Source: an uncultured Actinomycetota bacterium
Lineage (GTDB): Bacteria; Actinomycetota; Actinomycetes; Mycobacteriales; Mycobacteriaceae
NCBI GenBank assembly: GCA_963757215.1
Contig: CAVWQH010000001.1
Location: forward strand, 26,977-90,976
Length of the DNA: 64,000 nucleotides
Direction of reading: 5' to 3'
The position numbers were made by a program, and so were the translations under genes. The stretch's first letter is position 1. Each line of letters starts with the position of its first letter. Shown one piece after another: positions 1-64,000 of this stretch. The notes beneath the pieces are model-generated. The model saw only the letters and a list, made by a program, of their open reading frames with translations. It had not been told where the DNA came from and made no database searches.

Positions 1-1
1 A

Positions 2-1198
2 ACCGCGCCTCACACCGACTTCGACCCGTTCTCGGCCGAAGTCATGCACGACCCGTATCCCGGCTACCAGTCGTTGTTGAACGGCGACGACGTTCCCGGA
101 GTCTGGTACAACCGTAAACGCGGTATCTGGATCATCGCGGGCTACGACGATGTCCGAAAGGCGTTGCGCGACAACGAAGAACTGTCGTCAGCCCAAAGCC
201 AGAGCCGATTCCGGGTCTACCTGCCGTCGATGAACGCGGCCGACCCGCCCGCCCACACCCGACTGCGCAAGTTCGTCTCCCGCGCTTTCACCGCACGGGC
301 CATGGCGGCCTGGCAGACGAACATCAACGAGGTCGCCGACGAACTCGTCGACACGGTGATCGCCCAGCGCTACACCGAAGCCGTCAACGGCCTCGCCAAA
401 CCGCTGCCGACCCGGTTGATCGCCAGGATGCTCGCAATCCCCCAGCAGGACCAACCGCAATTCGTGGCGTGGTCAGACGACATGGTGGCGGGCGCCTTTG
501 CGCCACTGACCCCGCACGGCATGCGACTCTCCGCGCGCTCAGGGAGCGCCACCGCGGCGATGCGCCGCAGCCTCGACCCGCTGATCGCGCAGCGGCGTCT
601 CAATCCCGGCGACGACCTGATCTCGATGATGACGCCCGCCGATGCCGACGACGTGCTCACCGACGACGAGATCTTCTGGAGCGCCGCGATGTTGATCGGC
701 GCGGGCAGCGAGACGACGACAAACATGTTGTCGGGCTTGCTGTTGACGCTGGCTCAGCGGCCCGAGTTGTACGCCCGGCTGCGTGCGCACCCGGAGCTCA
801 TTCCGGCGGCCGTCGAAGAGCAGCTGCGGATGGGCTCTCCGGTTCAGGGCTTTTACCGCACCGCGACGTGCGACTACACGGTGGGGGCCAACACGATTCC
901 GGCCGGCGCGCGAGTGCTGCTGCTCTTTGCAGCTGCCAACCGCGACCCGCGCCACTACCCTGACCCGGATACCTTCGACCTCGACCGCAATCCAACCGAC
1001 CATCTCGCGTTCGGCGGCGGCGTCCACTATTGCCTGGGTGTGCCGCTGACCCGGTTGGAGGGTGCCCGGGTGTTCTCACAGCTGCTACCCAGGGTCGAAG
1101 AGATTCGACTGGCCGGACAGTACCGCTATCTCGACAACCCGACAATGCGTGGGCTGGAACATCTTCCGCTCGAATTGGTCCCCGCCAAGGGAGCATGA
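2..1198 (+). CDS. cytochrome P450 (5' end cut by window edge)
   Basis: ORF 44..1198 stays open in frame back to base 2 (TAPHTDFDPFSAEV upstream of the listed Met). It has the I-helix AGSETT, ExxR (EEQLR) and the heme-thiolate loop FGGGVHYCLG. Confidence 0.9.
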   Translation, partial: TAPHTDFDPFSAEVMHDPYPGYQSLLNGDDVPGVWYNRKRGIWIIAGYDDVRKALRDNEELSSAQSQSRFRVYLPSMNAADPPAHTRLRKFVSRAFTARAMAAWQTNINEVADELVDTVIAQRYTEAVNGLAKPLPTRLIARMLAIPQQDQPQFVAWSDDMVAGAFAPLTPHGMRLSARSGSATAAMRRSLDPLIAQRRLNPGDDLISMMTPADADDVLTDDEIFWSAAMLIGAGSETTTNMLSGLLLTLAQRPELYARLRAHPELIPAAVEEQLRMGSPVQGFYRTATCDYTVGANTIPAGARVLLLFAAANRDPRHYPDPDTFDLDRNPTDHLAFGGGVHYCLGVPLTRLEGARVFSQLLPRVEEIRLAGQYRYLDNPTMRGLEHLPLELVPAKGA

Positions 1199-1208
1199 CG
1201 CACGCGGC

Positions 1209-1994
1209 TCACAGCGCGCGGCTAACCAGCCAGGTGTCGATGCGTTCAGCGACGGTGGCCCAGCCGGGTTCGAGCATCATGTTGTGTCCCATGTCGGGGA
1301 AGAACTCGGCCCTAGTGCCGTAGGCGCGTGCCGTAGCCAAGATTTCCCTACGGGTGTGTGCGCCGTCCTCGTCGGCGCCGAGCACCAAGATCGGCGCTCT
1401 CACGCGCTTGGGTCGCGGCAGTCGCAGCAGCAGGCAGTCGATGCCGATGCGCGAACTGTCTTCTTGCAGCCGGGCCGCGTACTTGCGGACGTCGGCTTCC
1501 GGCGTGTGCGAGGAGAAGAACCGCTCCCGCGCCAGCTCTGGCGGATTGATGTAGGGCAGTGCCTTGCCGGTAACCGTCATTCTGACGAAATCTGACGGAC
1601 GTTCCCGTATCCACCGCAGCGCGTTGCCGAGGTTTCCCTGCGGCGGGATGGACGTCATCAGCACGCCGGCCGGGGCGTCATAGCGCTCCAGGTACTTCTG
1701 CACGATCAGGCCGCCCATGGAGTGGCCGATGATCACCGGGGGGCTGCACAGATGCTCAGCGACCGAACGGACGTCTTCCACGTAGTCGGCCACCGAGCAC
1801 GCCCGAAGCGGCTTGTCCGTCGGGCTTTCACCGTGGCCGCGAAAGCTCAAAGCCACTGCGCGATAACCCTGGTCGGCGAAATAGCTGAGGAAGTTCTCGT
1901 CCCAACACCAGGCGGCATGCCAGGCCCCGTGGACGAAGAGCAGCGGGACGGGATGCGCCTCGCTGACACTGCCCTTCTCGATCACCTCTAGCAC
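1209..1994 (-). CDS. alpha/beta-fold hydrolase
   Basis: 261-aa ORF with HG oxyanion region (LLFVHGAWH) and nucleophile elbow GHSMGG. Confidence 0.8.
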   Translation of the reverse strand: MLEVIEKGSVSEAHPVPLLFVHGAWHAAWCWDENFLSYFADQGYRAVALSFRGHGESPTDKPLRACSVADYVEDVRSVAEHLCSPPVIIGHSMGGLIVQKYLERYDAPAGVLMTSIPPQGNLGNALRWIRERPSDFVRMTVTGKALPYINPPELARERFFSSHTPEADVRKYAARLQEDSSRIGIDCLLLRLPRPKRVRAPILVLGADEDGAHTRREILATARAYGTRAEFFPDMGHNMMLEPGWATVAERIDTWLVSRAL

Positions 1995-2073
1995 CGAGAT
2001 AGCTTATCCGTCCGCTTCAGCGGAACTGTCAAGTGTCCAATAATCCGTATATCGGCACGTCTTCGCCGTGTCG

Positions 2074-2913
2074 TCAATCGAGATTCTTTCGAGCACGCCG
2101 CGCAAGCAGTGGCAGCAGTTGCTCGTGGGGCGCAAAGCGACAGCACGCCGCGACCAGGCGGTTCATCCGACCGGGAACCACCCGGCACTTGCCGGCATCC
2201 AGTCCGTCGATCGCGGCGCGGGCGACCTGATCGGCGGATTTCCACATGAAGCCGGGCAAGGTGGCGGCACGCTCCCCGGCGTCGAACCCGGCCACATCGT
2301 CGAACCCGGTGTCGACCGGTCCGGGACACAACGCGCTTGCCACGACTCCGGTTCCGCTCAACTCGCTGCGCAGACTTTCGGTGTAGGACAACACGAATGC
2401 CTTCGCCGCGCCGTACGCCGCATGCCCGGGCAGCGGGTAGAACCCGGCCAGCGAAGACACGTTCAGCACCGCACCGCTGCCCCGCTCAACCATGCCCGGC
2501 AGGAACCGGCTGCACAGGTCCACCACGGCGGCAACATCGACCTCGACGACGTTGAGTTGTTGCTCCGGAATCGATTTCGCGACCGGAGCACGCTTCGCCA
2601 GGCCGGCGTTGTTGATCAGGATGTTCGGTGTGACGCCCAACGCGGCGACGCGTCCCGGAAGCGCGGCGCGATCTTCGCGACTCGACAGGTCGGCGGTCAG
2701 GACATGCGCCTTGATACTCAGTCCGTCGGCGAGCGCCTGGAGGCGGTCCGTCCGCCGGGCGACCAGCACCAGCTGATGACCACGGCGCGCCAACTCGAGT
2801 GCGATGGCCTTGCCAATGCCCGACGATGCGCCGGTGACGATTGCCACTCGGTCTTCTGCGGGCGCCGGTAGGACCACGCGGACAGACCTTACCCGCGTTA
2901 CTGAGTGCGGCAA
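2074..2913 (-). CDS. short-chain dehydrogenase/reductase (SDR); start codon uncertain
   Basis: Rossmann motif TGASSGIGKA, NNAG, and catalytic YGAAK (YxxxK). The true start may lie a few codons inside the listed ORF. Confidence 0.85.
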   Translation of the reverse strand: MPHSVTRVRSVRVVLPAPAEDRVAIVTGASSGIGKAIALELARRGHQLVLVARRTDRLQALADGLSIKAHVLTADLSSREDRAALPGRVAALGVTPNILINNAGLAKRAPVAKSIPEQQLNVVEVDVAAVVDLCSRFLPGMVERGSGAVLNVSSLAGFYPLPGHAAYGAAKAFVLSYTESLRSELSGTGVVASALCPGPVDTGFDDVAGFDAGERAATLPGFMWKSADQVARAAIDGLDAGKCRVVPGRMNRLVAACCRFAPHEQLLPLLARRARKNLD

Positions 2914-3012
2914 CGCGAATCGACACCACGGCCCGTTCCAATTCGCACCCCTGAGAACGTCTCAGGAAGGTGGGAAAGGTAGTACGTTGTAGGCGGACCG
3001 GGGGGATCATTT

Positions 3013-4266
3013 GTGAATCGGGGTTCGATGGCGTCGTGGAAAGCCCGTGGGCTTGGTTTTGGATTGTTGGCGGGCGTATCGATGCTCAATGCGGCGCCGG
3101 CGTTTGCGGAACCCACACCTGATCCGACCGATTACACCGCGCTGATTCTGGGGCATGCGTTCCTGTCGCAGCCGGACGCCACGTACATGCAGGAAGTGAT
3201 TGACACCTACGTCACTCCGCAGTACACCGTCGTCGGCGACCCGGTCAGCGTGTACACGCCGGAAACGGATTACGCGTCGGGTCTCACCCAGGGGATCACC
3301 GACCTGGACAACCAGCTCCAACCGCTACTCGCGGCGAACCCTGACGCCCACCTCGTCATCGCCGGCTACTCGATGAGCACGGCGATCCAGACCCAGGAGA
3401 TGATCAACCTCGCCAACACAGTCGGGGGCGCTCCAGACACCAGCGGTCTGAAATTCGTGCTGGCCGAAGATCTGCAAAACCCCAACGGCGGATATTTCAC
3501 CCGATTCCCGGATATGTTCGCCGCGACCCTGCCGGCCACTCCGGCTGATACCCCCTACGACACCACCATCTACACCATCGAATACAGCGGGGCGTCCGAC
3601 TTCCCGCAGTATTACGGGAACCTCTACGCGGACATGAACGCGGCCAACGGCTACGTTGACCTGCACCCCTACCTGTTGCCAGGCTGGCCGGCCTATTTCG
3701 ACCCGTCGACGGTCGCTAATGCGGTGCAGGAGAACGTATCTGAGAGCTACAAGGGCAACACCGACTATTACCTCATCCCGACGCAGAACCTGCCGATGCT
3801 CGACGGGCTGCACGCGATCGGCGGGAACTCGTCGTTCGTCGACATGATGCAGCCCGATATGCGGGTGCTGGTCGACTTGGGTTACAACTGGACCGGCAAC
3901 GCGGACGTCACCACAGCCGCTACGTTGTCCAATCCCGACATCGATTTCACCGCGGTCAACGACTACCTGGAAGCCGGCGCCAACCAGGGGATGCTCGCCA
4001 GTCTTGTCGACCTCGGGTTGCTGCCGCAGTCGGATTTGGCGGATATCGCGAACCTCTACCCCTACGTGCCCGATGTCTCGGGGCTGATGGATGGCGCTCT
4101 GAGCAACAACGATGCGGCGGCACTAGATGCGTCAATGTCGGCGACCGCGCTGACCGACGCGTTGTCAACGTCGACGAACCCGCTGATCGCGGAATTCGGT
4201 CAGTTCATTCCCGCCATGACAGCGAATTTGGCCGACTACTTCCAAAGCCTGGCAAGCGGTCTCTGA
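3013..4266 (+). CDS. secreted PE-PPE-domain (cutinase-like, Chp-type) serine hydrolase/acyltransferase
   Basis: N-terminal signal peptide (GLLAGVSMLNAAPAFA/EP). The central region reads like the PE-PPE C-terminal hydrolase domain, with HLVIAGYSMSTAIQ as the GxSxG-like nucleophile elbow (last Gly is Ser). It has an acidic Ser/Ala/Leu-rich C-terminal tail. Confidence 0.7.
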   Translation: MNRGSMASWKARGLGFGLLAGVSMLNAAPAFAEPTPDPTDYTALILGHAFLSQPDATYMQEVIDTYVTPQYTVVGDPVSVYTPETDYASGLTQGITDLDNQLQPLLAANPDAHLVIAGYSMSTAIQTQEMINLANTVGGAPDTSGLKFVLAEDLQNPNGGYFTRFPDMFAATLPATPADTPYDTTIYTIEYSGASDFPQYYGNLYADMNAANGYVDLHPYLLPGWPAYFDPSTVANAVQENVSESYKGNTDYYLIPTQNLPMLDGLHAIGGNSSFVDMMQPDMRVLVDLGYNWTGNADVTTAATLSNPDIDFTAVNDYLEAGANQGMLASLVDLGLLPQSDLADIANLYPYVPDVSGLMDGALSNNDAAALDASMSATALTDALSTSTNPLIAEFGQFIPAMTANLADYFQSLASGL

Positions 4267-4310
4267 CACCTCATCCCGGCGCGGGCGGCGCCGGTTGATA
4301 CCGTCGCCTG

Positions 4311-5138
4311 ATGAATTCCAGCCCGGTTGCGCTGATCACCGGCGCGACGAGCGGTATCGGCGAGGCGACCGCCTACCGGTTGCAGAAGCAGGGCTACACG
4401 GTGTTTGCGGCGGGCCGCAATCCGGAAGCGCTGGATACCTTGCGGGCCAACGGCTTGCAGGCACGCTCGCTCGATGTCACCGACGAAGCCGCGGTCGCTC
4501 ACCTCGTTGACGAGATCAACGCCGACTACGGCGGTGTCGACGTACTCGTCAACAGCGCCGGTTATCCGCTCCCCCGCCCGCTCGAGCAGGTCGAGCTGAG
4601 CGAACTGCGGCACCTGTTCGACACCAATGTGGTTGCCACACTTCAGTTGTCGCAGGCTGTGCTGCCGGGTATGCGTGCACGTGGCCACGGCCGGATCATC
4701 ACGATCGGCAGCACCGGTGGACGCTTCACCAGCCCCGGCGCCGGCGCCTACCACACCGTGAAGTACGCGGTCGAGGCGTTGTCGTTGTCGTTGGGCGCCG
4801 AGGTGGCGCAGTTCGGTGTCCGAGTCGTGTTGATCGACCCCACTGGTGTGCGAACGCCGTTCGTGGCCAAGCAATTCGAGGACGTGCACTCCTACCCCGA
4901 TGACGACCCCTACGGTCGCTTCAAGGTTCGCTACTCAGAGACGACCCGCCGGCTGGCCAGCACGCCCGGTGCGACGGTCGACGCCGACACGGTGGCCCGC
5001 GCGGTGGTGCGGGTGGTCAAGACCCGAAACCCCAAGCCCCGCTACATCGTCGGCGCCTCGGGGAAAGCCTCCGTGTGGGCCCGAGCGCTGCTGAGCGATC
5101 GGATGTGGGACCGCGTGATGACGACGGGGTTGCGCTAG
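4311..5138 (+). CDS. short-chain dehydrogenase/reductase (SDR)
   Basis: TGATSGIGEA Rossmann motif, NSAG, and YHTVK (YxxxK). Confidence 0.9.
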   Translation: MNSSPVALITGATSGIGEATAYRLQKQGYTVFAAGRNPEALDTLRANGLQARSLDVTDEAAVAHLVDEINADYGGVDVLVNSAGYPLPRPLEQVELSELRHLFDTNVVATLQLSQAVLPGMRARGHGRIITIGSTGGRFTSPGAGAYHTVKYAVEALSLSLGAEVAQFGVRVVLIDPTGVRTPFVAKQFEDVHSYPDDDPYGRFKVRYSETTRRLASTPGATVDADTVARAVVRVVKTRNPKPRYIVGASGKASVWARALLSDRMWDRVMTTGLR

Positions 5139-5158
5139 CGGCGGCCGCGCAGGTCCGC

Positions 5159-6907
5159 CTAGAACATGCTCGGTACCAAAGTGGCCATGTCCGTGGCCAA
5201 TTGGGGACCGAAGTCCGCGGCGAATTGCGTGCTGAACTCGGCGAGCAACTGACTCAGCGCATCCGAGCCCACACCGGTGCCGAGGCCGGCCAGCAGTGAG
5301 CTCAGGTCCGTAGAGAGAGCGCTCGGATCGAAGCCGCCCAGAACCGAGCTCAGATCCGCAGCGACACCGGTGGGATCGACCGATCCGGCCGCCGTCGAGG
5401 CCGCGCCTTCGCCGAGCAGTGAAGCGAGCGCCGACGAGTCGCCCGGGAAGGAGAAGTCGGTGAACAGAGTCTGCAGGTCGGTCGCCAGGGTGGGGTCTGT
5501 GTTACCGGTGAAGCTGTCTTGGAAGAACTTCGCCAAGTCGTCCCCGACCAGCAGGTAGTTGTACCCGCCATATTCGCCGACGAGCTGACCCGACGAGTTG
5601 AGCAGGTCCGGATTCGTGGGATCCGACAAGTACGCCAGGTAGTTCGGGTCGGTCAGAATGCCCGCGTTGGTGTACAGCGCCGGCAGCTCGGGGTTGATGT
5701 TGCCCAGCGCGGTGTCGACCTGAGCGAGTTCGGTCGGGCTGAAGTTGTACGACCCCGTTTGCAAAAGCGCTACCGCGTCGTTGATTTGGGGAATCGTCGC
5801 GTTGTTCTGGGCGGCGAAATCGCCGACGTAGGCAGCCAGCGACGTGTTGGACGGATCCAACGCCAGAACGTCTTTCAGCAGATCCACTTGCGTTGTGCCC
5901 GCCGGGATGTCGCACAGTGCCGGGCAGGCCGGGCTTCCCGCAACGAAGGGGTCGAACGCGACAATCGAACCTGCAGTGAGGTTTTGGAGCGATTGGCCGA
6001 TGTCCGTCAGGCTCGGAAGATCGATACCGGTGCCGCTGATACCACCGGTCGGGGCTTGGAACAGGCTGTTGTAGAAGTTCTCGAACGGCCCAAACAGGTT
6101 GAGCTTGAACGTGTCTCCGGCCCACGGCATGTATTCACCGGTACCGGTGCCGTTGATGCCGGTGGTGCCGTCGAAGCCCAAGGACCCGGTCACCCCGGGA
6201 GCGTTAGGTCCCACGCCGGGGCTCGGGTCGATCAGCCCCGGGTCGGTCGCCGGGGTGAAGGTGAAGTTGCCGCTGGTCAGGTTCGACAGCGGCACCTGCA
6301 ACCAGTTGGAGAACAGCGAGAACGGCGCACCGTTCGCGTCGGTGCCGTGCCCGCTGAGTGCCTCGAGGAAGCCGATGTCCCGGTCCAGACCGGTGTTGCC
6401 GGTGATGACCTCCGGCGGCGTCATCGGCGCGCAGGCTTCCGCGTCGCAAGAGGCGCTGGTGGGAAGTTCGGCCGCGGCCAGCAATCCGATCTGCTGAGCC
6501 AGGCCGGCCGTGCCGTTCGCATCAGCGATCGGGTTGATCTCGGCTTGGCCGAGCCCGGAGATCTGCGGCGCGAACGGAAGCAACGTGTCGAGAATGCCCA
6601 TGTAGTGGCCCAGGTCGCCGGGGTCGGTGCCCCAGATGTTCGTGGCGCTGGGCACCCACCAGTCCCCGCTGAACAGCAGCGAGTTTCCGAGGACGTCGAT
6701 GCCCGCGAACTCGTTGTAGGGAATGTTGACGACGTCGTCGAACAGGTTGATCGGCACGTTGAGGATGTCACTGGCATCGACCAGACGCGTGTCGACCTTC
6801 CGGACGGGAATGTGCGAGGCTTTCGGCGCGGCCGGGGACAGCACGACAGCACTGGTCGCTGCCACTGCGGCGGCAGCTAGGACGTACGCGCGCGAAGCGG
6901 CCTGCAC
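5159..6907 (-). CDS. exported acidic protein, uncharacterised paralog family, copy A
   Basis: Long minus-strand ORF. I place the start at GTG 6907 (VQAASRAYVLAAAAV), which aligns with the N-termini of the four paralogs and follows an AGGGGGG RBS. It has a hydrophobic N-terminal signal/anchor and shares the family motifs: NIPYNE, GDWWVPS, WGTDPGD, SCDAEACAPMTPP, MPWAGD..KLNLFGPFENFYNSL, GSPACPALCDIP, ALLQTGSYNF, INPELPALYTNAGI.TDPNYL and YGGYN. Confidence 0.8.
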   Translation of the reverse strand: MQAASRAYVLAAAAVAATSAVVLSPAAPKASHIPVRKVDTRLVDASDILNVPINLFDDVVNIPYNEFAGIDVLGNSLLFSGDWWVPSATNIWGTDPGDLGHYMGILDTLLPFAPQISGLGQAEINPIADANGTAGLAQQIGLLAAAELPTSASCDAEACAPMTPPEVITGNTGLDRDIGFLEALSGHGTDANGAPFSLFSNWLQVPLSNLTSGNFTFTPATDPGLIDPSPGVGPNAPGVTGSLGFDGTTGINGTGTGEYMPWAGDTFKLNLFGPFENFYNSLFQAPTGGISGTGIDLPSLTDIGQSLQNLTAGSIVAFDPFVAGSPACPALCDIPAGTTQVDLLKDVLALDPSNTSLAAYVGDFAAQNNATIPQINDAVALLQTGSYNFSPTELAQVDTALGNINPELPALYTNAGILTDPNYLAYLSDPTNPDLLNSSGQLVGEYGGYNYLLVGDDLAKFFQDSFTGNTDPTLATDLQTLFTDFSFPGDSSALASLLGEGAASTAAGSVDPTGVAADLSSVLGGFDPSALSTDLSSLLAGLGTGVGSDALSQLLAEFSTQFAADFGPQLATDMATLVPSMF

Positions 6908-7144
6908 GGCGGCCCCCCCTTCACAGACTTCGGCTCGGTGCCCGCTGAACATACAGTGAAAGGAAGTTGAGATTCCAAGCCACCCATAGGTGTGGCCTGT
7001 GGATCGGTTGAGAAATCGTCAGCCTGGCAGGTGCCGGGGAGAATGCTGTGTGTTTGGTGTCGATGTCCTGCGGTCGTGCACCCTGCGTCGAATCATGTTG
7101 GGCCGAATTCGACTGGCACGGAACAACTCTTGGTAGTTCGGCGC

Positions 7145-8755
7145 TCAGAACATGCTGAGCACGGACTGCGGCACGAAGGACGCGAGGTCCGCGGTGATCT
7201 GCGCCGAGATCTCCGCGAACGCCGCGGACAGCGCGTCCGCGCCGACCGTGCCGCCCAAGCTCCCCAGCAGGGTGCTCAGGTCAGTCGTGAATTGAGTGAT
7301 CGCAGAACTACCGGCCGCCACATCGGCGGCCGCCCCGAGTGGCGACCCCAGGACGTTCTGCGACGCCGGGTCGAAGAAGTAGTAGAGCGTGTTGATGTTC
7401 AGCAGCGGGGTCAGATCCCACTTGTCGTTGGTGAGCAACGTAAACCAGTCGTTGATCACCAGATTGGAATTCAAGCCGCCGTACACCGGGTCGAGGCTGG
7501 ATGTCGCGCCACTCGCGAACTCCAGGTAGTTGGGGTCGGTCACGATCCCGTCGTTGGTGAACAGATATGGCAGTTCGGGGTTGATCTGGGCCAGCAGGGC
7601 ATCGTAGTTCAGCAGGTTGTCGTACGACAGGTTGAACTGTCCGGTTTGCAGCAGTGCGACGGCAGCCTCCTGCTGGAAGGCGGTCGCGTTGTTGTTGGCG
7701 CCGTCGAGCCAGGCTTGGATCGTGGTGTTGGTCGGATCCCACGCGAGGATGTCCTGCACAAATGCGGTCTGCGTCTCGTCGAACGGTATGTCGCACAGCG
7801 CCGGACAGGCAGGACTGCCCATGACGAACGGGTCGAAGGCAATGACCGATCCGGCGGCGAAGTTCTGGAACGCCTGACCGATCTCGGTGATCGTGGGGAC
7901 CTCGATCGGGTTGCTCGCAGGGTCGGCAAGCAGGCTGTTCCAGAAGTTCTCGAACGGTCCAAGCAGGTTCAGCTTGAAAGTTATGCCGTCCCAAGGCATG
8001 TAGCCCGAGGTGTCCGCGGTGGGATCGGTGGTGCCGAAGAAGCCGTAGCCACTCGGCACTTCCCCGGCAGCGCCGGTACCGGGGCTGGGGTCGACGATGC
8101 CGGTATCGCTGGGACCGAAGGTGTACGTGCCGTTGGCCAGCTCGGAGAACTGAACCTGGAACCAGTTCGAGAAAAGACCGAACGGCTGGTTGTGCGCGTC
8201 GGTGGCCTGGCCGAAAAATGCCTGAAGATAGCCGATGTCCCGGTCGACGCCCGTGCTCCCGGTGATGATGTTCGGTGGCGTCATCGGGTAGCAGGTCTCG
8301 GCGTCGCAGGAAGCGCTGACCGGAAGTTCGGCGGCCGCGAAAAGACCGATCTGTTGAGCCAAGCCCGCCAGGCCGGCCGCATCCGCCGTAGGGTCGATCT
8401 CCGGCTGGTCGAGACCCGATATCGCCGAGAACGGAATCAACACGTCGAGCAGACCCATGTAGTGACCGAGGTCGCCGGGATCGGTTCCCCACAGGTTCAC
8501 CGCGCTGGGAACCCACCAGTCACCGCTGAAGAACAGCGAATTGGACAGCACGTCGAAACCCTGGACCTCGTTGAACGGGATGTTCAAGATGTCGTTGAAC
8601 AGGTTGACCGGGATGTCGGTGTAGTCGACGAGCCGAGTGTCGATGCTGCTGACGGGGAGATGAGGCGTCCGCGCGACGGTCGGCGTAACGATGACGGCAC
8701 TGGTGGCTGCGAGCGCCGCCGCCGCCAGAACGTACCCGCGGTTAGCAGCTTTCAC
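7145..8755 (-). CDS. exported acidic protein, uncharacterised paralog family, copy B
   Basis: GTG start at 8755 preceded by GAAGAGGGGA. It carries the same motif set as copy A. Only 4 Lys/Arg occur after the signal region. It ends in ...SVLSMF. Confidence 0.8.
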   Translation of the reverse strand: MKAANRGYVLAAAALAATSAVIVTPTVARTPHLPVSSIDTRLVDYTDIPVNLFNDILNIPFNEVQGFDVLSNSLFFSGDWWVPSAVNLWGTDPGDLGHYMGLLDVLIPFSAISGLDQPEIDPTADAAGLAGLAQQIGLFAAAELPVSASCDAETCYPMTPPNIITGSTGVDRDIGYLQAFFGQATDAHNQPFGLFSNWFQVQFSELANGTYTFGPSDTGIVDPSPGTGAAGEVPSGYGFFGTTDPTADTSGYMPWDGITFKLNLLGPFENFWNSLLADPASNPIEVPTITEIGQAFQNFAAGSVIAFDPFVMGSPACPALCDIPFDETQTAFVQDILAWDPTNTTIQAWLDGANNNATAFQQEAAVALLQTGQFNLSYDNLLNYDALLAQINPELPYLFTNDGIVTDPNYLEFASGATSSLDPVYGGLNSNLVINDWFTLLTNDKWDLTPLLNINTLYYFFDPASQNVLGSPLGAAADVAAGSSAITQFTTDLSTLLGSLGGTVGADALSAAFAEISAQITADLASFVPQSVLSMF

Positions 8756-8873
8756 GGCAGTCCCCTCTTCTCACCTGCCCCGGATCAGCGCTGAGCCTAA
8801 CTGAACGGAACCTGAGATTCAGGCGAACTGCTGACGCGTGCCCAATAAATTCTCGCCCGGCGGGTGGGGAAGA

Positions 8874-8908
8874 AATCGGACCCCCGGCGGTGGGCTGGGG
8901 GTCCGATT
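8874..8908 (-). terminator. putative intrinsic terminator downstream of paralog copy C
   Basis: Perfect 12-bp inverted repeat aatcggaccccc / gggggtccgatt (8874-8885 and 8897-8908) with an 11-nt loop. On the minus-strand RNA it is followed by UUUCUUCCCC, and it starts 17 nt after the copy C stop. Confidence 0.5.
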
Positions 8909-8924
8909 GCCTGTGGTGTACGGC

Positions 8925-10634
8925 CTAGAACATGCTGAGCACGGACTGCGGAACGAAGGACGCGAGGTCGGCACTGATCTGCGCCGAGATCTCGGCAAAA
9001 GCAGCGCTCAACGCGTCCGCTCCTGCGGTGCCGCCCAGGCCGGCGAGGATCGAGCTCAGGTCGGTCGAGAAGCTCGGGTCCAGCGCGCTGGGGTCGATAG
9101 CCGCACCCGGGGTGGCGGCCGCAGCTGCGACGGTCCCGCCGTCGAGCACGGCCTGCAGGGCCGCCGGATCGCCCGCGAAGGTGAAATCATTCAGCAGCAG
9201 CTGGAGGTCCGCCGACAATGTCGGGTCCACCGGGTTGCTGCCGGCCGCGTCCAACACCTTCAGGAAGTCTGCGCCTTCGAGCCAAGGGTTGTAACCGCCA
9301 TACTCGCCCACCAACGGTGTGGTGGTTGAGGGATCCGACACATAAGACAGGTAGTTGGGGTCGGTGATGATCCCGGCGTTGGTATACAGCTCCGGCAGTT
9401 CGGGGTTGATTCTGCCCAGCGCCGCGTCGACGTCCGCCAACTGCTCCGGGCTGAAATTGTAGGAGCCGGTCTGCAGCAGCGCGATGGAGTTGTTGATCTG
9501 ATCCACCGTCGGCTCGTTGACCAACTGTGGGTTTGTCGCGTAGTCCGTCACCCAGGTCGAGAGCACGGTGTTGCTCGGGTCCGCTTTCGAGATCGCCTCG
9601 ACCAGAGCCGGGATCTGGTATTGCGCTGGTATGTCGCATTCCGCCGGGCAGGCCGGGCTACCCGCGGTGTAGGGGTCGAAGTCGATGATGAAGCCGGCCA
9701 TCAAGTTCTCGAAGGTGTGCGAGACCCCGGCAGCCGTCAGGTCCTGAACTCCCGTCGCCGCCGTCGGATCCTGCGTCAAGCTGTCGTAGAGCGTCTGGAA
9801 CGGCTGCAGCAGGTTGAGCTGGAAGTTGACCCCGTCCCAGGGCATCGCGTTGTCCGCCCCGGTGGTGCCGCCCTCGAACGGGTTGCCGCTGCTGCCCCAC
9901 CCGAGCAGCTGGGCCCACTGGTCATTGACCGGGCCGCCGGGGTTGAGGATGCCGGTGTCGTAGCCGGGCTCGCCGGTCGTACCACCGGCGGGGTTGGCCT
10001 GGAAAAGATAGCCGTTGAACAGGTTCTGCAGCGGCACCTGGAAGAAGTTGGTGAACAGCCCGTTGGGGTCACCGTTCGCGTCCGTGGCGTGGCCCGTTAG
10101 GGCCGCGAGGAATCCGAGGTCGCGGTCATACCCCGTGTTGCCGGTGAGAACCTCCGGTGGGGTCATCGGGGCGCAAGAGATGGCGTCGCAGGACGAACTC
10201 ACCGGGAGTTCAGCCGCCAGTAGACCGGCAAACTCATAGTTCAGGCCGGGCTCGTAGACGCCCTGAGCGTTGGTGAATCCCTCGGTGAACGCCGAGAACG
10301 GAATGAAGTTGTCGATCAGTGCGATGTGGGTCGGGTCACCAGGGTCAATACCCCACAGGTTCGTCGAGCTGGGGACCCACCAGGTTCCGGTGAACAGGAA
10401 CGAGTTCGCGACTGTGGCCAGACCGCCGCCGTCGACCTCGTTGTAAGGAATGTTCAGGATGTCGTTGAACAGGTTCGTCGGAATATTGCCGAAGTCGCCG
10501 GCGTCGACCAATTTGGTCTCCATGCTGCGAACCGACAACGGGACCTGGTGCGCCAGAACGGGTGTGGCGATGACAGCACCGGTCGCGACCAGTGCCGCTG
10601 CGGCCAGGACATTCGGACGTGAAACAGCCACCAT
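8925..10634 (-). CDS. exported acidic protein, uncharacterised paralog family, copy C
   Basis: 569-aa ORF with the same motif set. The last 34 aa are nearly identical to copy B (GADALSAAFAEISAQI[ST]ADLASFVPQSVLSMF). Confidence 0.8.
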   Translation of the reverse strand: MVAVSRPNVLAAAALVATGAVIATPVLAHQVPLSVRSMETKLVDAGDFGNIPTNLFNDILNIPYNEVDGGGLATVANSFLFTGTWWVPSSTNLWGIDPGDPTHIALIDNFIPFSAFTEGFTNAQGVYEPGLNYEFAGLLAAELPVSSSCDAISCAPMTPPEVLTGNTGYDRDLGFLAALTGHATDANGDPNGLFTNFFQVPLQNLFNGYLFQANPAGGTTGEPGYDTGILNPGGPVNDQWAQLLGWGSSGNPFEGGTTGADNAMPWDGVNFQLNLLQPFQTLYDSLTQDPTAATGVQDLTAAGVSHTFENLMAGFIIDFDPYTAGSPACPAECDIPAQYQIPALVEAISKADPSNTVLSTWVTDYATNPQLVNEPTVDQINNSIALLQTGSYNFSPEQLADVDAALGRINPELPELYTNAGIITDPNYLSYVSDPSTTTPLVGEYGGYNPWLEGADFLKVLDAAGSNPVDPTLSADLQLLLNDFTFAGDPAALQAVLDGGTVAAAAATPGAAIDPSALDPSFSTDLSSILAGLGGTAGADALSAAFAEISAQISADLASFVPQSVLSMF

Positions 10635-10993
10635 GGCTCCCCCTTACACATGCTCGACTAGCTCAATCCGAACTGAACTTACACTAAGAATTTCTAAGTT
10701 GTTCCGAGATTCGTACAAATTCGTTCGCGATATTCGGTGACCCCGATCACATTTATTAGTCGGGTGTTTAATAAGGGCGTTCGAGTCCAATAGATTGGAC
10801 AAAATGGCTAAAGCCGTAAATCATTGTTATTGCGGGTAAGTTAGACGGACGTCCCAATTCTGCGGCGTTGCCTCGTGTCGCCCAAACAGCGAAACCCATT
10901 GCCGCTCAACTCATCAGCGTGACCTACACCGGGCCGCTCGGACGCCGCCGGCCGGGTCGTCGATCGGCGAATTGCGATGGCCGGTTCGACGCT

Positions 10994-12706
10994 TTAGAAC
11001 GCGGTCAGAGCTGTCGCCGCCAAATCAGGCACCCACGCCGCCGTCAGCTCTTCCAGCAGGTTGGCGAACTCCGCCGACATTGCGGCGGGATCGAAACCGC
11101 CAAATAATGCGTCGAGGTCGAGCGAGCCTGGGTCGAATTCACCAAACAATGCACTCACGTCGAACGACGACGGGTCGAATCCGCCTAATAGCGCAGTCAG
11201 CTCGAACGACGACGCGTCGAAGCCGAAAACCTCGGTCAGATCCGTCGTCAACTCGGCGGGGTCGAATCCGCCCACCAGATCTACGGCGGTGGACGCACCG
11301 GGCTCCGCCGCCGTCGACGACAGCGGGAAGAACAAGGTTTCCAGCGTGTTGATGTTGAGCAGCTGTTCGTAGTTCGTCTCGTAATTGCCCAGCGCCAGCA
11401 GGTCGTTCCAGACCAGCGCCGGGTTGTAGCCGCCGTATAGACCTTCGAGGGGCTCCGCGGGGTCCAGCCCGCCGTTGTCCGGCAAGAGGAACTGCAGGTA
11501 TTCGGGGTCGGTCACGATGCCGGCGTTGGTGAACAGCGCGGGCAATCCCTCGTTGATGCCGGCCAGTGCGTCGTTGTAGTTGGCCAGCTGTTCCGGCGTC
11601 AGGTTGTACATGCCGGTCTGGAGCAGCGCGACCGCGTAGTTGATCTGCTCCTGTGTCGCGTTGTTGTTCGGGTACAGCGCGTCCTCGGCGAAACCGGCCA
11701 GCCAGGCCTGGATCATTGGGTTGGAGTCGTCGGGGTCCAACGCATCCACCAATTCGTAGGTGGACCAACCCTCGGGAAGTTCGCACACCCCCGGGCAGGC
11801 CGGGCTGCCGGGCGTATAGGGGTTGAACGCCACGATCAGCGACGCGGCGATGGATTGCAGCGATTGACCGAATTCGCCCAGGGTCGGAATGTTGATGTCG
11901 GTCCCGGGGAGATCGCCGTCGGTTCCCGGGTCTTGCAACAGGGACTCCCAGTAATTCTGGAACGGCTGGAAAAGGTTCAGCACAAAGGTGTGGCCGTTCC
12001 ACGGCATCGCGTCGTCGTCGCCGATCGTGGCGCCGAGGAAGGGATTGTCGCTGCCGAAGAAACCGAATGCGGGGTCGTTGGTGGCTGGACCGCTGGGGTT
12101 GTAGGCGTCGTCGAAGGTGTAGCCGTTGATCAGGTTCTGGAGCGGCACCTGAAACCAGTTCTGGAAGAGCCCGAAGTTCTCCCCGTTGCCCTGGGCCGTC
12201 AACGCGTTGATGTAACCGATGAGCCGGTCCCACTGGGTGCTGCCGGTGATGACGTCCGCCGGCGTCATCGGGTAGCAGGTCTCGGCGTCACAGGAGCCGT
12301 CGACCGGGAGTTGCGCGGCCAGGAAGCCGGCGAGCTGGTATTGCAAACCGCCGATGCCCTGATTGAAATCCGGAAAGGGCGCGAACAAGTTGGTCAGCAG
12401 GGCGACCTTGGTGGGGTCGCCGGTATCGATGCCCCACAGGTTCGTCGAGCTGGGCACCCACCAGTTGCCCCCGAGGAAGTTGGACCCGGCCAGCGAGTTG
12501 AGCGCTTGCACCTCGTTGTACGGAATGTTCGCAAAATCGGTGAGCAGGTTCATCGGGATGTTGAACAGCGACTCATCCACCAACCGGGTTTCCATGCTGA
12601 GCGTCGGCAGATGAATTGCCCTGTGCGCCATCGGCGTAACAGTGACAAGGCTCGTCGCCGCCAGCACCGCACCGGCGATGGCATATGGACGCGCAGCAAT
12701 CAGCAT
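10994..12706 (-). CDS. exported acidic protein, uncharacterised paralog family, copy D
   Basis: 570-aa ORF with the same motif set (SCDAETCYPMTP, GSPACPGVCELP). The C-terminus is built from 14-aa FDP repeats and ends in ...ALTAF. Confidence 0.8.
   Translation of the reverse strand: MLIAARPYAIAGAVLAATSLVTVTPMAHRAIHLPTLSMETRLVDESLFNIPMNLLTDFANIPYNEVQALNSLAGSNFLGGNWWVPSSTNLWGIDTGDPTKVALLTNLFAPFPDFNQGIGGLQYQLAGFLAAQLPVDGSCDAETCYPMTPADVITGSTQWDRLIGYINALTAQGNGENFGLFQNWFQVPLQNLINGYTFDDAYNPSGPATNDPAFGFFGSDNPFLGATIGDDDAMPWNGHTFVLNLFQPFQNYWESLLQDPGTDGDLPGTDINIPTLGEFGQSLQSIAASLIVAFNPYTPGSPACPGVCELPEGWSTYELVDALDPDDSNPMIQAWLAGFAEDALYPNNNATQEQINYAVALLQTGMYNLTPEQLANYNDALAGINEGLPALFTNAGIVTDPEYLQFLLPDNGGLDPAEPLEGLYGGYNPALVWNDLLALGNYETNYEQLLNINTLETLFFPLSSTAAEPGASTAVDLVGGFDPAELTTDLTEVFGFDASSFELTALLGGFDPSSFDVSALFGEFDPGSLDLDALFGGFDPAAMSAEFANLLEELTAAWVPDLAATALTAF
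11088..11300 (-). repeat. in-frame 42-nt (14-aa) tandem repeat, about 5 units, in the 3' part of paralog copy D
   Basis: Units start at about 11088, 11130, 11172, 11214 and 11257 (gggtcgaa.c.cc.aa.a..gc on the plus strand). They encode GGFDPxx[FL]xxxALF-type units. Confidence 0.6.
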
Positions 12707-12894
12707 GGCGCACTTCCCCTTTGATCGAGACAGCTGAATGGCACCTGAAGCTAAACTCAGAAAGCCTCAGCTGTCGCCATCGAAAGGGCGCTTCTTTACA
12801 ACCTCATATCAATCTGGCCAAACTCATATTCAAAAGGCGGGTCAAATGGGAACGCCGCATTCGCCTTTTATGTGGTGACGTGATAACGGGCGGA

Positions 12895-14418
12895 TCAGAA
12901 CAAATTCGCCGCAATACTCGTCAGATCCGGCGCCAGGTTTGCTCCGAATAGCGCGGCCAGGTCCGCCGATAATGCGCTGGGATCAAGCGCGCTGACGTCG
13001 AACATCTGACTGACGTCGGCCGTCGCCGCGCTGCCTCCGAAGATCTGCAAGAGGTCGGGCACGATCAACTGGGGATCCAATCCGCCGAACTCTGCCAACG
13101 GAGGGTCCGCCACCACCCCGGGCGACACAGCAAGATAGCCGGGATCGGTCAACAAGCCGGCATTGATGGCGAGATTCGGCAGCGTGGGATTGATCTCGGC
13201 GAGTGAGTCGATGATGCTGGTTTCCTGGTCCGGGGTGAACGTGAACAAACCGGTGTCCAGCAAACCCACGGTGTAATCGATGTCCGTCTGGGTCGGGATG
13301 TTCGCATATCCGCCGGCGACGGCGGCCAGCCACTCGTTGATGATGGGATTGCCGCCCGGCGTCAACGAATTGATGTCTTGCACGATCGGGAGGGTGACAC
13401 CGAGCGGGCCTTCCGAGCCGAAAGCCTGGCAGTCCCCGGGGCAAACCGGGCTTCCCGGCTCGAACGGGTTGAAGGTCACAACAAACGCCGCGGCATCGGC
13501 TTGCAGTGCCGAGAAGAAGTCGTTGAACGTCAAGGACTCGATGCCGGTACCGAACAGACCGCCGGTCGACGGTGTCTCCAGCAAACTGTTGTAAAAGTTC
13601 TGGAAGGGCTGCAGAAGATCGAACGTGTAGGTGTGACCGGCCCACGGCACTTCGGTGGCATTCGGGTCGAACAATCCCGTCGCCGGATCGTACGCCGGTG
13701 CTCCGGTCGCCGGATCGACGGTGCCGCCGAGGAAGAAGTTTGGGTTGCCGTTCTCGAAGCCGAAGCCGGAGTACACCGGTCCGGCAGGGTCGACGCTGCC
13801 GTCAGCGGCGGGATCGAAGGTGTACCCGGACAACAGACTGTCCGGACCGGTGACGGGAACGGCGAAGAAGTGTCGAAACAGCCCGAAATCAGGGTCGACC
13901 AGCGCCTTGGCGAAGCCGATGTCGCGGTCGATCCCCGTGATCCCGGTGATGACGTCCGGCGGGACGATCGGATAGCACGTCGTCACGGCGCACGAAGCGC
14001 TGATCGGCAACTCCGACGCCAAGAGACCGGTGAGTTGGTAGTCCAGGCCGCCGAGACCGCCGTCGAACGCTGGGAACGGCGCGATCAACGAGTCGATCGC
14101 CGCCACGTGCCCCGGGTCCCCGGGGTCGACCCCGAAGATGTTGGCGGCGGAAACGACAAAGATGTTGTCGTTGAAGAACAGCGAGTCAGCGGCGGTATCG
14201 AGGCCCTGAACCTCATTGGCCGGGATGTTGACGATGTCGTAGAACAGGTTCACCGGGATGTTGAGCACTGAGCCGTCGGCGTCGACGAGGCTGGTCTCGG
14301 CGCTTACCGCGGGAACCTGCGCGGCCCGCGGCGGGATGTGGGCGACTGCGACAGCGGCAGCACCTGCCGCGGCGAGCATCGCGCCTGTCAAGGCAAGTGA
14401 GCGTGACGTGGTCTGCAT
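12895..14418 (-). CDS. exported acidic protein, uncharacterised paralog family, copy E (most divergent)
   Basis: 507-aa ORF that retains NIPANE, DPGDPGH, SASCAVTTCYPIVPP, VPWAGH..TFDLLQPFQNFYNSL, GSPVCPGDCQ and INPTLPNLAINAGLLTDPGYL. It ends in ...AANLF. Confidence 0.75.
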   Translation of the reverse strand: MQTTSRSLALTGAMLAAAGAAAVAVAHIPPRAAQVPAVSAETSLVDADGSVLNIPVNLFYDIVNIPANEVQGLDTAADSLFFNDNIFVVSAANIFGVDPGDPGHVAAIDSLIAPFPAFDGGLGGLDYQLTGLLASELPISASCAVTTCYPIVPPDVITGITGIDRDIGFAKALVDPDFGLFRHFFAVPVTGPDSLLSGYTFDPAADGSVDPAGPVYSGFGFENGNPNFFLGGTVDPATGAPAYDPATGLFDPNATEVPWAGHTYTFDLLQPFQNFYNSLLETPSTGGLFGTGIESLTFNDFFSALQADAAAFVVTFNPFEPGSPVCPGDCQAFGSEGPLGVTLPIVQDINSLTPGGNPIINEWLAAVAGGYANIPTQTDIDYTVGLLDTGLFTFTPDQETSIIDSLAEINPTLPNLAINAGLLTDPGYLAVSPGVVADPPLAEFGGLDPQLIVPDLLQIFGGSAATADVSQMFDVSALDPSALSADLAALFGANLAPDLTSIAANLF

Positions 14419-14580
14419 GACCGATCCCCGAATCTACGTAGGCCTCGCTCAGTCCTGGCGCGATCCTGAGGAGAAGCTGTATTGCACACGGCACAACCAC
14501 TGGAGAAATGCTGAGCGACGCTCACGACACATTCGGCGCGGAGGGCCCGTTGGACGGAGGGTGAGCCAAACTTGTTGGGG

Positions 14581-15309
14581 CTAATTGACCAACCAGGCGC
14601 GGTTGCCGTAGGTGTCGAGGTGCGCCACCTGTTCGACGGCCACCCGGGTCGTCGGCCCATAGCGCCCACGCGGCCATCCGAGCGCCACCACGCAGCACGG
14701 CGTCACCGAGCGCGGGAGGCCGAGAATTTTGCGGGCCCGGCTCACTCCCCACAGCGGCAAGGTGATCAGCGATGCGCCCAGGCCCATGCTGCGCGCCGCC
14801 AACAAGAGGTTCTGCACGCTCGGGTAGATCGACCCCCAATACCCCGACACGGCGGCATGAGGCATCAGTGAATAGGGTGCGCGGCCCTCGCGGACCGTCA
14901 GCCGCAGGCATGCCACCACCAAAACCGGGATCTCGGTGAAGTGGTCGACCTGCCACTGCGCGGCACGGATGACCTTGGCCAGCGACGGATCGTGGTCCCC
15001 GGCGCTGCTGAGCAGTCCGCCGTAGGAGAACTTCCAGCCCTTGCGGTAGCGTCCCGCGAGCTTCTTGATCACGCGCCGGTCCTTGACGACGATGAACTCC
15101 CAGTTCTGACCGTTGGCGCCGGTCGGTGCGCGCAGTGCCAACTCGATGCACTTCAGCACGACCGCGTCATCGACCGGCTCGGCGTACACGCGGCGCACCG
15201 CCCGCTGGGTCAGCATCGCGTCCTGCAGCGCCATGTTCAGCCCGGCCAGCGCGTCGGCGGTGGACGGCGCTACCCGGAATGCGTCGGCGTAGGGCGAATC
15301 GTCGGTCAT
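14581..15309 (-). CDS. nitroreductase-family flavoprotein
   Basis: Nitroreductase-like core (LRAPTGANGQNWEFIVV). I prefer ATG 15309 (MTDDSPY), which sits 1 nt after the stop of the upstream gene, over the longer listed ORF. Confidence 0.75.
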   Translation of the reverse strand: MTDDSPYADAFRVAPSTADALAGLNMALQDAMLTQRAVRRVYAEPVDDAVVLKCIELALRAPTGANGQNWEFIVVKDRRVIKKLAGRYRKGWKFSYGGLLSSAGDHDPSLAKVIRAAQWQVDHFTEIPVLVVACLRLTVREGRAPYSLMPHAAVSGYWGSIYPSVQNLLLAARSMGLGASLITLPLWGVSRARKILGLPRSVTPCCVVALGWPRGRYGPTTRVAVEQVAHLDTYGNRAWLVN

Positions 15310-15310
15310 G

Positions 15311-15811
15311 TCAGGCGTTTTCGGTGACCCAGCGCGCCGTGAAGTCCTGGACGGCCGGTATCCCGTTGGCGAATTCACGCGCGATAAAGCTCTCGACGGT
15401 CCCGCCGACCAGCGGAACCTTGAACTCCACCTGACCGTTCAGTGTCAGCCGCGACCCGTCCGCGGTCGGCGTGACGGAGGCATCGGCTGAGCCGGATCCC
15501 GGCGCTCCGGTGACCGCGACGGCAATCTCCCCACGCAGCCCATCGCCCGACGGCATCCAGGTCTCGGTGCTCTTGACCTTGATGTCGTGGCGGTAGAACT
15601 TGGAGACGATGCCGGGCAGCAGATCACGGCCGACATCCTGCGTGATGGTGACCCGCACGGTCCGGGCGTCGTCGACGACCAGTGATTCCAGCGTGGTTCC
15701 ACCGCTCATGGTCTCGAGCCGGGCCAGCCAGTACTCCTCGGCGCTGAACGCGGCGTGAACCTGGTCGACGGTGGCGGGCGAGGAGACCGAAACATCGAAC
15801 GGACGCGGCAT
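15311..15811 (-). CDS. DUF2505 / SRPBCC-like small protein
   Basis: 166-aa ORF whose length and sequence pattern (VDQVHAAF..EEYW..R) read like mycobacterial DUF2505 proteins. It is tightly packed in the operon. Confidence 0.6.
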   Translation of the reverse strand: MPRPFDVSVSSPATVDQVHAAFSAEEYWLARLETMSGGTTLESLVVDDARTVRVTITQDVGRDLLPGIVSKFYRHDIKVKSTETWMPSGDGLRGEIAVAVTGAPGSGSADASVTPTADGSRLTLNGQVEFKVPLVGGTVESFIAREFANGIPAVQDFTARWVTENA

Positions 15812-15818
15812 GTCGGTC

Positions 15819-16517
15819 CTAAACCGGTTCCTGGCCCGGCATTGCCGAGCTCTTGGCCAACAACCGGTCCGCCAGGCGGCCCGCGAATACGCGCGTCTGC
15901 TCCAGCTGTTCGGGTTGCACGTTGGTCGGCGGCAGCTTCACGCCCATCGACCGCTTCTTGTACTCCCCCGTGCCGAGATAGCTGGTCAGCGCCAGCATCG
16001 AGCGCAGGTTGTCGCCGGGATAGGTGAAGTGAATTTCGTCGACGTAGCGGCCGCCCTGTTCCTCGGCGAGCTCACGCACCCCTTCGAGGTTCGCCTGCCA
16101 GAACGTGCGGCAGACGACGAATACCGCAAATGGCTTGCCGGACAACAACTTATGCGCCTCGTCCGACTTGAGGAAGGAGCGCAGCGGCATGCTGACGTTG
16201 TCCCACCAGGTCGGCGATCCGATCAGGATCAGGTCGTAGTCGCCGTCGCGCACGGTGTCCGGGGTTTCGATCTCACCTGTCTCGTTGCGTTTCTGGGCGC
16301 CCAGCACGCTGAGCATGTCGGGCCATACCCGCTGCATCGGGAAGTGGGAAAACTTCTCGGAGTATTTCGGGTCGGTGAACGCGATCCGGGCTTCGCTCAC
16401 CTCGCACCCTCGATCGCGGAAGACCTCGGCCGCGGTGGTGAGCACCTTCTGCGCCTGCCCGGTGTACGAGTAGTACAGCAGCAGGACCCGGGGCGGGCGT
16501 GCGGTCGTATCCATCAT
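15819..16517 (-). CDS. flavodoxin-like fold NAD(P)H-dependent oxidoreductase
   Basis: RVLLLYYSYTGQ ... LILIGSPTWW flavodoxin-like motifs. The start is taken as ATG 16517 (MMDTTARPP) rather than the longer listed ORF. Confidence 0.65.
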   Translation of the reverse strand: MMDTTARPPRVLLLYYSYTGQAQKVLTTAAEVFRDRGCEVSEARIAFTDPKYSEKFSHFPMQRVWPDMLSVLGAQKRNETGEIETPDTVRDGDYDLILIGSPTWWDNVSMPLRSFLKSDEAHKLLSGKPFAVFVVCRTFWQANLEGVRELAEEQGGRYVDEIHFTYPGDNLRSMLALTSYLGTGEYKKRSMGVKLPPTNVQPEQLEQTRVFAGRLADRLLAKSSAMPGQEPV

Positions 16518-16560
16518 GGCTTCCTCCGTCTCCAAATGTCGCACATTAGGCTGTGGCGTC

Positions 16561-17391
16561 GTGACCGACAAAGTTTCCATCGACCTCAGCGGTCCGTCGC
16601 AGACGATGCTGACCACCTTGTACTGCAAGGCGCTCGACGCTGACTGGGACCGGCCGATACTGGGCGACAAGTACGCCAAGGCGGCGGTGGCCCGGATCGA
16701 CTACAACTGGGACGAACTCAAGGTCTCCGACCGCTGGACGCCGCTGGTGACGGTGCGGACCGCCCAGTTCGACGTGTGGACTCGCGAGTTTTTGGCCGCC
16801 CACCCGGATGCCACCGTCATCCACGTGGGCTGCGGCCTGGACAGCCGGGTGTTCCGGCTGGATCCCGGGCCGGGCGTCGAATGGTACGACGTCGACTTTC
16901 CCGCGGTGATCTCGTTGCGCGAGAAGGTCTTTCCGAGCCGGCCGAACTACCACCTGGTTGGCACTCCGGCGACCGATCCGTCGTGGCTGGATGCAATCCC
17001 GGCCGACCGTCCGACGTTGTTTCTGGCCGAAGGCATCAGCATGTACCTTGCCGAGGACGACGGCGTCGCTCTGCTGCAACACGTCATCGACCGGTTCAAG
17101 ACCGGCGAGATCAACATCGACTACTACAGCCGGCTCGTTGTGCGGTCGCAGAAAACGCATCGCCTGCAACGGCAGTCCGGTTCGACGCTGCACTGGGCGG
17201 TCAACAAACCGTCCGATGTTCTCGATCGCCTGTCCGGGGCCCGATTGGTCGACGGGGTGACGTTCTTCGACGCCAGCACATTCGGTCGCGCCTCGGCAGT
17301 CTTCCGGTTGATGCGGCAGTTGGTCCGGCCGCTGCCGCCGCTGCGCCGAACCTTCCAGTACCACCGCTACGCCTACGGCCCGGTCAGCTGA
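16561..17391 (+). CDS. class I SAM-dependent O-methyltransferase (TcmP / leucine carboxyl methyltransferase-like)
   Basis: [18 protein letters not shown]-binding motif and a typical N-terminus ([14 protein letters not shown]). The start is either GTG 16561 or ATG 16516. Confidence 0.8.
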
Positions 17392-18637
17392 CGCCGGCGT
17401 GCTGCTGAGCGACCTCGGCGAGCAATGCGCGGATGGCGTCGATCGACTTCTCCGGTTCCGGTCCGTGCGAGTGGTATTCGACGTTGAGCTGTTCGGCGTA
17501 GATCTGGGTGAAGTAGATCTCGATGCCGGCGCTGACCTGAAAGTAGAGTTCGCCGTGCGTCGTCGTGACCTCGACACCCTCGGGTGTGCGCACCGGCGGC
17601 ACCAATCCGTTGTCGGACAACAACACCACGTCGGGCATGCCGGGCGCATTGCCGACATACTGCGGGCTGAAGTGCAGGCGTGACTGCTGGATGACGCCCT
17701 CGTCCAGGTCACCCTTGAACGTCGCCGCGATGTCGCGGGCCAACTCGACCACCGTGGTCTTCTGGTTGATCTCCGCGAGGTAGGTGCCCAGCCCGACCGG
17801 GTTGGTACACCCGGTCGCCGACACCGGCGGCGACAGGAAATAACGCAGGTCGACGGTGTAGATGAAGGGCACCGGAATGTTCAGCCGGCCGCGCACCTGC
17901 CATTCCCCGATCAGGATCGCGGCCGACAACACGGAGTGCAGACCCAGCTTCTCGGCGCGGCAGAGTTCGACGATCGCGTGTGTCTGGGCTTCACTGAGCC
18001 GGCACGATGCCATCGGAACCCGCACGGGCGACGGGGGTTTCGCCCCGGTGTCGCCGCGCCGGGACGGCGGGAGGTCGTAGGCGAACAGCGCCGGCATGAA
18101 CCGTTCGATGCCCGAACGCGATCCTTTCTGGATACCTCGATCGGCGAGCACGGTCTCGATCGACTCCGGCGCGGGCTGCGCGATCACCGGAGCGGTCTTC
18201 CCTGCTGTGACCAGATCGGTGTAGAACGACAGCAATTCCTCGATCAGGCCGTACATGTGGTGACCGTCGGCCAGCGCGTGGTGGACGTAGAGCGTGGGGT
18301 GCGCCTGCCCGTCGCGGATGAACAGCCGGAGGTGGACCAGCGACTCGCCCTGGTCGAAATGCGGTGGCGGATTGTCGGTCTGCGACGGGTCGACCTCGAT
18401 CACCTCGAGCCCCGAGTGCATGAGGTCGTCGGCGACCAGGTCGTGACGGCCGTCGGCACCGCGTTCCAGGCGTGCAGTGAGTACCGGGTGCGCCTCGAGC
18501 AGAAGGTCGAAGGCGTCCGTCAGCGCGTCGACATCGATCGGACCTTCCAGGTGTGCGGCGAGGCCGACGAAGTTGTGCGTCTCAGCGAGCATCTCCTCAC
18601 TGAGCGCCAGCTTGCGGATGACCGACGATGGAAACAC
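17384..18637 (-). CDS. PapA5-like polyketide-associated acyltransferase (stand-alone condensation-domain protein)
   Basis: 417 aa with a canonical HHxxxDG motif ([13 protein letters not shown], codons 18263-18283). The N-terminus [15 protein letters not shown] and later blocks (GVIQQS.LHF) match my memory of M. tuberculosis PapA5. Confidence 0.9.
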
Positions 18638-18659
18638 GTTCTGCCTTTCTCAGCTCGTC

Positions 18660-20050
18660 TTACGACAAGTCCACCAGTTCCATGTCGTCGCTGCCGGAAT
18701 CGATCTCGTCCGCCGCGAGAGCTTCCCGGATCAGATCCAGCAAGTCTCGCGAGAACCCGTCGGCCAGCGACTGCACGCGGGCCGCGTCGACCCGCCGGGT
18801 GTCATGCCACCAATCCAGGTGCAACACCCCGCCCGAGCGGAACACTCGTAGCTCGATCGCGTGACCGAGACCCGGAATCGCCTCGCGCACCGGCAAAGCG
18901 GTGTCCGAGTCGAACTGGACGGCGACGTCGTCGCCCAGCGCGGGCAACTCGGGGATGGTGCCGATGTAGTTGAAGAAGATCTCGGCCGGCCGGGACACCC
19001 CGAGCGCACGCGCGGTGGGCGCGTAGAGGTAACGCAGCAACCCGTAGCCGATTCCGTAGTGGGGCACCGCAGCCAGCGCGGTGTGCACCTCGTCCAGTGC
19101 CTGCTTGGCGTTGGCGCCGTTGGCGTTCGCGATGGCGCAGTTGAGCGCGACCGGGTACACGGTGCTGAACCAGCCGACCGTGCGGCGAAGGTCGACGTCG
19201 GGCTTGAGCACCGACCGCCCGTCGCCATTGACGTCGACGGCGACCGAACCTTCGCCGACAGCGGCCGCGATGGTCTGGCCGAGGGCGGCCAGCAGCATTT
19301 CGTCAATCGGCACCCGGAGTCGCCGTCGTGCGTCGTCGATCTCGGTGGTTTCCGCGACGGTCAACGTCGTCGACAGTCGGGACAGATCGGCCACCCGCGG
19401 CGCCTCGTGCACGCCGGCACCCGCCACCCGCAGGTTCGCGCCGGCCGCCGTCCGCAGCCAGAAGTCGCGGCTGTCGACGACCGCCGGGTGGACGGCCAGC
19501 GCCGCGCAACGCTGTGACCACTCGGCCCACGGCACGGAGATCGGCTGCAGCGCAATCTCTTCCCCGGCCAGCCGCTGTCCGAATGCGGTGAAGATGTCGG
19601 TCAGCAGGATGTCGCGGGAGGCGTTGTCGGCCGCGATGGCCGGCACGCTGATCGCGAGGTGGCACGAACCACCCTCCGCGCCAGTGACATACGTGGCGAC
19701 CAACGGGTGGCTGGACAGATCCTGTGAGCTGATCTGTTCCTGAAGGATGGCCAGCACCGCCTCGCGCTCCTGCGGGCTGCCCGCCGCGACATCGCCGGGC
19801 AGTGCTGCGGTGGCCAACTCGACGAGCTCTTCCGGCCCGCCGATGACCTGCTCCCAGGTGCCCGCCCGTTCGACGAGGCGAAGACGCAGCGCCTCGTGTT
19901 GATTGACGATCGCGGTGAGCACGGCGCGGATGTCGTCGGTCTGCACGTCCGGCCGCAGCCGCAGGATCAGCGGCACCCGCCACTGGCCGTGCTCGGCGAC
20001 CCCGTACTCGAGGAAGTACGAGATGTTCGGCGGGACAGGCGGATGCGTCA
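18660..20050 (-). other. C-terminal condensation-like domain of PKS5 with a non-canonical active-site motif
   Basis: The HHxxxDG position reads SVPAIAADNAS (19617-19646). Confidence 0.7.
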
Positions 20051-23000
20051 CGTCACCGGGTGACTGACGGGCCAGGCCGCCGGCCGTGTAGCGGGCGGTC
20101 AACGCCTTGGCTAGCGCGGCGACAGTCTGGTTCTCGTAGAGATCCTGCGGGGTGAGATCCAGGCCTTCGTTGCCGGCGGTCATCGCGACGCTGATCGCGA
20201 CCAGCGAGTCACCGCCCAGCTCGAAGAAGTTGGCCCTGCGGTCGACCGTGCCCAGGCCGAGGCACTGTCCCCAGATGCGCTGCAGGGTGGCCTCCATCGG
20301 CGACTGACCGTTCTTGGCCGCCGAGGCCGCCCCGGTAACGTCCGCCGTGGCAGCAGCTCCGTCGGCCACCGCGGTGTTGCCCGCCCATACGCTGGCCCGG
20401 TGCTCGATCCAATGCCGTTGACGCTCAAAAGGATAGCCCGGCAGGGTGATCAGCTGCGCCGAGTGCCCACCGCGCAGCGGCGACCAGTCCACCTCGACAC
20501 CGGCCGACCAGAGTTGGCCCAGCGCAAGCAGGAAGGCGTCCCGGTCGTCGCGGTTCTGCGCGTGATGGCGCATCAGCCGGACCGCGCGATGCCCGCTCGA
20601 CCACCGGGGGTGCCGGCTCGCCGAGGACGTCAGCGTGCCGCCGGGGCCTACCTCGATCAGGATCCGGTTCGGGTCGCCGAGTAGCACGTCGACCTCGTCG
20701 GAGAACCGCACCGTCGAGCGCACCTGGCGCGCCCAGGTGGCCGGGTTGATGGCTTCGCTGGCAGCCAGCCAGGTACCGGTGACGTTGGACAGCAATGGAA
20801 TATGGGGTTCGCGAAGGGTCTGGCGGGATAGGAAACCGGTGAACTCCGGGATCATCGAATCCATCAGCCGCGAGTGGAATGCGTGCGACGTGCGGACCCG
20901 GCGGGCCACGATGCCCTTCTCGGTGAGACGTTCGCTGAACTCGCGGATGCCTTCCTCGGATCCCGCGACGACGCAGCCGCCCGGCTCGTTGATTGCGGCG
21001 ATGTCGACCTCGCCGTTGAGGTACTCGCCCACCGCCTCGGGGCTCAGCGCCACCGCGACCATGACACCGCGCGGCGCGGCGTGCATCAGACGGGCACGCA
21101 TCGACACCACCTTGACGGCCGTCTCGACGTCGAAAACGCCGGCGATGGTGCCGGCGACATACTCGCCGATGCTGTGACCGGCCAGCGCCGCGGGCCGGAC
21201 TCCGTAGCTCTCAACCAGCTTCGCCAACGCGTACTCGACGGTGAACAGCGCGGGCTGGGTGCGGTCGGTGCGCTCCAGGTTGCGGGCCGTGCCCTCGAAG
21301 ATCTCGGCGCGAAGGTCGACGCCCAGCTCCTCGCCGAAACCGTCCGCGCACTGGTCGAAGTGCTCGGCGAACACCGGCTCGTGGTCGTAGAGGCCGCGGG
21401 CCATCCCGACGTGCTGCGCGCCCTGGCCAGGGAACAGGAAGATTACGCGCTCGGAATCCTTTGCGCCCGGTACGGATTCACCGACGAACACGTTGTCGTT
21501 CTCGCCGGCCTCCAGAACGGAGATCGCGTCCGGGACGTCCTTGACCACGGCGGCCATCCGGACGGAGTCCCTGCGGCGCCGGGCGAGCGTGTAGGCGACG
21601 TCGGCAAGATTGGCCCCGCCCGCGGAGTTCTGAGCGAGTTCGGCGGCCAACGACTTGCGGGACTGCTCCAGCGCGTCGGCGCTGCGCGCCGACATCAGCA
21701 GCACTTGTGCGCCGGACACCGGCGCCGAGGCCGCGATGCGAGGTGCTTCCTCGAGCACCACGTGCGCGTTGGTGCCACCGACACCGAACGAGCTGACCCC
21801 CGCGCGCAGAACGCCGTCCCACTCCCAGGGACCGTACTCACTGCGAACCTTGAAAGGTCCACGGTCGAGATGCAATTCGGGGTTCGGGCTGGTGTAATGC
21901 AGCGTCGCGGGGATGGCCCGGTGCTTGAGGCACAGAATTGCCTTGATCAGGCTGGCGATACCGGCCGCCGATTCCAGGTGGCCGATGTTGGACTTGACCG
22001 AGCCGATGTAACAGGGGCCGGAGCGGGGCTCCTCGGACACCTCGAAAGCTTGTCGCAGACCCTCGATTTCGATCGGGTCGCCCAGCGGGGTACCGGTGCC
22101 GTGCGTCTCGACGTAGCTGATCTCCGACGCGTCGACCTCGGCAATCGCATGCGCCTCCGCGATGACGTCGGCCTGTCCGGCCGCAGTCGGAGCGGCGTAG
22201 GTCATCTTCGTCGAGCCGTCGTTGTTCAGCGCCGAACCGCGGATCACGGCGTGGATGCGGTCGCCGTCGTCGACGGCGTCCTGCAGCGCCTTGAGCACCA
22301 CCACGCCGACGCCGCTGCCGAAAATCGTTCCGTCCGAACGTGCATCGAACGGCCGGCAGTGACCGGTCGGCGACACCATCGAGCCGGGGGCGTACCAGTA
22401 CCCGACGTGGTGCGGGATCCGAATCGACGCACCACCGGCCAGCGCCAGTTCACACTCGCCGTTCAGGATGCTCTGGCAGGCCAGGTGCACCGCCACCAAC
22501 GCCGAGGAGCAGGCCGTCTGCACCGACAGTGCGGGCCCGCGCAGATTCATCGCGTAGGCCACCTTGGTGGCCAGGTAGTCCTTGTCGTTCTGCATCGACA
22601 GCTCGACCATGTCGAACGTGATGCCTTGTCCCATGACCACATTCGGGTCACGGTTGGACATGATGTTGTGCAACAGATAACCGCTGGTGGTGCTGGTCGC
22701 GTAGACGCCCACCGTGCCCTCGATCTCGGCAGGGTCGTAGCCGGCGTCCTCGATCGCGTGGAACGCGGTCTGCAGGAACAGCCGATGTTGCGGGTCCGTC
22801 GAGCGCGCTGCCTGCGGGGTGAAACCGAAGAAGTCGGCGTCGAATTCGTCGATGCCATCCATGAGCGCGGCACGTCGCACGTAGGCGTGGTTGGCCAGCG
22901 ACTTCTCCGGAATGCCCTCGGCCAGCAAGTCGTCTTCGGCCAGCGTGACGATCGACTCTTCGCCGCGGCGCAGGTTGTCCCAGAATGCCGACAGCGTGCT

Positions 23001-23072
23001 GGCGCCGGGCAAGCGGGCCGCCATGCCGACCACCGCGATCGCGTTGGGCGGCAATTCGCTGTTGCTGGTCAC
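18660..23072 (-). CDS. type I PKS, KS-AT-ACP-C (PpsE-like terminal module), here called PKS5
   Basis: KS motifs (TACSSALV, HGTGT, NIGH). AT motifs (GHSIGE and HAFH, the malonyl-type signature). Carrier domain LGGDSL. C-terminal condensation-fold domain of about 450 aa. The GTG start overlaps the PKS4 stop (GTGA). Confidence 0.9.
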   Translation of the reverse strand: MTSNSELPPNAIAVVGMAARLPGASTLSAFWDNLRRGEESIVTLAEDDLLAEGIPEKSLANHAYVRRAALMDGIDEFDADFFGFTPQAARSTDPQHRLFLQTAFHAIEDAGYDPAEIEGTVGVYATSTTSGYLLHNIMSNRDPNVVMGQGITFDMVELSMQNDKDYLATKVAYAMNLRGPALSVQTACSSALVAVHLACQSILNGECELALAGGASIRIPHHVGYWYAPGSMVSPTGHCRPFDARSDGTIFGSGVGVVVLKALQDAVDDGDRIHAVIRGSALNNDGSTKMTYAAPTAAGQADVIAEAHAIAEVDASEISYVETHGTGTPLGDPIEIEGLRQAFEVSEEPRSGPCYIGSVKSNIGHLESAAGIASLIKAILCLKHRAIPATLHYTSPNPELHLDRGPFKVRSEYGPWEWDGVLRAGVSSFGVGGTNAHVVLEEAPRIAASAPVSGAQVLLMSARSADALEQSRKSLAAELAQNSAGGANLADVAYTLARRRRDSVRMAAVVKDVPDAISVLEAGENDNVFVGESVPGAKDSERVIFLFPGQGAQHVGMARGLYDHEPVFAEHFDQCADGFGEELGVDLRAEIFEGTARNLERTDRTQPALFTVEYALAKLVESYGVRPAALAGHSIGEYVAGTIAGVFDVETAVKVVSMRARLMHAAPRGVMVAVALSPEAVGEYLNGEVDIAAINEPGGCVVAGSEEGIREFSERLTEKGIVARRVRTSHAFHSRLMDSMIPEFTGFLSRQTLREPHIPLLSNVTGTWLAASEAINPATWARQVRSTVRFSDEVDVLLGDPNRILIEVGPGGTLTSSASRHPRWSSGHRAVRLMRHHAQNRDDRDAFLLALGQLWSAGVEVDWSPLRGGHSAQLITLPGYPFERQRHWIEHRASVWAGNTAVADGAAATADVTGAASAAKNGQSPMEATLQRIWGQCLGLGTVDRRANFFELGGDSLVAISVAMTAGNEGLDLTPQDLYENQTVAALAKALTARYTAGGLARQSPGDVTHPPVPPNISYFLEYGVAEHGQWRVPLILRLRPDVQTDDIRAVLTAIVNQHEALRLRLVERAGTWEQVIGGPEELVELATAALPGDVAAGSPQEREAVLAILQEQISSQDLSSHPLVATYVTGAEGGSCHLAISVPAIAADNASRDILLTDIFTAFGQRLAGEEIALQPISVPWAEWSQRCAALAVHPAVVDSRDFWLRTAAGANLRVAGAGVHEAPRVADLSRLSTTLTVAETTEIDDARRRLRVPIDEMLLAALGQTIAAAVGEGSVAVDVNGDGRSVLKPDVDLRRTVGWFSTVYPVALNCAIANANGANAKQALDEVHTALAAVPHYGIGYGLLRYLYAPTARALGVSRPAEIFFNYIGTIPELPALGDDVAVQFDSDTALPVREAIPGLGHAIELRVFRSGGVLHLDWWHDTRRVDAARVQSLADGFSRDLLDLIREALAADEIDSGSDDMELVDLS

Positions 23073-26000
23073 ACTCGGTCTCCTACCCTCCGCCGAGCCG
23101 CCGCACGCTGCCGGGCCGCGGCACGCTGCTTGGCTCGGTCGCGCACTCCCCCGCCGCTGTCGGCCTTTTCGGCGGTCTCGAGGCCCAGCTGGCGGATGAG
23201 GTCGGTGGTCAATGCGGTCAATGAGGCGCCCTGCAGCAACAGGGCCACCGGCGGTTCGACACCGAAGTCGCCACGGACAGTGTTGCGGATTCGTACGGCC
23301 ATAAGCGAATCCATGCCCAGTTCGGTCAGCGGCTGATCGGGATCGAGGGTGCTGCCCTTCGGGTAGCCCATGATGGCCAGGATGCGCGTGGCGAGCCGTC
23401 CGATGACGACCCGGTTCACCTCGGCAGGGTCCAGCTCGCGCAGCGCGTCGGGGCCGGCCCAGTCGTCATCCTCGTCGTCGATGTCCAGTTCGGCGGCCAG
23501 CTTGGAGAAGAAGCCCAGCTGCTGGATCTCCGGGAACGCGGCCGCGGCCCGGTCCAGCCGCAGCCTGGCCACCCCGATATTGGTGGGCCGGCCGGCCAGG
23601 ATGGCCTCCAGCGCCTCGATACCCTCGGCCGGCGAAATCGGGTCCAGCGCACTGAAAGTCAACGCGCGGGCCACGCCGATATCGGACCACTGGCCCCAGT
23701 TGATGGTGGTGGCAGGCAATCCCGACGCGCGTCGCCAGTCGACAAGGCCGTCCAGCCAGGCGCTCGCCGCGGCGTAGGCGCCCTGCCCGGGTGCGCCCAG
23801 CAGCGACGACGTCGAGGAGAAGCCGAGCCACCAGTCCAGGTCTTTGCCGACGGCCCCTGAAGTCACCGCGTGCAGCCGTAGCGCGCCATGGGCTTTGGGC
23901 GCCCACACCCGCTCCAGGCTGTCCTGGCTGAGGCCGGCGACGATCTGGTCGTCGAGCACGACCGCGCTGTGCATCACGCCACGCAGTGTCAGACCGGTCT
24001 CTTGGGCTGAACTGACCAACTTTTCCGCAACGCCGGGTGCCGCGATGTCGCCGAGTACGACGGCGACCTGGGCGCGCTGTCCGAGTTCCTCGACCAGTGC
24101 CTGCGCCTCGTCGGACGGCGTGGAGCGGCCGTTGAGCACCACGCGTCCGGCACCGCGGTCGACGAGCCAGCGGGCCATCGCGAGGCCGAGCCCGCGCAGG
24201 CCACCGGTGATGATGTAGGCGCCGTCGGAACGAACGGTGTTGTCGTTCTTGGCCGTTGGCAAGGTGGCGCGAGAAAGCCGTTTCGCATAGCGCTTGTCGT
24301 CACGCCACGCGATCACATCGTCGCCGGCCAGCCCGAATTCGGTGCTCAAGCCGCTCACGTCGTCACCGGCCAGGTCAACCAGGGTGGTGCGCAGGTCTGG
24401 GTGCTCGTAGGCCAGCACCCGGATCAGACCGGTCAGGGCGCTGACCGACGGGTCGCCGGACTCGCCGTCGCGGACGGCCAGTCCGTCACGGGACACCACC
24501 CACAGCCGGGGCGGTTTGCCATGCCAGCCGGTGAGGATCGTGCGGACCGTCGACGCGACTCCCCAGGTGAGGTCGCGACCCCGGCCCGCGGCGTCGCCGG
24601 ACTCGGAGCCGTCGAACGACTGCCGGCCCGCGAAGACGACCACGCCGACCGGCGGCAACTCGGCGTCGCCGGCGGTCTGCGAGAATGCCTCCAGCACAGC
24701 CGATTCCTGGGTCAGGTCGGCGGTGAGCAACCGTCGGGTCGGCGTGCCGAATACCGCGGCGAATTCCTTGGCGACGGCCTCGGACTCGGCGCCGTCGGTC
24801 AGCACCAGCCAACTGCCGTCCGGGGCCGCCGCCGATGCGTCGATCGGTGTCTCGACCCATTGGGTGTCGAAGATCTTCTGTTCCAACGGCATTGGCACCG
24901 TGCGGCGCTGCACACGCTGCAGGTAGATGCCGCTGATCTCAGCGGTGGGGGTGCCGGCCTCATCGGTGATCAGCACCCGGCCGTTGATGCCGGCGCCGCC
25001 CCCATCCGGGTTGACCAACTCGGCGCGGCACCGGGCGCGACGCCCTACCTCGCCGAACACCCGGATCTTCTCGAACGACACCGGAAGATAGGTGGCTTCG
25101 TCGGCGTCGGCCAACGATTCGCTCGACAGCGCGGCGGCCAGGCCCTGCAGCGCCGCGTCGAGCAGCACCGGGTGGATGCGGTAGCCACGATGTCCGGTGG
25201 CCTCGTCGGGCAACACGATCTCGGTTTCCGACGTGCCGTTGGGACGGCGCACGATGCGGGTCAGCGCGGCAAACGCCTGCCCGTGGTGCAGACCGGTGGC
25301 GCGCAACGCCGAGTAGAGGTCCGCGGGTGACAACACCGTGCCGGGTTCCGACGACGAGGGCGCAACAGTCGGCGGTTCCGACTGCCCCACTTCAACTTTG
25401 GCGACGGCGTGGCGGATCCATGCGCCGGTGGCCGAGCGCGAATGGATTTCGACGCGGATCTCGTCGCCGTCCTTCTCGCCGCGGGTCAACTGCGTGGTGA
25501 GCTGGGTCGAGTCGCCCAGCGGCAGCATCTGCTCGACCTCGACGCCGACCGACACCGACGTGGCGGGCAGGCCCAGCGCCTCGCTGGCGGCGGCCAATGC
25601 GATCTCGCCGAAGCCGGTGCCGGGCATGACTGGTTGGCCGTGCACCTTGTGGTCGAGCAGGTACGGAACGAGTTCGGTGCCGACGTCGGCGGTGAAGACG
25701 TGGTCGCGACCCGAAGGCAATTCGACGTGCGTGCCGAGCAGTGGGTGGGCGCTGGCCGGCTGCCGGTTGGTCGCGGTCGGCGCCGCCCAGTAGCGGACGT
25801 GCTGCCACGGCGTCGGCGGCAGGTCGACGAGTTTCTTTGTGCCGTCGGCATTGTGCGCTGCGGCGACCGACGGCGGCCGCACCGTCGCCAGCTGGGTGTG
25901 GAATGCCAGCGTCTCGGGGTTGTCGCGGGTCAGGGTTCCGGCGACCTGGGCGCCACCACGCGGCTTGGCCGACTCCAGCGTGCCGTTGATGGCATGGCTG

Positions 26001-28483
26001 AGCAGCGGGTGGGGGCTGACTTCGATGAATGTGGTGTGGGCTACCGGTCCTTCCAAGGCCTGAGTTATGGCCTGGCTGAACCGCACCGGGTTGCGCAGGT
26101 TCACCACCCAGTAGTCGGCGTCGAACGTGGCGTCGCCGTCCTTGCCGACCGTGCTGATCAACGGGATCCTCGGCGTCATCGGCTTCAGTTCTGCCAGAGC
26201 GGCTTTCAGCTCGGCCAGGATCGGGTCGACGGTCGGGTGGTGCGAGGCCACGTCCACCTCGACCCGCCGGGCCAGCTTGCCCTGCCCGTCGACGATCGCG
26301 ACGACAGCGTCCACCTGGTCGGGCGGTCCGGCGATGACGGTCTGCTGCGGGGCGGCGTACACCGCCACCGTGATGTCAGGGTGCTGGCCGACCAGCTTCT
26401 CGGCCTCGTCGGCACCCAACTCCAGCAGCGCCATCGCGCCCTGTCCGGACAGCCGCAGCATCAACTTCGAGCGCGTCGCAATCACTTTCAGACCGTCGGC
26501 CGGGCTGAGCGCACCCGACACCACCGCCGCGGTCACCTCACCCATCGAATGACCGATCACCGCATCGGGCTCAACCCCGTAAGACCGCCATAATGCCGTC
26601 AACGCCAACTGCATACCGACCAGCACCGGCTGGATACGATCGATACCCACCACCGGCTCACCGGAGAACAGCACATCACGCAGCGAAAAACCCACCTGCG
26701 CAACAAAATCCGGCTCCAACTCGTCCACCGCCGCAGCGAATGCCGGCTCGTCGGCCAACAACTGCCGACCCATACCCTCCCACTGCGAACCCTGACCCGA
26801 ATACAGAAACACCGTGCCCTTGCCGCGCGGGACATCATGCGGGGCAACAACGCCCGGTGTCGGCTTGGCAACGGCGAGCGCACGCAGACCGGCCACGGTC
26901 TCGTCGCGGTCGCGCGCAGAGACGGTGGCGATCTTGTTGTGGCGGCTGCGGTAGCGGTTCACGGTGTGCGCGATGTCGGCCAACGGCACGTCGGCGCCCG
27001 GGCCGGACATCCAATCGGCCAGTGCCGCAGCCCAGGCCGCGATTCGCTGCTCGCTCTTGCCGGAGATCGTCAGCGTGGTCACCGGCGAGTCGGCGCCCGC
27101 AACCGGCACCGGATCCGGGCCTTGCTCGATCACGACGTGTGCGTTCGTCCCGCCGATGCCGAACGACGAGATCGCGGCGCGGCGCGGACCTTCTTCGGCC
27201 GGCCACGGACGCAGCTCGGTGGGAACGAAGATGCGGGTCGACTTATGGTCGATCGCCGGATTCCATTGCGAGAAGTTGAGATTCGGCGGAATCTGCGCCC
27301 GCTGCACCGACAGCGCGGCCTTGATGAATCCCGCAATGCCGGCGGCGGCCTCGAGGTGGCCGAAGTTGGATTTCACCGCACCCAGGGCGCAGTCGCCGTC
27401 GCCCTTGCCGTATTGGTCAGCCAGCGCTTCGAATTCGATCGGGTCGCCCAGTCCGGTGCCGGTGCCGTGCGCCTCGATGTAGTTGACCGAGCGTGCTTGC
27501 ACGTCGCCGCTACGCAGCGCGGCCTTGATGACGTCTTGCTGCGCAATGGTGTTGGGGGCGGTCAGACCGTTGGACCTGCCGTCCTGATTGACCGCGGAGC
27601 CCCGCACAACGGCGAGTACCCGGTCGCCGTCACGCACGGCGTCGGTCAGGCGTTTGAGCACCACCACGCCGCAGCCTTCGCCGCGGACGAATCCGTCGGC
27701 GCGCGAATCGAACGAGTAGCAGCGCCCGTTCGGAGACAACATGCCCCACTTGGACATCGCGATCTGGGTCTCCGGGCGCAGGATCAGGCTGACGCCACCG
27801 GCCAGGGCCAGATCGCTTTCCCGCAACCGCAAGCTCTGGCAGGCCAGGTGGATCGTTACCAGCGATGACGAGCAGGCGGAGTCGATCGCCACCGCCGGTC
27901 CGCGCAGCCCCAGCAGGTAGGCGATGCGCCCGACAGCCACCGCGTGCGCGTTGCCGGTGGCGGAGTAGGCGTCGATGGCGTCCGGATTCGCGGCCGAAAT
28001 CGTCTGGTATTCCCCGTAATACACGCCCATCAGCACTGCGGCTCGCACACCGGACAGCTCCTCGGTGGCGATCCCGGCGTGCTCGAGCGCTTCGTAGGCG
28101 ACCTCGAGCATCAGCCGCTGCTGGGGATCCATCGCCTCGGCTTCGCGCGGCGAGATCCCGAAATAGTCGGCGTCGAAGCCGGCGACGTCGGACAGGAAGC
28201 CGCCCCACTTGGACGACATCCGGCCGGGCGCGAACTGGTCCGCGTCGTAGAACTCGTCGGCATTCCAGCGGTCCGCCGGGATCTCGCTGATTCCGTCGCC
28301 GCCGTTGGCCAGGAAGTTCCAGTAGCCCTCGGGGCCGTTCGCGTCGCCGGGGAAGCGGCACCCGATGCCGACCACCGCGATCGGCTCGGCGGCGACGACC
28401 CGGGACGAAGTGTCGAACTTCTGGGTGATCGCGTCCCGCTGTTCGCCGGACATCGCCGAGACTCTGTCGTAAATGGTCGCCAT
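23069..28483 (-). CDS. type I PKS, KS-AT-DH-KR-ACP (PpsD-like), here called PKS4
   Basis: KS (SACSSSLV, HGTGT, NFGH). AT (GHSMGE, VASH). DH (HPLLG, HKVHGQPVMP, GLHHGQAF, LLDAALQ). KR (YIITGGLRGLG, LDD, YAAAS). ACP (LGMDSLMAV). ATG 28483 (MATIYDRV) is preferred over the longer listed ORF. Confidence 0.9.
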   Translation of the reverse strand: MATIYDRVSAMSGEQRDAITQKFDTSSRVVAAEPIAVVGIGCRFPGDANGPEGYWNFLANGGDGISEIPADRWNADEFYDADQFAPGRMSSKWGGFLSDVAGFDADYFGISPREAEAMDPQQRLMLEVAYEALEHAGIATEELSGVRAAVLMGVYYGEYQTISAANPDAIDAYSATGNAHAVAVGRIAYLLGLRGPAVAIDSACSSSLVTIHLACQSLRLRESDLALAGGVSLILRPETQIAMSKWGMLSPNGRCYSFDSRADGFVRGEGCGVVVLKRLTDAVRDGDRVLAVVRGSAVNQDGRSNGLTAPNTIAQQDVIKAALRSGDVQARSVNYIEAHGTGTGLGDPIEFEALADQYGKGDGDCALGAVKSNFGHLEAAAGIAGFIKAALSVQRAQIPPNLNFSQWNPAIDHKSTRIFVPTELRPWPAEEGPRRAAISSFGIGGTNAHVVIEQGPDPVPVAGADSPVTTLTISGKSEQRIAAWAAALADWMSGPGADVPLADIAHTVNRYRSRHNKIATVSARDRDETVAGLRALAVAKPTPGVVAPHDVPRGKGTVFLYSGQGSQWEGMGRQLLADEPAFAAAVDELEPDFVAQVGFSLRDVLFSGEPVVGIDRIQPVLVGMQLALTALWRSYGVEPDAVIGHSMGEVTAAVVSGALSPADGLKVIATRSKLMLRLSGQGAMALLELGADEAEKLVGQHPDITVAVYAAPQQTVIAGPPDQVDAVVAIVDGQGKLARRVEVDVASHHPTVDPILAELKAALAELKPMTPRIPLISTVGKDGDATFDADYWVVNLRNPVRFSQAITQALEGPVAHTTFIEVSPHPLLSHAINGTLESAKPRGGAQVAGTLTRDNPETLAFHTQLATVRPPSVAAAHNADGTKKLVDLPPTPWQHVRYWAAPTATNRQPASAHPLLGTHVELPSGRDHVFTADVGTELVPYLLDHKVHGQPVMPGTGFGEIALAAASEALGLPATSVSVGVEVEQMLPLGDSTQLTTQLTRGEKDGDEIRVEIHSRSATGAWIRHAVAKVEVGQSEPPTVAPSSSEPGTVLSPADLYSALRATGLHHGQAFAALTRIVRRPNGTSETEIVLPDEATGHRGYRIHPVLLDAALQGLAAALSSESLADADEATYLPVSFEKIRVFGEVGRRARCRAELVNPDGGGAGINGRVLITDEAGTPTAEISGIYLQRVQRRTVPMPLEQKIFDTQWVETPIDASAAAPDGSWLVLTDGAESEAVAKEFAAVFGTPTRRLLTADLTQESAVLEAFSQTAGDAELPPVGVVVFAGRQSFDGSESGDAAGRGRDLTWGVASTVRTILTGWHGKPPRLWVVSRDGLAVRDGESGDPSVSALTGLIRVLAYEHPDLRTTLVDLAGDDVSGLSTEFGLAGDDVIAWRDDKRYAKRLSRATLPTAKNDNTVRSDGAYIITGGLRGLGLAMARWLVDRGAGRVVLNGRSTPSDEAQALVEELGQRAQVAVVLGDIAAPGVAEKLVSSAQETGLTLRGVMHSAVVLDDQIVAGLSQDSLERVWAPKAHGALRLHAVTSGAVGKDLDWWLGFSSTSSLLGAPGQGAYAAASAWLDGLVDWRRASGLPATTINWGQWSDIGVARALTFSALDPISPAEGIEALEAILAGRPTNIGVARLRLDRAAAAFPEIQQLGFFSKLAAELDIDDEDDDWAGPDALRELDPAEVNRVVIGRLATRILAIMGYPKGSTLDPDQPLTELGMDSLMAVRIRNTVRGDFGVEPPVALLLQGASLTALTTDLIRQLGLETAEKADSGGGVRDRAKQRAAARQRAAARRRVGDRV
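26440..26820 (-). repeat. near-identical DNA patch inside the AT domain (copy 1, PKS4)
   Basis: By eye there are about 15 mismatches over about 360 nt against 31725-32105. It is enriched in T-ending codons. Confidence 0.8.
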
Positions 28484-28499
28484 CAGAAGATTCTTCCCA

Positions 28500-31400
28500 T
28501 CAGAAAAGACCGCCGTCGCTGCTCGCCGAAGCCGACTCGACGCTGTCGAACAGGTCATCCAGCACACTGCGCTCCGGTTCGGCCGCGGAACCGCCGGAAT
28601 CTTCCTCCGGAGCCTCCGCGGGCGCAAGCAGGCCGGCGACGTAGGTCGCCAGCGATGCGATCGTCGGATGGTTGAACAACATGTTCGCCGACACGTCGAG
28701 TCCGACCAGCTTCTTGGTCTCCTTGAGGACCGTCATCGCCATCATCGAGTCCAGGCCCAGTTCTGGGAACGGCGCGTCGAGTTTGATCGATGACGGCGAC
28801 ATCCTCAGCTCGCGGCCCAGGATGGCCTGCAGGCGGGTCTGCAGCTCGCTGAGCCGCTCCTCGGTGGACAATGTGGACCAGTCCGGCGCCGAGACCGCTT
28901 CCTCGCCGGGGGCCCGGTGTTCCACGCTCGGAGCGTCGAATAAGGCGAACTCCGAGACGATCGTGTCGAAGTAGGCGAGTTCGCGGAACTCCGGGGTGGC
29001 CGCCAGCACGCGGTCGAGCCGCAGCCGTCCGACGCCGACCCGGTTGAGCGGGCCGCCGACGAGCGTCTGCAGCGCCTCGATGCCTTCGTCCGGTGTGATC
29101 GGGTCGAGCACGCTGTAGGTCAGCTTGCTGCTCATGCCGACCGCTGACCACTGTCCCCAGTTGATCGCCGTGGCGGGTCGCCCGGACGCGCGCCGCCACG
29201 TCATCAGCGCGTCGAGCCACGCATTGCCGGTCGCGTAGGCCAGCTGGCCCGGCAGGCCGAGCATGGTGGCCATCGACGAGAAGCCGACCCACCAGTCCAT
29301 CTCTGTGGTGGCCGTCGCGGCGTTGAGTCGCAGCGCGCCGGCAACCTTGGGCGTCCAGACCCGTTCCAGGCCTTCGCGGGTCAGGTCGCTGACCAGACCG
29401 TCGCCGGTGACGCCGGCGCCGTGGACCAGCCCGCGCAGCGGCCGCCCAGTCTCCTCGGCCGCGGCCACCAGCCGCTCTGCGACGCCCTCGGCGGCGATGT
29501 CGCCGGCCACGAAGACGACCTCGGTGCCCAGGCCTGCCAGGTAGTCACGTTGCGCCTCGGACGGTTCGCTGCGGCCGTTGAGCACGATGCGGCCCGCGCC
29601 CTGCTCGACCAGCCAGCGGGTGACGACGGTGCCCAGACCACCCAGGCCGCCGGTGATGATGTAGGAGCCGTCCGGTCGGACCACCGCTTCGTGCCGCGCT
29701 CCGTCCAGGGTGGCACGCTCCATCCGTTCGACGTAGCGCCCGTCGTCGCGCAGCGCAACCACGTCGTCCCCGGTCGCTGCGGCGAGTTCGCCGGTCAGCG
29801 CGTCGAGCGCAGTGGGGCCGGCGCCGACATCGAGCAGGGTCGCGCCGAGATCGGGCTCGCCGGCCAGCACCCGGGCCGCTTCGCCAGGGAACCGCCAGTT
29901 ACGGATCAGACCCTTGAGTGCCCCGATCGCCGGGTCGCCCGGCTCGTCGTCGTGGACCGACAACCCGCCGCGGGTGACCAGCCACAGCCGCGGCGAGGTG
30001 CCCTCCCAGCCGTCGACGGCCGCGTGCGCCGCGGCCGAGATATCCAGCACCAGATCCTGGGCCCGCTTCAGGGCGGCGTCGGTGGCTTCAATGCCATCGC
30101 CGTTAAACGGCGGGTTGGCCAGCAGCACGATGATGCCGACCGGCTGCGAGTCGGCGGTCTTGGCGAACGCCTCCGCGACCGCGGTCGCGTCCGATAGCGG
30201 GGCGCTGATCGCGCGCCGGGTCGACGAGGTGAGCTTGTCGGTGAGTTCGGCCGCGAGGGTCTCGGTGGCCGTGTCAGTTTCGGACAGCACCACCCAGGTG
30301 CCGTCGGCCACTGCGTCGCCTTCGGCGGGGCTCGGCACCCAGGCGGCGTCGAAGATCTTCTGCTCCAACGACAGCGGCACGCTGGCCAGGTCGACCGGCT
30401 TGAGCTCGACACCGGTCAGCTCCGCGAGCACGGCGCCGCCTTGGTCCGTCACGACGATCCGGCCGCGCTCGTCGGCCAGGGCGACGTGTGCGCGGGCCCG
30501 CCCGCGGATCGGGGCGAACACCCGGATGGTCTCCACCGAAACCGCTTGATACGACGTGTCTTCCGATCCGGCGGGGAGGGCGGCGGCCAATTGCCGCATT
30601 GCCGCGTCGAGCAACACCGGGTGGATGCGGTACTCGGGGTGATCGGCGACCTCGTCGGGCAGCGCGATCTCGACGGCGTCGCCGTCATGCTTGCCGGCCG
30701 GCACATCGGTGGCAACGACGTCGGCGACCGCGTACCGGGTCCAGCTGCCCGCACCCGAGCGGGCCTGAATCTCAACGCGATTCACCTCGGGACTCACGCA
30801 GAGCTGGGTGGTGATGCGGGTCCGGGCGTCCAGGATCAGCGGCCGCTCGACGGCGAGCGCACTGAGCTGTATCCCGTCGCCGAGCGCCTGAGTGGCGGCG
30901 GCCACCGCCATCTCGGCGAAGACGGCCGTCGACACGACGGCCTGACCGTGCATCGTGTGGTCGGCCAGCCACGGCAGCGATTCGACGCCGATGTCGGTCT
31001 GCCACACATGCTCGTCGCCGGACGGCAGTTCGACGTGTGCGCCCAGCAGTGGGTGGACGCCTGCCAGTCGCGCTCCGGCGGGCTTCTTCTCCACCCAGTA
31101 GCTCTCGTGCCGCCACGGCGAGGCCGGGATCGCGACGCGACGCCGACCGTCGCCGTCACCGGTCACGCCGATGGTGGCGAGTTGCTCGTGCACGGACAGC
31201 GTTTCGTCGTCGCCGCGCTTCATCGCCGCCGTGACGGCGAACTGGTCGCGGGACGACACCGAGGCCAACGTCTCGCCGATGCCGTGGGTCAACAGCGGAT
31301 GCGGGCTGATTTCGACGAACGTGGTGTGGGTTAAGGCGGCCTTGGCGACGGCTTGGCTGAACCGCACCGGGTTGCGCAGGTTGACCACCCAGTAGTCGGC

Positions 31401-33794
31401 GTCGAACTTCGCGGCAGAGTCGTCCTGACCAACCGTGCTGATCAACGGGATTCGCGGCGTCTGCGGCTTCACATCGGCAAGCGCCGTACGCAATTCATCC
31501 AGGATCGGGTCGACGGTCGGGTGATGCGAGGCCACGTCGACCTCGACCCGGCGGGCCAGCAGTCCCTGCGCGTCGACCGCGGCGATCGCGACGTCGACCT
31601 GATCCGGCGGACCGGCGATCACCGTCTGCTGCGGCGCGGCGTACACCGCCACCGTGACGTCCGGATACTGCCCGGCCAGTCTCTCGGCCTCGTCGGCACC
31701 CAACTCCACCAAGGCCATCGCGCCCTGGCCGGACAACCGCAGCATCAACTTCGAGCGCGTGGCAATCACTTTCAGACCGTCGGCCGGGCTCAACGCACCG
31801 CAGACCACCGCCGCGGTCACCTCACCCATCGAATGACCGATCACCGCATCGGGCTCAACCCCGTAAGACCGCCACAACGCGGTCAACGCCAACTGCATAC
31901 CGACCAGCACCGGCTGAATACGATCGATACCCACCACCGGCTCACCGGACAACAACACGTCACGCAGCGAAAAACCCACCTGCGCAACAAAATCCGGCTC
32001 CAACTCGTCCACCGCCGCAGCGAACGCCGGCTCGTCGGCCAACAACTGCCGACCCATACCCGCCCACTGCGAACCCTGACCCGAATACAAAAACACCGTG
32101 CCGGAGCCGTGCGGCTTCTCGCCTGGCTCCACGACACCGGTCGCGGGCTCACCAGCGGCCAGCGCACGCAATCCGGCGACCGCCTGCTCGCGGTCGCGGG
32201 CGGCGACGGCGGCGAAGCTGCGGTACCGCCCGCGGTAGTTGTTGACGGTGTTTGCGACGTCGGCCAACGGGACATCGGAGCCCGGGCCGGACATCCAGTC
32301 GGCCAGCATCTCGGCGATCGGCGCGATGCGCGCCGGGGTCTTGCCGGAGATCAGCAGGGTGCTGACGGCCGGTTCTGGTTGCGCGGCAATCGATTCCGTG
32401 ACCGGTGCCTGCTCGATCACCACGTGAGCGTTGGTGCCGCTGACGCCGAACGACGACACACCCGCGCGACGCGGGCGGTTGACCTCGGGCCACGGCATCC
32501 CGTCGGCGGCAATGGTGAACTTCGATGCGCCGGCGCCGGCGTTTGGGGTGAGTCCGGTGAAATGCAGGTGCGGCGGGATGTAGCCGTGGTTCATGCTGAG
32601 CACGGTCTTGATGAAGCCGGCGATACCGGCGGAGTTCTCCAGGTGGCCCAGGTTGGTCTTCACCGAGCCGAGCACCAGCGGCGCCGAGTCGTCGCGCGAA
32701 GCGAAAACCGCACTGAGCGCGTCGAGTTCGATCGGGTCGCCGAGCGCGGTACCGGTGCCGTGCGCCTCGATGTAGTCGATCTCCGAGGGCTCCAACCGCG
32801 CCGACGCCAGCGCCGCCCGCAGCACAGCCTGCTGCGCGGGACCGCTGGGCACAGTCTGGCCGCTGCTCGGGCCGTCCTGGTTGACGGCCGAGCCGCGCAC
32901 CAGGGCCAGCACCGTATCTCCGTCGCGCTCAGCGTCGCTGAGCCGTTTGAGCACGATCACGCCGCAGCCTTCGCTGCGCACGTAGCCGTTGGCATTGGCG
33001 TCGAACGTCTTGCACTGGCCGTCCGGCGCCAGCATCCCCCACCGCGAGCAGGAGATGCTGTTCTCCGGCGTCAGGATCAGGTTGGTACCGGCCGCCAGCG
33101 CGTAATCCGTCTCACGACGGCGCAGGCTCTGGCAGGCCAGGTGAATGGCGACCAGCGACGACGAGCACGCGGTGTCGAGCACGACGGCCGGCCCATGCGC
33201 GCCAAGGAAATACGAGAGCCGGCCTGCGGCGAAGTTCGACGCGTTGCCGAACGGCAAATACGGGTCGAAGTCCTCGGGGCGCATATCGCCCTCGGTCGAG
33301 AGCCAGTAGTAGTCGCTGGTGGTCAGGCCGACGTAGATCCCGGTCTGGCTGTTGCGCGCGGCTTTCGGCGTGACACCGGCGTTTTCCAGTGCCTCCCAGG
33401 CTACTTCGAGCAGCAGCCGCTGCTGGGGATCCATCGCGACCGCTTCGCGCGGGGAGATCCCGAAGAACTCGGCGTCGAACTGGTCGGGCTGCCACGAGGT
33501 GAGGAAGCCACCCTCGCGGTTGCAGATCGTGCCCGGCCGAGTGTGGTCCTCGGAATAGTAGGCGTCGGCGTCCCAGCGGTTCTCCGGGACCCGGATCACT
33601 CCGCTGACGCCGTCGTGCAGCAGCTGCCAGTAGTCGTCGGGGGTGCTGACCCCGCCCGGCAGCCGGCAGGCCATGCCCACTACCGCAATCGGTTCGAGGT
33701 CGGCCTTTTCGGCGATCTCCAGACGGGCCGTCAGGTCATCGATTTTGCGAAGAGCCTCGGTGATGATCGCCCGACGATCTGGCGGTCCAGTCAT
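28500..33794 (-). CDS. type I PKS, KS-AT-(degenerate DH)-KR-ACP, here called PKS3
   Basis: KS ([17 protein letters not shown]). AT (GHSMGE, VASH). A DH-like region with motif losses. KR (YIITGGLGGLG, YATGN). ACP (LGLDSMMAM). ATG 33794 (MTGPPDRRAII) is preferred because it parallels the PKS1 N-terminus; the listed ORF starts at TTG 33803. Confidence 0.9.
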   Translation of the reverse strand: MTGPPDRRAIITEALRKIDDLTARLEIAEKADLEPIAVVGMACRLPGGVSTPDDYWQLLHDGVSGVIRVPENRWDADAYYSEDHTRPGTICNREGGFLTSWQPDQFDAEFFGISPREAVAMDPQQRLLLEVAWEALENAGVTPKAARNSQTGIYVGLTTSDYYWLSTEGDMRPEDFDPYLPFGNASNFAAGRLSYFLGAHGPAVVLDTACSSSLVAIHLACQSLRRRETDYALAAGTNLILTPENSISCSRWGMLAPDGQCKTFDANANGYVRSEGCGVIVLKRLSDAERDGDTVLALVRGSAVNQDGPSSGQTVPSGPAQQAVLRAALASARLEPSEIDYIEAHGTGTALGDPIELDALSAVFASRDDSAPLVLGSVKTNLGHLENSAGIAGFIKTVLSMNHGYIPPHLHFTGLTPNAGAGASKFTIAADGMPWPEVNRPRRAGVSSFGVSGTNAHVVIEQAPVTESIAAQPEPAVSTLLISGKTPARIAPIAEMLADWMSGPGSDVPLADVANTVNNYRGRYRSFAAVAARDREQAVAGLRALAAGEPATGVVEPGEKPHGSGTVFLYSGQGSQWAGMGRQLLADEPAFAAAVDELEPDFVAQVGFSLRDVLLSGEPVVGIDRIQPVLVGMQLALTALWRSYGVEPDAVIGHSMGEVTAAVVCGALSPADGLKVIATRSKLMLRLSGQGAMALVELGADEAERLAGQYPDVTVAVYAAPQQTVIAGPPDQVDVAIAAVDAQGLLARRVEVDVASHHPTVDPILDELRTALADVKPQTPRIPLISTVGQDDSAAKFDADYWVVNLRNPVRFSQAVAKAALTHTTFVEISPHPLLTHGIGETLASVSSRDQFAVTAAMKRGDDETLSVHEQLATIGVTGDGDGRRRVAIPASPWRHESYWVEKKPAGARLAGVHPLLGAHVELPSGDEHVWQTDIGVESLPWLADHTMHGQAVVSTAVFAEMAVAAATQALGDGIQLSALAVERPLILDARTRITTQLCVSPEVNRVEIQARSGAGSWTRYAVADVVATDVPAGKHDGDAVEIALPDEVADHPEYRIHPVLLDAAMRQLAAALPAGSEDTSYQAVSVETIRVFAPIRGRARAHVALADERGRIVVTDQGGAVLAELTGVELKPVDLASVPLSLEQKIFDAAWVPSPAEGDAVADGTWVVLSETDTATETLAAELTDKLTSSTRRAISAPLSDATAVAEAFAKTADSQPVGIIVLLANPPFNGDGIEATDAALKRAQDLVLDISAAAHAAVDGWEGTSPRLWLVTRGGLSVHDDEPGDPAIGALKGLIRNWRFPGEAARVLAGEPDLGATLLDVGAGPTALDALTGELAAATGDDVVALRDDGRYVERMERATLDGARHEAVVRPDGSYIITGGLGGLGTVVTRWLVEQGAGRIVLNGRSEPSEAQRDYLAGLGTEVVFVAGDIAAEGVAERLVAAAEETGRPLRGLVHGAGVTGDGLVSDLTREGLERVWTPKVAGALRLNAATATTEMDWWVGFSSMATMLGLPGQLAYATGNAWLDALMTWRRASGRPATAINWGQWSAVGMSSKLTYSVLDPITPDEGIEALQTLVGGPLNRVGVGRLRLDRVLAATPEFRELAYFDTIVSEFALFDAPSVEHRAPGEEAVSAPDWSTLSTEERLSELQTRLQAILGRELRMSPSSIKLDAPFPELGLDSMMAMTVLKETKKLVGLDVSANMLFNHPTIASLATYVAGLLAPAEAPEEDSGGSAAEPERSVLDDLFDSVESASASSDGGLF
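30390..31060 (-). other. degenerate (probably inactive) DH domain of PKS3
   Basis: HTMHGQAVVS (30930-30959) replaces HxxxGxxxxP. LLDAAMRQ replaces DxxxQ/H. About 45 aa holding the GxxYGPxF-type motif are missing relative to PKS4. Confidence 0.6.
31725..32105 (-). repeat. near-identical DNA patch inside the AT domain (copy 2, PKS3)
   Basis: Partner of 26440-26820, offset about 5284 nt. Confidence 0.8.
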
Positions 33795-33799
33795 CCCGC

Positions 33800-38571
<4,772 letters not shown>

Positions 38572-38572
<1 letters not shown>

Positions 38573-41500
38573 CAGATGCCCCTTTCACGGCCAGCCGGCG
38601 CCGACTCCACGCTGTCGAACAGATCGCTCAACACGCCTCCGTCCGATTCACCCAAAATGTCGTCATCGCTCTCGGATTCCGGCTGCGGCGATACCTTTTT
38701 CGCAAGATGTTCGGCCAGCGCCACGATAGTCGGGTAGTTGAACAGCATGGTCGCGGATAGCTCGATCCCGACGAATAACTCGGTATCCCGCCGGACAGAC
38801 ATCGCCATCACCGAGTTCAGCCCGTATTCGGCGAACGGCCGGTCGGAGTCAAGATCGGCCTCGGCGAGCTGCAGCTCGCGGGCCAGAATGGCCCGCAACC
38901 CGGTCTGCAGCTCGGAACGAACGTCCTCGGCGGACATCTCCGACCAGGCCGGGGTGGCCACGCGCGGTTCGGCGGAGGCGGACCCCTTGGCCCCGTCGGT
39001 CGCCGAAGTCGAAGCCATCGGCGCCATGACGACCTGCGCGACGTCGTAACGCGCCAGGTGATCCCAGGCGGCGAAGGCTTCGTCGGCGCTGATGGCCCGG
39101 GAGCCGAGCCGTTCGAGCTCCTGCAGCGCGATCTGAGCCTCTGCGCCGAAGCCGAGGCCGTGCCAGGCCACCCAGTCCTGGCTGACGGTGTGGCAACCCT
39201 GCCGGTGTCGCGCCTGCGCCAGACCGTCGAGGTAGGCGTTGGCCGCGGCGTAGGCGCCCTGGCCCGGCACACCGAACACCGCGCCGGCCGCCGCGGTCAG
39301 GAACATGAAGTCGAGGCTGCCCGGTGGGAAAGCCTGGTGCAGCACCTGTGCGCCGGCGATCTTTGGCCAGATCGTGCGCCGCAGCCGGCTTTCCTCCAGC
39401 TCGGTGAACAACTCGGCATCGGTGATGCCGGCGCCGTGGACGACGCCGCGGATCGGCACCGCACCCTCGTCGTCGCGTTTGGCCAGGAGCGCGGCCATCG
39501 CCTCGGGCGAGCCGATGTCGAGTGCGACGGCTTCGACGGCGACACCGCGGGCTTCCAGCGCGCGGACGGCATTGATCTTCTCGCGGGTGGCCGCGTCGCC
39601 GGTCTCGCTGTCCCACTCGCGACGCGGCGGCAGCGCGGTGCGACCGGCGAGGATCACCCGACGCGCGCCTCGGTCGGCCAGCCAGCCGGCCGTCAGCAGG
39701 CCGAGAGCACCGAGGCCACCGGTGATCAGGTAGGCCGCGTCGGGGCGGCAGCGCAGTGGCTCGCGAACCGGCTCACCGGACAGCGGCTTGAGGCCTGGCG
39801 CGAAGAACTCGCCGTCGCGCAGCGAAAGGATCGATTTCGCGGGCGTCCGCAGCATCGGGGCCAGCGTCGGCACCAGCGAACCGATCGACGCGTCCTCCGG
39901 CAGGTCGATCAGGCCGCCCCACAACTGCGGCTGCTCGGCCCGGATGACACCTGCCGTCCCCCAGAGCGGGCTCTGGGCGACCGCGGCGTCCGAACTGCCG
40001 TCCCGCACGCCGCGGGTGATGATCCATAGCGTCGCGGGATGACTCTCGTCGCGCTCGGCCAGGCCGCGAACCAGCTCGACCAGCTCCATCGACATCCGCA
40101 CAGCGCCGTCGACATCGCTTTCGCCGGACCGCGACTCGGCAACGTAGACGACGTATCGCGCATCGGCGACGGCGGCGGCGGAGTAGCCGTTGCGGGTCAG
40201 CGCGTCGGCAATGTCGTTGTCGCCCAACACCGCAACGGTGCCCGAGCCGCCGTCGCTGGCCTCGTCGGCAGTGAACGGCTGCCAGTCGATGGCGTGCACC
40301 ATCGTGGCCGGGTCGTCCTTGCGCCCGGCGGCGGTGCCGGCGTCCACCGCGGCGAAGCGCAGCCCGCGCACCTCGACGCAGGTGCTGCCGTCCGGGGCCG
40401 TCGCGGTGATGTCGACGACGAGTTCTTCCTCGTCACCGCCGCGACGGCGCACCTCGACGCGGCCGTGCGGGTCGGCGAGGTCGCCGGTGAACGCGACGCT
40501 GGCGACCGCGGCCGGGACCATCAGCCGCGGGTTGTCGGCATCCAGCAGGCGGGCGATGTGAATTGCGGCGTCCAGCAAGGCAACTGCCGAGCTTTGGGTC
40601 AGCTCGACGTCGGCACTCAACTCGCCGGCCTTGGCGTGGCAGGTGCCGATGGACCAGCCGAACGGCCGGCCTTCGCTGCCCCAGGTCTGCCAGAACGACG
40701 TCAGCGACTCGTCGTCGAAGTCGGCGTCGGCAGCGTCCGGCGCGGCGATCGCCTCTGCCGGGCCCGCCGGCGGGTTGTCGTGCGAGATCTGCGCGCTGGC
40801 GTGCCGGATCCAGCCGGCGCCCCCCGCGCTGGACGACACGGTGACCGATGCACCGTCGGCGACCACCTGGATCAGGCGCGGTTCGCCCACGACGATTGGG
40901 TACTCAAAGCGGATACCGGACAGCGCCGCGGCGTCGTATTCGCCGGCGGCGATCGAAAGTGTTTGCAGCAGAACCGATATCGGGATGATCTCGACACCGT
41001 TGTTGTGGTGCGATCCCGGGTAGGGCTTGGTGGTGGACGTCAGCCGCGCCTGCCACAGATGCGCCGGCGGGCTCGCGGCCACCGGGATGTGCTGGCCGAG
41101 CAACGTGCCGCGCTGCGGCGCCGATTCGGCGGTCGTCACAAATTCCTCGGCGCTGATCCAGTGCTGGGTGTGGTGCCACGGCGCGCTCGGCAGCACCGGG
41201 CGCGGCTCGGGCGGGTGCGGCACCGTCGGCGGGCGCATGACGTGCGTGCGGTTGAGGTTGGTGTGGAAGCTGACCGTGTCATCACCCTTGCGCGACAACG
41301 TCCCAACGCTGTGGTGGTGTTCCGGTTCCAAGGTCTCGGTGATGGCGTGCGTCAGGGTGGGGTGCGGGCTGATCTCGACGAACGTCGCGTACTGCGCGGC
41401 GGCGGTACTGATGGCCTGGTGCAGGCGCACCGGCTCACGCACATTGGCCACCCAGTAGTCGGCGTCCAGGGCCGGCGCGACGGTGGGGTCGGCGACCGTG

Positions 41501-43857
41501 GAGATGAACGGGATCTTCGGCGCCGTGGGCTTGAGATCGGCCAGCGCGGAACGCAATTCGGGCAGGATCGGGTCCATCAGCGCGGTGTGCGAGGCAACTT
41601 CCATGTTGACCCGTCGCGCGAAACGCTCCCGGGCGCTGGCGGCGACGATCGCGGCGTCCACCTGCGGCACCGCGCCGGCGATCACGGTCTGCCGTGGCGA
41701 CAGGAATCCGGCCAGGCTCACGTCGGGATAGTCGGCGAGGAACGTCGAGGCCGCCTCGGCGTCCATCTCCAGCAGGCCCACTGCGCCCTGGCCGGCCAAC
41801 CGCGACATCAGCCGCGACCGGATCCCGATGACCCGCAGACCCTCGTCGGGAGTGAGCGCCCCCGCCACCACGGCCGCGGTCACCTCACCCATCGAATGCC
41901 CGATCACCGCGTCGGGTTGCACGCCGTACGAGCGCCACAACGCGGTCAGCGCCAGCTGCAGACCCATCAGCACCGGCTGGACGCGGGCATCACCGCTGAC
42001 TCGCTGACCTTCGGTCAGAACCTGGTACAGCGAGAAGCGCATGTGCTCGACGAACAGCGGCTCCAGCTCGTCGACCGCGGCGGCGAACGCCGGCTCGTCG
42101 ACCAAAAGCTGCCGGCCCATGCCGGCCCATTGCGAGCCCTGCCCGGAGTACACGAAAACCGTTCCGGGCTTGCACAATCCCTCGTGCGGCTCGACGAGTC
42201 CGATCGCCGACTGGCCGGCCGCCAGTGCCTGCAAACCGGCGACTGCGTGCGCGCGATCGCGCACGGCCAGCGTGGCGAACGCCTTGTGCTGGGTGCGGTG
42301 GTGGTTGAGCGTGTGGGCGATATCGACCAGCGGCACCGGGGCGCCGTCACCGATCATCCAGTCGGCCAGGGTGGCGGCCGTCGATGCGATGCGCGCCGGC
42401 GTCTTGCCCGAGACCACCAGCGTGGTGATCACCGATTCTGGTTGCGGCGCAACAGGTTCAGGGTCCGGCGCCTGCTCGAGGACCACGTGGGCGTTGGTGC
42501 CGCTGACCCCGAACGACGACACCCCGGCGCGGCGGGCGCGCTCGACTGCGGGCCACTCCATGCCGCCGGCGGCGATGGTGAACTCCGATGCGCCCTCGAC
42601 GGCGTTGGGCGTCAACTCGGTGAAGTGCAGATGCTGCGGAATGTAGCCGTGCTGCACGGTGAGCACGGTCTTGATGAAGCCCGCGATACCGGCGGCCGAC
42701 TCGAGGTGGCCAAGGTTGGTCTTCACCGACCCCAGCACCAGTGGTGCCGCGCCGTTGCGATCGCCGAATACGTGGTGCAGCGCGCCCAGCTCGATCGGAT
42801 CGCCCAGGGCCGTGCCGGTGCCGTGGGCCTCGATGTAGTCGATATCCGAGGGCTCCAGGCGCGCCGCCGCCAGCGCCGCGCGGACGACCGCCTGCTGGGC
42901 GGGACCGCTGGGCACCGTCTGGCCGCTGCTGGGCCCGTCCTGGTTGACCGCCGACCCGCGCACCACCGCCAACACCGAATCGCCGTCGCGCACAGCGTCA
43001 CTCAGCCGTTTGAGCACCACGACGCCGCAGCCCTCGCTGCGGACGTAGCCGTCGGCGTTGGCATCGAAAGTCTTGCAGCGGCCGTCGGGAGCGAGCATCC
43101 CCCACCGCGACGTGGCAACGCTGTTCTCCGGGCTCAGCATCAGGTTGACCCCGGCCACCAGCGCCTGATCGCTCTCCCGCCGGCGCAGGCTCTGGCAGGC
43201 CAGATGGACTGTGACCAGCGAAGACGAGCACGCCGTGTCGAGCACGACCGCGGGGCCGTGGACACCCAGAAAGTAGGACAAGCGTCCGGCAGCAAAGTTT
43301 GCGGCGTTGCCGAACGGGACGTGCGGGTCGACCTCCTCCGGTGGGAGCCGTCCGGCCAGGGTCAGGGTGTAGTCGTAGGTGGTCATTCCGACGAAGACCG
43401 ACGTCTGGCTGCCGCGGATCATCGGCGCGGTGATGCCCGCGTTTTCCAGTGCCTCCCAAGTGACTTCGAGCAACAGCCGCTGTTGCGGATCCATTGCCGC
43501 GGCCTCGCGTGGCGAGATCCCGAAGAACTCGGCGTCGAACTCGTCAGGGCGCCAGGAGGTGAGGAACCCGCCCTCTTTGCTGACGATCGTGCCGGGCACC
43601 GAATGGTCGTCGGCGAAGAATGCGTCGGCGTCCCAGCGCTCGGCCGGAACTGCGACGATGCCGCTCTTGCCCTCCTGCAGAATCCGCCAGAACTGGTCGG
43701 GCGTATTCGCCCCACCCGGAAGCCGGCAACCGATACCCACCACCGCGATCGGCTCGGTGTCGCCCTTTTCCGCGATCGCCAACCGCGCTGTCAGATCGTC
43801 GATCTTGCGCAGCGCCTCGGTGATGATGGCCCGACGGTCCGACGGTGCAGCAGTCAT
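38572..43857 (-). CDS. type I PKS, KS-AT-DH-KR-ACP, here called PKS1
   Basis: ATG 43857 ([12 protein letters not shown]) preceded by GGGGGGAG. KS ([17 protein letters not shown]). AT (GHSMGE, VASH). DH ([17 protein letters not shown]). KR ([16 protein letters not shown]). ACP (YGLNSVMAM). The 67-codon upstream extension in the ORF track was rejected. Confidence 0.9.
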
Positions 43858-43907
43858 CGCGCTCCCCCCGGTCCGTCGGAAAGTGGTTGTCGTATTACAC
43901 CGTGTGC

Positions 43908-43928
43908 GGCGAGAGAGGTGCTCTCGCC
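43908..43928 (-). other. stem-loop in the FAAL-PKS1 spacer
   Basis: ggcgagag / ctctcgcc, an 8-bp stem with a 5-nt loop, about 50 nt upstream of the PKS1 start. Confidence 0.35.
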
Positions 43929-44118
43929 GACCGATGTCATCCGGGCGTATCCAGTCGGTTCGCCGCGTCGCGCCCACAACGATGTGCCCAGCCGAAGTGA
44001 CTGATGTTACCGCCACTCGGCCGTTGCCGAACGCACCCCCCCTGCACAGCGGGCACAAAAAAACTGTCAGAGAACACTGGCTTTACCCCCGCTGCGGTGC
44101 AAAGCCGCCTGGACGCCA

Positions 44119-45864
44119 CTAAGCGGTGGAATCCAAACGGCTGAAGTCGTCCTGTCGGTAGACCTCAACGCACGATGAACGGCGGATCTTCCCGCTGGTA
44201 GTGATCGGAATCGACCCGGGCGGAACGAGCACGAGGTCGGCCACCCGGAGCCCGTGGGACTTCGAAATGGCAGACGTGACTTGCGCTCTCACATCGCGGA
44301 GACGATCCGCCATCTCCTGGGTGTTGCCCTTGTCCTTCATCTCGGCGATCACGATCAGGCGCTCGGTGCGACCGTCCTCGACGGAGATCGCCGCGACGCG
44401 ACCGCCGCTGATCTCCTGCGTGGTGGCCTCGATGTCGTCCGGGTAGTGGTTGCGCCCGTCGACGATCAGCAGGTCCTTGATCCGCCCGATGATGTACAGC
44501 TCGCCATCGTGGATGGTGCCCAGGTCGCCGGTGCGCAGCCACGGGCCGAGCGGAGTGCCGCTCGACGGGTCGACGAGCTGACCACCGAAGGCCTTCTGGG
44601 TCTGCTGAGGCTTGCGCCAGTAGCCGGCGGCGATGTTGGCGCCGTGCAGCCAGATTTCGCCGACCATGCCGGCCGGGTTCTCGCGGCGGGTCTCCGGGTC
44701 GACAACGCGGATCATCGACGCGCGCGGGACGCCGACGCTGACCAGCTCGACCCCGGTCTCGTTGTCGCAGGCCTCGGCATGACCGGCGGACAGCTTCTCG
44801 TAGTCGAAGGTTGCCACGGTCGGCGGCCGTCCCGGGCCGGACGAGTTCACGTAGACCATCGCCTCGGCCAGGCCATACGACGGCTTCAGCGAGCTGGCCG
44901 GGAAGCCGAACTGCGAGAAGCGGTCGTTGAAGCGCCGGATGGTGGCCGCGTGCACGCGCTCGCTGCCGGACAGGATGGTGTGCACGCCGGACAGGTCGAG
45001 CCCGGCCATGTCCTCGTCGGTGGTCCGCCGGGCGGCCAGCTCGAACGCGAAGTTCGGCACCGCGGTGAAGACGCGGGTGTTGTTCGCCATCTCCTGGATC
45101 CACCGGGCGGGACGCTGCAGGAACGCCATCGGGCTCATCAGCACCGAGTGCAGACCCATGGTCAGCGCGCCGGTGATGCCCAGCAGCAGGCCCATGTCGT
45201 GGTAGACGGGCAGCCAGGACACCAGCGTGGTGTCGGTCGGCGGAATCGCGCCTTCGGCCTCGAAGTAGTCGTCACGCACCTGCTGGACGTTGGCCAGGAT
45301 GTTCTTGTGGGTGACCACGACGCCCTTCGGCGAACGCGTCGAGCCGGAGGTGTACTGCAGCACGGCGTTCTTGGTCCGCGGCGCGGGCGGGGCATTGAAG
45401 TCGGGCGTCGCGACCAGGTCGAGGCTGTCGACCTCGATCAGGGCCGGCGGTTTGCCGGGCAGCGAACGCGCGCAGCCGACGACGTCGTCGACGACAGCGG
45501 AGGTGGTCAGCAACACGGTCGGAGCGCAGTCCTGCAGCGCCGCCGTGGCCCGCTCGTCGTGGGCGCCGTACATCGGAACCGGCAGGGGCACCGCGACCAG
45601 TCCGGCCTCGAGCGCGGCATAGAAGGCGACGACATAGTCCAGGCCCTGGTGGGCCAGGATCGCGGCCCGGTCGCCCGGCGCGCCAACGGTGGCGATCTCG
45701 GCGGCCAGCACCTGGACACGGCCGTAGAGGTCACCCCAGTTGAGCGTCTGACGGTAGCCGGCCGGATCGACCTCGTAGTCGACGTACGTGTAGGCCGGTG
45801 CATCCGGTTGCTGCCGGGCCCATTCCCGCAGTACTGCGGCAATGGAAGCTTCGGTTACTGCCAT
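44119..45864 (-). CDS. fatty acyl-AMP ligase (FAAL, FadD26/FadD28-type)
   Basis: AMP-binding motif YTSGSTRSPKGV and a FAAL-like N-terminus (YTYVDYE...LNWGDL). It sits directly upstream of the PKS genes. ATG 45864 is preceded by AAGGGGTGG. Confidence 0.9.
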   Translation of the reverse strand: MAVTEASIAAVLREWARQQPDAPAYTYVDYEVDPAGYRQTLNWGDLYGRVQVLAAEIATVGAPGDRAAILAHQGLDYVVAFYAALEAGLVAVPLPVPMYGAHDERATAALQDCAPTVLLTTSAVVDDVVGCARSLPGKPPALIEVDSLDLVATPDFNAPPAPRTKNAVLQYTSGSTRSPKGVVVTHKNILANVQQVRDDYFEAEGAIPPTDTTLVSWLPVYHDMGLLLGITGALTMGLHSVLMSPMAFLQRPARWIQEMANNTRVFTAVPNFAFELAARRTTDEDMAGLDLSGVHTILSGSERVHAATIRRFNDRFSQFGFPASSLKPSYGLAEAMVYVNSSGPGRPPTVATFDYEKLSAGHAEACDNETGVELVSVGVPRASMIRVVDPETRRENPAGMVGEIWLHGANIAAGYWRKPQQTQKAFGGQLVDPSSGTPLGPWLRTGDLGTIHDGELYIIGRIKDLLIVDGRNHYPDDIEATTQEISGGRVAAISVEDGRTERLIVIAEMKDKGNTQEMADRLRDVRAQVTSAISKSHGLRVADLVLVPPGSIPITTSGKIRRSSCVEVYRQDDFSRLDSTA

Positions 45865-46228
45865 CGGGACACCACCCCTTAGATCTAGAGCCCCGGACAA
45901 CAAACAGGCGGGCGCTTGTGATGCAGGAGATTAACAGGGGCCTCGCACCTCTCGGACCAAAAACCCAAGAATGAAATAAGTGCGCCAAACATAAGACCCG
46001 TTCCAGCCAGCGTCATTGCTGGGACCATAGGTTTGCTATGTGGGTCACTTCCGGAGGCGTCCACTCCCCGGTCGCGACGTGCCTACCTTACCGGACGGTC
46101 AGATCGTTCGCATAATTCCGAATAATTAAAGTCTTTGCGGTCGATATGGCGTGGTGGAGACGTTGAGACACGTTCTCGCGATGACCGCGGCCGCTGAGCA
46201 GCTCATGGAAGTCTGCTGTCCGTCTCCT

Positions 46229-46244
46229 GTGACACCTGTGTCAC
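46229..46244. promoter_or_regulatory. palindrome GTGACAC-CT-GTGTCAC in the 660-bp TE/FAAL spacer (candidate operator)
   Basis: 7-bp inverted repeat arms separated by 2 nt, seen directly. No binding factor is assigned. Confidence 0.3.
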
Positions 46245-46525
46245 CAGTGAAACCTCCGCCGAAGAGGCGGTTTGCTGGATATCGCCGCGCCGACGCCGTG
46301 GTGTGGGGTTTTTCACTTTTTGTCCCGCCATCCCCAGTTGGACGCGCGTCGGGATCCGCGCGAGGACCCCGAGCCGGTCCGCGGTAGCCGATCTATCCAG
46401 ATTATCGGAAATACCGTCCAATTTGTCGGTTACATAATGGATTCGACAATTAAAGAACGGCGTCGTTTCCGGTTCGTGATTGGATCGGCACCGCGGGCAA
46501 CAATCGTTTCATTTAATGATGTTGC

Positions 46526-47275
46526 TCAACCCCGGCAAGTGGACAAGATCTTTGTCTCGATCTCACTAACCAACTCGGCTATGTGGTCGGTCAGATAAAA
46601 ATGGTGGCCCGGAAAAACTTTCATAGAGAACTCAGAGGTCGTGCGCTGCGACCACGGTTCCACCTTCGCGGGGGTCGCGACTTCGTCGTCGTCGCCCAGG
46701 AACGCAGAGATCGGGCAGGACAACGTCTCCCCGGGCGGGCAGTCGTATTTCGAGATCGCCTTAAGCCCGCGCAGTGTCGGCAGGATGCTGGCGGCGAATT
46801 CCTCGTTTTCGAGAAACTCAGGGTTGACACCCGTCATCTCGCTCACCGCGTCCAGCAGACCGCGGTCGGATTCGGGGACATGTTCGTAGCCGACGTGGCC
46901 CGGCGCGGCGACGGCCGAGACGAACAGGGCCGCAATCGGACTGCCCGCCTGCTCGAACCGACGCGCGACCTCGAACGCCAGCAGTCCGCCCATGCTGTGG
47001 CCGAAGAAGGTGATTTTGTCGTGCGGGTCTTCGGGCGGCTTGATCATCTGGCAAACCTTGTCGGCGAGATCGCCGATGGTGGTGAATGACCCGAGATCAT
47101 GATTACCACCGCGCCCCGGATACCGAACGGCAACGCGTTTGATATCGCTGGCAAAGGCTTTGGCGAACGGCACGTAAAACTCCGCCGATCCCCCAGCGTG
47201 CGGAAAGATGAAAAGCTTCGGTGGCTGCCCAGTCACGCGGCAACGATACAGTCCCCCACCTGCCCGCCCCACCAT
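46526..47275 (-). CDS. type II thioesterase (TesA-like)
   Basis: LFIFPHAGGS and GHSMGG motifs. Length and sequence blocks read like M. tuberculosis TesA. Confidence 0.85.
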   Translation of the reverse strand: MVGRAGGGLYRCRVTGQPPKLFIFPHAGGSAEFYVPFAKAFASDIKRVAVRYPGRGGNHDLGSFTTIGDLADKVCQMIKPPEDPHDKITFFGHSMGGLLAFEVARRFEQAGSPIAALFVSAVAAPGHVGYEHVPESDRGLLDAVSEMTGVNPEFLENEEFAASILPTLRGLKAISKYDCPPGETLSCPISAFLGDDDEVATPAKVEPWSQRTTSEFSMKVFPGHHFYLTDHIAELVSEIETKILSTCRG

Positions 47276-47533
47276 GACGCGGCAGGACCGACCTCCACGG
47301 CCCGGGTTACTGGCGTTGGCTTAATCAATTGAAAACCTGTGAAAAAGCCAAGAAATTACTGAGCCGTTTTTGCCGGGTCGGTTTCGCCGAATCATCTACC
47401 GCCAAACGCAAAAAAGCCTTACGATTTCTCCGCCATGACGTGTGGCAATCGCGCCAGGGGAGGTCTATCCAAACGCCCAGCCTCAAGTACTGTTCAAGAC
47501 AGTATGGGCCCGGGTCGTGGGAAGGGTTTGAAG

Positions 47534-47830
47534 ATGTTCGTTACTACACAACCAGACGTGCTGCAGGGGGCTGCGGGAACGTTGTCCGGCATCGGGGATG
47601 CCATGGTCGCCCGTAACTCGGCTGCCGCCGCACCGACGACAGGTTTGGCACCTGCTGCCTCGGACCTCGTCTCGGCGATGACGGCTGCTCAGTTCGGTCA
47701 GCACGGCGCGCTGTACCAGCAGATCGCCGCCCAGGCCGCCGAGGTGCACGAGCAGCTGGTGTCCGCGCTGCGCTCCGGCGCCGCCGCCTATGCGCTGACC
47801 GAGGCGACCAACATCGCCTCCGCGCACTAG
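47534..47830 (+). CDS. PE family protein (PE-only, 98 aa)
   Basis: MFVTTQPDVLQGAAGTLSGIG...AAQF...YQ...A PE-domain pattern. ATG 47534 follows GGGAAGGG. The longer listed ORF start was rejected. Confidence 0.9.
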   Translation: MFVTTQPDVLQGAAGTLSGIGDAMVARNSAAAAPTTGLAPAASDLVSAMTAAQFGQHGALYQQIAAQAAEVHEQLVSALRSGAAAYALTEATNIASAH

Positions 47831-47848
47831 TCGGATCGCGGGTTCGGA

Positions 47849-49060
47849 ATGAGCTTTTCGCTGATACCTCCGGAGATCAACTCCGCGCTGATGTACTCCG
47901 GCGCGGGATCCGGTCCGTTGTTGGAGGCCGCGACGGCGTGGGATGGACTGGCCGCCGACCTCGAGGCCACCGCCACGCAGTACCAGACCGCGGTCACCAA
48001 CCTGACCACCGGGACGTGGCTCGGTCCGTCATCGGCTCACATGGCCGCGGCTGCCGAGCCCTACATCGCCTGGCTGCAGAGCACCGCGACCGAAGCCGCC
48101 CAGACCGGGGCCCAGGCCAAGGCTGCCGCCGCCGCCTACCAGACCGCTTACTCGTCGATGGTTCCGCCGCCGGTGATTTCGGCCAACCGGGCCGAGCTGA
48201 CCACGCTGGTGTCCAACAACTTCCTCGGGCAGAACACCGGGGCGATCGCCCAGAACGAGGCCAACTACCTGGAGATGTGGATCCAGGACGCGCTGGGCAT
48301 GGACACCTACCACCAGAGCGCGACGGGAGCTTCAGCCGGACTGCCGGCGCAGACAGCGGCACCACTGGTGACCAGCGGCTCGCAGGCGGCCGCCCCGGCA
48401 GCTGCGACGGCTGACTCCGGCAGCAACGCACTCACCATTGGGATCCTGCAAGCGATTGCAGACCTGTTCGGCTATACCGGAAGTGCGCCGACGGACCTGT
48501 CCGCCACTTCACTGGCGACCTGGCTTCCCGGAGTAACGACGGCTCTGGCCGCAAACCCAAGTGCCGCACTGCTTCCCGTCCAGGCGACGTACTACATGGG
48601 CATGCTGGGCAGCACTCCCGCCCGTATGTTCATGAGCGGTGGCAGCGGTGGTGCCGCCACCGGCACGGCCGACACGCTGGTCAGCATGAAGGACTCGCTG
48701 CTGGACAACGTCGGCAAGCTGATCGACGGCAAGGCGGCCTCCGTGATGAGCGGCGTGACCGGTCAGCTGGGTAAGTGGGGTGCGGGCATCCAGGCCGGCA
48801 TTCAGGCTCAGATGGCCAGCGCCATGCACGCGGGCGGGCTGTCGGTGCCGCACGCCTGGCACACCGGCGCGGAGGGCGCCATGGATCGCGCTGCCCCGCT
48901 GATGCCGTCTACCAGCGTCGCCGCACCGAGCCTGATGCACGGCCTGCCCACCAGCCCGTTCTCCCAGGGCCTGATGGGCGCGCTGGCCGGACGCGGCATG
49001 ACCTCCATGGGCTCGCGTGTCGCCGCCAAGGTGATGCCACGCTCGCCCGCCGGCGGATAA
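47849..49060 (+). CDS. PPE family protein (PPE-SVP subtype)
   Basis: N-terminus MSFSLIPPEINSALMYSGAGSGPL and C-terminal GGLSVPHAW (SVP motif). Confidence 0.9.
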   Translation: MSFSLIPPEINSALMYSGAGSGPLLEAATAWDGLAADLEATATQYQTAVTNLTTGTWLGPSSAHMAAAAEPYIAWLQSTATEAAQTGAQAKAAAAAYQTAYSSMVPPPVISANRAELTTLVSNNFLGQNTGAIAQNEANYLEMWIQDALGMDTYHQSATGASAGLPAQTAAPLVTSGSQAAAPAAATADSGSNALTIGILQAIADLFGYTGSAPTDLSATSLATWLPGVTTALAANPSAALLPVQATYYMGMLGSTPARMFMSGGSGGAATGTADTLVSMKDSLLDNVGKLIDGKAASVMSGVTGQLGKWGAGIQAGIQAQMASAMHAGGLSVPHAWHTGAEGAMDRAAPLMPSTSVAAPSLMHGLPTSPFSQGLMGALAGRGMTSMGSRVAAKVMPRSPAGG

Positions 49061-49114
49061 AATTCGTCAACCGACAACGAAATAACTTCACACGCCCACC
49101 AGAAGGAGAGAGAT

Positions 49115-49411
49115 ATGCCTACACGTTTTATGACTGACCCGCACGAGATGCGTTCGATGGCCGGACGTTTCGATGTGCACGCGCAGACCGTCGAGGATGA
49201 GGCCCGCAAGATGTGGGCGTCGAGCCAAAACATCGCCGGGGCCGGCTGGAGCGGTACCGCTCAGGCCACGTCCTACGACACCATGGGCCAGATGAACACC
49301 GCGTTCCGCAACATCGTCAACATGCTGCACGGGGTCCGGGACGGGTTGATCCGCGACGCCAACAACTACGAGGCCCAAGAGCAGGGCTCCCAGCAGATCC
49401 TGTCCAGCTAG
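49115..49411 (+). CDS. WXG100 protein, CFP-10-like QILSS subfamily (EsxK/EsxM type)
   Basis: 98 aa reading ...[44 protein letters not shown]...QQILSS. Confidence 0.9.
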
Positions 49412-49442
49412 CCGATCACCGAAAACTTTTAGGAGAACCCTC

Positions 49443-49727
49443 ATGTCGATCAGTTACCAGTTCGGTGATGTCGATGCCCACGGCGCGTTGATCCGTTCCC
49501 AGGCCGCCTCTTTGGAGGCCGAGCACCAGGCCATCGTGCGCGATGTGCTGGCTGCCGGTGACTTCTGGGGTGGCTCGGGTTCGGTGGCCTGCCAGGAGTT
49601 CATCACCCAGTTGGGCCGCAACTTCCAGGTCATCTACGAACAAGCCAACAGCCACGGCCAGAAGGTGCAGACCGCAGGCAACAACATGGCCTCCACCGAC
49701 TCCGCCGTCGGATCCAGCTGGGCCTGA
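49443..49727 (+). CDS. WXG100 protein, ESAT-6-like Mtb9.9 subfamily (EsxL/EsxN type)
   Basis: 94 aa reading MSISYQFGDVDAHGALIRSQAASLEAEHQAIVRDVLAAGDFWGG...SAVGSSWA. Confidence 0.9.
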   Translation: MSISYQFGDVDAHGALIRSQAASLEAEHQAIVRDVLAAGDFWGGSGSVACQEFITQLGRNFQVIYEQANSHGQKVQTAGNNMASTDSAVGSSWA

Positions 49728-49735
49728 CCCACCAC

Positions 49736-49767
49736 AACGCCAACTGCGTTGGCGTTGAACGCTTTTC
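49736..49767 (+). terminator. putative intrinsic terminator after the esx pair
   Basis: Perfect 9-bp stem aacgccaac / gttggcgtt with a 3-nt loop, starting 9 nt after the stop and followed by gaacgcuuuucg. Confidence 0.5.
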
Positions 49768-49966
49768 GTGGCGCCGGCAGCGCCCGCACCCTGCGGGCCT
49801 GTCGGCGTTTTCGTTGGCGGCGGGCACCCGTCGCCCAGTAATCGGCTGTGATATCGCGGATGGTCACGAATTGAAAAAAGGATGTCACCGCCCTTAGAGG
49901 CGGATGTGACGGGTGAGCCTCGTCGGAGTGTTCGCGACGCCGAGCGACGGTCCGGTCCCGCTCTCG

Positions 49967-49983
49967 GTGGTACCAGTGGTACC
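49967..49983. promoter_or_regulatory. tandem GTGGTACC repeat (two GGTACC palindromes, 9-bp period) upstream of the SDR gene
   Basis: gtggtacc a gtggtacc seen directly, about 40 nt before ATG 50022. Confidence 0.25.
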
Positions 49984-50021
49984 GGCTAACCTGAACGACA
50001 ACCTCGCGACAAGGAGCGTTC

Positions 50022-50852
50022 ATGGAAGGCTTTGCCGGAAAAGTTGCCGCAGTGACGGGCGCCGGATCGGGAATCGGCCGGGCGCTGGCCCTCGCACTCG
50101 GCCGCTCGGGCGCTTCGCTGGCGATCAGCGACGTCGACCTCGAGGGGCTGGCCACGACCGAAGAGCAACTCACGGCCATCGGCGCTGCGGTCCGCAGCGA
50201 CCGCCTCGACGTCACCGAGCGTGAGGCCTTCGGAATCTATGCCGACACCATCAACGCGCACTACGGCAAGGTCAATCAGATCTACAACAACGCCGGAATC
50301 GCCTACACCGGCGATGTCGACATCACCGCGTTCAAGGACATCGAGCGGGTGATGGACGTCGACTTCTGGGGAGTTGTCAACGGCACCAAGGCTTTTCTGC
50401 CGCATCTTGTCGCCTCCGGCGACGGTCACGTCGTCAATATCTCCAGTCTGTTCGGGCTGCTGTCGGTTCCGGGGCAGGCCGCCTACAACTCGGCCAAGTT
50501 CGCGGTCCGCGGTTTCACCGAGGCATTGCGACAAGAGATGGTGCTCAACCGCGAGCCGGTCAAGGTGACGACGGTGCACCCGGGCGGCATCAAGACCGCG
50601 ATCGCGCGCAACGGCCTGACCGCCGAGGGAGTCAGCGCGGATGCGCAGTCCAAGGTCTTCGACAAGCGACTGGCCTCCACCACCCCGGAGCGGGCGGCCG
50701 AGATCATCTTGGACGGTGTCCGCAAGAACAAGGCCCGGGTGCTGGTCGGCCAGGACGCCGTTGTGATCGACTTGCTGGTGCGAATCACCGGTTCGCACTA
50801 CCAGCGGCTGTTCGCACCGGTGATCGGCAGGATCAAGCCGCCGTCGCGCTAG
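50022..50852 (+). CDS. short-chain dehydrogenase/reductase (SDR)
   Basis: TGAGSGIGRALA, NNAG, and YNSAK (YxxxK). Confidence 0.9.
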   Translation: MEGFAGKVAAVTGAGSGIGRALALALGRSGASLAISDVDLEGLATTEEQLTAIGAAVRSDRLDVTEREAFGIYADTINAHYGKVNQIYNNAGIAYTGDVDITAFKDIERVMDVDFWGVVNGTKAFLPHLVASGDGHVVNISSLFGLLSVPGQAAYNSAKFAVRGFTEALRQEMVLNREPVKVTTVHPGGIKTAIARNGLTAEGVSADAQSKVFDKRLASTTPERAAEIILDGVRKNKARVLVGQDAVVIDLLVRITGSHYQRLFAPVIGRIKPPSR

Positions 50853-51701
50853 TCAGCGGCCTAACGGGTGCTCGTTCAGCCAGGCGTCGGCCACTGCCTG
50901 CGGATCGGCCCCCGCGCTCACCTGGCGGCGCATGTCGACCAGCGCGGCGGTATCCAGCACGCCGGCCACTTCGTTGACCGCCAGCAGCTGTCGGGTCGAC
51001 AACTCGTTGCGGCGGTAGAGCGGCACCACGTTCTCGGCCTGCACCAGCGCCGGCTTGCCGTCGGTGAGCACCACCAGATCGCCGGGCACACTCGGGTCGG
51101 CCGTTGTGGTCCAGGCCGCCGTCACCTCTCCCGACTTCACGGCCGCGAAAAGCGCTGCCTCATCACCGAACTCGCGGCTCTCGGGCAGCCGGCACCTACC
51201 GACCTCCGACGGCGTGATCGCACCGGCGACCGAGCCGACGGTCAGCCCGTCGCAATGGCGGGTCAGCACGCCGAGATCGCTGCCGCCCCAATCCTTTGAC
51301 GTCGACCCGGCAACCGCCAACGCGGGTTTGTCCTCGGCGGCGGTGGTGTAATCACCGGCCGCGATGCCCTCCGGCAGGGCGCCGATCATCGCCTTGTAGA
51401 CCTGCGAGTCCGACCGGACGCCGGCTCCCGGCTGGAAGGCCTGTAACACCCGACCGGTGAGGCTGGGGACGACGACGAACGCGCCGGAGTCCAACTTGGA
51501 CAATGGATCTGGCGCCTGCTCGGTGCGCGCCGGGAAACCGTAAGACCGTAGGGCACCGGTGTAGACATCGGCCAGCAGCGTCGACTCGACACCGGCCCGG
51601 GACCCGACCACCAACTCGGCCTGGCGTGGCGTGCTGTGGCCGCACCCCCCGATCGCCAGCGCAGCGGTCAACGCCAGCGCGGCGAACCGGCTGCTGGTCA
51701 C
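50853..51701 (-). CDS. lipoprotein, glycine-betaine/osmoprotectant ABC substrate-binding (OpuAC-like) family
   Basis: Lipobox LAIGGC after a signal peptide. The overall pattern reads OpuAC-like, and this assignment is the weakest part. The GTG start overlaps the malic enzyme stop (GTGA). Confidence 0.55.
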   Translation of the reverse strand: MTSSRFAALALTAALAIGGCGHSTPRQAELVVGSRAGVESTLLADVYTGALRSYGFPARTEQAPDPLSKLDSGAFVVVPSLTGRVLQAFQPGAGVRSDSQVYKAMIGALPEGIAAGDYTTAAEDKPALAVAGSTSKDWGGSDLGVLTRHCDGLTVGSVAGAITPSEVGRCRLPESREFGDEAALFAAVKSGEVTAAWTTTADPSVPGDLVVLTDGKPALVQAENVVPLYRRNELSTRQLLAVNEVAGVLDTAALVDMRRQVSAGADPQAVADAWLNEHPLGR

Positions 51702-52888
51702 TCCGCGGTATCTGCAGCGGCCGCAACCGCGGCGGCGACCGCCGGCTCGACCCGTGGATCGAGGGGACTCGGCACGATCCGGTCCTTCGCCAGGTCATCG
51801 ACAGCGATAGAGTAGATCGCTTCGGCCGCAGCAATTTTCATCTCTTCGGTGATCCGTCGGGCACCGGCGTCCAGCGCTCCGCGGAACACGCCCGGGAAGG
51901 CCAGCACGTTGTTGATCTGGTTCGCGAAGTCGCTGCGCCCAGTGGCGACGATCGACGCGTGCTTGGCCGCCACGGCCGGGTGGACCTCCGGGTCGGGATT
52001 CGACAGCGCGAACACGATGCTCTTCGGCGCCATGGTCGCGATGAGTTCCTCGGGAACCACGCCACCGGAGACGCCAACGAAGACGTCGGCACCCTCGAGC
52101 GCCTCGACCATGCCGCCGGTGCGGTCCAGCGGGTTGGTGCGGGCCGCCAGTTCGGCCTTGACCCCGTTCATGCCGGCTCGGTCGCGGTGCAGAATGCCCT
52201 GCGAGTCGAGCACGGTGATGTCCGAAATACCCCGGGCCTGAAGCAGATTGGCGCATGCGACACCGGCGGCGCCGGCGCCGGAGACGACGACCCGCAGCCT
52301 GGTCATGTCACGGTTCAGCACGGTCGCGGCACCCATCAGCGCGGACAGCACGACGATCGCGGTGCCGTGCTGGTCGTCGTGCATCACCGGGCAGTCCAGC
52401 GCTTCGACAAGGCGGCGCTCGATCTCGAAGCAGCGCGGCGCGGCGATGTCCTCGAGGTTGACCGCGCCGAACGTCGGGCGCAGCCGTACCAGCGTCTCGA
52501 CGATCTCGTCGGGCTCCTTGGTGTCCAGCACGATCGGGATGGCATCCAGCCCGGCGAACTCCTTGAACAGTCCGCACTTGCCTTCCATCACCGGCAGCGA
52601 GGCGGCCGGGCCGATGTCCCCCAGGCCGAGCACGGCGCTGCCGTCGCTGACCACCGCGACCAGTCGTGCCGACCAGGTGTAGCGGGCGGCCAGCGTGTGA
52701 TCACCGGCGATCGCGCGGCTCACCTGTGCCACGCCCGGGGTGTAGGCGATCGACAACGAGCGCTGGGTGTCCAGCGCCGTCGTCAGGCCGACGGAAAGCT
52801 TGCCCCCTGAGTGCGCCTCAAAGATCTCCGCATCGGTGATCGCGCCGTCTTCAGAATGGGTCTGTATCGATTCAATCAACTCAGACAC
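51698..52888 (-). CDS. NAD(P)-dependent malic enzyme (short, MaeB-N-type)
   Basis: AYTPGVA, VVSDGSAVLGLGDIG, DDQHGTA, and the GAGAAG dinucleotide fold. Confidence 0.85.
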   Translation of the reverse strand: MSELIESIQTHSEDGAITDAEIFEAHSGGKLSVGLTTALDTQRSLSIAYTPGVAQVSRAIAGDHTLAARYTWSARLVAVVSDGSAVLGLGDIGPAASLPVMEGKCGLFKEFAGLDAIPIVLDTKEPDEIVETLVRLRPTFGAVNLEDIAAPRCFEIERRLVEALDCPVMHDDQHGTAIVVLSALMGAATVLNRDMTRLRVVVSGAGAAGVACANLLQARGISDITVLDSQGILHRDRAGMNGVKAELAARTNPLDRTGGMVEALEGADVFVGVSGGVVPEELIATMAPKSIVFALSNPDPEVHPAVAAKHASIVATGRSDFANQINNVLAFPGVFRGALDAGARRITEEMKIAAAEAIYSIAVDDLAKDRIVPSPLDPRVEPAVAAAVAAAADTAE

Positions 52889-52946
52889 ACAGCCCAGCGT
52901 ACTGACTACTCATTAGTAGCCCTAATCGACAAAACCCGGCGAACTG

Positions 52947-53942
52947 TCAGATCAGGCCCAGATCGGTGACCGCGCTGCGCTCGTCGGCGAGTTCGGCCGT
53001 CGACTTGTCGATCCGCTCACGGGAGAAGTCGTTGATCTCCAGGCCCTGCACGATGCTCCAGTCGCCGCCGGAGGTGGTGACCGGGAACGACGAGATGAGG
53101 CCCTCGGGCACGCCGTAGGAGCCGTCGGAGAAGACAGCCATCGACACCCAGTCGTCCTTCGGGCTGCCCAGCAGCCAGTCGCGGGCCGCGTCGATGGTCG
53201 CCGATGCCGCCGAGGCGGCCGACGAGCTGCCACGCGCGTCGATGATCGCTGCGCCGCGCTTGGCGACGGTCGGGATGAAGTCGTCGGCGATCCACTTCTC
53301 GTCGCCCACGACCTCGGCGGCGTTCTTGCCGTTGATCTCGGCGTGGAAGATGTCCGGGTACTGGGTGGCCGAGTGGTTGCCCCAGATGGTGACCTTCTTG
53401 ATGTCGGTGACCTTGGCGCCGGTCTTCTTCGACAGCTGCGAGATGGCCCGGTTGTGGTCCAGACGGGTCAGCGCGGAGAACCGCTCCTTGGGGATGTCCG
53501 GTGCGTTGTTCAGCGCGATCAGCGCGTTGGTGTTGGCCGGGTTACCGGTGACTCCGATGCGGACGTCGTCGGCGGCCACGGAGTTCAGCGCCTTGCCCTG
53601 GGCGGTGAAGATGGCACCGTTGGCCTCCAGCAGGTCGCCGCGCTCCATGCCCGGGCCGCGCGGGCGGGCGCCGACGAGCAGCGCCAGGTTCACGCCGTCG
53701 AAGATCTTGTTGGGATCGGCACCGATCTGCACGCCGGACAGCAGCGGGAACGCCCCGTCGTCGAGCTCCATCACCACACCCTCGAGCGTCTTCAACGCGG
53801 GCTCGATCTCCAGCAGCCGCAGCTCGATCGGGCGGTCCGGGCCCAGCAACGAGCCGCTGGCCAGGCGAAACAGCAGACTGTAGCCGATCTGGCCGGCGGC
53901 ACCGGTGACGGCAACCTTCAGGGGGGTAGTGCTCACGGTCAT
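52947..53942 (-). CDS. mdh: malate dehydrogenase
   Basis: [33 protein letters not shown], and IWGNHS. Confidence 0.9.
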
Positions 53943-54145
53943 TCGCTCCTTAAGTGGAGGTTTGGGGCATGCCTCGAATTGGGGCGTCGGGTCGAAACTA
54001 GCGCACCCGCAGAGTTGGGAAATCCCTACCCCACCTCGGTGTCAGCTGCGTCACCTCTGCGCCGTCTGCGGGCGGGCGATCGCCATCTAGGGCGCGTAGC
54101 ATGACCGAGGCTTTATCGGATCCGAGCTGCGACGGGAGGTGAAGG

Positions 54146-55252
54146 ATGCCTTCGTTTCGCGAAATTCCGGAAACGCTGCGTCCTCTGGCACGGCCTGAGC
54201 GGGACGAGCCTCCGAGTCCGCAGCCAGTCGACCCGCCCGCCGATGAGGCGGTGGTCGACTGCGGGATCTACGTAGACGGCGAGCGACTGCCCGGGACGTT
54301 CAGCTACGCCGAGGCCCAGGCCAGAGTCACCGAGCTGCAGCTGGGCGGCCAGGAAGCCTTCGCCTGGATCGGCCTGCACGCCCCCACCGAGCACCAGATG
54401 CAGGAAGTCGGCGCCGCGTTCCGCATGCACCCGCTGGCCATCGAGGACGCCGTCTGCGCTCATCAGCGGCCCAAGCTGGAGCGCTACGACGAGTCGCTGT
54501 TCCTGGTGCTCAAGACCCTCAACTACGTGCCGCACGAGTCGACCCTGCTGGCCCCCGAGATCGTCGAGACCGGCGAGATCATGATCTTCGTCAACAGCGA
54601 CTTCGTGGTGACCGTCCGGCATGGCGATCACGGTCGGCTGACCGACGTGCGAAAGCGGATGGACTCCGATCCCGAACACATGCGGCTGGGCCCTTTTGCC
54701 GTGATGCATGCGATCGCGGACGCGGTCGTCGACCACTACCTCGAGGTCACGCAGTCGATGGAGGGCGATATCGACGCCATCGAGGAAGAGGCCTTCGCGC
54801 GCGACCACCGGACCCGGATCGAGCCGATCTACCAGATGAAGCGCGAGGTGGTCGAGCTGCGCCGGTCGGTCAACCCGTTGTCGATGCCGTTCGCCCGGCT
54901 GCAGACCGAACACAAGGACCTGATCTCCAAGGAGGTCCGGCGCTATCTGCGTGACGTCGGCGACCACCACACCCATGCCGCCGACCAGATCGCCAGCTAC
55001 GACGAGAACCTCAGCTCGCTGGTGCAGGCGGCGCTGGCCCGGGTCGAGATGCAGCAGAACACCGACATGCGCAAGATGTCCGCGTGGGCGGCCCTGCTGG
55101 CGATACCGACGATGGTCGCCGGCATCTACGGGATGAACTTCGAGTACATGCCCGGGCTGAAGTGGCATTGGGGCTACCCGACGACGATCTTGGGCACCGC
55201 GGCGATTTGCATGTTCTTGTATCGGAACTTCCGGCGTAACGGCTGGCTGTAG
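54146..55252 (+). CDS. corA: CorA-family magnesium/cobalt transporter
   Basis: C-terminal two-TM region with YGMNFEYMPG (GMN motif). Confidence 0.9.
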   Translation: MPSFREIPETLRPLARPERDEPPSPQPVDPPADEAVVDCGIYVDGERLPGTFSYAEAQARVTELQLGGQEAFAWIGLHAPTEHQMQEVGAAFRMHPLAIEDAVCAHQRPKLERYDESLFLVLKTLNYVPHESTLLAPEIVETGEIMIFVNSDFVVTVRHGDHGRLTDVRKRMDSDPEHMRLGPFAVMHAIADAVVDHYLEVTQSMEGDIDAIEEEAFARDHRTRIEPIYQMKREVVELRRSVNPLSMPFARLQTEHKDLISKEVRRYLRDVGDHHTHAADQIASYDENLSSLVQAALARVEMQQNTDMRKMSAWAALLAIPTMVAGIYGMNFEYMPGLKWHWGYPTTILGTAAICMFLYRNFRRNGWL

Positions 55253-55326
55253 CTCGGTTCGGCCGTGACTCTGCGCTGAGCGCGGCATTTCCTCGCACTT
55301 TGTCGCCGTGAGCGCAGAGTCAACGA

Positions 55327-55914
55327 TCAATGCGGTTGCGCGGCGGGGCGATTGGGGTCCAGGACGTCGACGCCGTCGCTGCGCCAGGCCTCGCGCATCG
55401 CATCGGCGCCCTTCAACCGGACCCAGGCCGCCTCGGTCGCGGTGATCGGCGTCGCCGACAAGAAGCGCACCGGCTCGCGGGGCGGGTCGAGCGGCAGCTC
55501 GGCTATGTCGCTGTCGCCCAACAGCACCGCGGTGAACGGGACTCTGGAGGTCGGATGAGTCCACAGCGGGCCGCCGAGGTCGACCAGCGCATCGGTGGTC
55601 AGGACCACACCCTCGACCGCCGGTGAGGCCGCGACGATCGCCAGGCTGCGGGCCAGCCCGGTGATGGCCTTCGTATCACGAAGGCGCAGAACAACTTCGG
55701 CACGTGGACCGAGTTCGGGTTCGGCGACCATCGCGGTCGGGTCGACCATTGGACGACGCGAACAGCCCAGCGAGACGTAACTGACGGCGGCGTCGGTGCG
55801 ATAGCGCAGCACGTCGACCGGTTCGGCCCCCAGGAAGGTAACGCCGGCGACGTCGGGATCTGCGCCGAAGTGTCTGTCCAGGTGTGCGCGGACCCGGTCC
55901 AACGACTGGCTCAC
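55327..55914 (-). CDS. hypothetical protein, possibly suppressor-of-fused (SUFU)-like domain
   Basis: 195-aa ORF whose start overlaps the sugC stop (ATGA-type coupling). The C-terminal [18 protein letters not shown] block resembles bacterial SUFU-like proteins. Confidence 0.45.
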
Positions 55915-57089
55915 GTGCCCGGCGGCGGGGTGACGGTGAGGTTCATCCCGGTCTCGGGGTCGAACACCGCGAGTTCCGCGACGTCGAAAGCCAATTCGAG
56001 CGTCGCGCCCTTTGCGGCCTTCGATGCTGCCGGGACCCTCGCGACGAATTCGTGCTCGCCCGAGTCGGATTCGTCGTCGAGGTCGGCCAGCTGGTCGGAA
56101 TGCACCGCCGAGCCCTCGGTGGTGAAGTAGACGTACTTGTCGGCGCCCAGCGACTCGACCATGTCGACCTTCACCTCGAAGTTCAGCGCGCTGATCCGCT
56201 GATAGGCGTCGATCAGCGCCGCGTCCTTCAGGTGCTCGGGGCGGACGCCGACGATGACGTTCTCCGGCGCGGGCTGCGCCGCCAGCGTGTCGAGCACGGG
56301 CTGGGCGAGAGTGACCTCGCCGAACGGCAGGCGCAGTCCGGTGGCGGTCATCGTCGCGGGAAAGAAATTCATCGCCGGCGATCCGATGAAGCCCGCCACG
56401 AACAGGTTCGCCGGCCGCTCGTAAAGCTCGTCGGGCCTCCCGATCTGTTGCACCACGCCGCCGCGCATCACCACCACGCGATCACCCAGCGTCATCGCCT
56501 CGGTCTGGTCGTGGGTGACGTAGACGGTGGTGGTGCCCAGCCGTCGTTGTAGCCGGGCGATCTCTCCCCGCATCTGCACCCGCAGCTTGGCATCGAGGTT
56601 GGACAGCGGCTCGTCCATCAGAAATGCCTTGGGGTGCCGCACAATCGCGCGGCCCATCGCCACCCGCTGGCGTTGCCCGCCGGACAGTTGCGCGGGCTTT
56701 CGGTCGAGCACCTCGGTCAGGTCCAGGATCTTCGCGGTCTCCTCGACCTTCTTGGTGATCTCCGCTTTCTTCATCTTCGCCAGCGTCAGCGGGAAAGCGA
56801 TGTTCTGGCGCACCGTCATGTGCGGGTAGAGCGCGTAGGACTGGAACACCATCGCGATGTCGCGGTCTTTCGGGGCTTTCTCGTTGACCCGCTCGCCGCC
56901 GATACGCAGCTCCCCTGACGAGATATCCTCAAGTCCGGCAATCATATTCAGCGTCGTAGATTTGCCGCAGCCGGACGGGCCGACCAGGATGATGAACTCG
57001 CCCTCGGCGATGGTGAGGCTGAACTCCTGGACGGCCTGCGCACCGTCGGGGTAACTCTTCGTCACCCGGTCCAACACGATCTCGGCCAT
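55911..57089 (-). CDS. sugC: trehalose-recycling ABC transporter ATPase
   Basis: Walker [10 protein letters not shown], signature LSGGQRQR, and a MalK-like C-terminal domain. It is in an operon with sugB, sugA and lpqY. Confidence 0.85.
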
Positions 57090-57093
57090 CGAG

Positions 57094-57907
57094 CTATCCC
57101 TTCACCGCACCTGAGGTCAACCCCGCGACAATCCGCCGTTGGAAGACTAGAACAAACACGATAATCGGCACCGTGATCACCATGGCGCCTGCGGCGATCG
57201 ACCCGGTGGGCTCTTCGTATTCCGAACTGCCGGTGAAGTTGGCGATCGCCACCGGCGCGGTGATCGACGCCTTCGTGGCGGTCAGCGACAACGCCAGCAA
57301 CAGGTCGTTCCACGCGAAGATGAACACCAGGATCGCGGTGGTCACGATACCCGGCGCCGCCAGCGGGACGATCACCTTGCGGAAGGCCTGGGCCGGCGTG
57401 GCGCCGTCCATCGTGGCCGCCTTCTCCAGGTCCCGGGGGATCTCGCGGAAGAACGCCGACAGCGTGTAGATCGACAGCGGCAAGGCGAACGTGATGTAGG
57501 GGATGATCAGGCCGGGCCAGGTGTCGAACAGCCCGATCCGGCGCTCGATATTGAACAACGGGGTCACCAGCGAGATGGCCGGGAACATCGAAATCAGCAG
57601 CACCGCACCGATCAACAGCCGCCTGCCGGGAAACTCCAGCCGTGCCACCGCGTACCCCGCCATGGCGCCGATCACCACCGCGATCACGGTGGTGATAACA
57701 CCGACGCCGACCGAATTGATCAGCGCCGAGCTGAAGTAGTTGCCGCGGAAGATTCCGCGGTAGTTGTCCAGAGTCAGCGACGACGGAATCAGCTTGCCGT
57801 CCTTGACCGTTGACGTCGGTTTGAGCGAGAGACTGAGAATCCACAGCACCGGGGTCAGCGCGTAGATCAGGACCAGGGCGTCGACAACAACCCATCCGGC
57901 CGCCCGC

Positions 57908-57924
<17 letters not shown>
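57094..57924 (-). CDS. sugB: sugar ABC transporter permease
   Basis: MalG-type permease with an EAA-loop region ([15 protein letters not shown]). Confidence 0.8.
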
Positions 57925-60168
<2,244 letters not shown>

Positions 60169-60708
60169 TCAGATGGCCAAGCGGGCCAGCAGATCCCGGG
60201 CCTGCTCGGCGTTCTGCGGGTCGCAGAGAACGTCGTATCGGCCGGCCACCAACTGCAGCGTCGAACTGAAGTCCCGGGTACCGCGCGCCATCGAATAGGG
60301 AATCGCGGAGGTGATCAGCCCGAAGAACACACCGGCCACCAGGCCCGTGGTCAACGCCTCCATCGGATGCGGGCTGGAGAACAGCAAGGTGAGCACCAGG
60401 CCGATGAACAGACCCAGCCAGGCCCCGCTGATCACGCCGCCGCCCAACACTTTTGGCCACGTCAGCCGCCCTGTCACCCGTTCCACCTGCATCAGGTCGA
60501 CGCCCACGATGGTGACCTGCTGCACCGGGAACTGCTGATCGGAGAGGTAGTCGACGGCTCGCTGGGCTTCGGCGTACGTGGGGTACGACGCGACCGGCCA
60601 GCCTTTCGGCGGTGTCGGCAGTCCGGGAGCACGCCGGCTCCCGGACGGGGTGCCGGGCCTGGCACCGGGAACCTGTCCTGGCTGAAAGGGGCTGCTCATG
60701 GGTTTCAT
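60169..60708 (-). CDS. membrane protein with Pro-rich N-terminus (general-stress-protein-17M-like)
   Basis: YPTYAEAQRAVDYLSDQQFPV followed by two TM helices. Start is ATG 60708 or 60699. Confidence 0.6.
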   Translation of the reverse strand: MKPMSSPFQPGQVPGARPGTPSGSRRAPGLPTPPKGWPVASYPTYAEAQRAVDYLSDQQFPVQQVTIVGVDLMQVERVTGRLTWPKVLGGGVISGAWLGLFIGLVLTLLFSSPHPMEALTTGLVAGVFFGLITSAIPYSMARGTRDFSSTLQLVAGRYDVLCDPQNAEQARDLLARLAI

Positions 60709-60746
60709 TGTGCTCCGCCGGCCCCGGCTGAGTCTTCCGCGGTCGA

Positions 60747-60797
60747 CGAATGTGCGGCCAGCTGCACACCCGCGGGCGAATGTGCGGCCAGCCGCAC
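60747..60797. promoter_or_regulatory. direct repeat cgaatgtgcggccagc[t/c]gcac x2 (30-bp period) in a divergent promoter region
   Basis: Copies at 60747-60767 and 60777-60797, lying between the divergent starts 60708 (-) and 60888 (+). Confidence 0.4.
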
Positions 60798-60887
60798 GGC
60801 CGCGAGATTCTTGGCCGCCACCTCCGATCGAAGACCGCACGCTGCGCAAACGCCTGCCCGACCCGTCGCCAAGCTAGGTTTAACGGC

Positions 60888-61418
60888 ATGACAGCTCCGG
60901 GCGGTGGTGAGCCCCACCGCGATCGGCCGGGTACTTGGCAGCCCTACCAGCATCCGCCGGTAGATCCGCAGGCACCGGTGAACTACCCGGACTACCCCCC
61001 GGCCCCGCCGTATCCGGGCCAGCGGCCGCCGCCGTACGGGGGCTATCCGCCGCCTCCCCCGCCGTTCGGCGGCCCGATCGGCTACCCGAGTCCGCCGCTC
61101 TACCCGGCTCCCTACGATCCGTATCTGGGCTATCAGCCGCAGCAGACCAACAACCTGGCCGTCGCGTCGCTGGTCACCTCGATTGCCGGCGTCATCTTCG
61201 GCATTCCGCTGGCCATCTTCTGCTACGTGGGCTGGTTGATTCCCGTCATCGGCGCGGTGCTGGGCGGCATCGCGCTCAGTCAGATCAAGCAGAGCGGCCA
61301 GCAGGGCCGCGGGATGGCGATCGCCGGGGTCGCGATCGGCGCCGCCACCGCGGCGTTGCTCGTGCTGGTGATGGTGATATTCGTCGCCGCGGCCCATTCG
61401 CCGATGTCCATCACCTAA
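60888..61418 (+). CDS. Pro/Tyr-rich DUF4190-type membrane protein
   Basis: N-terminal PPxY/PPYGGYPPPPPP low-complexity region followed by two TM helices (AVASLVTSIAGVIFGIP ... AIAGVAIGAATAALLVLV). ATG 60888 is preferred. Confidence 0.7.
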   Translation: MTAPGGGEPHRDRPGTWQPYQHPPVDPQAPVNYPDYPPAPPYPGQRPPPYGGYPPPPPPFGGPIGYPSPPLYPAPYDPYLGYQPQQTNNLAVASLVTSIAGVIFGIPLAIFCYVGWLIPVIGAVLGGIALSQIKQSGQQGRGMAIAGVAIGAATAALLVLVMVIFVAAAHSPMSIT

Positions 61419-62386
61419 CCGGTCGGCGGCTCGAACTTCTCGCCCTGGCGCTCCATGCCCGCCGCACGCCCTTTCGCGGCGACCACCAGAGCCATCTTGC
61501 GGCTGGCTTCGTCGAGCATCTCGTCGCCGAGCATCACCGCGCCCCGGGCACCGCCGGCCGCCGAGGTGTGCCACTCGTAGGCCTCCAGGATCAATTCGGC
61601 GTGATCGTAATCGGCTTGGCGGGGGCTGAAGATCTCGTTGCCGGCCGCGATCTGGTCGGGATGCAGCACCCACTTGCCGTCATAGCCCAACGCGGCCGAG
61701 CGGCCGGCCACCCGCCGGAACGCTTCGGTGTCACGCACTTTCAGGTACGGACCGTCGATGGCCGCCTTCCCGTGGGCGCGAGCGGCCACCAGGATCGTCA
61801 TCAGCACGTGGTGGTACGCGTCGCCCTCGGTGTAGCCCTCGGGTTGCTCACCGACGACCAGGGTGCGGGTGTTCAGGTTGGCCATCAGGTCCGCCGGGCC
61901 GAGCACCAGCGCCTGCACCCGCGGCACCGCGGCGATCGCGTTGATGTTGGTCAACCCGCGGGCGTCCTCGATCTGCGCGTCGATGCCAATCTCGCCGACG
62001 GGTAGCCCGTGCGTGGTCTCCAACTGGGTCAGCAGTAGGTCGAGTGCCTGAACATGCGAGGAGTCAGACACTTTCGGCAAGACCACCACGTCGAGCTTGG
62101 CGTCGGGTGCCGCGCCGACGGCGGAGACCACCTCGATGAGATCGGCGTGCGTCCACGGTGTGGTCCAGTCGTTGACCCGCACCCCGCGCAACTGCCCGGC
62201 CCAGCCGGGCGCGGCCAGCGCGGCGGCCACCCGGCCGCGGGCGTCGGCCTTGGCATCGGACGCGACGGCGTCCTCGAGGTCGAGGAAGACCTCGTCGGCC
62301 GGAAGGCCTTTGGACTTGTCGATCATCTTCTGGCTACTGCCCGGCACCGACAGGCACGTGCGACGGGGCCGGTAGGAGTTGTTCAC
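61415..62386 (-). CDS. HpcH/HpaI aldolase / citrate lyase beta-subunit (CitE)-like lyase
   Basis: SVPGSSQKMIDKS...DEVFLDLEDAV N-terminal CitE pattern; 323 aa. Confidence 0.75.
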   Translation of the reverse strand: MNNSYRPRRTCLSVPGSSQKMIDKSKGLPADEVFLDLEDAVASDAKADARGRVAAALAAPGWAGQLRGVRVNDWTTPWTHADLIEVVSAVGAAPDAKLDVVVLPKVSDSSHVQALDLLLTQLETTHGLPVGEIGIDAQIEDARGLTNINAIAAVPRVQALVLGPADLMANLNTRTLVVGEQPEGYTEGDAYHHVLMTILVAARAHGKAAIDGPYLKVRDTEAFRRVAGRSAALGYDGKWVLHPDQIAAGNEIFSPRQADYDHAELILEAYEWHTSAAGGARGAVMLGDEMLDEASRKMALVVAAKGRAAGMERQGEKFEPPTG

Positions 62387-62409
62387 ACCTCACTCCTACC
62401 CTTTGAACC

Positions 62410-63705
62410 ATGGCCACGATCAACAGGGTGTACGCCGCGCGGCTGGCGCGAATGCAGGTCCTGGGCCCGATGGGCGAGGCCCTCGGCCGAGTCCGCGACG
62501 TCGTGGTCAGCATCAGCATCGTTCGCCAGCAGCCGCGGGTGCTCGGGCTCGTCGTCGAAATGGCTTCGCGCCGAAGGATATTCGTTCCGATCCTGCGAGT
62601 GTCGGCGATCGAGCCCAACGCGGTGACGCTCACCACCAACAACGTTTCGATGCTCCGCTTCGAGCAGCGGCCCGGCGAAGTTCTCGTCCTGGGCCAGATC
62701 GTCGACACCAAGGTGCGGGTCAACGACCCCGAACTGCCCGAACTCGTCGACACCGACGTCGTCGTCACCGACCTGGGTCTGGAACAGACCCGAACCCGCG
62801 ACTGGATGGTCACCCGGGTTTCGGTGCGGGTGCCACGGCGCCTGGGCCGGCGCAGCACCACCCACATCGTCGGCTGGCGCAACGTGCAAGGGCTGACGCC
62901 ATCGGCGCTGGCAATGCCCGGCCAGGCCGTCGCGCAGCTGTTGCACCAATTCGAGAAATGGCGACCGATCGAGGTGGCCGACGCGGTGCGCGAGCTGCCG
63001 GCGAAGCGGCGCCACGAGGTGGTCTCGGCGCTCGACAACGACCGGCTGGCCGACATCCTGCAAGAGCTGCCGGAAGAGGAACAGGCCGAGCTGCTGATGC
63101 GGCTGGGCGACGAGCGCGCGGCCGACGTTCTCGAGGAGATGGATCCCGACGATGCCGCCGATCTGCTCGGCACCATGGCTCCGACGTTGGCCGAGCGGCT
63201 GCTGCGGCAGATGGATCCCGAGGACTCCGACCCGGTGCGACGGCTGTTGAAGCACTCCCCCGACACCGCGGGCGGACTGATGACCTCCGAGCCGGTGGTG
63301 TTGACGCCGGACACGTCGGTCGCCGAGGCGCTGGCCCGGGTCCGCGATCCCGATCTGACGCCGGCGTTGTCGTCGCTGGTGCTGGTGGTCCGCCCGCCGA
63401 CGGCCACCCCGACCGGACAGTACCTGGGCTGCGTGGCCCTGCAGCGGCTGCTGCGCGAACCCCCGTCGATGCTGGTCGGCGGGATTGTCGACGCCGACCT
63501 GCCCTGGCTCGAGCCCGATACGTCGCTGGCCGTGCTGACCCGCTACTTCGCCGCCTACAACCTGGTCTGCGGTCCCGTGGTGGACGCGCAGCACCATCTG
63601 CTGGGCGCGGTGACCGTGGACGACGTGCTCGACCATCTGCTGCCCCACAACTGGCGCGACAGCACCGAGGAACCGGTGCTGGACACCGCGGGAGGCCAGT
63701 CATGA
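62410..63705 (+). CDS. soluble MgtE-N-domain plus CBS-pair protein (no membrane domain)
   Basis: ADILQELPEEEQAELLMRLGDERAADVLEEMDPDDAADLL and TAGGLMTSEPVVL, followed by CBS repeats. It ends without TM helices. Confidence 0.8.
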   Translation: MATINRVYAARLARMQVLGPMGEALGRVRDVVVSISIVRQQPRVLGLVVEMASRRRIFVPILRVSAIEPNAVTLTTNNVSMLRFEQRPGEVLVLGQIVDTKVRVNDPELPELVDTDVVVTDLGLEQTRTRDWMVTRVSVRVPRRLGRRSTTHIVGWRNVQGLTPSALAMPGQAVAQLLHQFEKWRPIEVADAVRELPAKRRHEVVSALDNDRLADILQELPEEEQAELLMRLGDERAADVLEEMDPDDAADLLGTMAPTLAERLLRQMDPEDSDPVRRLLKHSPDTAGGLMTSEPVVLTPDTSVAEALARVRDPDLTPALSSLVLVVRPPTATPTGQYLGCVALQRLLREPPSMLVGGIVDADLPWLEPDTSLAVLTRYFAAYNLVCGPVVDAQHHLLGAVTVDDVLDHLLPHNWRDSTEEPVLDTAGGQS

Positions 63706-64000
63706 GCAAATCCGCACCGCCGCGGTCGCGGCTATACACGCCACGCATTTCGCGGCTGTCGGCGCCGCGGCTGGACGCTGAGGCCGTCGGCAACTTCACC
63801 GAGTCGATCGCCCGTTTCTTCGGCACCGGAAGCTACCTGCTGATCCAGACGATCGTGGTGGTGGTATGGATCATCCTGAACGTCGCCGCGGTCAGCCTGC
63901 GCTGGGATCCGTACCCGTTCATCCTGCTCAACCTGGCGTTTTCCACCCAGGCCGCCTACGCTGCGCCGCTGATCCTGCTGGCCCAGAACCGCCAGGAGAA
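63702..64000 (+). CDS. DUF1003 membrane protein (3' end cut by window edge)
   Basis: Own translation from ATG 63702 (ATGA overlap with the upstream stop): MSKSAPPRSR...WDPYPFILLNLAFSTQAAYAAPLILLAQNRQE. It is not in the ORF track because there is no stop in the window. Confidence 0.75.
   Translation, partial: MSKSAPPRSRLYTPRISRLSAPRLDAEAVGNFTESIARFFGTGSYLLIQTIVVVVWIILNVAAVSLRWDPYPFILLNLAFSTQAAYAAPLILLAQNRQE

Follow-up and report, generated by a model that had tools for sequence, protein, structure and literature searches.

An undescribed family of likely exported proteins, arrayed in tandem within a mycobacterial polyketide-lipid gene cluster

Five consecutive genes for closely similar acidic proteins stand beside a lipid-biosynthesis island in the window analysed here—a stretch of 64,000 nucleotides from an uncultured member of the Mycobacteriaceae (assembly GCA_963757215.1, contig CAVWQH010000001.1)—and raise the question of what such an array might contribute to the making or export of a lipid. 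To our knowledge, the route by which polyketide lipids as hydrophobic as DIM cross the periplasm to the mycomembrane is still poorly understood, and the known accessory proteins are few (LppX, Sap, Gap and Chp1/2). An initial annotation, made from the letters of the DNA, had proposed that the five genes encode an exported family outside known families, expanded locally for a surface or secreted function and perhaps under diversifying selection.

The genes all lie on the minus strand: copy A at 5159–6907 (582 aa), copy B at 7145–8755 (536 aa), copy C at 8925–10634 (569 aa), copy D at 10994–12706 (570 aa) and copy E at 12895–14418 (507 aa). For copy A, alignment and a G-rich Shine-Dalgarno sequence place the start at GTG 6907, the longest open reading frame reaching back to ATG 6952 (5159–6952, 597 aa). 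Pairwise identities of 41.6–57.1% over 442–547 aligned residues agree with the description of five tandem, whole-length homologs, and E-values of ≤1e−138 among orthologs and paralogs of the family put the homology of the copies far above chance. The shared motif blocks listed at the outset were all found, though without strict invariance: the first reads VDTRLVD, IDTRLVD, METKLVD, METRLVD or AETSLVD in the five copies, copy E carries IFVVS in the WWVPS block and FGGLD for YGGYN, and copy B has YGGLN at the latter site. Each copy has 5–10 Lys and Arg residues against 55–69 Asp and Glu (net charge around −50), with just 2–7 Lys/Arg after residue 45. A conserved block with a −10-like TANNNT hexamer (6944–6958, minus strand) precedes the start of copy A by about 40 nt, with equivalents at 8790–8803 (B), 10672–10686 (C) and 12744–12758 (D), from which we infer that each gene probably carries its own promoter and 5′ UTR; a scan of the array for sigma-70 promoters and terminators gave no excess over shuffled sequence.

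No family in Pfam-A 2025 or NCBIfam 20.0 scored above its curated cut-off for the five copies, and scans of the copies together with 16 relatives returned only noise (PaREP1, HrpB1, Harpin; E ≥ 0.06). The precomputed Pfam field was empty for all 120 + 120 + 32 homologs among the matches listed, PDB sequence-profile searches with alignments A1 and A3 gave no match and six at noise level, in that order (gp41 mimetics, for example; E ≥ 0.12), and a literature search that included accession numbers found nothing on the family. As first supposed, the proteins thus fall outside known families in the sequence databases. The family is small, with about 420 (419–464) homolog clusters among 1.8 billion; the M. 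tuberculosis complex, M. marinum and M. smegmatis have no member among the matches listed. We conclude that the five paralogous genes are real and belong to an undescribed family, the named members of which are all Mycobacteriaceae.

An AlphaFold model of residues 29–470 of copy C, built on an alignment of 105 sequences that included the fast-grower branch, reached a pLDDT of 90.2 and a pTM of 0.87 and is mostly alpha-helical; an earlier model from 70 close homologs (pLDDT 61, with Foldseek returning membrane-protein noise) was discarded. The fold comparison suggested in the initial annotation, with a match defined as E ≤ 0.001 or TM ≥ 0.5, accordingly paired a confident model with no match in the PDB (best E = 2.3, TM 0.08) or in BFVD (best E = 1.2), and against these two collections the modelled fold appears to be new.

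Sequence and model together suggest that each protein consists of a signal peptide or signal-anchor, a mostly helical globular domain of about 430 residues with two short-range disulfides, and a clade-specific tail. In all five copies one or two basic residues, with a single Arg, precede a hydrophobic 17-mer with a mean Kyte-Doolittle hydropathy of 1.7–2.1 (median 2.06 in 274 relatives), so that every copy carries a predicted Sec-type export segment, defined as a short basic N-region followed by a hydrophobic segment at least 15 residues long. Some fast-grower relatives have an Arg-rich extension of 30–70 residues before this segment, which fits a signal-anchor. All five copies keep four cysteines (C-x4-C and C-P-x2-C) without exception; among the 105 relatives, the pair at 149/154 is complete in 98, wholly missing in seven and never halved, while that at 329/333 is complete in all. 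Cysteines kept or lost pairwise are the pattern expected of two disulfides, as had been proposed, and this pattern together with the hydrophobic N-terminal segment makes export likely. The tail of copy A, which follows the signal/anchor and the globular domain of about 430 aa, is acidic, free of Lys and Arg and ends in PSMF; copy B ends in LSMF, copy D has three FDP..L..DL..LF repeats before a terminal LTAF, and copy E, the most divergent, has the shortest tail, ending in ANLF. Lys/Arg-free acidic tails ending in -S-[M/L]-F characterise this clade, and a tail HMM run against all open reading frames of the window matched the five copies alone, the tail of the Chp-like neighbour described below not being shared.

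What surrounds the array is a gene cluster of phthiocerol type. On one side lie a short-chain dehydrogenase (SDR) gene (4311–5138, plus strand) and, beyond it, a gene (3013–4266, plus strand) whose product, an exported PE-PPE protein of Chp-like kind, has a signal peptide and the serine motif GYSMS. On the other side follow a nitroreductase-family gene (14581–15378, minus), which with the SDR gene forms the constant flanks of the array, a DUF2505 (SRPBCC-like) gene that is a conserved cluster member (15311–15811, minus), an LCM-family O-methyltransferase (16516–17391, plus), a PapA5-like acyltransferase (17384–18637, minus), five Pps-like type I polyketide synthases (18660–44058, minus), the last with the KS-AT-ACP-C order of PpsE, and a FadD26-like fatty acyl-AMP ligase (44119–45903, minus). 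The association proved stronger than the proximity first noted, since the family gene sits in the same cluster in 43 of the 43 related loci examined. All 34 genome loci are syntenic, with the family gene between nitroreductase and SDR and beside PapA5/LCM, and nine of nine distant contexts (L035–L044, with L035–L037 carrying the same protein), from sources including Mycolicibacterium sediminis, Mycobacterium sp. ACS1612 and activated sludge, extend the association to the most divergent members. Wherever the flank was long enough, the LCM gene lay within about 5 kb of a family gene. Besides the family gene, the recurrent set comprises Pps-like synthases, PapA5, the LCM methyltransferase, DUF2505, nitroreductase, and SDR, hydrolase, FMO and P450 genes; DrrABC, MmpS/MmpL and the Chp-like PE-PPE gene occur in some cluster-bearing genomes and not in others, and neither DrrABC nor MmpS/MmpL adjoins the cluster in this window's clade. 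Fast growers carry single-copy members in the same cluster; Mycolicibacterium sediminis and Mycobacterium sp. JS623 (Mycsm_05865) are examples of culturable single-copy carriers. The family is therefore a dedicated accessory gene of one phthiocerol-type polyketide-lipid cluster.

A second link runs to the PE-PPE proteins of Chp type. An ortholog of the Chp-like protein adjoins the array in most related loci, and a jackhmmer screen of the relatives for fused PE-PPE domains found three relatives, P0180 (980 aa), P0183 (928 aa) and P0175/P0272, in which a Pfam PE-PPE domain comes after the family domain within a single polypeptide. Such fusions are rare (3 of about 150 representative clusters among the matches listed); the gene for P0180 directly follows mmpS-mmpL, and after it come an LCM gene and another PE-PPE gene. 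No PE-PPE gene lies within 10 kb in roughly one locus in four (L028, L031–L034, L039–L041), which makes an obligate partnership unlikely family-wide. The two kinds of protein are not themselves related by any measure used here: the five copies had no match to PF08237 at E ≤ 1 in a scan that gave the neighbour at 3013–4266 an E-value of 1.8e−42, five UniRef-labelled relatives had none at E ≤ 10, and hhalign of a 70-sequence profile against the neighbour gave a probability of 0.9% over 21 tail columns. The UniRef label ‘PE-PPE domain-containing protein’ on unfused members is misleading and lacks Pfam support. The neighbour, two genes from the array, shows the same extreme Lys/Arg depletion, with just 4 such residues against 45 Asp and Glu in its mature part. 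Chp1, Chp2 and the M. smegmatis ‘PE’ acyltransferase (PF08237) resemble the family in having an N-terminal hydrophobic anchor or export segment and in being encoded inside PKS/PapA/MmpL lipid clusters, but the family has neither PF08237 homology nor GxSxG, and its model is helical rather than an alpha/beta-hydrolase.

Restriction to mycobacteria and a constant place in one polyketide-lipid cluster make it probable that the family acts on the lipid in question beyond the cell membrane. Our preferred reading, to which we give a probability of roughly 45%, is an exported handler of the cluster lipid that acts as partner of the Chp acyltransferase, as a lipid-passing factor, or as both. The domain would be located at the plasma membrane's outer face or in the periplasm/mycomembrane space, would handle the cluster-made lipid there, and might bind substrate or provide a scaffold for the Chp-like PE-PPE acyltransferase as its partner and/or hand the lipid on in the direction of the mycomembrane. 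The copies of this clade, three to five in number, ordered and each conserved separately, would then be subfunctionalised, for different lipid variants or as parts of a hetero-oligomer, rather than being antigenic variants.

The age of the array and the selection acting on it bear directly on the first proposal, that of surface-coat, adhesin-like or antigen-type structural proteins under diversifying selection after local expansion. A multi-copy tandem array, extreme acidity and low-complexity tails would suit such proteins, as would evolution faster than that of the core enzymes next door (amino-acid identity of 81–89%, against 94–97% for the neighbouring PapA5 and P450). Yet the copies are ancient. 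DNA identity between them is 60–83%, which speaks against recent duplication or gene conversion, only the 3′ ends of B and C being somewhat closer (82% over 145 nt). Related genomes hold one-to-one orthologs of copies A, C, D and E in the same order, those of copy A being 81–89% identical in six loci (L001, L003, L004, L005, L012 and L016), whereas copy B has a clear ortholog only in Mycobacterium sp. 1245111.1 (L016, 86%). Because the order E-D-C-(B)-A is kept among these orthologous loci, the array is old, and the recent expansion once supposed is not borne out. Nor is diversifying selection: gene-wide dN/dS between orthologs is 0.13–0.19, indicating purifying selection, and no 30-codon window exceeds 0.70 or reaches 1 (some values of dN/dS > 1 with dN > 1, artefacts of frameshifted tblastn segments in nanopore MAGs, were left out). 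A strict link to a single lipid cluster, kept even by the single copies of fast growers, is also unexpected of a general surface protein, and we consider this explanation improbable.

It is more improbable still, to the point of near dismissal, that the proteins are ESX (type VII) substrates of PE/PPE kind with the terminal ...S-M-F as secretion signal. The PE/PPE multigene families are likewise mycobacteria-restricted, multi-copy, acidic, poor in Lys (the family being poor in Arg too) and rich in Ala, Gly and Asn, and like the family they can occur on the N-terminal side of a PE-PPE domain. Phe is the C-terminal residue in 204 of 225 members of the array’s subfamily; the C-terminus of CFP-10, which ends in ...MGF, is a secretion signal. 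Against this, the fast-grower subfamily entirely lacks the Phe terminus, the proteins begin with a hydrophobic segment of Sec type rather than with a PE/PPE/WXG helical hairpin, the paired cysteines suggest oxidative folding after Sec export, and there is no Pfam match to PE (PF00934), PPE (PF00823) or WXG. The hhalign probability against the window’s PPE protein is 0.2%, and the family is neither PE nor PPE, families to which the initial annotation could not match it. A better candidate, possible if doubtful, is a new extracytoplasmic enzyme—one that depends on Ca2+, for example, or a hydrolase or transferase that modifies lipids or glycans—that would use invariant Asn, Asp and Glu residues on the cluster product or the envelope. 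N54, N92 and D100 are invariant family-wide and E66, D97 and D170 nearly so; these, with N50, N61 and N355, lie in Pro/Gly-rich loops and would fit an enzyme or metal site equally well. Constraint is strongest over residues 60–135, the WWVPS..N.WG.DPGD region (pN/pS 0.00–0.09), a sign, for our preferred reading as well, of a surface dedicated to binding or activity; the gene stands among tailoring enzymes, and both halves of the PE-PPE fusions could be catalytic. But alignments A1 to A4 hold no GxSxG-type serine motif, and the family alignments no other classical catalytic motif, in keeping with the first inspection; no Ser, His or Cys nucleophile or metal-binding His motif is conserved, searches of Pfam, NCBIfam and the PDB gave no sequence or fold likeness to any enzyme, and a single tailoring step would not usually come with three to five conserved paralogs in each genome.

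For an exported handler of the cluster lipid, the closest functional analogy is LppX (Rv2945c), a periplasmic lipoprotein needed for the movement of DIM to the mycomembrane and likewise an extracytoplasmic, apparently non-catalytic accessory protein of a pps-papA5 type locus. The family differs from it in having no lipobox Cys after the signal and no LppX_LprAFG Pfam match, and in being a multi-copy helical domain of about 430 residues where LppX has a small beta-rich lipid-binding fold. Sap and Gap, small polytopic membrane proteins with a helper role in the MmpL-dependent export of sulfolipid and GPL, are similarly cluster-specific accessory proteins without an enzymatic motif, encoded beside lipid synthesis and export genes; compared by description, no Pfam family being matched, they contrast with the single N-terminal hydrophobic segment and large soluble domain seen here. 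A bolder version of our reading, which we regard as speculative and rather unlikely, would make the family the first example of a new fold and a new extracytoplasmic leg of phthiocerol-type lipid export or assembly in environmental mycobacteria; in the window’s clade, three to five ordered paralogs with Lys/Arg-free, Phe-ended tails would then build a hetero-oligomeric conduit or scaffold that brings the lipid to the mycomembrane and offers it to the Chp-like acyltransferase.

The medical relevance of the family is limited by its distribution among the matches listed. Pps/PapA5-type clusters whose tailoring set is distinct occur widely in mycobacteria of soil and sludge. In them stands a conserved, predicted exported family for which neither sequence nor fold revealed a relative, tied by strict synteny, domain fusion and a confident structural model both to a Chp-type acyltransferase and to a cluster of phthiocerol type, and this combination makes it a concrete, testable candidate for a missing extracytoplasmic step.

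The window carries five minus-strand open reading frames at 5159-14418 (copies A to E, of 582, 536, 569, 570 and 507 aa), which an initial annotation had described as paralogs of an unassigned protein family; an ORF listing of the window returned all five. They are homologous along their whole length, with pairwise identities of 41.6-57.1% in a MAFFT alignment, and the motif blocks said to be shared among them are real, although strict invariance is absent and copy E, the most divergent of the five, deviates most. The longest ORF for copy A is 597 aa; alignment with the other copies and a G-rich Shine-Dalgarno sequence just upstream place its start at GTG 6907, which gives the 582 aa originally proposed. 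Each protein has a net charge of about -50 (5-10 Lys plus Arg versus 55-69 Asp plus Glu), with only 2-7 Lys/Arg beyond residue 45; at its N-terminus, one or two basic residues precede a 17-residue segment that averages 1.7-2.1 in hydropathy. We accepted these ORFs as true genes because they have hundreds of homologs and evolve under purifying selection; opposite-strand and overlapping ORFs across the array were rejected as the usual high-GC artefacts. G+C content is 0.60-0.62 over copies D and E (10001-14000) and around the TesA/PPE region (46001-48000), and 0.67-0.70 in the PKS genes.

No model in Pfam-A or NCBIfam matched any of the five copies at E-values up to 1 and profile searches of PDB sequences returned zero matches or noise, in agreement with the family's unassigned status. 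Searched exhaustively with HMMER, 1.84 billion representative proteins yielded 418 at E ≤ 0.001, and the precomputed Pfam field was blank for all homologs among the matches listed. Named matches all belong to the Mycobacteriaceae (M. cookii, M. shimoidei, M. paraterrae, Mycolicibacter sinensis, Mycolicibacter minnesotensis and Mycolicibacterium sediminis, with Mycobacterium spp. JS623, ACS1612 and 1245111.1 as further carriers), while the remaining homologs come mostly from soil, bog and sludge metagenomes. Mycolicibacterium sediminis and Mycobacterium sp. JS623 (Mycsm_05865), both culturable, have the gene in single copy, and M. cookii and M. shimoidei have an array. Among the matches listed, there was no family protein from the M. 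tuberculosis complex, M. marinum or M. smegmatis. The array represents a genuine, previously undescribed family.

The main new finding on this family is its genomic context. The window holds a complete phthiocerol-type locus (17384-47275), comprising a TesA-like thioesterase (46526-47275), a FadD26-like ligase (44119-45903), five Pps-like PKSs (18660-44058), the last with the architecture KS-AT-ACP-C, and a PapA5-like acyltransferase (17384-18637). PapA5 is followed by an LCM methyltransferase, a flavodoxin-like ORF, DUF2505, a nitroreductase, the array and an SDR, beyond which lie a Chp-like PE-PPE protein (3013-4266, plus strand; PF08237 at 1.8e-42), a second SDR, an alpha/beta hydrolase and a P450. 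The minus-strand ORF at 2074-2913 is a real SDR (adh_short, 1.5e-43), and the overlapping plus-strand ORF at 2068-2871 was rejected as an artefact. The ORF at 15819-16679 (minus strand) occupies the slot between LCM and DUF2505 at all loci and has no Pfam match; it looks flavodoxin-like from its motifs (LLLYYSYTGQ..., GSPTWW), and its longest reading in the window encodes 286 aa, compared with about 235 aa in relatives.

Family genes lie between nitroreductase and SDR in 34/34 related genome loci, and in every distant member contig examined the family gene sits in the same cluster, even for the most divergent members with only partial profile matches. In Mycolicibacterium sediminis (P0224, locus L038) the order is PpsE-like, DrrABC, PapA5, LCM, PE-PPE, ORF, DUF2505, nitroreductase, family gene, FMO, hydrolase, SDR, MTase and P450. 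GCA_014893035.1 (P0140, L042) follows L038 minus the PE-PPE gene between LCM and ORF, with a separate PE-PPE gene after the SDR, then MTase, P450, FMO and SDR. GCA_044223235.1 (P0213, L043) keeps the core order of L038 without a PE-PPE gene and ends beside ileS; an ENA metagenome assembly (P0262, L044) also ends there and has the same genes, but with SDR and hydrolase ahead of the family gene. Mycobacterium sp. ACS1612 (P0155, L039) has DUF2505, nitroreductase, SDR, hydrolase, FMO, MmpS, MmpL, MTase, family gene, LCM, MTase and P450; a second ENA metagenome assembly (P0139, L040) has MmpS, MmpL, FMO, P450, MTase, family gene and LCM; and L041, assembled by Logan from a sequencing run, has P0135 and P0159 in tandem between nitroreductase and LCM. 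With the 34 loci and all distant contexts in agreement, one family maps to one gene cluster. An FMO (Baeyer-Villiger type), an alpha/beta hydrolase and an SDR are consecutive in L038, L042 and L043, a triad that we take to resemble the M. tuberculosis mymA operon (Rv3083-Rv3085); the window has counterparts at 1209-1994, 2074-2913 and 4311-5138, lacks the FMO and has its P450 (44-1198) at the window edge.

Loci differ in their transporters. In M. tuberculosis and the fast-grower loci L033, L038 and L042-L044, DrrABC lies between PpsE and PapA5, whereas the window lacks it. Throughout the multi-copy, Lys/Arg-free, Phe-terminated clade (the window, L001-L032 and L034), PapA5 directly follows PpsE, with no DrrABC or MmpS/MmpL in the sequenced flanks examined or in the window's 64 kb; these transporters may be encoded at other sites of the multi-copy genomes. 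In fast-growers, the locus holds one or two copies with DrrABC or MmpS/MmpL alongside. This relationship between copy number and adjoining transporters motivates a speculative, rather improbable reading of the paralogs as an extracytoplasmic leg of lipid export or assembly.

The array is old and constrained. A tblastn search with the five copies found that arrays in the 34 related loci range from a single copy to five or more, in the order E-D-C-(B)-A, with 1:1 orthologs of copies A, C, D and E at 78-89% identity; Mycobacterium sp. 1245111.1 alone yielded a close ortholog of copy B. At the DNA level the window copies are 60-83% identical to one another. Conserved order and orthology speak against a recent date for the local expansion envisaged in the initial annotation. 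Nor did selection analysis bear out its suggestion that diversifying selection could act on a surface or secreted function: Nei-Gojobori dN/dS among true orthologs is 0.13-0.19, compared with 0.03-0.05 for the neighbouring P450, 0.06-0.07 for PapA5, 0.10-0.14 for SDR, 0.13-0.18 for LCM and 0.20-0.32 for the Chp-like PE-PPE protein. No 30-codon window reaches 1 (the peak, 0.70, falls in the signal region of copy E), and residues 60-135 are the most constrained, at 0.00-0.09. Weakened by both selection and synteny, that explanation now seems improbable.

In nanopore-derived MAGs (loci L005, L009, L023, L024, L029, L030 and L034), copies appear split into two to four tblastn segments, probably through frameshift errors rather than as pseudogenes. 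The tail-coding 3′ ends of copies B and C (7147-7291 and 8927-9071) are 82% identical over 145 nt and the encoded tails near-identical, versus 50% identity for the whole proteins, a similarity that may mark an old gene-conversion tract. Copies A to D share a conserved upstream block, YAGTKTAKSYTCAG, whose TANNNT hexamer sits some 40 nt before the start (A, 6944-6958; B, 8790-8803; C, 10672-10686; D, 12744-12758) and which copy E lacks; a G-rich ribosome-binding site precedes all five. At the sequence level the block suggests separate promoters for copies A to D, and the duplication unit seems to have included promoter and 5′ UTR.

Across 105 diverse members, N54, N92, G95, D100, C329 and C333 (copy C numbering) are invariant, and the motifs NIPxN...NIPxNE and W94-G-x-D97-P-x-D100, together with C149, C154, T164-G, D170, P265-W266, G325-S and N355, nearly so. 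C329/C333 are kept in 105/105; C149 and C154 occur together in 98, are both missing in seven and never occur singly. Such pairwise retention or loss points to two local disulfides and thus to an extracytoplasmic domain. The core (residues ~45-335) can occur without the C-terminal helical subdomain (~340-470), and is present twice in tandem in one 696-aa polypeptide from a Logan assembly (P0200), which lacks the second Cys pair and has the first spaced C-x6-C.

Two subfamilies are distinguished by their tails. Window-type members have 0-7 Lys/Arg in the domain (a few divergent ones reach 11) and an acidic tail of ~20-135 residues with 0 or 1 Lys/Arg, repeats of a DP..L..DL..L motif and a terminal Phe in 204/225 members (SMF in 105, SLF in 37). 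Fast-grower members have 4-19 Lys/Arg in the domain, a long Ser/Thr/Gly-rich tail commonly ending GG[KR]HRA[EK] and often a 30-70-residue Arg-rich segment ahead of the hydrophobic stretch, implying a signal-anchor. The two conserved C-termini, -S-[ML]-F in Lys/Arg-free members (in the window, for example, at 5159-5170, 7145-7156 and 8925-8936) and GG[KR]HRA[EK] in fast-growers, are mutually exclusive; either might serve as a signal for sorting or recognition. In its mature part (384 residues), the Chp-like PE-PPE protein has 2 Lys and 2 Arg versus 36 Asp and 9 Glu, and Lys/Arg depletion may be a trait of this organism's exported proteins rather than of the family alone, possibly reflecting life in acidic soil or bog.

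An initial AlphaFold model based on close homologs alone was poor (pLDDT 61). Once the divergent fast-grower branch was included, copy C residues 29-470 were modelled with confidence (pLDDT 90.2, pTM 0.87; all five models of the run ≥87.7) as a mainly alpha-helical domain with a few short strands. Foldseek found no match to it in the PDB (best E = 2.3, TM 0.08) or BFVD (best E = 1.2), so its predicted fold is apparently new, in the sense of unmatched in these two libraries.

In three representative clusters (P0180, P0183 and P0175/P0272) the family domain is fused to a C-terminal PE-PPE domain; the P0180 gene directly follows mmpS-mmpL, with an LCM gene and another PE-PPE gene after it. UniRef also names the unfused P0018, P0050, P0339, P0373, P0224 and P0400 'PE-PPE domain-containing protein'. 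We rejected that identity, as these members have no Pfam PE-PPE match even at E up to 10 and hhalign of the family profile against the window's Chp-like PE-PPE protein gave a probability of only 0.9%. UniRef may have carried the label over from the rare fused relatives, in what looks like a misannotation.

Family products are conserved, cluster-specific and occasionally fused to a Chp-type domain, and their N-terminal hydrophobic segment and paired-Cys pattern indicate export. Chp1, Chp2 and 'PE' are acyltransferases whose substrates, glycolipids exported by MmpL, are modified at the membrane or outside it. Fusion would place the family domain on the same side of the membrane as the Chp-type domain, and the family is the only apparently exported cluster product, transporters and the PE-PPE protein aside. 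From this precedent, sidedness and status, we judge extracytoplasmic lipid handling the likeliest role, at a probability of roughly 45%: the domain would bind substrate or scaffold the Chp-like PE-PPE acyltransferase, hand lipid over towards the mycomembrane, or both. The main rival, a novel enzymatic function of the domain itself through its invariant Asn/Asp/Glu cluster, is a doubtful but serious candidate, and an ESX substrate is very unlikely.

In the libraries searched (Pfam-A, NCBIfam, PDB and BFVD), neither the protein family nor its predicted fold has a known relative, while at the pathway level the family fits a known theme, the accessory proteins of mycobacterial lipid clusters. Its apparent absence from model and pathogenic species limits its reach, but the family is relevant to mycobacterial envelope biology.

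Follow-up and report, generated by a model that had tools for sequence, protein, structure and literature searches.

A known relative of the cluster described here is the phthiocerol (DIM) locus with the gene order tesA-fadD26-ppsA-E-papA5. It encodes five PKS modules, of which PpsC carries a DH-ER-KR loop, and PapA5 acylates a polyketide diol. The malonyl-type ATs of this system are marked by VAPH, which we read in PpsA and PpsC of M. tuberculosis and in PpsA, PpsB and PpsC of M. kansasii, preceded by QIQLGL in every case in which the upstream residues were read; phthiocerol is unbranched at the positions of these modules. PpsD and Mas, both of which are methyl-branching, show VASH instead. 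Here we compare this system with a cluster found in the window, by which we mean the whole 64,000-nucleotide stretch of DNA that was analysed. Judged by its sequence, the cluster probably encodes a functional lipid assembly line of the pps/DIM family and an orphan, uncharacterised variant of it. No description of the cluster was found in the papers that could be searched.

Gene content and organization

All features are collected in Table 1. The nine genes and the domain order given in the earlier note were confirmed by coordinates and Pfam domains, and the tight junctions it listed were all found again in the sequence: TGATG joins PKS1 and PKS2 (38574-38570), GTGA joins PKS4 and PKS5 (23072-23069), and the gaps are 5 nt between PKS2 and PKS3 (33795-33799) and 16 nt between PKS3 and PKS4 (28484-28499). 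PKS5 and PapA are 22 nt apart, TE and FAAL ∼660 nt, and MT and the PapA stop overlap by 8 nt.

Table 1. Features of the cluster and its flanks (positions in the window).
Feature	Position	Strand	Description
TesA-like type II thioesterase (TE)	46526-47275	-	249 aa; Pfam Thioesterase E = 3e-47
FAAL, fatty acyl-AMP ligase	44119-45864	-	probable start MAVTEAS at 45864; ORF open to 45903
PKS1	38572-43857	-	docking-KS-AT-DH-like-KR-ACP (Pfam); 1761 aa; start MTAAPSDRR; N-terminal ACP absent
PKS1 DH-like domain	40288-41100	-	His motif and Asp (LLDAAIH) retained
PKS2	33800-38572	-	ACP-KS-AT-KR-ACP; 1590 aa; two PP-binding stretches (Pfam)
PKS2 N-terminal loading ACP	38288-38572	-	∼95 aa; Ser in LGLGSRD; sequence read directly
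PKS3	28500-33794	-	docking-KS-AT-DH*-KR-ACP (Pfam); 1764 aa
PKS3 decayed DH (DH*)	30375-31046	-	∼35 residues including YGPxF missing relative to PKS4
PKS4	23069-28483	-	docking-KS-AT-DH-KR-ACP; 1804 aa; strong Pfam DH matches
PKS5	18660-23072	-	KS-AT(HAFH)-ACP-C (Pfam); 1470 aa
PKS5 C-terminal condensation-like domain	18663-20018	-	VPAIAADN where HHxxxDG expected; catalytic His lost
PapA, PapA5-family acyltransferase	17384-18637	-	417 aa; HHALADG; Pfam PapA_C E = 1e-52
LCM/TIGR00027-type SAM methyltransferase (MT)	16561-17391	+	Pfam LCM E = 2e-15; convergent with PapA
Flavodoxin-like	15819-16520	-	Pfam/NCBIfam; beside MT
DUF2505	15311-15811	-	Pfam/NCBIfam; beside MT
Nitroreductase-family	14581-15314	-	Pfam/NCBIfam; beside MT
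SDR	4311-5138	+	Pfam
PE-PPE-domain protein	3013-4266	+	Pfam
SDR	2074-2913	-	Pfam
Alpha/beta hydrolase	1209-1994	-	Pfam
P450	44-1198	+	Pfam
PE/PPE/esx quartet	47534-49727	+	flank beyond TE

Homology to the Pps system

On sequence grounds the cluster is a true homologue of tesA-fadD26-ppsA-E-papA5. The earlier note had claimed this kinship, and we could substantiate it with TE, PapA and the PKS bodies, which align from end to end with M. kansasii PpsA, PpsB and PpsD. For TE the best PDB match was M. tuberculosis TesA (6fvj, E = 5e-78, 52% identity) and for FAAL the best matches were FadD23 and FadD28; FAAL also scored 903 bits with the NCBIfam model NF004509 'fatty-acid--AMP ligase' (cut-off 775). 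PapA is 46% identical to PapA5 (1q9j) over its full length, and its scores lie under the cut-offs of both NF006790 (622 bits, cut-off 716) and the PapA5 equivalog model (400, cut-off 873).

The PKSs can be compared module by module. Residues 646-1759 of PKS1 match the AT-DH-like-KR-ACP region of M. kansasii PpsA (50% over 1145 aa), both proteins have the ACP motif 'GLNS', and the PKS1 AT matches the solved AT domains of M. tuberculosis PpsA and PpsC with E = 1e-110 to 1e-111. Residues 578-1589 of PKS2 match the AT-KR-ACP region of M. kansasii PpsB (56% over 1025 aa). The closest relative of the PKS3 KS is the PpsC KS, with 70% identity to a fragment from M. kansasii, and PKS4 resembles pieces of M. 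kansasii PpsD in its KS (65%), DH (57%) and KR (61%); PKS3 and PKS4 are 52% identical over their full length. PKS5 groups with terminal modules from pps-drrABC-papA5 loci. By homology PKS1 corresponds to the PpsA body, PKS2 to the PpsB body, the PKS3 KS to the PpsC KS, PKS4 to PpsD and PKS5 to PpsE. We could not uphold the claim of an additional DH-KR module: each system has five modules, PKS1 matches the PpsA body with a DH-like region that PpsA also has in inactive form, and PKS2 matches the PpsB body but has a loading ACP as well. The position of that ACP differs from Pps, as it lies on the PKS encoded second.

Absence of an ER domain and of accessory genes

None of the PKSs of the cluster showed a Pfam match to ADH_zinc or ADH_N. 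We also took the ER domain from the PpsC-like module of IS-1496 as a tblastn query against the whole 64-kb window, and the best E-value was only 0.33. The corresponding M. kansasii PpsC segment matched PKS4 (E = 1e-6) and PKS3 (E = 0.005) through its first ∼80 residues only, and its ER part itself had no match; those residues precede the ER proper. Both approaches thus agree with the earlier statement that no module has an ER. Where PpsC has its DH-ER-KR loop, PKS3 has a decayed DH and a KR. In contrast to the DIM locus, and as had been noted, there is also no mas, drr or mmpL gene among the genes of the 64 kb. A trans-acting ER and MmpL or Drr exporters may be encoded outside this range.

The gene grammar and the homology to tesA, fadD26, ppsA-E and papA5 would also fit an orthologous DIM/PGL pps operon from a known producer in which the ER module was misread. 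We find this scarcely credible. An ER is encoded in no frame, whereas it is plainly visible in the true PpsC-like modules of M. kansasii and IS-1496; PapA shares only 46% identity with PapA5 and falls short of the equivalog cut-offs; the AT motifs are unlike those of PpsA-C; and drrABC, which IS-1496 and M. koreensis have kept, is missing. M. shimoidei and soil MAGs, its nearest relatives, are not known DIM producers. At the level of the sequence the ER search, the PapA scores, the AT motifs and the lack of drrABC rule this candidate out, and the view that the cluster is not the DIM locus of a known producer was upheld.

Acyltransferase signatures and dehydratase states

The ATs of PKS1-4 carry (R/Q)(V/I)QPVL...VASH and the AT of PKS5 carries HAFH. 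Because PKS1-4, the four reducing modules, show the methylmalonyl-type VASH of PpsD and Mas rather than the VAPH of PpsA-C, we predict methylmalonate at four positions, a specificity call made from two short motifs calibrated on six family members. The methylmalonate signatures do not appear in the earlier note.

The DH domains differ in their state. The domain annotated as DH in PKS1 is indeed there, but it is a divergent PpsA-type DH-like domain and not an ordinary DH. It gives weak Pfam DH scores and is without the Tyr of the YGPxF motif. Its His and Asp motifs are invariant across 16 orthologues, and the His position is a Tyr in M. kansasii PpsA. The domain is possibly active, though even with this His and Asp in place it may be inactive. 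For the PKS3 DH we observed H, N, Q or a deletion at the catalytic His among 15 orthologues and a change of the motif Pro to Ser. The PKS4 DH is canonical (HKVHGQPVMP and DAALQ), and the LDD motif of the KR is present as well.

Proposed module order and predicted product

From these features we infer extender units, module order, release chemistry, acyl donor and final structure as follows. FAAL would adenylate a long-chain fatty acid and transfer it to the N-terminal ACP of PKS2; no other PKS of the cluster has an ACP at this end. On PKS2 the alignment with the NCBIfam Pks13 model starts at residue 8 and spans this ACP and the KS. PKS2 would add methylmalonate and reduce it to a β-hydroxyl. 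The chain would next pass to PKS3 (KR only, with a dead DH) or to PKS1 (KR and a possibly active DH-like domain).

We classified the docking ends by calibration on the M. kansasii Pps proteins. The C-end of PKS2 is of the PpsB C-terminal type and the N-end of PKS4 of the PpsB N-terminal type. PKS1 and PKS3 are alike at both ends, with N-ends of the PpsC N-terminal type and C-ends of the PpsA C-terminal type. This equivalence is an observation that the earlier note did not contain. As PKS1 and PKS3 share their docking termini, it is somewhat more likely that they are used alternatively rather than serially. This assumes that the discrimination between the PpsA C-terminal and PpsC N-terminal types carries over, and the C-terminal helices of both types are similar amphipathic peptides. 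In L026, a relative with four modules, exactly one middle module has this pair of ends.

In a serial line of five modules PKS2 would be followed by PKS1 and PKS3 in either order and then by PKS4 and PKS5, with the same number of cycles as in PpsA-E. We would then expect a tetramethyl-branched triol, or a diol that has a double bond within the chain, with an enone or methyl ketone at the end. Such a line would have five modules like Pps, at least 12-20 orthologous clusters keep all five intact, and PKS1 and PKS2 are translationally coupled by TGATG. Modules with an N-end of the PpsC type can also be chained, as IS-1496 has two in succession. However, in IS-1496 and L028 the second of these modules has an upstream partner whose PpsB-like C-terminal tail ends in (S/P)E(R/K)V(N/S), whereas the tails of PKS1 and PKS3 are of the PpsA type. 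In M. kansasii the PpsA tail pairs with the PpsB N-end, a type that PKS4 alone has in the window, and the DIM system must discriminate both docking classes in order to hold its own order. We therefore think a serial line possible but rather doubtful.

With PKS1 and PKS3 used alternatively, the PpsD-like PKS4 (DH-KR, methylmalonate) would then give an α-methyl enoyl unit, whose saturation would require a trans-acting ER from another locus. The PpsE-like PKS5 (malonate, no reduction) would leave a β-keto unit, and release aided by the TesA-like TE would be followed by decarboxylation to a methyl ketone. The expected product is a polymethyl-branched long-chain β-diol or hydroxy-enone without the saturated spacer of PpsC type. 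It would be related to phthiodiolone and, compared with the DIM lipid, more methyl-branched and less reduced. The PapA5-family enzyme would esterify its hydroxyl(s), and MT would tailor it, possibly together with the flanking SDR, P450 and flavoenzyme genes.

Terminal module, acyltransferase and methyltransferase

The catalytic His of the PKS5 C domain is lost in the window and in 13/13 orthologues, and the related loci of IS-1496, M. koreensis and L026 lack it in their terminal modules too. The convergent methyltransferase adjoins PapA as had been described, and the two are neighbours in all relatives examined, IS-1496 and M. koreensis among them; what had been missed is its LCM/TIGR00027 type, to which Rv2952 is not known to belong. 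No PDB relative of MT was found by sequence.

These genes admit another role for the product, namely that of an acyl donor and not an alcohol acceptor, with no decarboxylated ketone. PapA could move the PKS5-bound β-ketoacyl chain to some acceptor alcohol, or the LCM-type enzyme could methyl-esterify the released acid. PapA1 and PapA3 take PKS-bound acyl chains, and the Pfam LCM family, to which MT belongs, includes carboxyl O-methyltransferases such as TcmP. Furthermore PapA comes right after PKS5 with no drrABC in between, and the window holds no mas-like donor PKS. We nevertheless consider a donor role improbable: the best-fitting models and structure for PapA are those of the PapA5 subfamily, a TesA-like TE and a PpsE-type terminal module belong to the phthiocerol route, and MT and PapA are also adjacent in loci that retain drrABC.

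Conservation and flanking genes

The earlier note had allowed for inactivating frameshifts. The genes are intact: compared with the orthologues all ORFs are full length, and the KS Cys-His-His, AT GHSxG, KR Tyr and ACP Ser are all retained. At least 16 Mycobacterium genomes or MAGs cover this cluster fully and have it together with a conserved tailoring block, among them the cultured Mycobacterium sp. 1245111.1. Its PKS4-PKS5-PapA-MT end recurs in three genera; M. shimoidei, Mycolicibacter minnesotensis and Mycolicibacterium mengxianglii have the PapA-proximal part with the left flank. Orthologous proteins are 73-95% identical across many species, and the whole cluster shows purifying conservation. 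We thus have an intact relative of the phthiocerol/DIM cluster that is conserved in M. shimoidei (PapA-proximal part) and many soil mycobacteria.

The decaying PKS3 DH, the PKS5 C domain without its catalytic His and the lack of an adjoining transporter gene might suggest a silent or decaying remnant that makes no product. This is very unlikely given nine intact ORFs with their essential residues in place, the identity across species with no disruption in good assemblies, and a His loss that is common to the whole PpsE-type family examined.

A lineage-specific replacement at pks3/4-papA3, as once suggested, does not fit a whole cluster found in Mycobacterium sp. 1245111.1 and many MAGs and a PapA-proximal part found in three further named species. 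The flanking PE/PPE/esx quartet was present as reported. The right flank holds lpqY-sugABC, corA, mdh and an lpqZ-like gene, which by Rv numbering we take to be a neighbourhood other than that of pks3/4.

On the other side the flavodoxin-like/DUF2505/nitroreductase block lies by PapA-MT in identical order in M. shimoidei, Mycolicibacter minnesotensis, Mycolicibacterium mengxianglii and the MAG L045, and in M. koreensis the flavodoxin-like and DUF2505 genes likewise follow MT; these are possible tailoring genes. The SDR-hydrolase-P450 trio, which we would only tentatively place in the pathway, is syntenic in M. shimoidei with 75-80% identity. All three gene types occur in this flank of Mycolicibacter and Mycolicibacterium too, in varying order.

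Gene content and integrity of the cluster

We recovered from open reading frames (ORFs) and Pfam domains the run that the earlier note had described: a TesA-like thioesterase (TE), a FAAL, five type I PKSs (PKS1 to PKS5 in order of transcription) and a PapA5-family acyltransferase (PapA), all on the minus strand, with a convergent methyltransferase (MT) of the LCM/TIGR00027 type. Likely start codons were chosen from the N-terminal docking sequences. The junctions that the note had reported were exact on direct reading (TGATG at 38574-38570, GTGA at 23072-23069 and gaps of 5 and 16 nt).

Features of the window cluster and its flanks (window coordinates)
Feature	Position	Strand	Evidence or remark
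Paralogue array, member	5159-6952	minus	
Paralogue array, member	7145-8755	minus	
Paralogue array, member	8925-10634	minus	
Paralogue array, member	10994-12706	minus	
Paralogue array, member	12895-14418	minus	
Flavodoxin-like / DUF2505 / nitroreductase-family trio	14581-16520	minus	beyond MT
LCM-type methyltransferase (MT), convergent	16561-17391	plus	Pfam
PapA_C/condensation protein (PapA)	17384-18637	minus	Pfam PapA_C; HHALADG motif
PKS5, KS-AT-ACP-C	18660-23072	minus	ORF and Pfam
PKS4, KS-AT-DH-KR-ACP	23069-28483	minus	ORF and Pfam
PKS3, KS-AT-DH-KR-ACP	28500-33794	minus	ORF and Pfam
PKS2, ACP-KS-AT-KR-ACP	33800-38572	minus	ORF and Pfam
PKS1, KS-AT-weak DH-KR-ACP	38572-43857	minus	ORF and Pfam
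FAAL	44119-45864 (ORF open to 45903)	minus	NCBIfam NF004509 'fatty-acid--AMP ligase', 903 bits (cut-off 775)
TE	46526-47275	minus	Pfam
PE	47534-47830	plus	divergent from TE
PPE	47849-49060	plus	divergent from TE
esxB-like	49115-49411	plus	divergent from TE
esxA-like	49443-49727	plus	divergent from TE

The catalytic motifs are complete in every module (KS Cys-His-His, AT GHSxG, KR Tyr and ACP Ser). The KR NADPH motif is also present in each KR, and the catalytic residues of the PKSs are conserved in the orthologues as well. The line is a modular cis-AT type I PKS. It contains no ER domain, as the note had claimed: there were zero Pfam ADH_zinc or ADH_N matches in any PKS, the ER domain of Mycobacterium sp. 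IS-1496 reached a best E of 0.33 when searched against the window with tblastn, and a PpsC segment of M. kansasii matched the window only over the ~80 residues at its start, ahead of the ER proper. IS-1496 and M. kansasii were the positive controls of this search. The note's statement that mas, drr and mmpL are absent also holds for the ORFs of the 64-kb window, among which we found no Rv2953-like, fadD28 or mmpL7 gene either; in the DIM/PGL (phthiocerol) locus drrABC, mas, fadD28 and mmpL7 lie nearby.

Between TE and FAAL there are ~660 nt (45865-46525) of lower G+C content without a convincing ORF. Rfam and tRNA scans of the window, this gap included, returned no RNA genes, and the gap is probably the promoter and leader of the FAAL-PKS operon.

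Relationship to the phthiocerol locus

DIM ranks among the major virulence lipids of M. tuberculosis. For the comparison with an authentic pps locus we used M. kansasii, a DIM/PGL producer. In the assembly GCA_002003585.1 (locus positions 1-20684) frameshifts break ppsA-D into many gene calls, which probably reflects assembly quality. The locus was compared piecewise, with pieces from the PpsA body, PpsB, PpsC and PpsD. The AT-DH-like-KR-ACP body of M. kansasii PpsA matched PKS1 end to end (50% identity over 1145 aa) and the AT-KR-ACP body of PpsB matched PKS2 (56% over 1025 aa). PKS3 was the best match of the PpsC KS (70%), while the KS, DH and KR of PpsD matched PKS4 at 65%, 57% and 61%, respectively. 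The gene order is thus colinear with ppsA-E and there are five modules in both lines. The additional DH-KR module that the earlier note had counted is in fact a PpsA-type DH-like region, which Pfam detects only weakly in M. kansasii PpsA too.

Module alignment, the Pfam architecture of the terminal module and a KS-AT family tree together show the five PKSs to be homologous to PpsA-E, with the same terminal KS-AT-ACP-C. The window cluster shares gene grammar, module number, terminal module and types of docking ends with the DIM/PGL locus of M. tuberculosis and M. kansasii. Further homologies are found throughout the cluster: TE shares 52% of its residues with TesA of M. tuberculosis (its best PDB match, E = 5e-78), PapA is 46% identical to PapA5, and the PKS1 AT matches the solved AT domains of PpsA and PpsC with E = 1e-110 to 1e-111. 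PKS1 and PpsA have the ACP motif GLNS in common, and PKS2 and PpsB also agree in their ACP motif. PapA carries HHALADG and a PapA_C domain and scored 622 against NF006790, its best model (cut-off 716), and 400 against the PapA5 model NF006789 (cut-off 873); on these scores it belongs to the family without being a PapA5 equivalog. MT, in contrast to the methyltransferase of the DIM/PGL locus, is of the LCM type and has no PDB relative by sequence.

The correspondence is not uniform along the proteins. The KS of M. kansasii PpsB has its closest counterpart in the KS of PKS4 (70-73%) rather than in that of PKS2, whereas the C-terminal half of PpsB matches PKS2. The relationship between the window cluster and Pps is therefore mosaic and indicates domain-level recombination within the family. 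We regard the cluster as an uncharacterised variant of the pps family.

Reductive domains and extender units

The conclusions on AT, DH and docking regions were calibrated at the level of motifs. In contrast to the DIM/PGL locus the window line has no PpsC-type DH-ER-KR loop. In the PKS3 DH ~35 residues are missing, including YGPxF, and at the position of the catalytic His the orthologues have H, N, Q or a deletion, so that this DH is predicted to be dead. We could rule out that PKS3 is simply PpsC minus its ER, as its DH-KR region resembles PpsD and PKS4 (40-47%) rather than the PpsC DH-ER region (28%). In PKS4 the DH is canonical and the KR is of the B type (LDD). PKS4 shares the DH-KR arrangement without ER with PpsD, which reportedly works with the trans-acting enoyl reductase Rv2953; the difference is that the window holds no gene of the latter type. 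In the DH-like domain of PKS1 both motif residues, His in HxxxGxxxxP and Asp in DxxxH, are invariant in 16 orthologues, whereas M. kansasii PpsA has a Tyr in place of the catalytic His. The PKS1 domain may therefore be active, in contrast to that of PpsA.

The AT motifs fall into two groups that can be set against known structures. VAPH was observed in PpsA and PpsC of M. tuberculosis and in PpsA, PpsB and PpsC of M. kansasii, with QIQLGL upstream wherever this could be read. VASH was observed in M. kansasii PpsD, M. tuberculosis Mas and the Mas-like PKS of M. smegmatis. In the structures of phthiocerol and the mycocerosates the enzymes of the VAPH group install unbranched units and those of the VASH group methyl-branched units. 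PKS1-4 of the window show (R/Q)(V/I)QPVL...VASH and PKS5 shows HAFH; ATs 1-3 are thus of the VASH type and not of the VAPH type of the DIM/PGL locus, and the ATs of PKS3 and PKS4 are nearly identical to PpsD around the motif. We infer that four modules use methylmalonate as extender unit and that the last uses malonate.

Loading and docking

The only N-terminal ACP of the cluster is found on PKS2, the second-encoded and PpsB-like protein, and the PpsA-like PKS1 opens with a docking helix. This differs from the DIM/PGL locus, where the loading ACP is on the PpsA-like protein. The pairing of a FAAL and a type I PKS that bears an N-terminal ACP resembles FadD32-Pks13, and the alignment of the PKS2 N-ACP-KS with the Pks13 model starts at residue 8; however, Pks13 consists of one condensing module plus a TE and is not a multi-protein reducing line.

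Docking ends of M. kansasii Pps junctions and of the window PKSs
Junction or protein	C-end	N-end
M. kansasii PpsA to PpsB	SVLDSLFDRIES	MSAQQRATLAEEFTK
M. kansasii PpsB to PpsC	EDELLEQLSERL	16 residues
M. kansasii PpsC to PpsD	EEMDLLADLVEASELE	LAERAAQLSPNARAALAREL
M. kansasii PpsD to PpsE	basic tail	not defined
Window PKS2	13 residues, PpsB-C type	
Window PKS1 and PKS3	11 residues, PpsA-C type	16 residues, PpsC-N type
Window PKS4	basic tail, PpsD-C type	MSGEQRDAITQKFD, PpsB-N type

The docking classes of the window ends hold in all orthologues examined and give the cognate routes PKS2 to either PKS1 or PKS3, then PKS4 and PKS5. The two middle modules have identical docking ends, which is a further difference from the DIM/PGL locus. 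They could be used one after the other or as alternatives. Serial use is plausible, and the lines of IS-1496 and of the related locus L028 do contain a serial pair with PpsC-N-type ends. In those pairs, though, the first module carries a PpsB-C-like tail, which PKS1 and PKS3 lack, and L026, a relative with four modules, possesses just one middle module whose ends are of the PKS1/PKS3 type. For these reasons we lean towards an alternative use of PKS1 and PKS3.

Taking this one step further, we propose tentatively, as a reading that may well prove wrong, that the cluster is a naturally branched line giving two lipid series, in which the docking-equivalent PKS1 and PKS3 serve as alternatives for the second module (PKS2 to either, then to PKS4). 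The arrangement is conserved in at least 15 Mycobacterium species genomes or metagenome-assembled genomes (MAGs). On this reading it would, along with the putative tailoring block conserved in three genera, be an ancestral version of the pathway, widespread in the environment, that gave rise to the DIM locus through recombination of modules. PKS3 would then lead to a beta-diol series and PKS1 to a dehydrated one, both from a single cluster. The pair bears on whether natural assembly lines can use alternative modules, a question that is rarely testable.

Terminal module and predicted product

The C domain of PKS5 has VPAIAADN at the position of HHxxxDG. The catalytic His is missing in 13 out of 13 PKS5 orthologues and in the terminal modules of IS-1496, Mycolicibacillus koreensis and L026. 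A missing HHxxxDG as a novelty of PKS5 is thereby ruled out, since these three related loci, two of them with drrABC, are without the motif too; on these alignments its loss is a family trait and not a defect of the window cluster.

The predicted chemistry starts with an acyl unit R-CO on PKS2, which would be extended to R-CHOH-CH(CH3)-CO-S. PKS3 would add a second CHOH-CH(CH3) unit and so form a beta-diol resembling the PapA5 acceptor site of phthiocerol; on the PKS1 route a double bond would replace the second hydroxyl, provided that the PKS1 DH is active. PKS4 would contribute a CH=C(CH3) unit, or a saturated one if a trans-ER exists, and PKS5 a CO-CH2-CO-S unit, from which hydrolysis and decarboxylation would yield a methyl ketone. 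PapA would then form one or more esters on the hydroxyl(s) with some acyl donor, and MT and the flanking enzymes may alter the terminus. The predicted backbone is other than that of phthiocerol or phenolphthiocerol. The lack of an ER, the methylmalonyl-type ATs, the relocated loading ACP and the lack of nearby Drr and Mas genes would point to undescribed methyl-branched diol or enone wax lipids.

Distribution and related loci

A PKS3 scan of species-representative genomes gave 43 loci. Compared ORF by ORF, the order TE-FAAL-PKS1-PKS2-PKS3-PKS4-PKS5-PapA-MT is kept in the loci long enough to cover it. Depending on the gene, full-length orthologues with 73-95% identity occur in 12-20 genomes, among them that of the cultured Mycobacterium sp. 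1245111.1. Fragmented ORFs are confined to MAGs from long reads and look like errors of assembly. Homologues of PapA with 70-88% identity number in the hundreds, in hosts including M. shimoidei, Mycolicibacter spp., M. holstebronense, Mycolicibacterium mengxianglii and Candidatus M. methanotrophicum. PKS4-like and PKS5-like genes followed by PapA and a convergent LCM methyltransferase, without drrABC, were found in M. shimoidei, Mycolicibacter minnesotensis, Mycolicibacterium mengxianglii and a 433-kb MAG contig, and no window-type relative has drrABC between PKS5 and PapA. This is a conserved cluster and not a one-off. The FAAL, Pps-type PKS, TesA, PapA5 and methyltransferase machinery is thus not confined to the known DIM producers but also occurs in M. 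shimoidei, the M. terrae group and a wide range of soil mycobacteria. The full-text literature searched, to which most subscription journals do not belong, has no description of the cluster, its product or DIM-like lipids in M. shimoidei or Mycolicibacter, a weak negative.

The pps-drrABC-papA5 loci of IS-1496 and M. koreensis belong to the same family. They have VASH ATs, a terminal PpsE-type module 59-63% identical to that of the window and an LCM methyltransferase adjoining PapA, and in M. koreensis flavodoxin-like and DUF2505 genes come after the methyltransferase. They differ in that drrABC is retained and PapA is only 47-59% identical to that of the window. IS-1496 furthermore retains a KS-AT-DH-ER-KR-ACP module, preceded by a non-reducing KS-AT-ACP as second module (locus positions 1098-11098), and has its loader ahead of the other modules; in L028 the loader comes directly after the FAAL. 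L026 contains a module with the Pfam order KS-AT-KR-DH_N-ACP (4611-9971). The lines of IS-1496 and L026 vary in their middle modules and all their ATs are of the VASH type. In M. koreensis an 807-aa cytochrome P450-Methyltransf_11 fusion (11485-13908) lies between papA5 and the LCM methyltransferase. Together with IS-1496, L026 and M. koreensis the window cluster forms a natural series of module variants for studying pps evolution by recombination.

Flanking genes

The flavodoxin-like, DUF2505 and nitroreductase-family genes keep their order in M. shimoidei, Mycolicibacter, Mycolicibacterium and the MAG locus L045. SDR, alpha/beta-hydrolase and P450 genes follow in the further flank of M. shimoidei, Mycolicibacter and Mycolicibacterium in varying order. 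By analogy with Rv2951c and Rv2952, which turn phthiodiolone into phthiocerol by ketoreduction and O-methylation, both groups may be tailoring genes; equally, the flanking genes may mark only a conserved chromosomal site. Compared with M. shimoidei, the window has two additional genes between SDR and hydrolase (2074-4266), one for a further SDR (minus strand, 2074-2913) and one for a PE-PPE-domain protein (plus strand, 3013-4266). The PE/PPE/esx quartet is also found upstream of TE in the relatives L029, L035 and L038.

The five paralogues between 5159 and 14418 (minus strand) form a tandem array of proteins of 507-597 aa with 42-56% identity, each with an N-terminal signal- or TM-like helix and four invariant Cys. 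They gave zero Pfam or NCBIfam matches, and a Foldseek search of the PDB with the AF2 model of an array protein (pLDDT 68, mostly helical) gave no match (best E = 0.47). The named hosts among the 120 listed of 383 homologues were all Mycobacterium. We counted five copies in the window, two each in M. shimoidei and Mycolicibacter minnesotensis, at least four in L045, where the locus ends inside the array, and none in Mycolicibacterium mengxianglii. The array of secreted proteins is always located in the same flank of the pps-like cluster.
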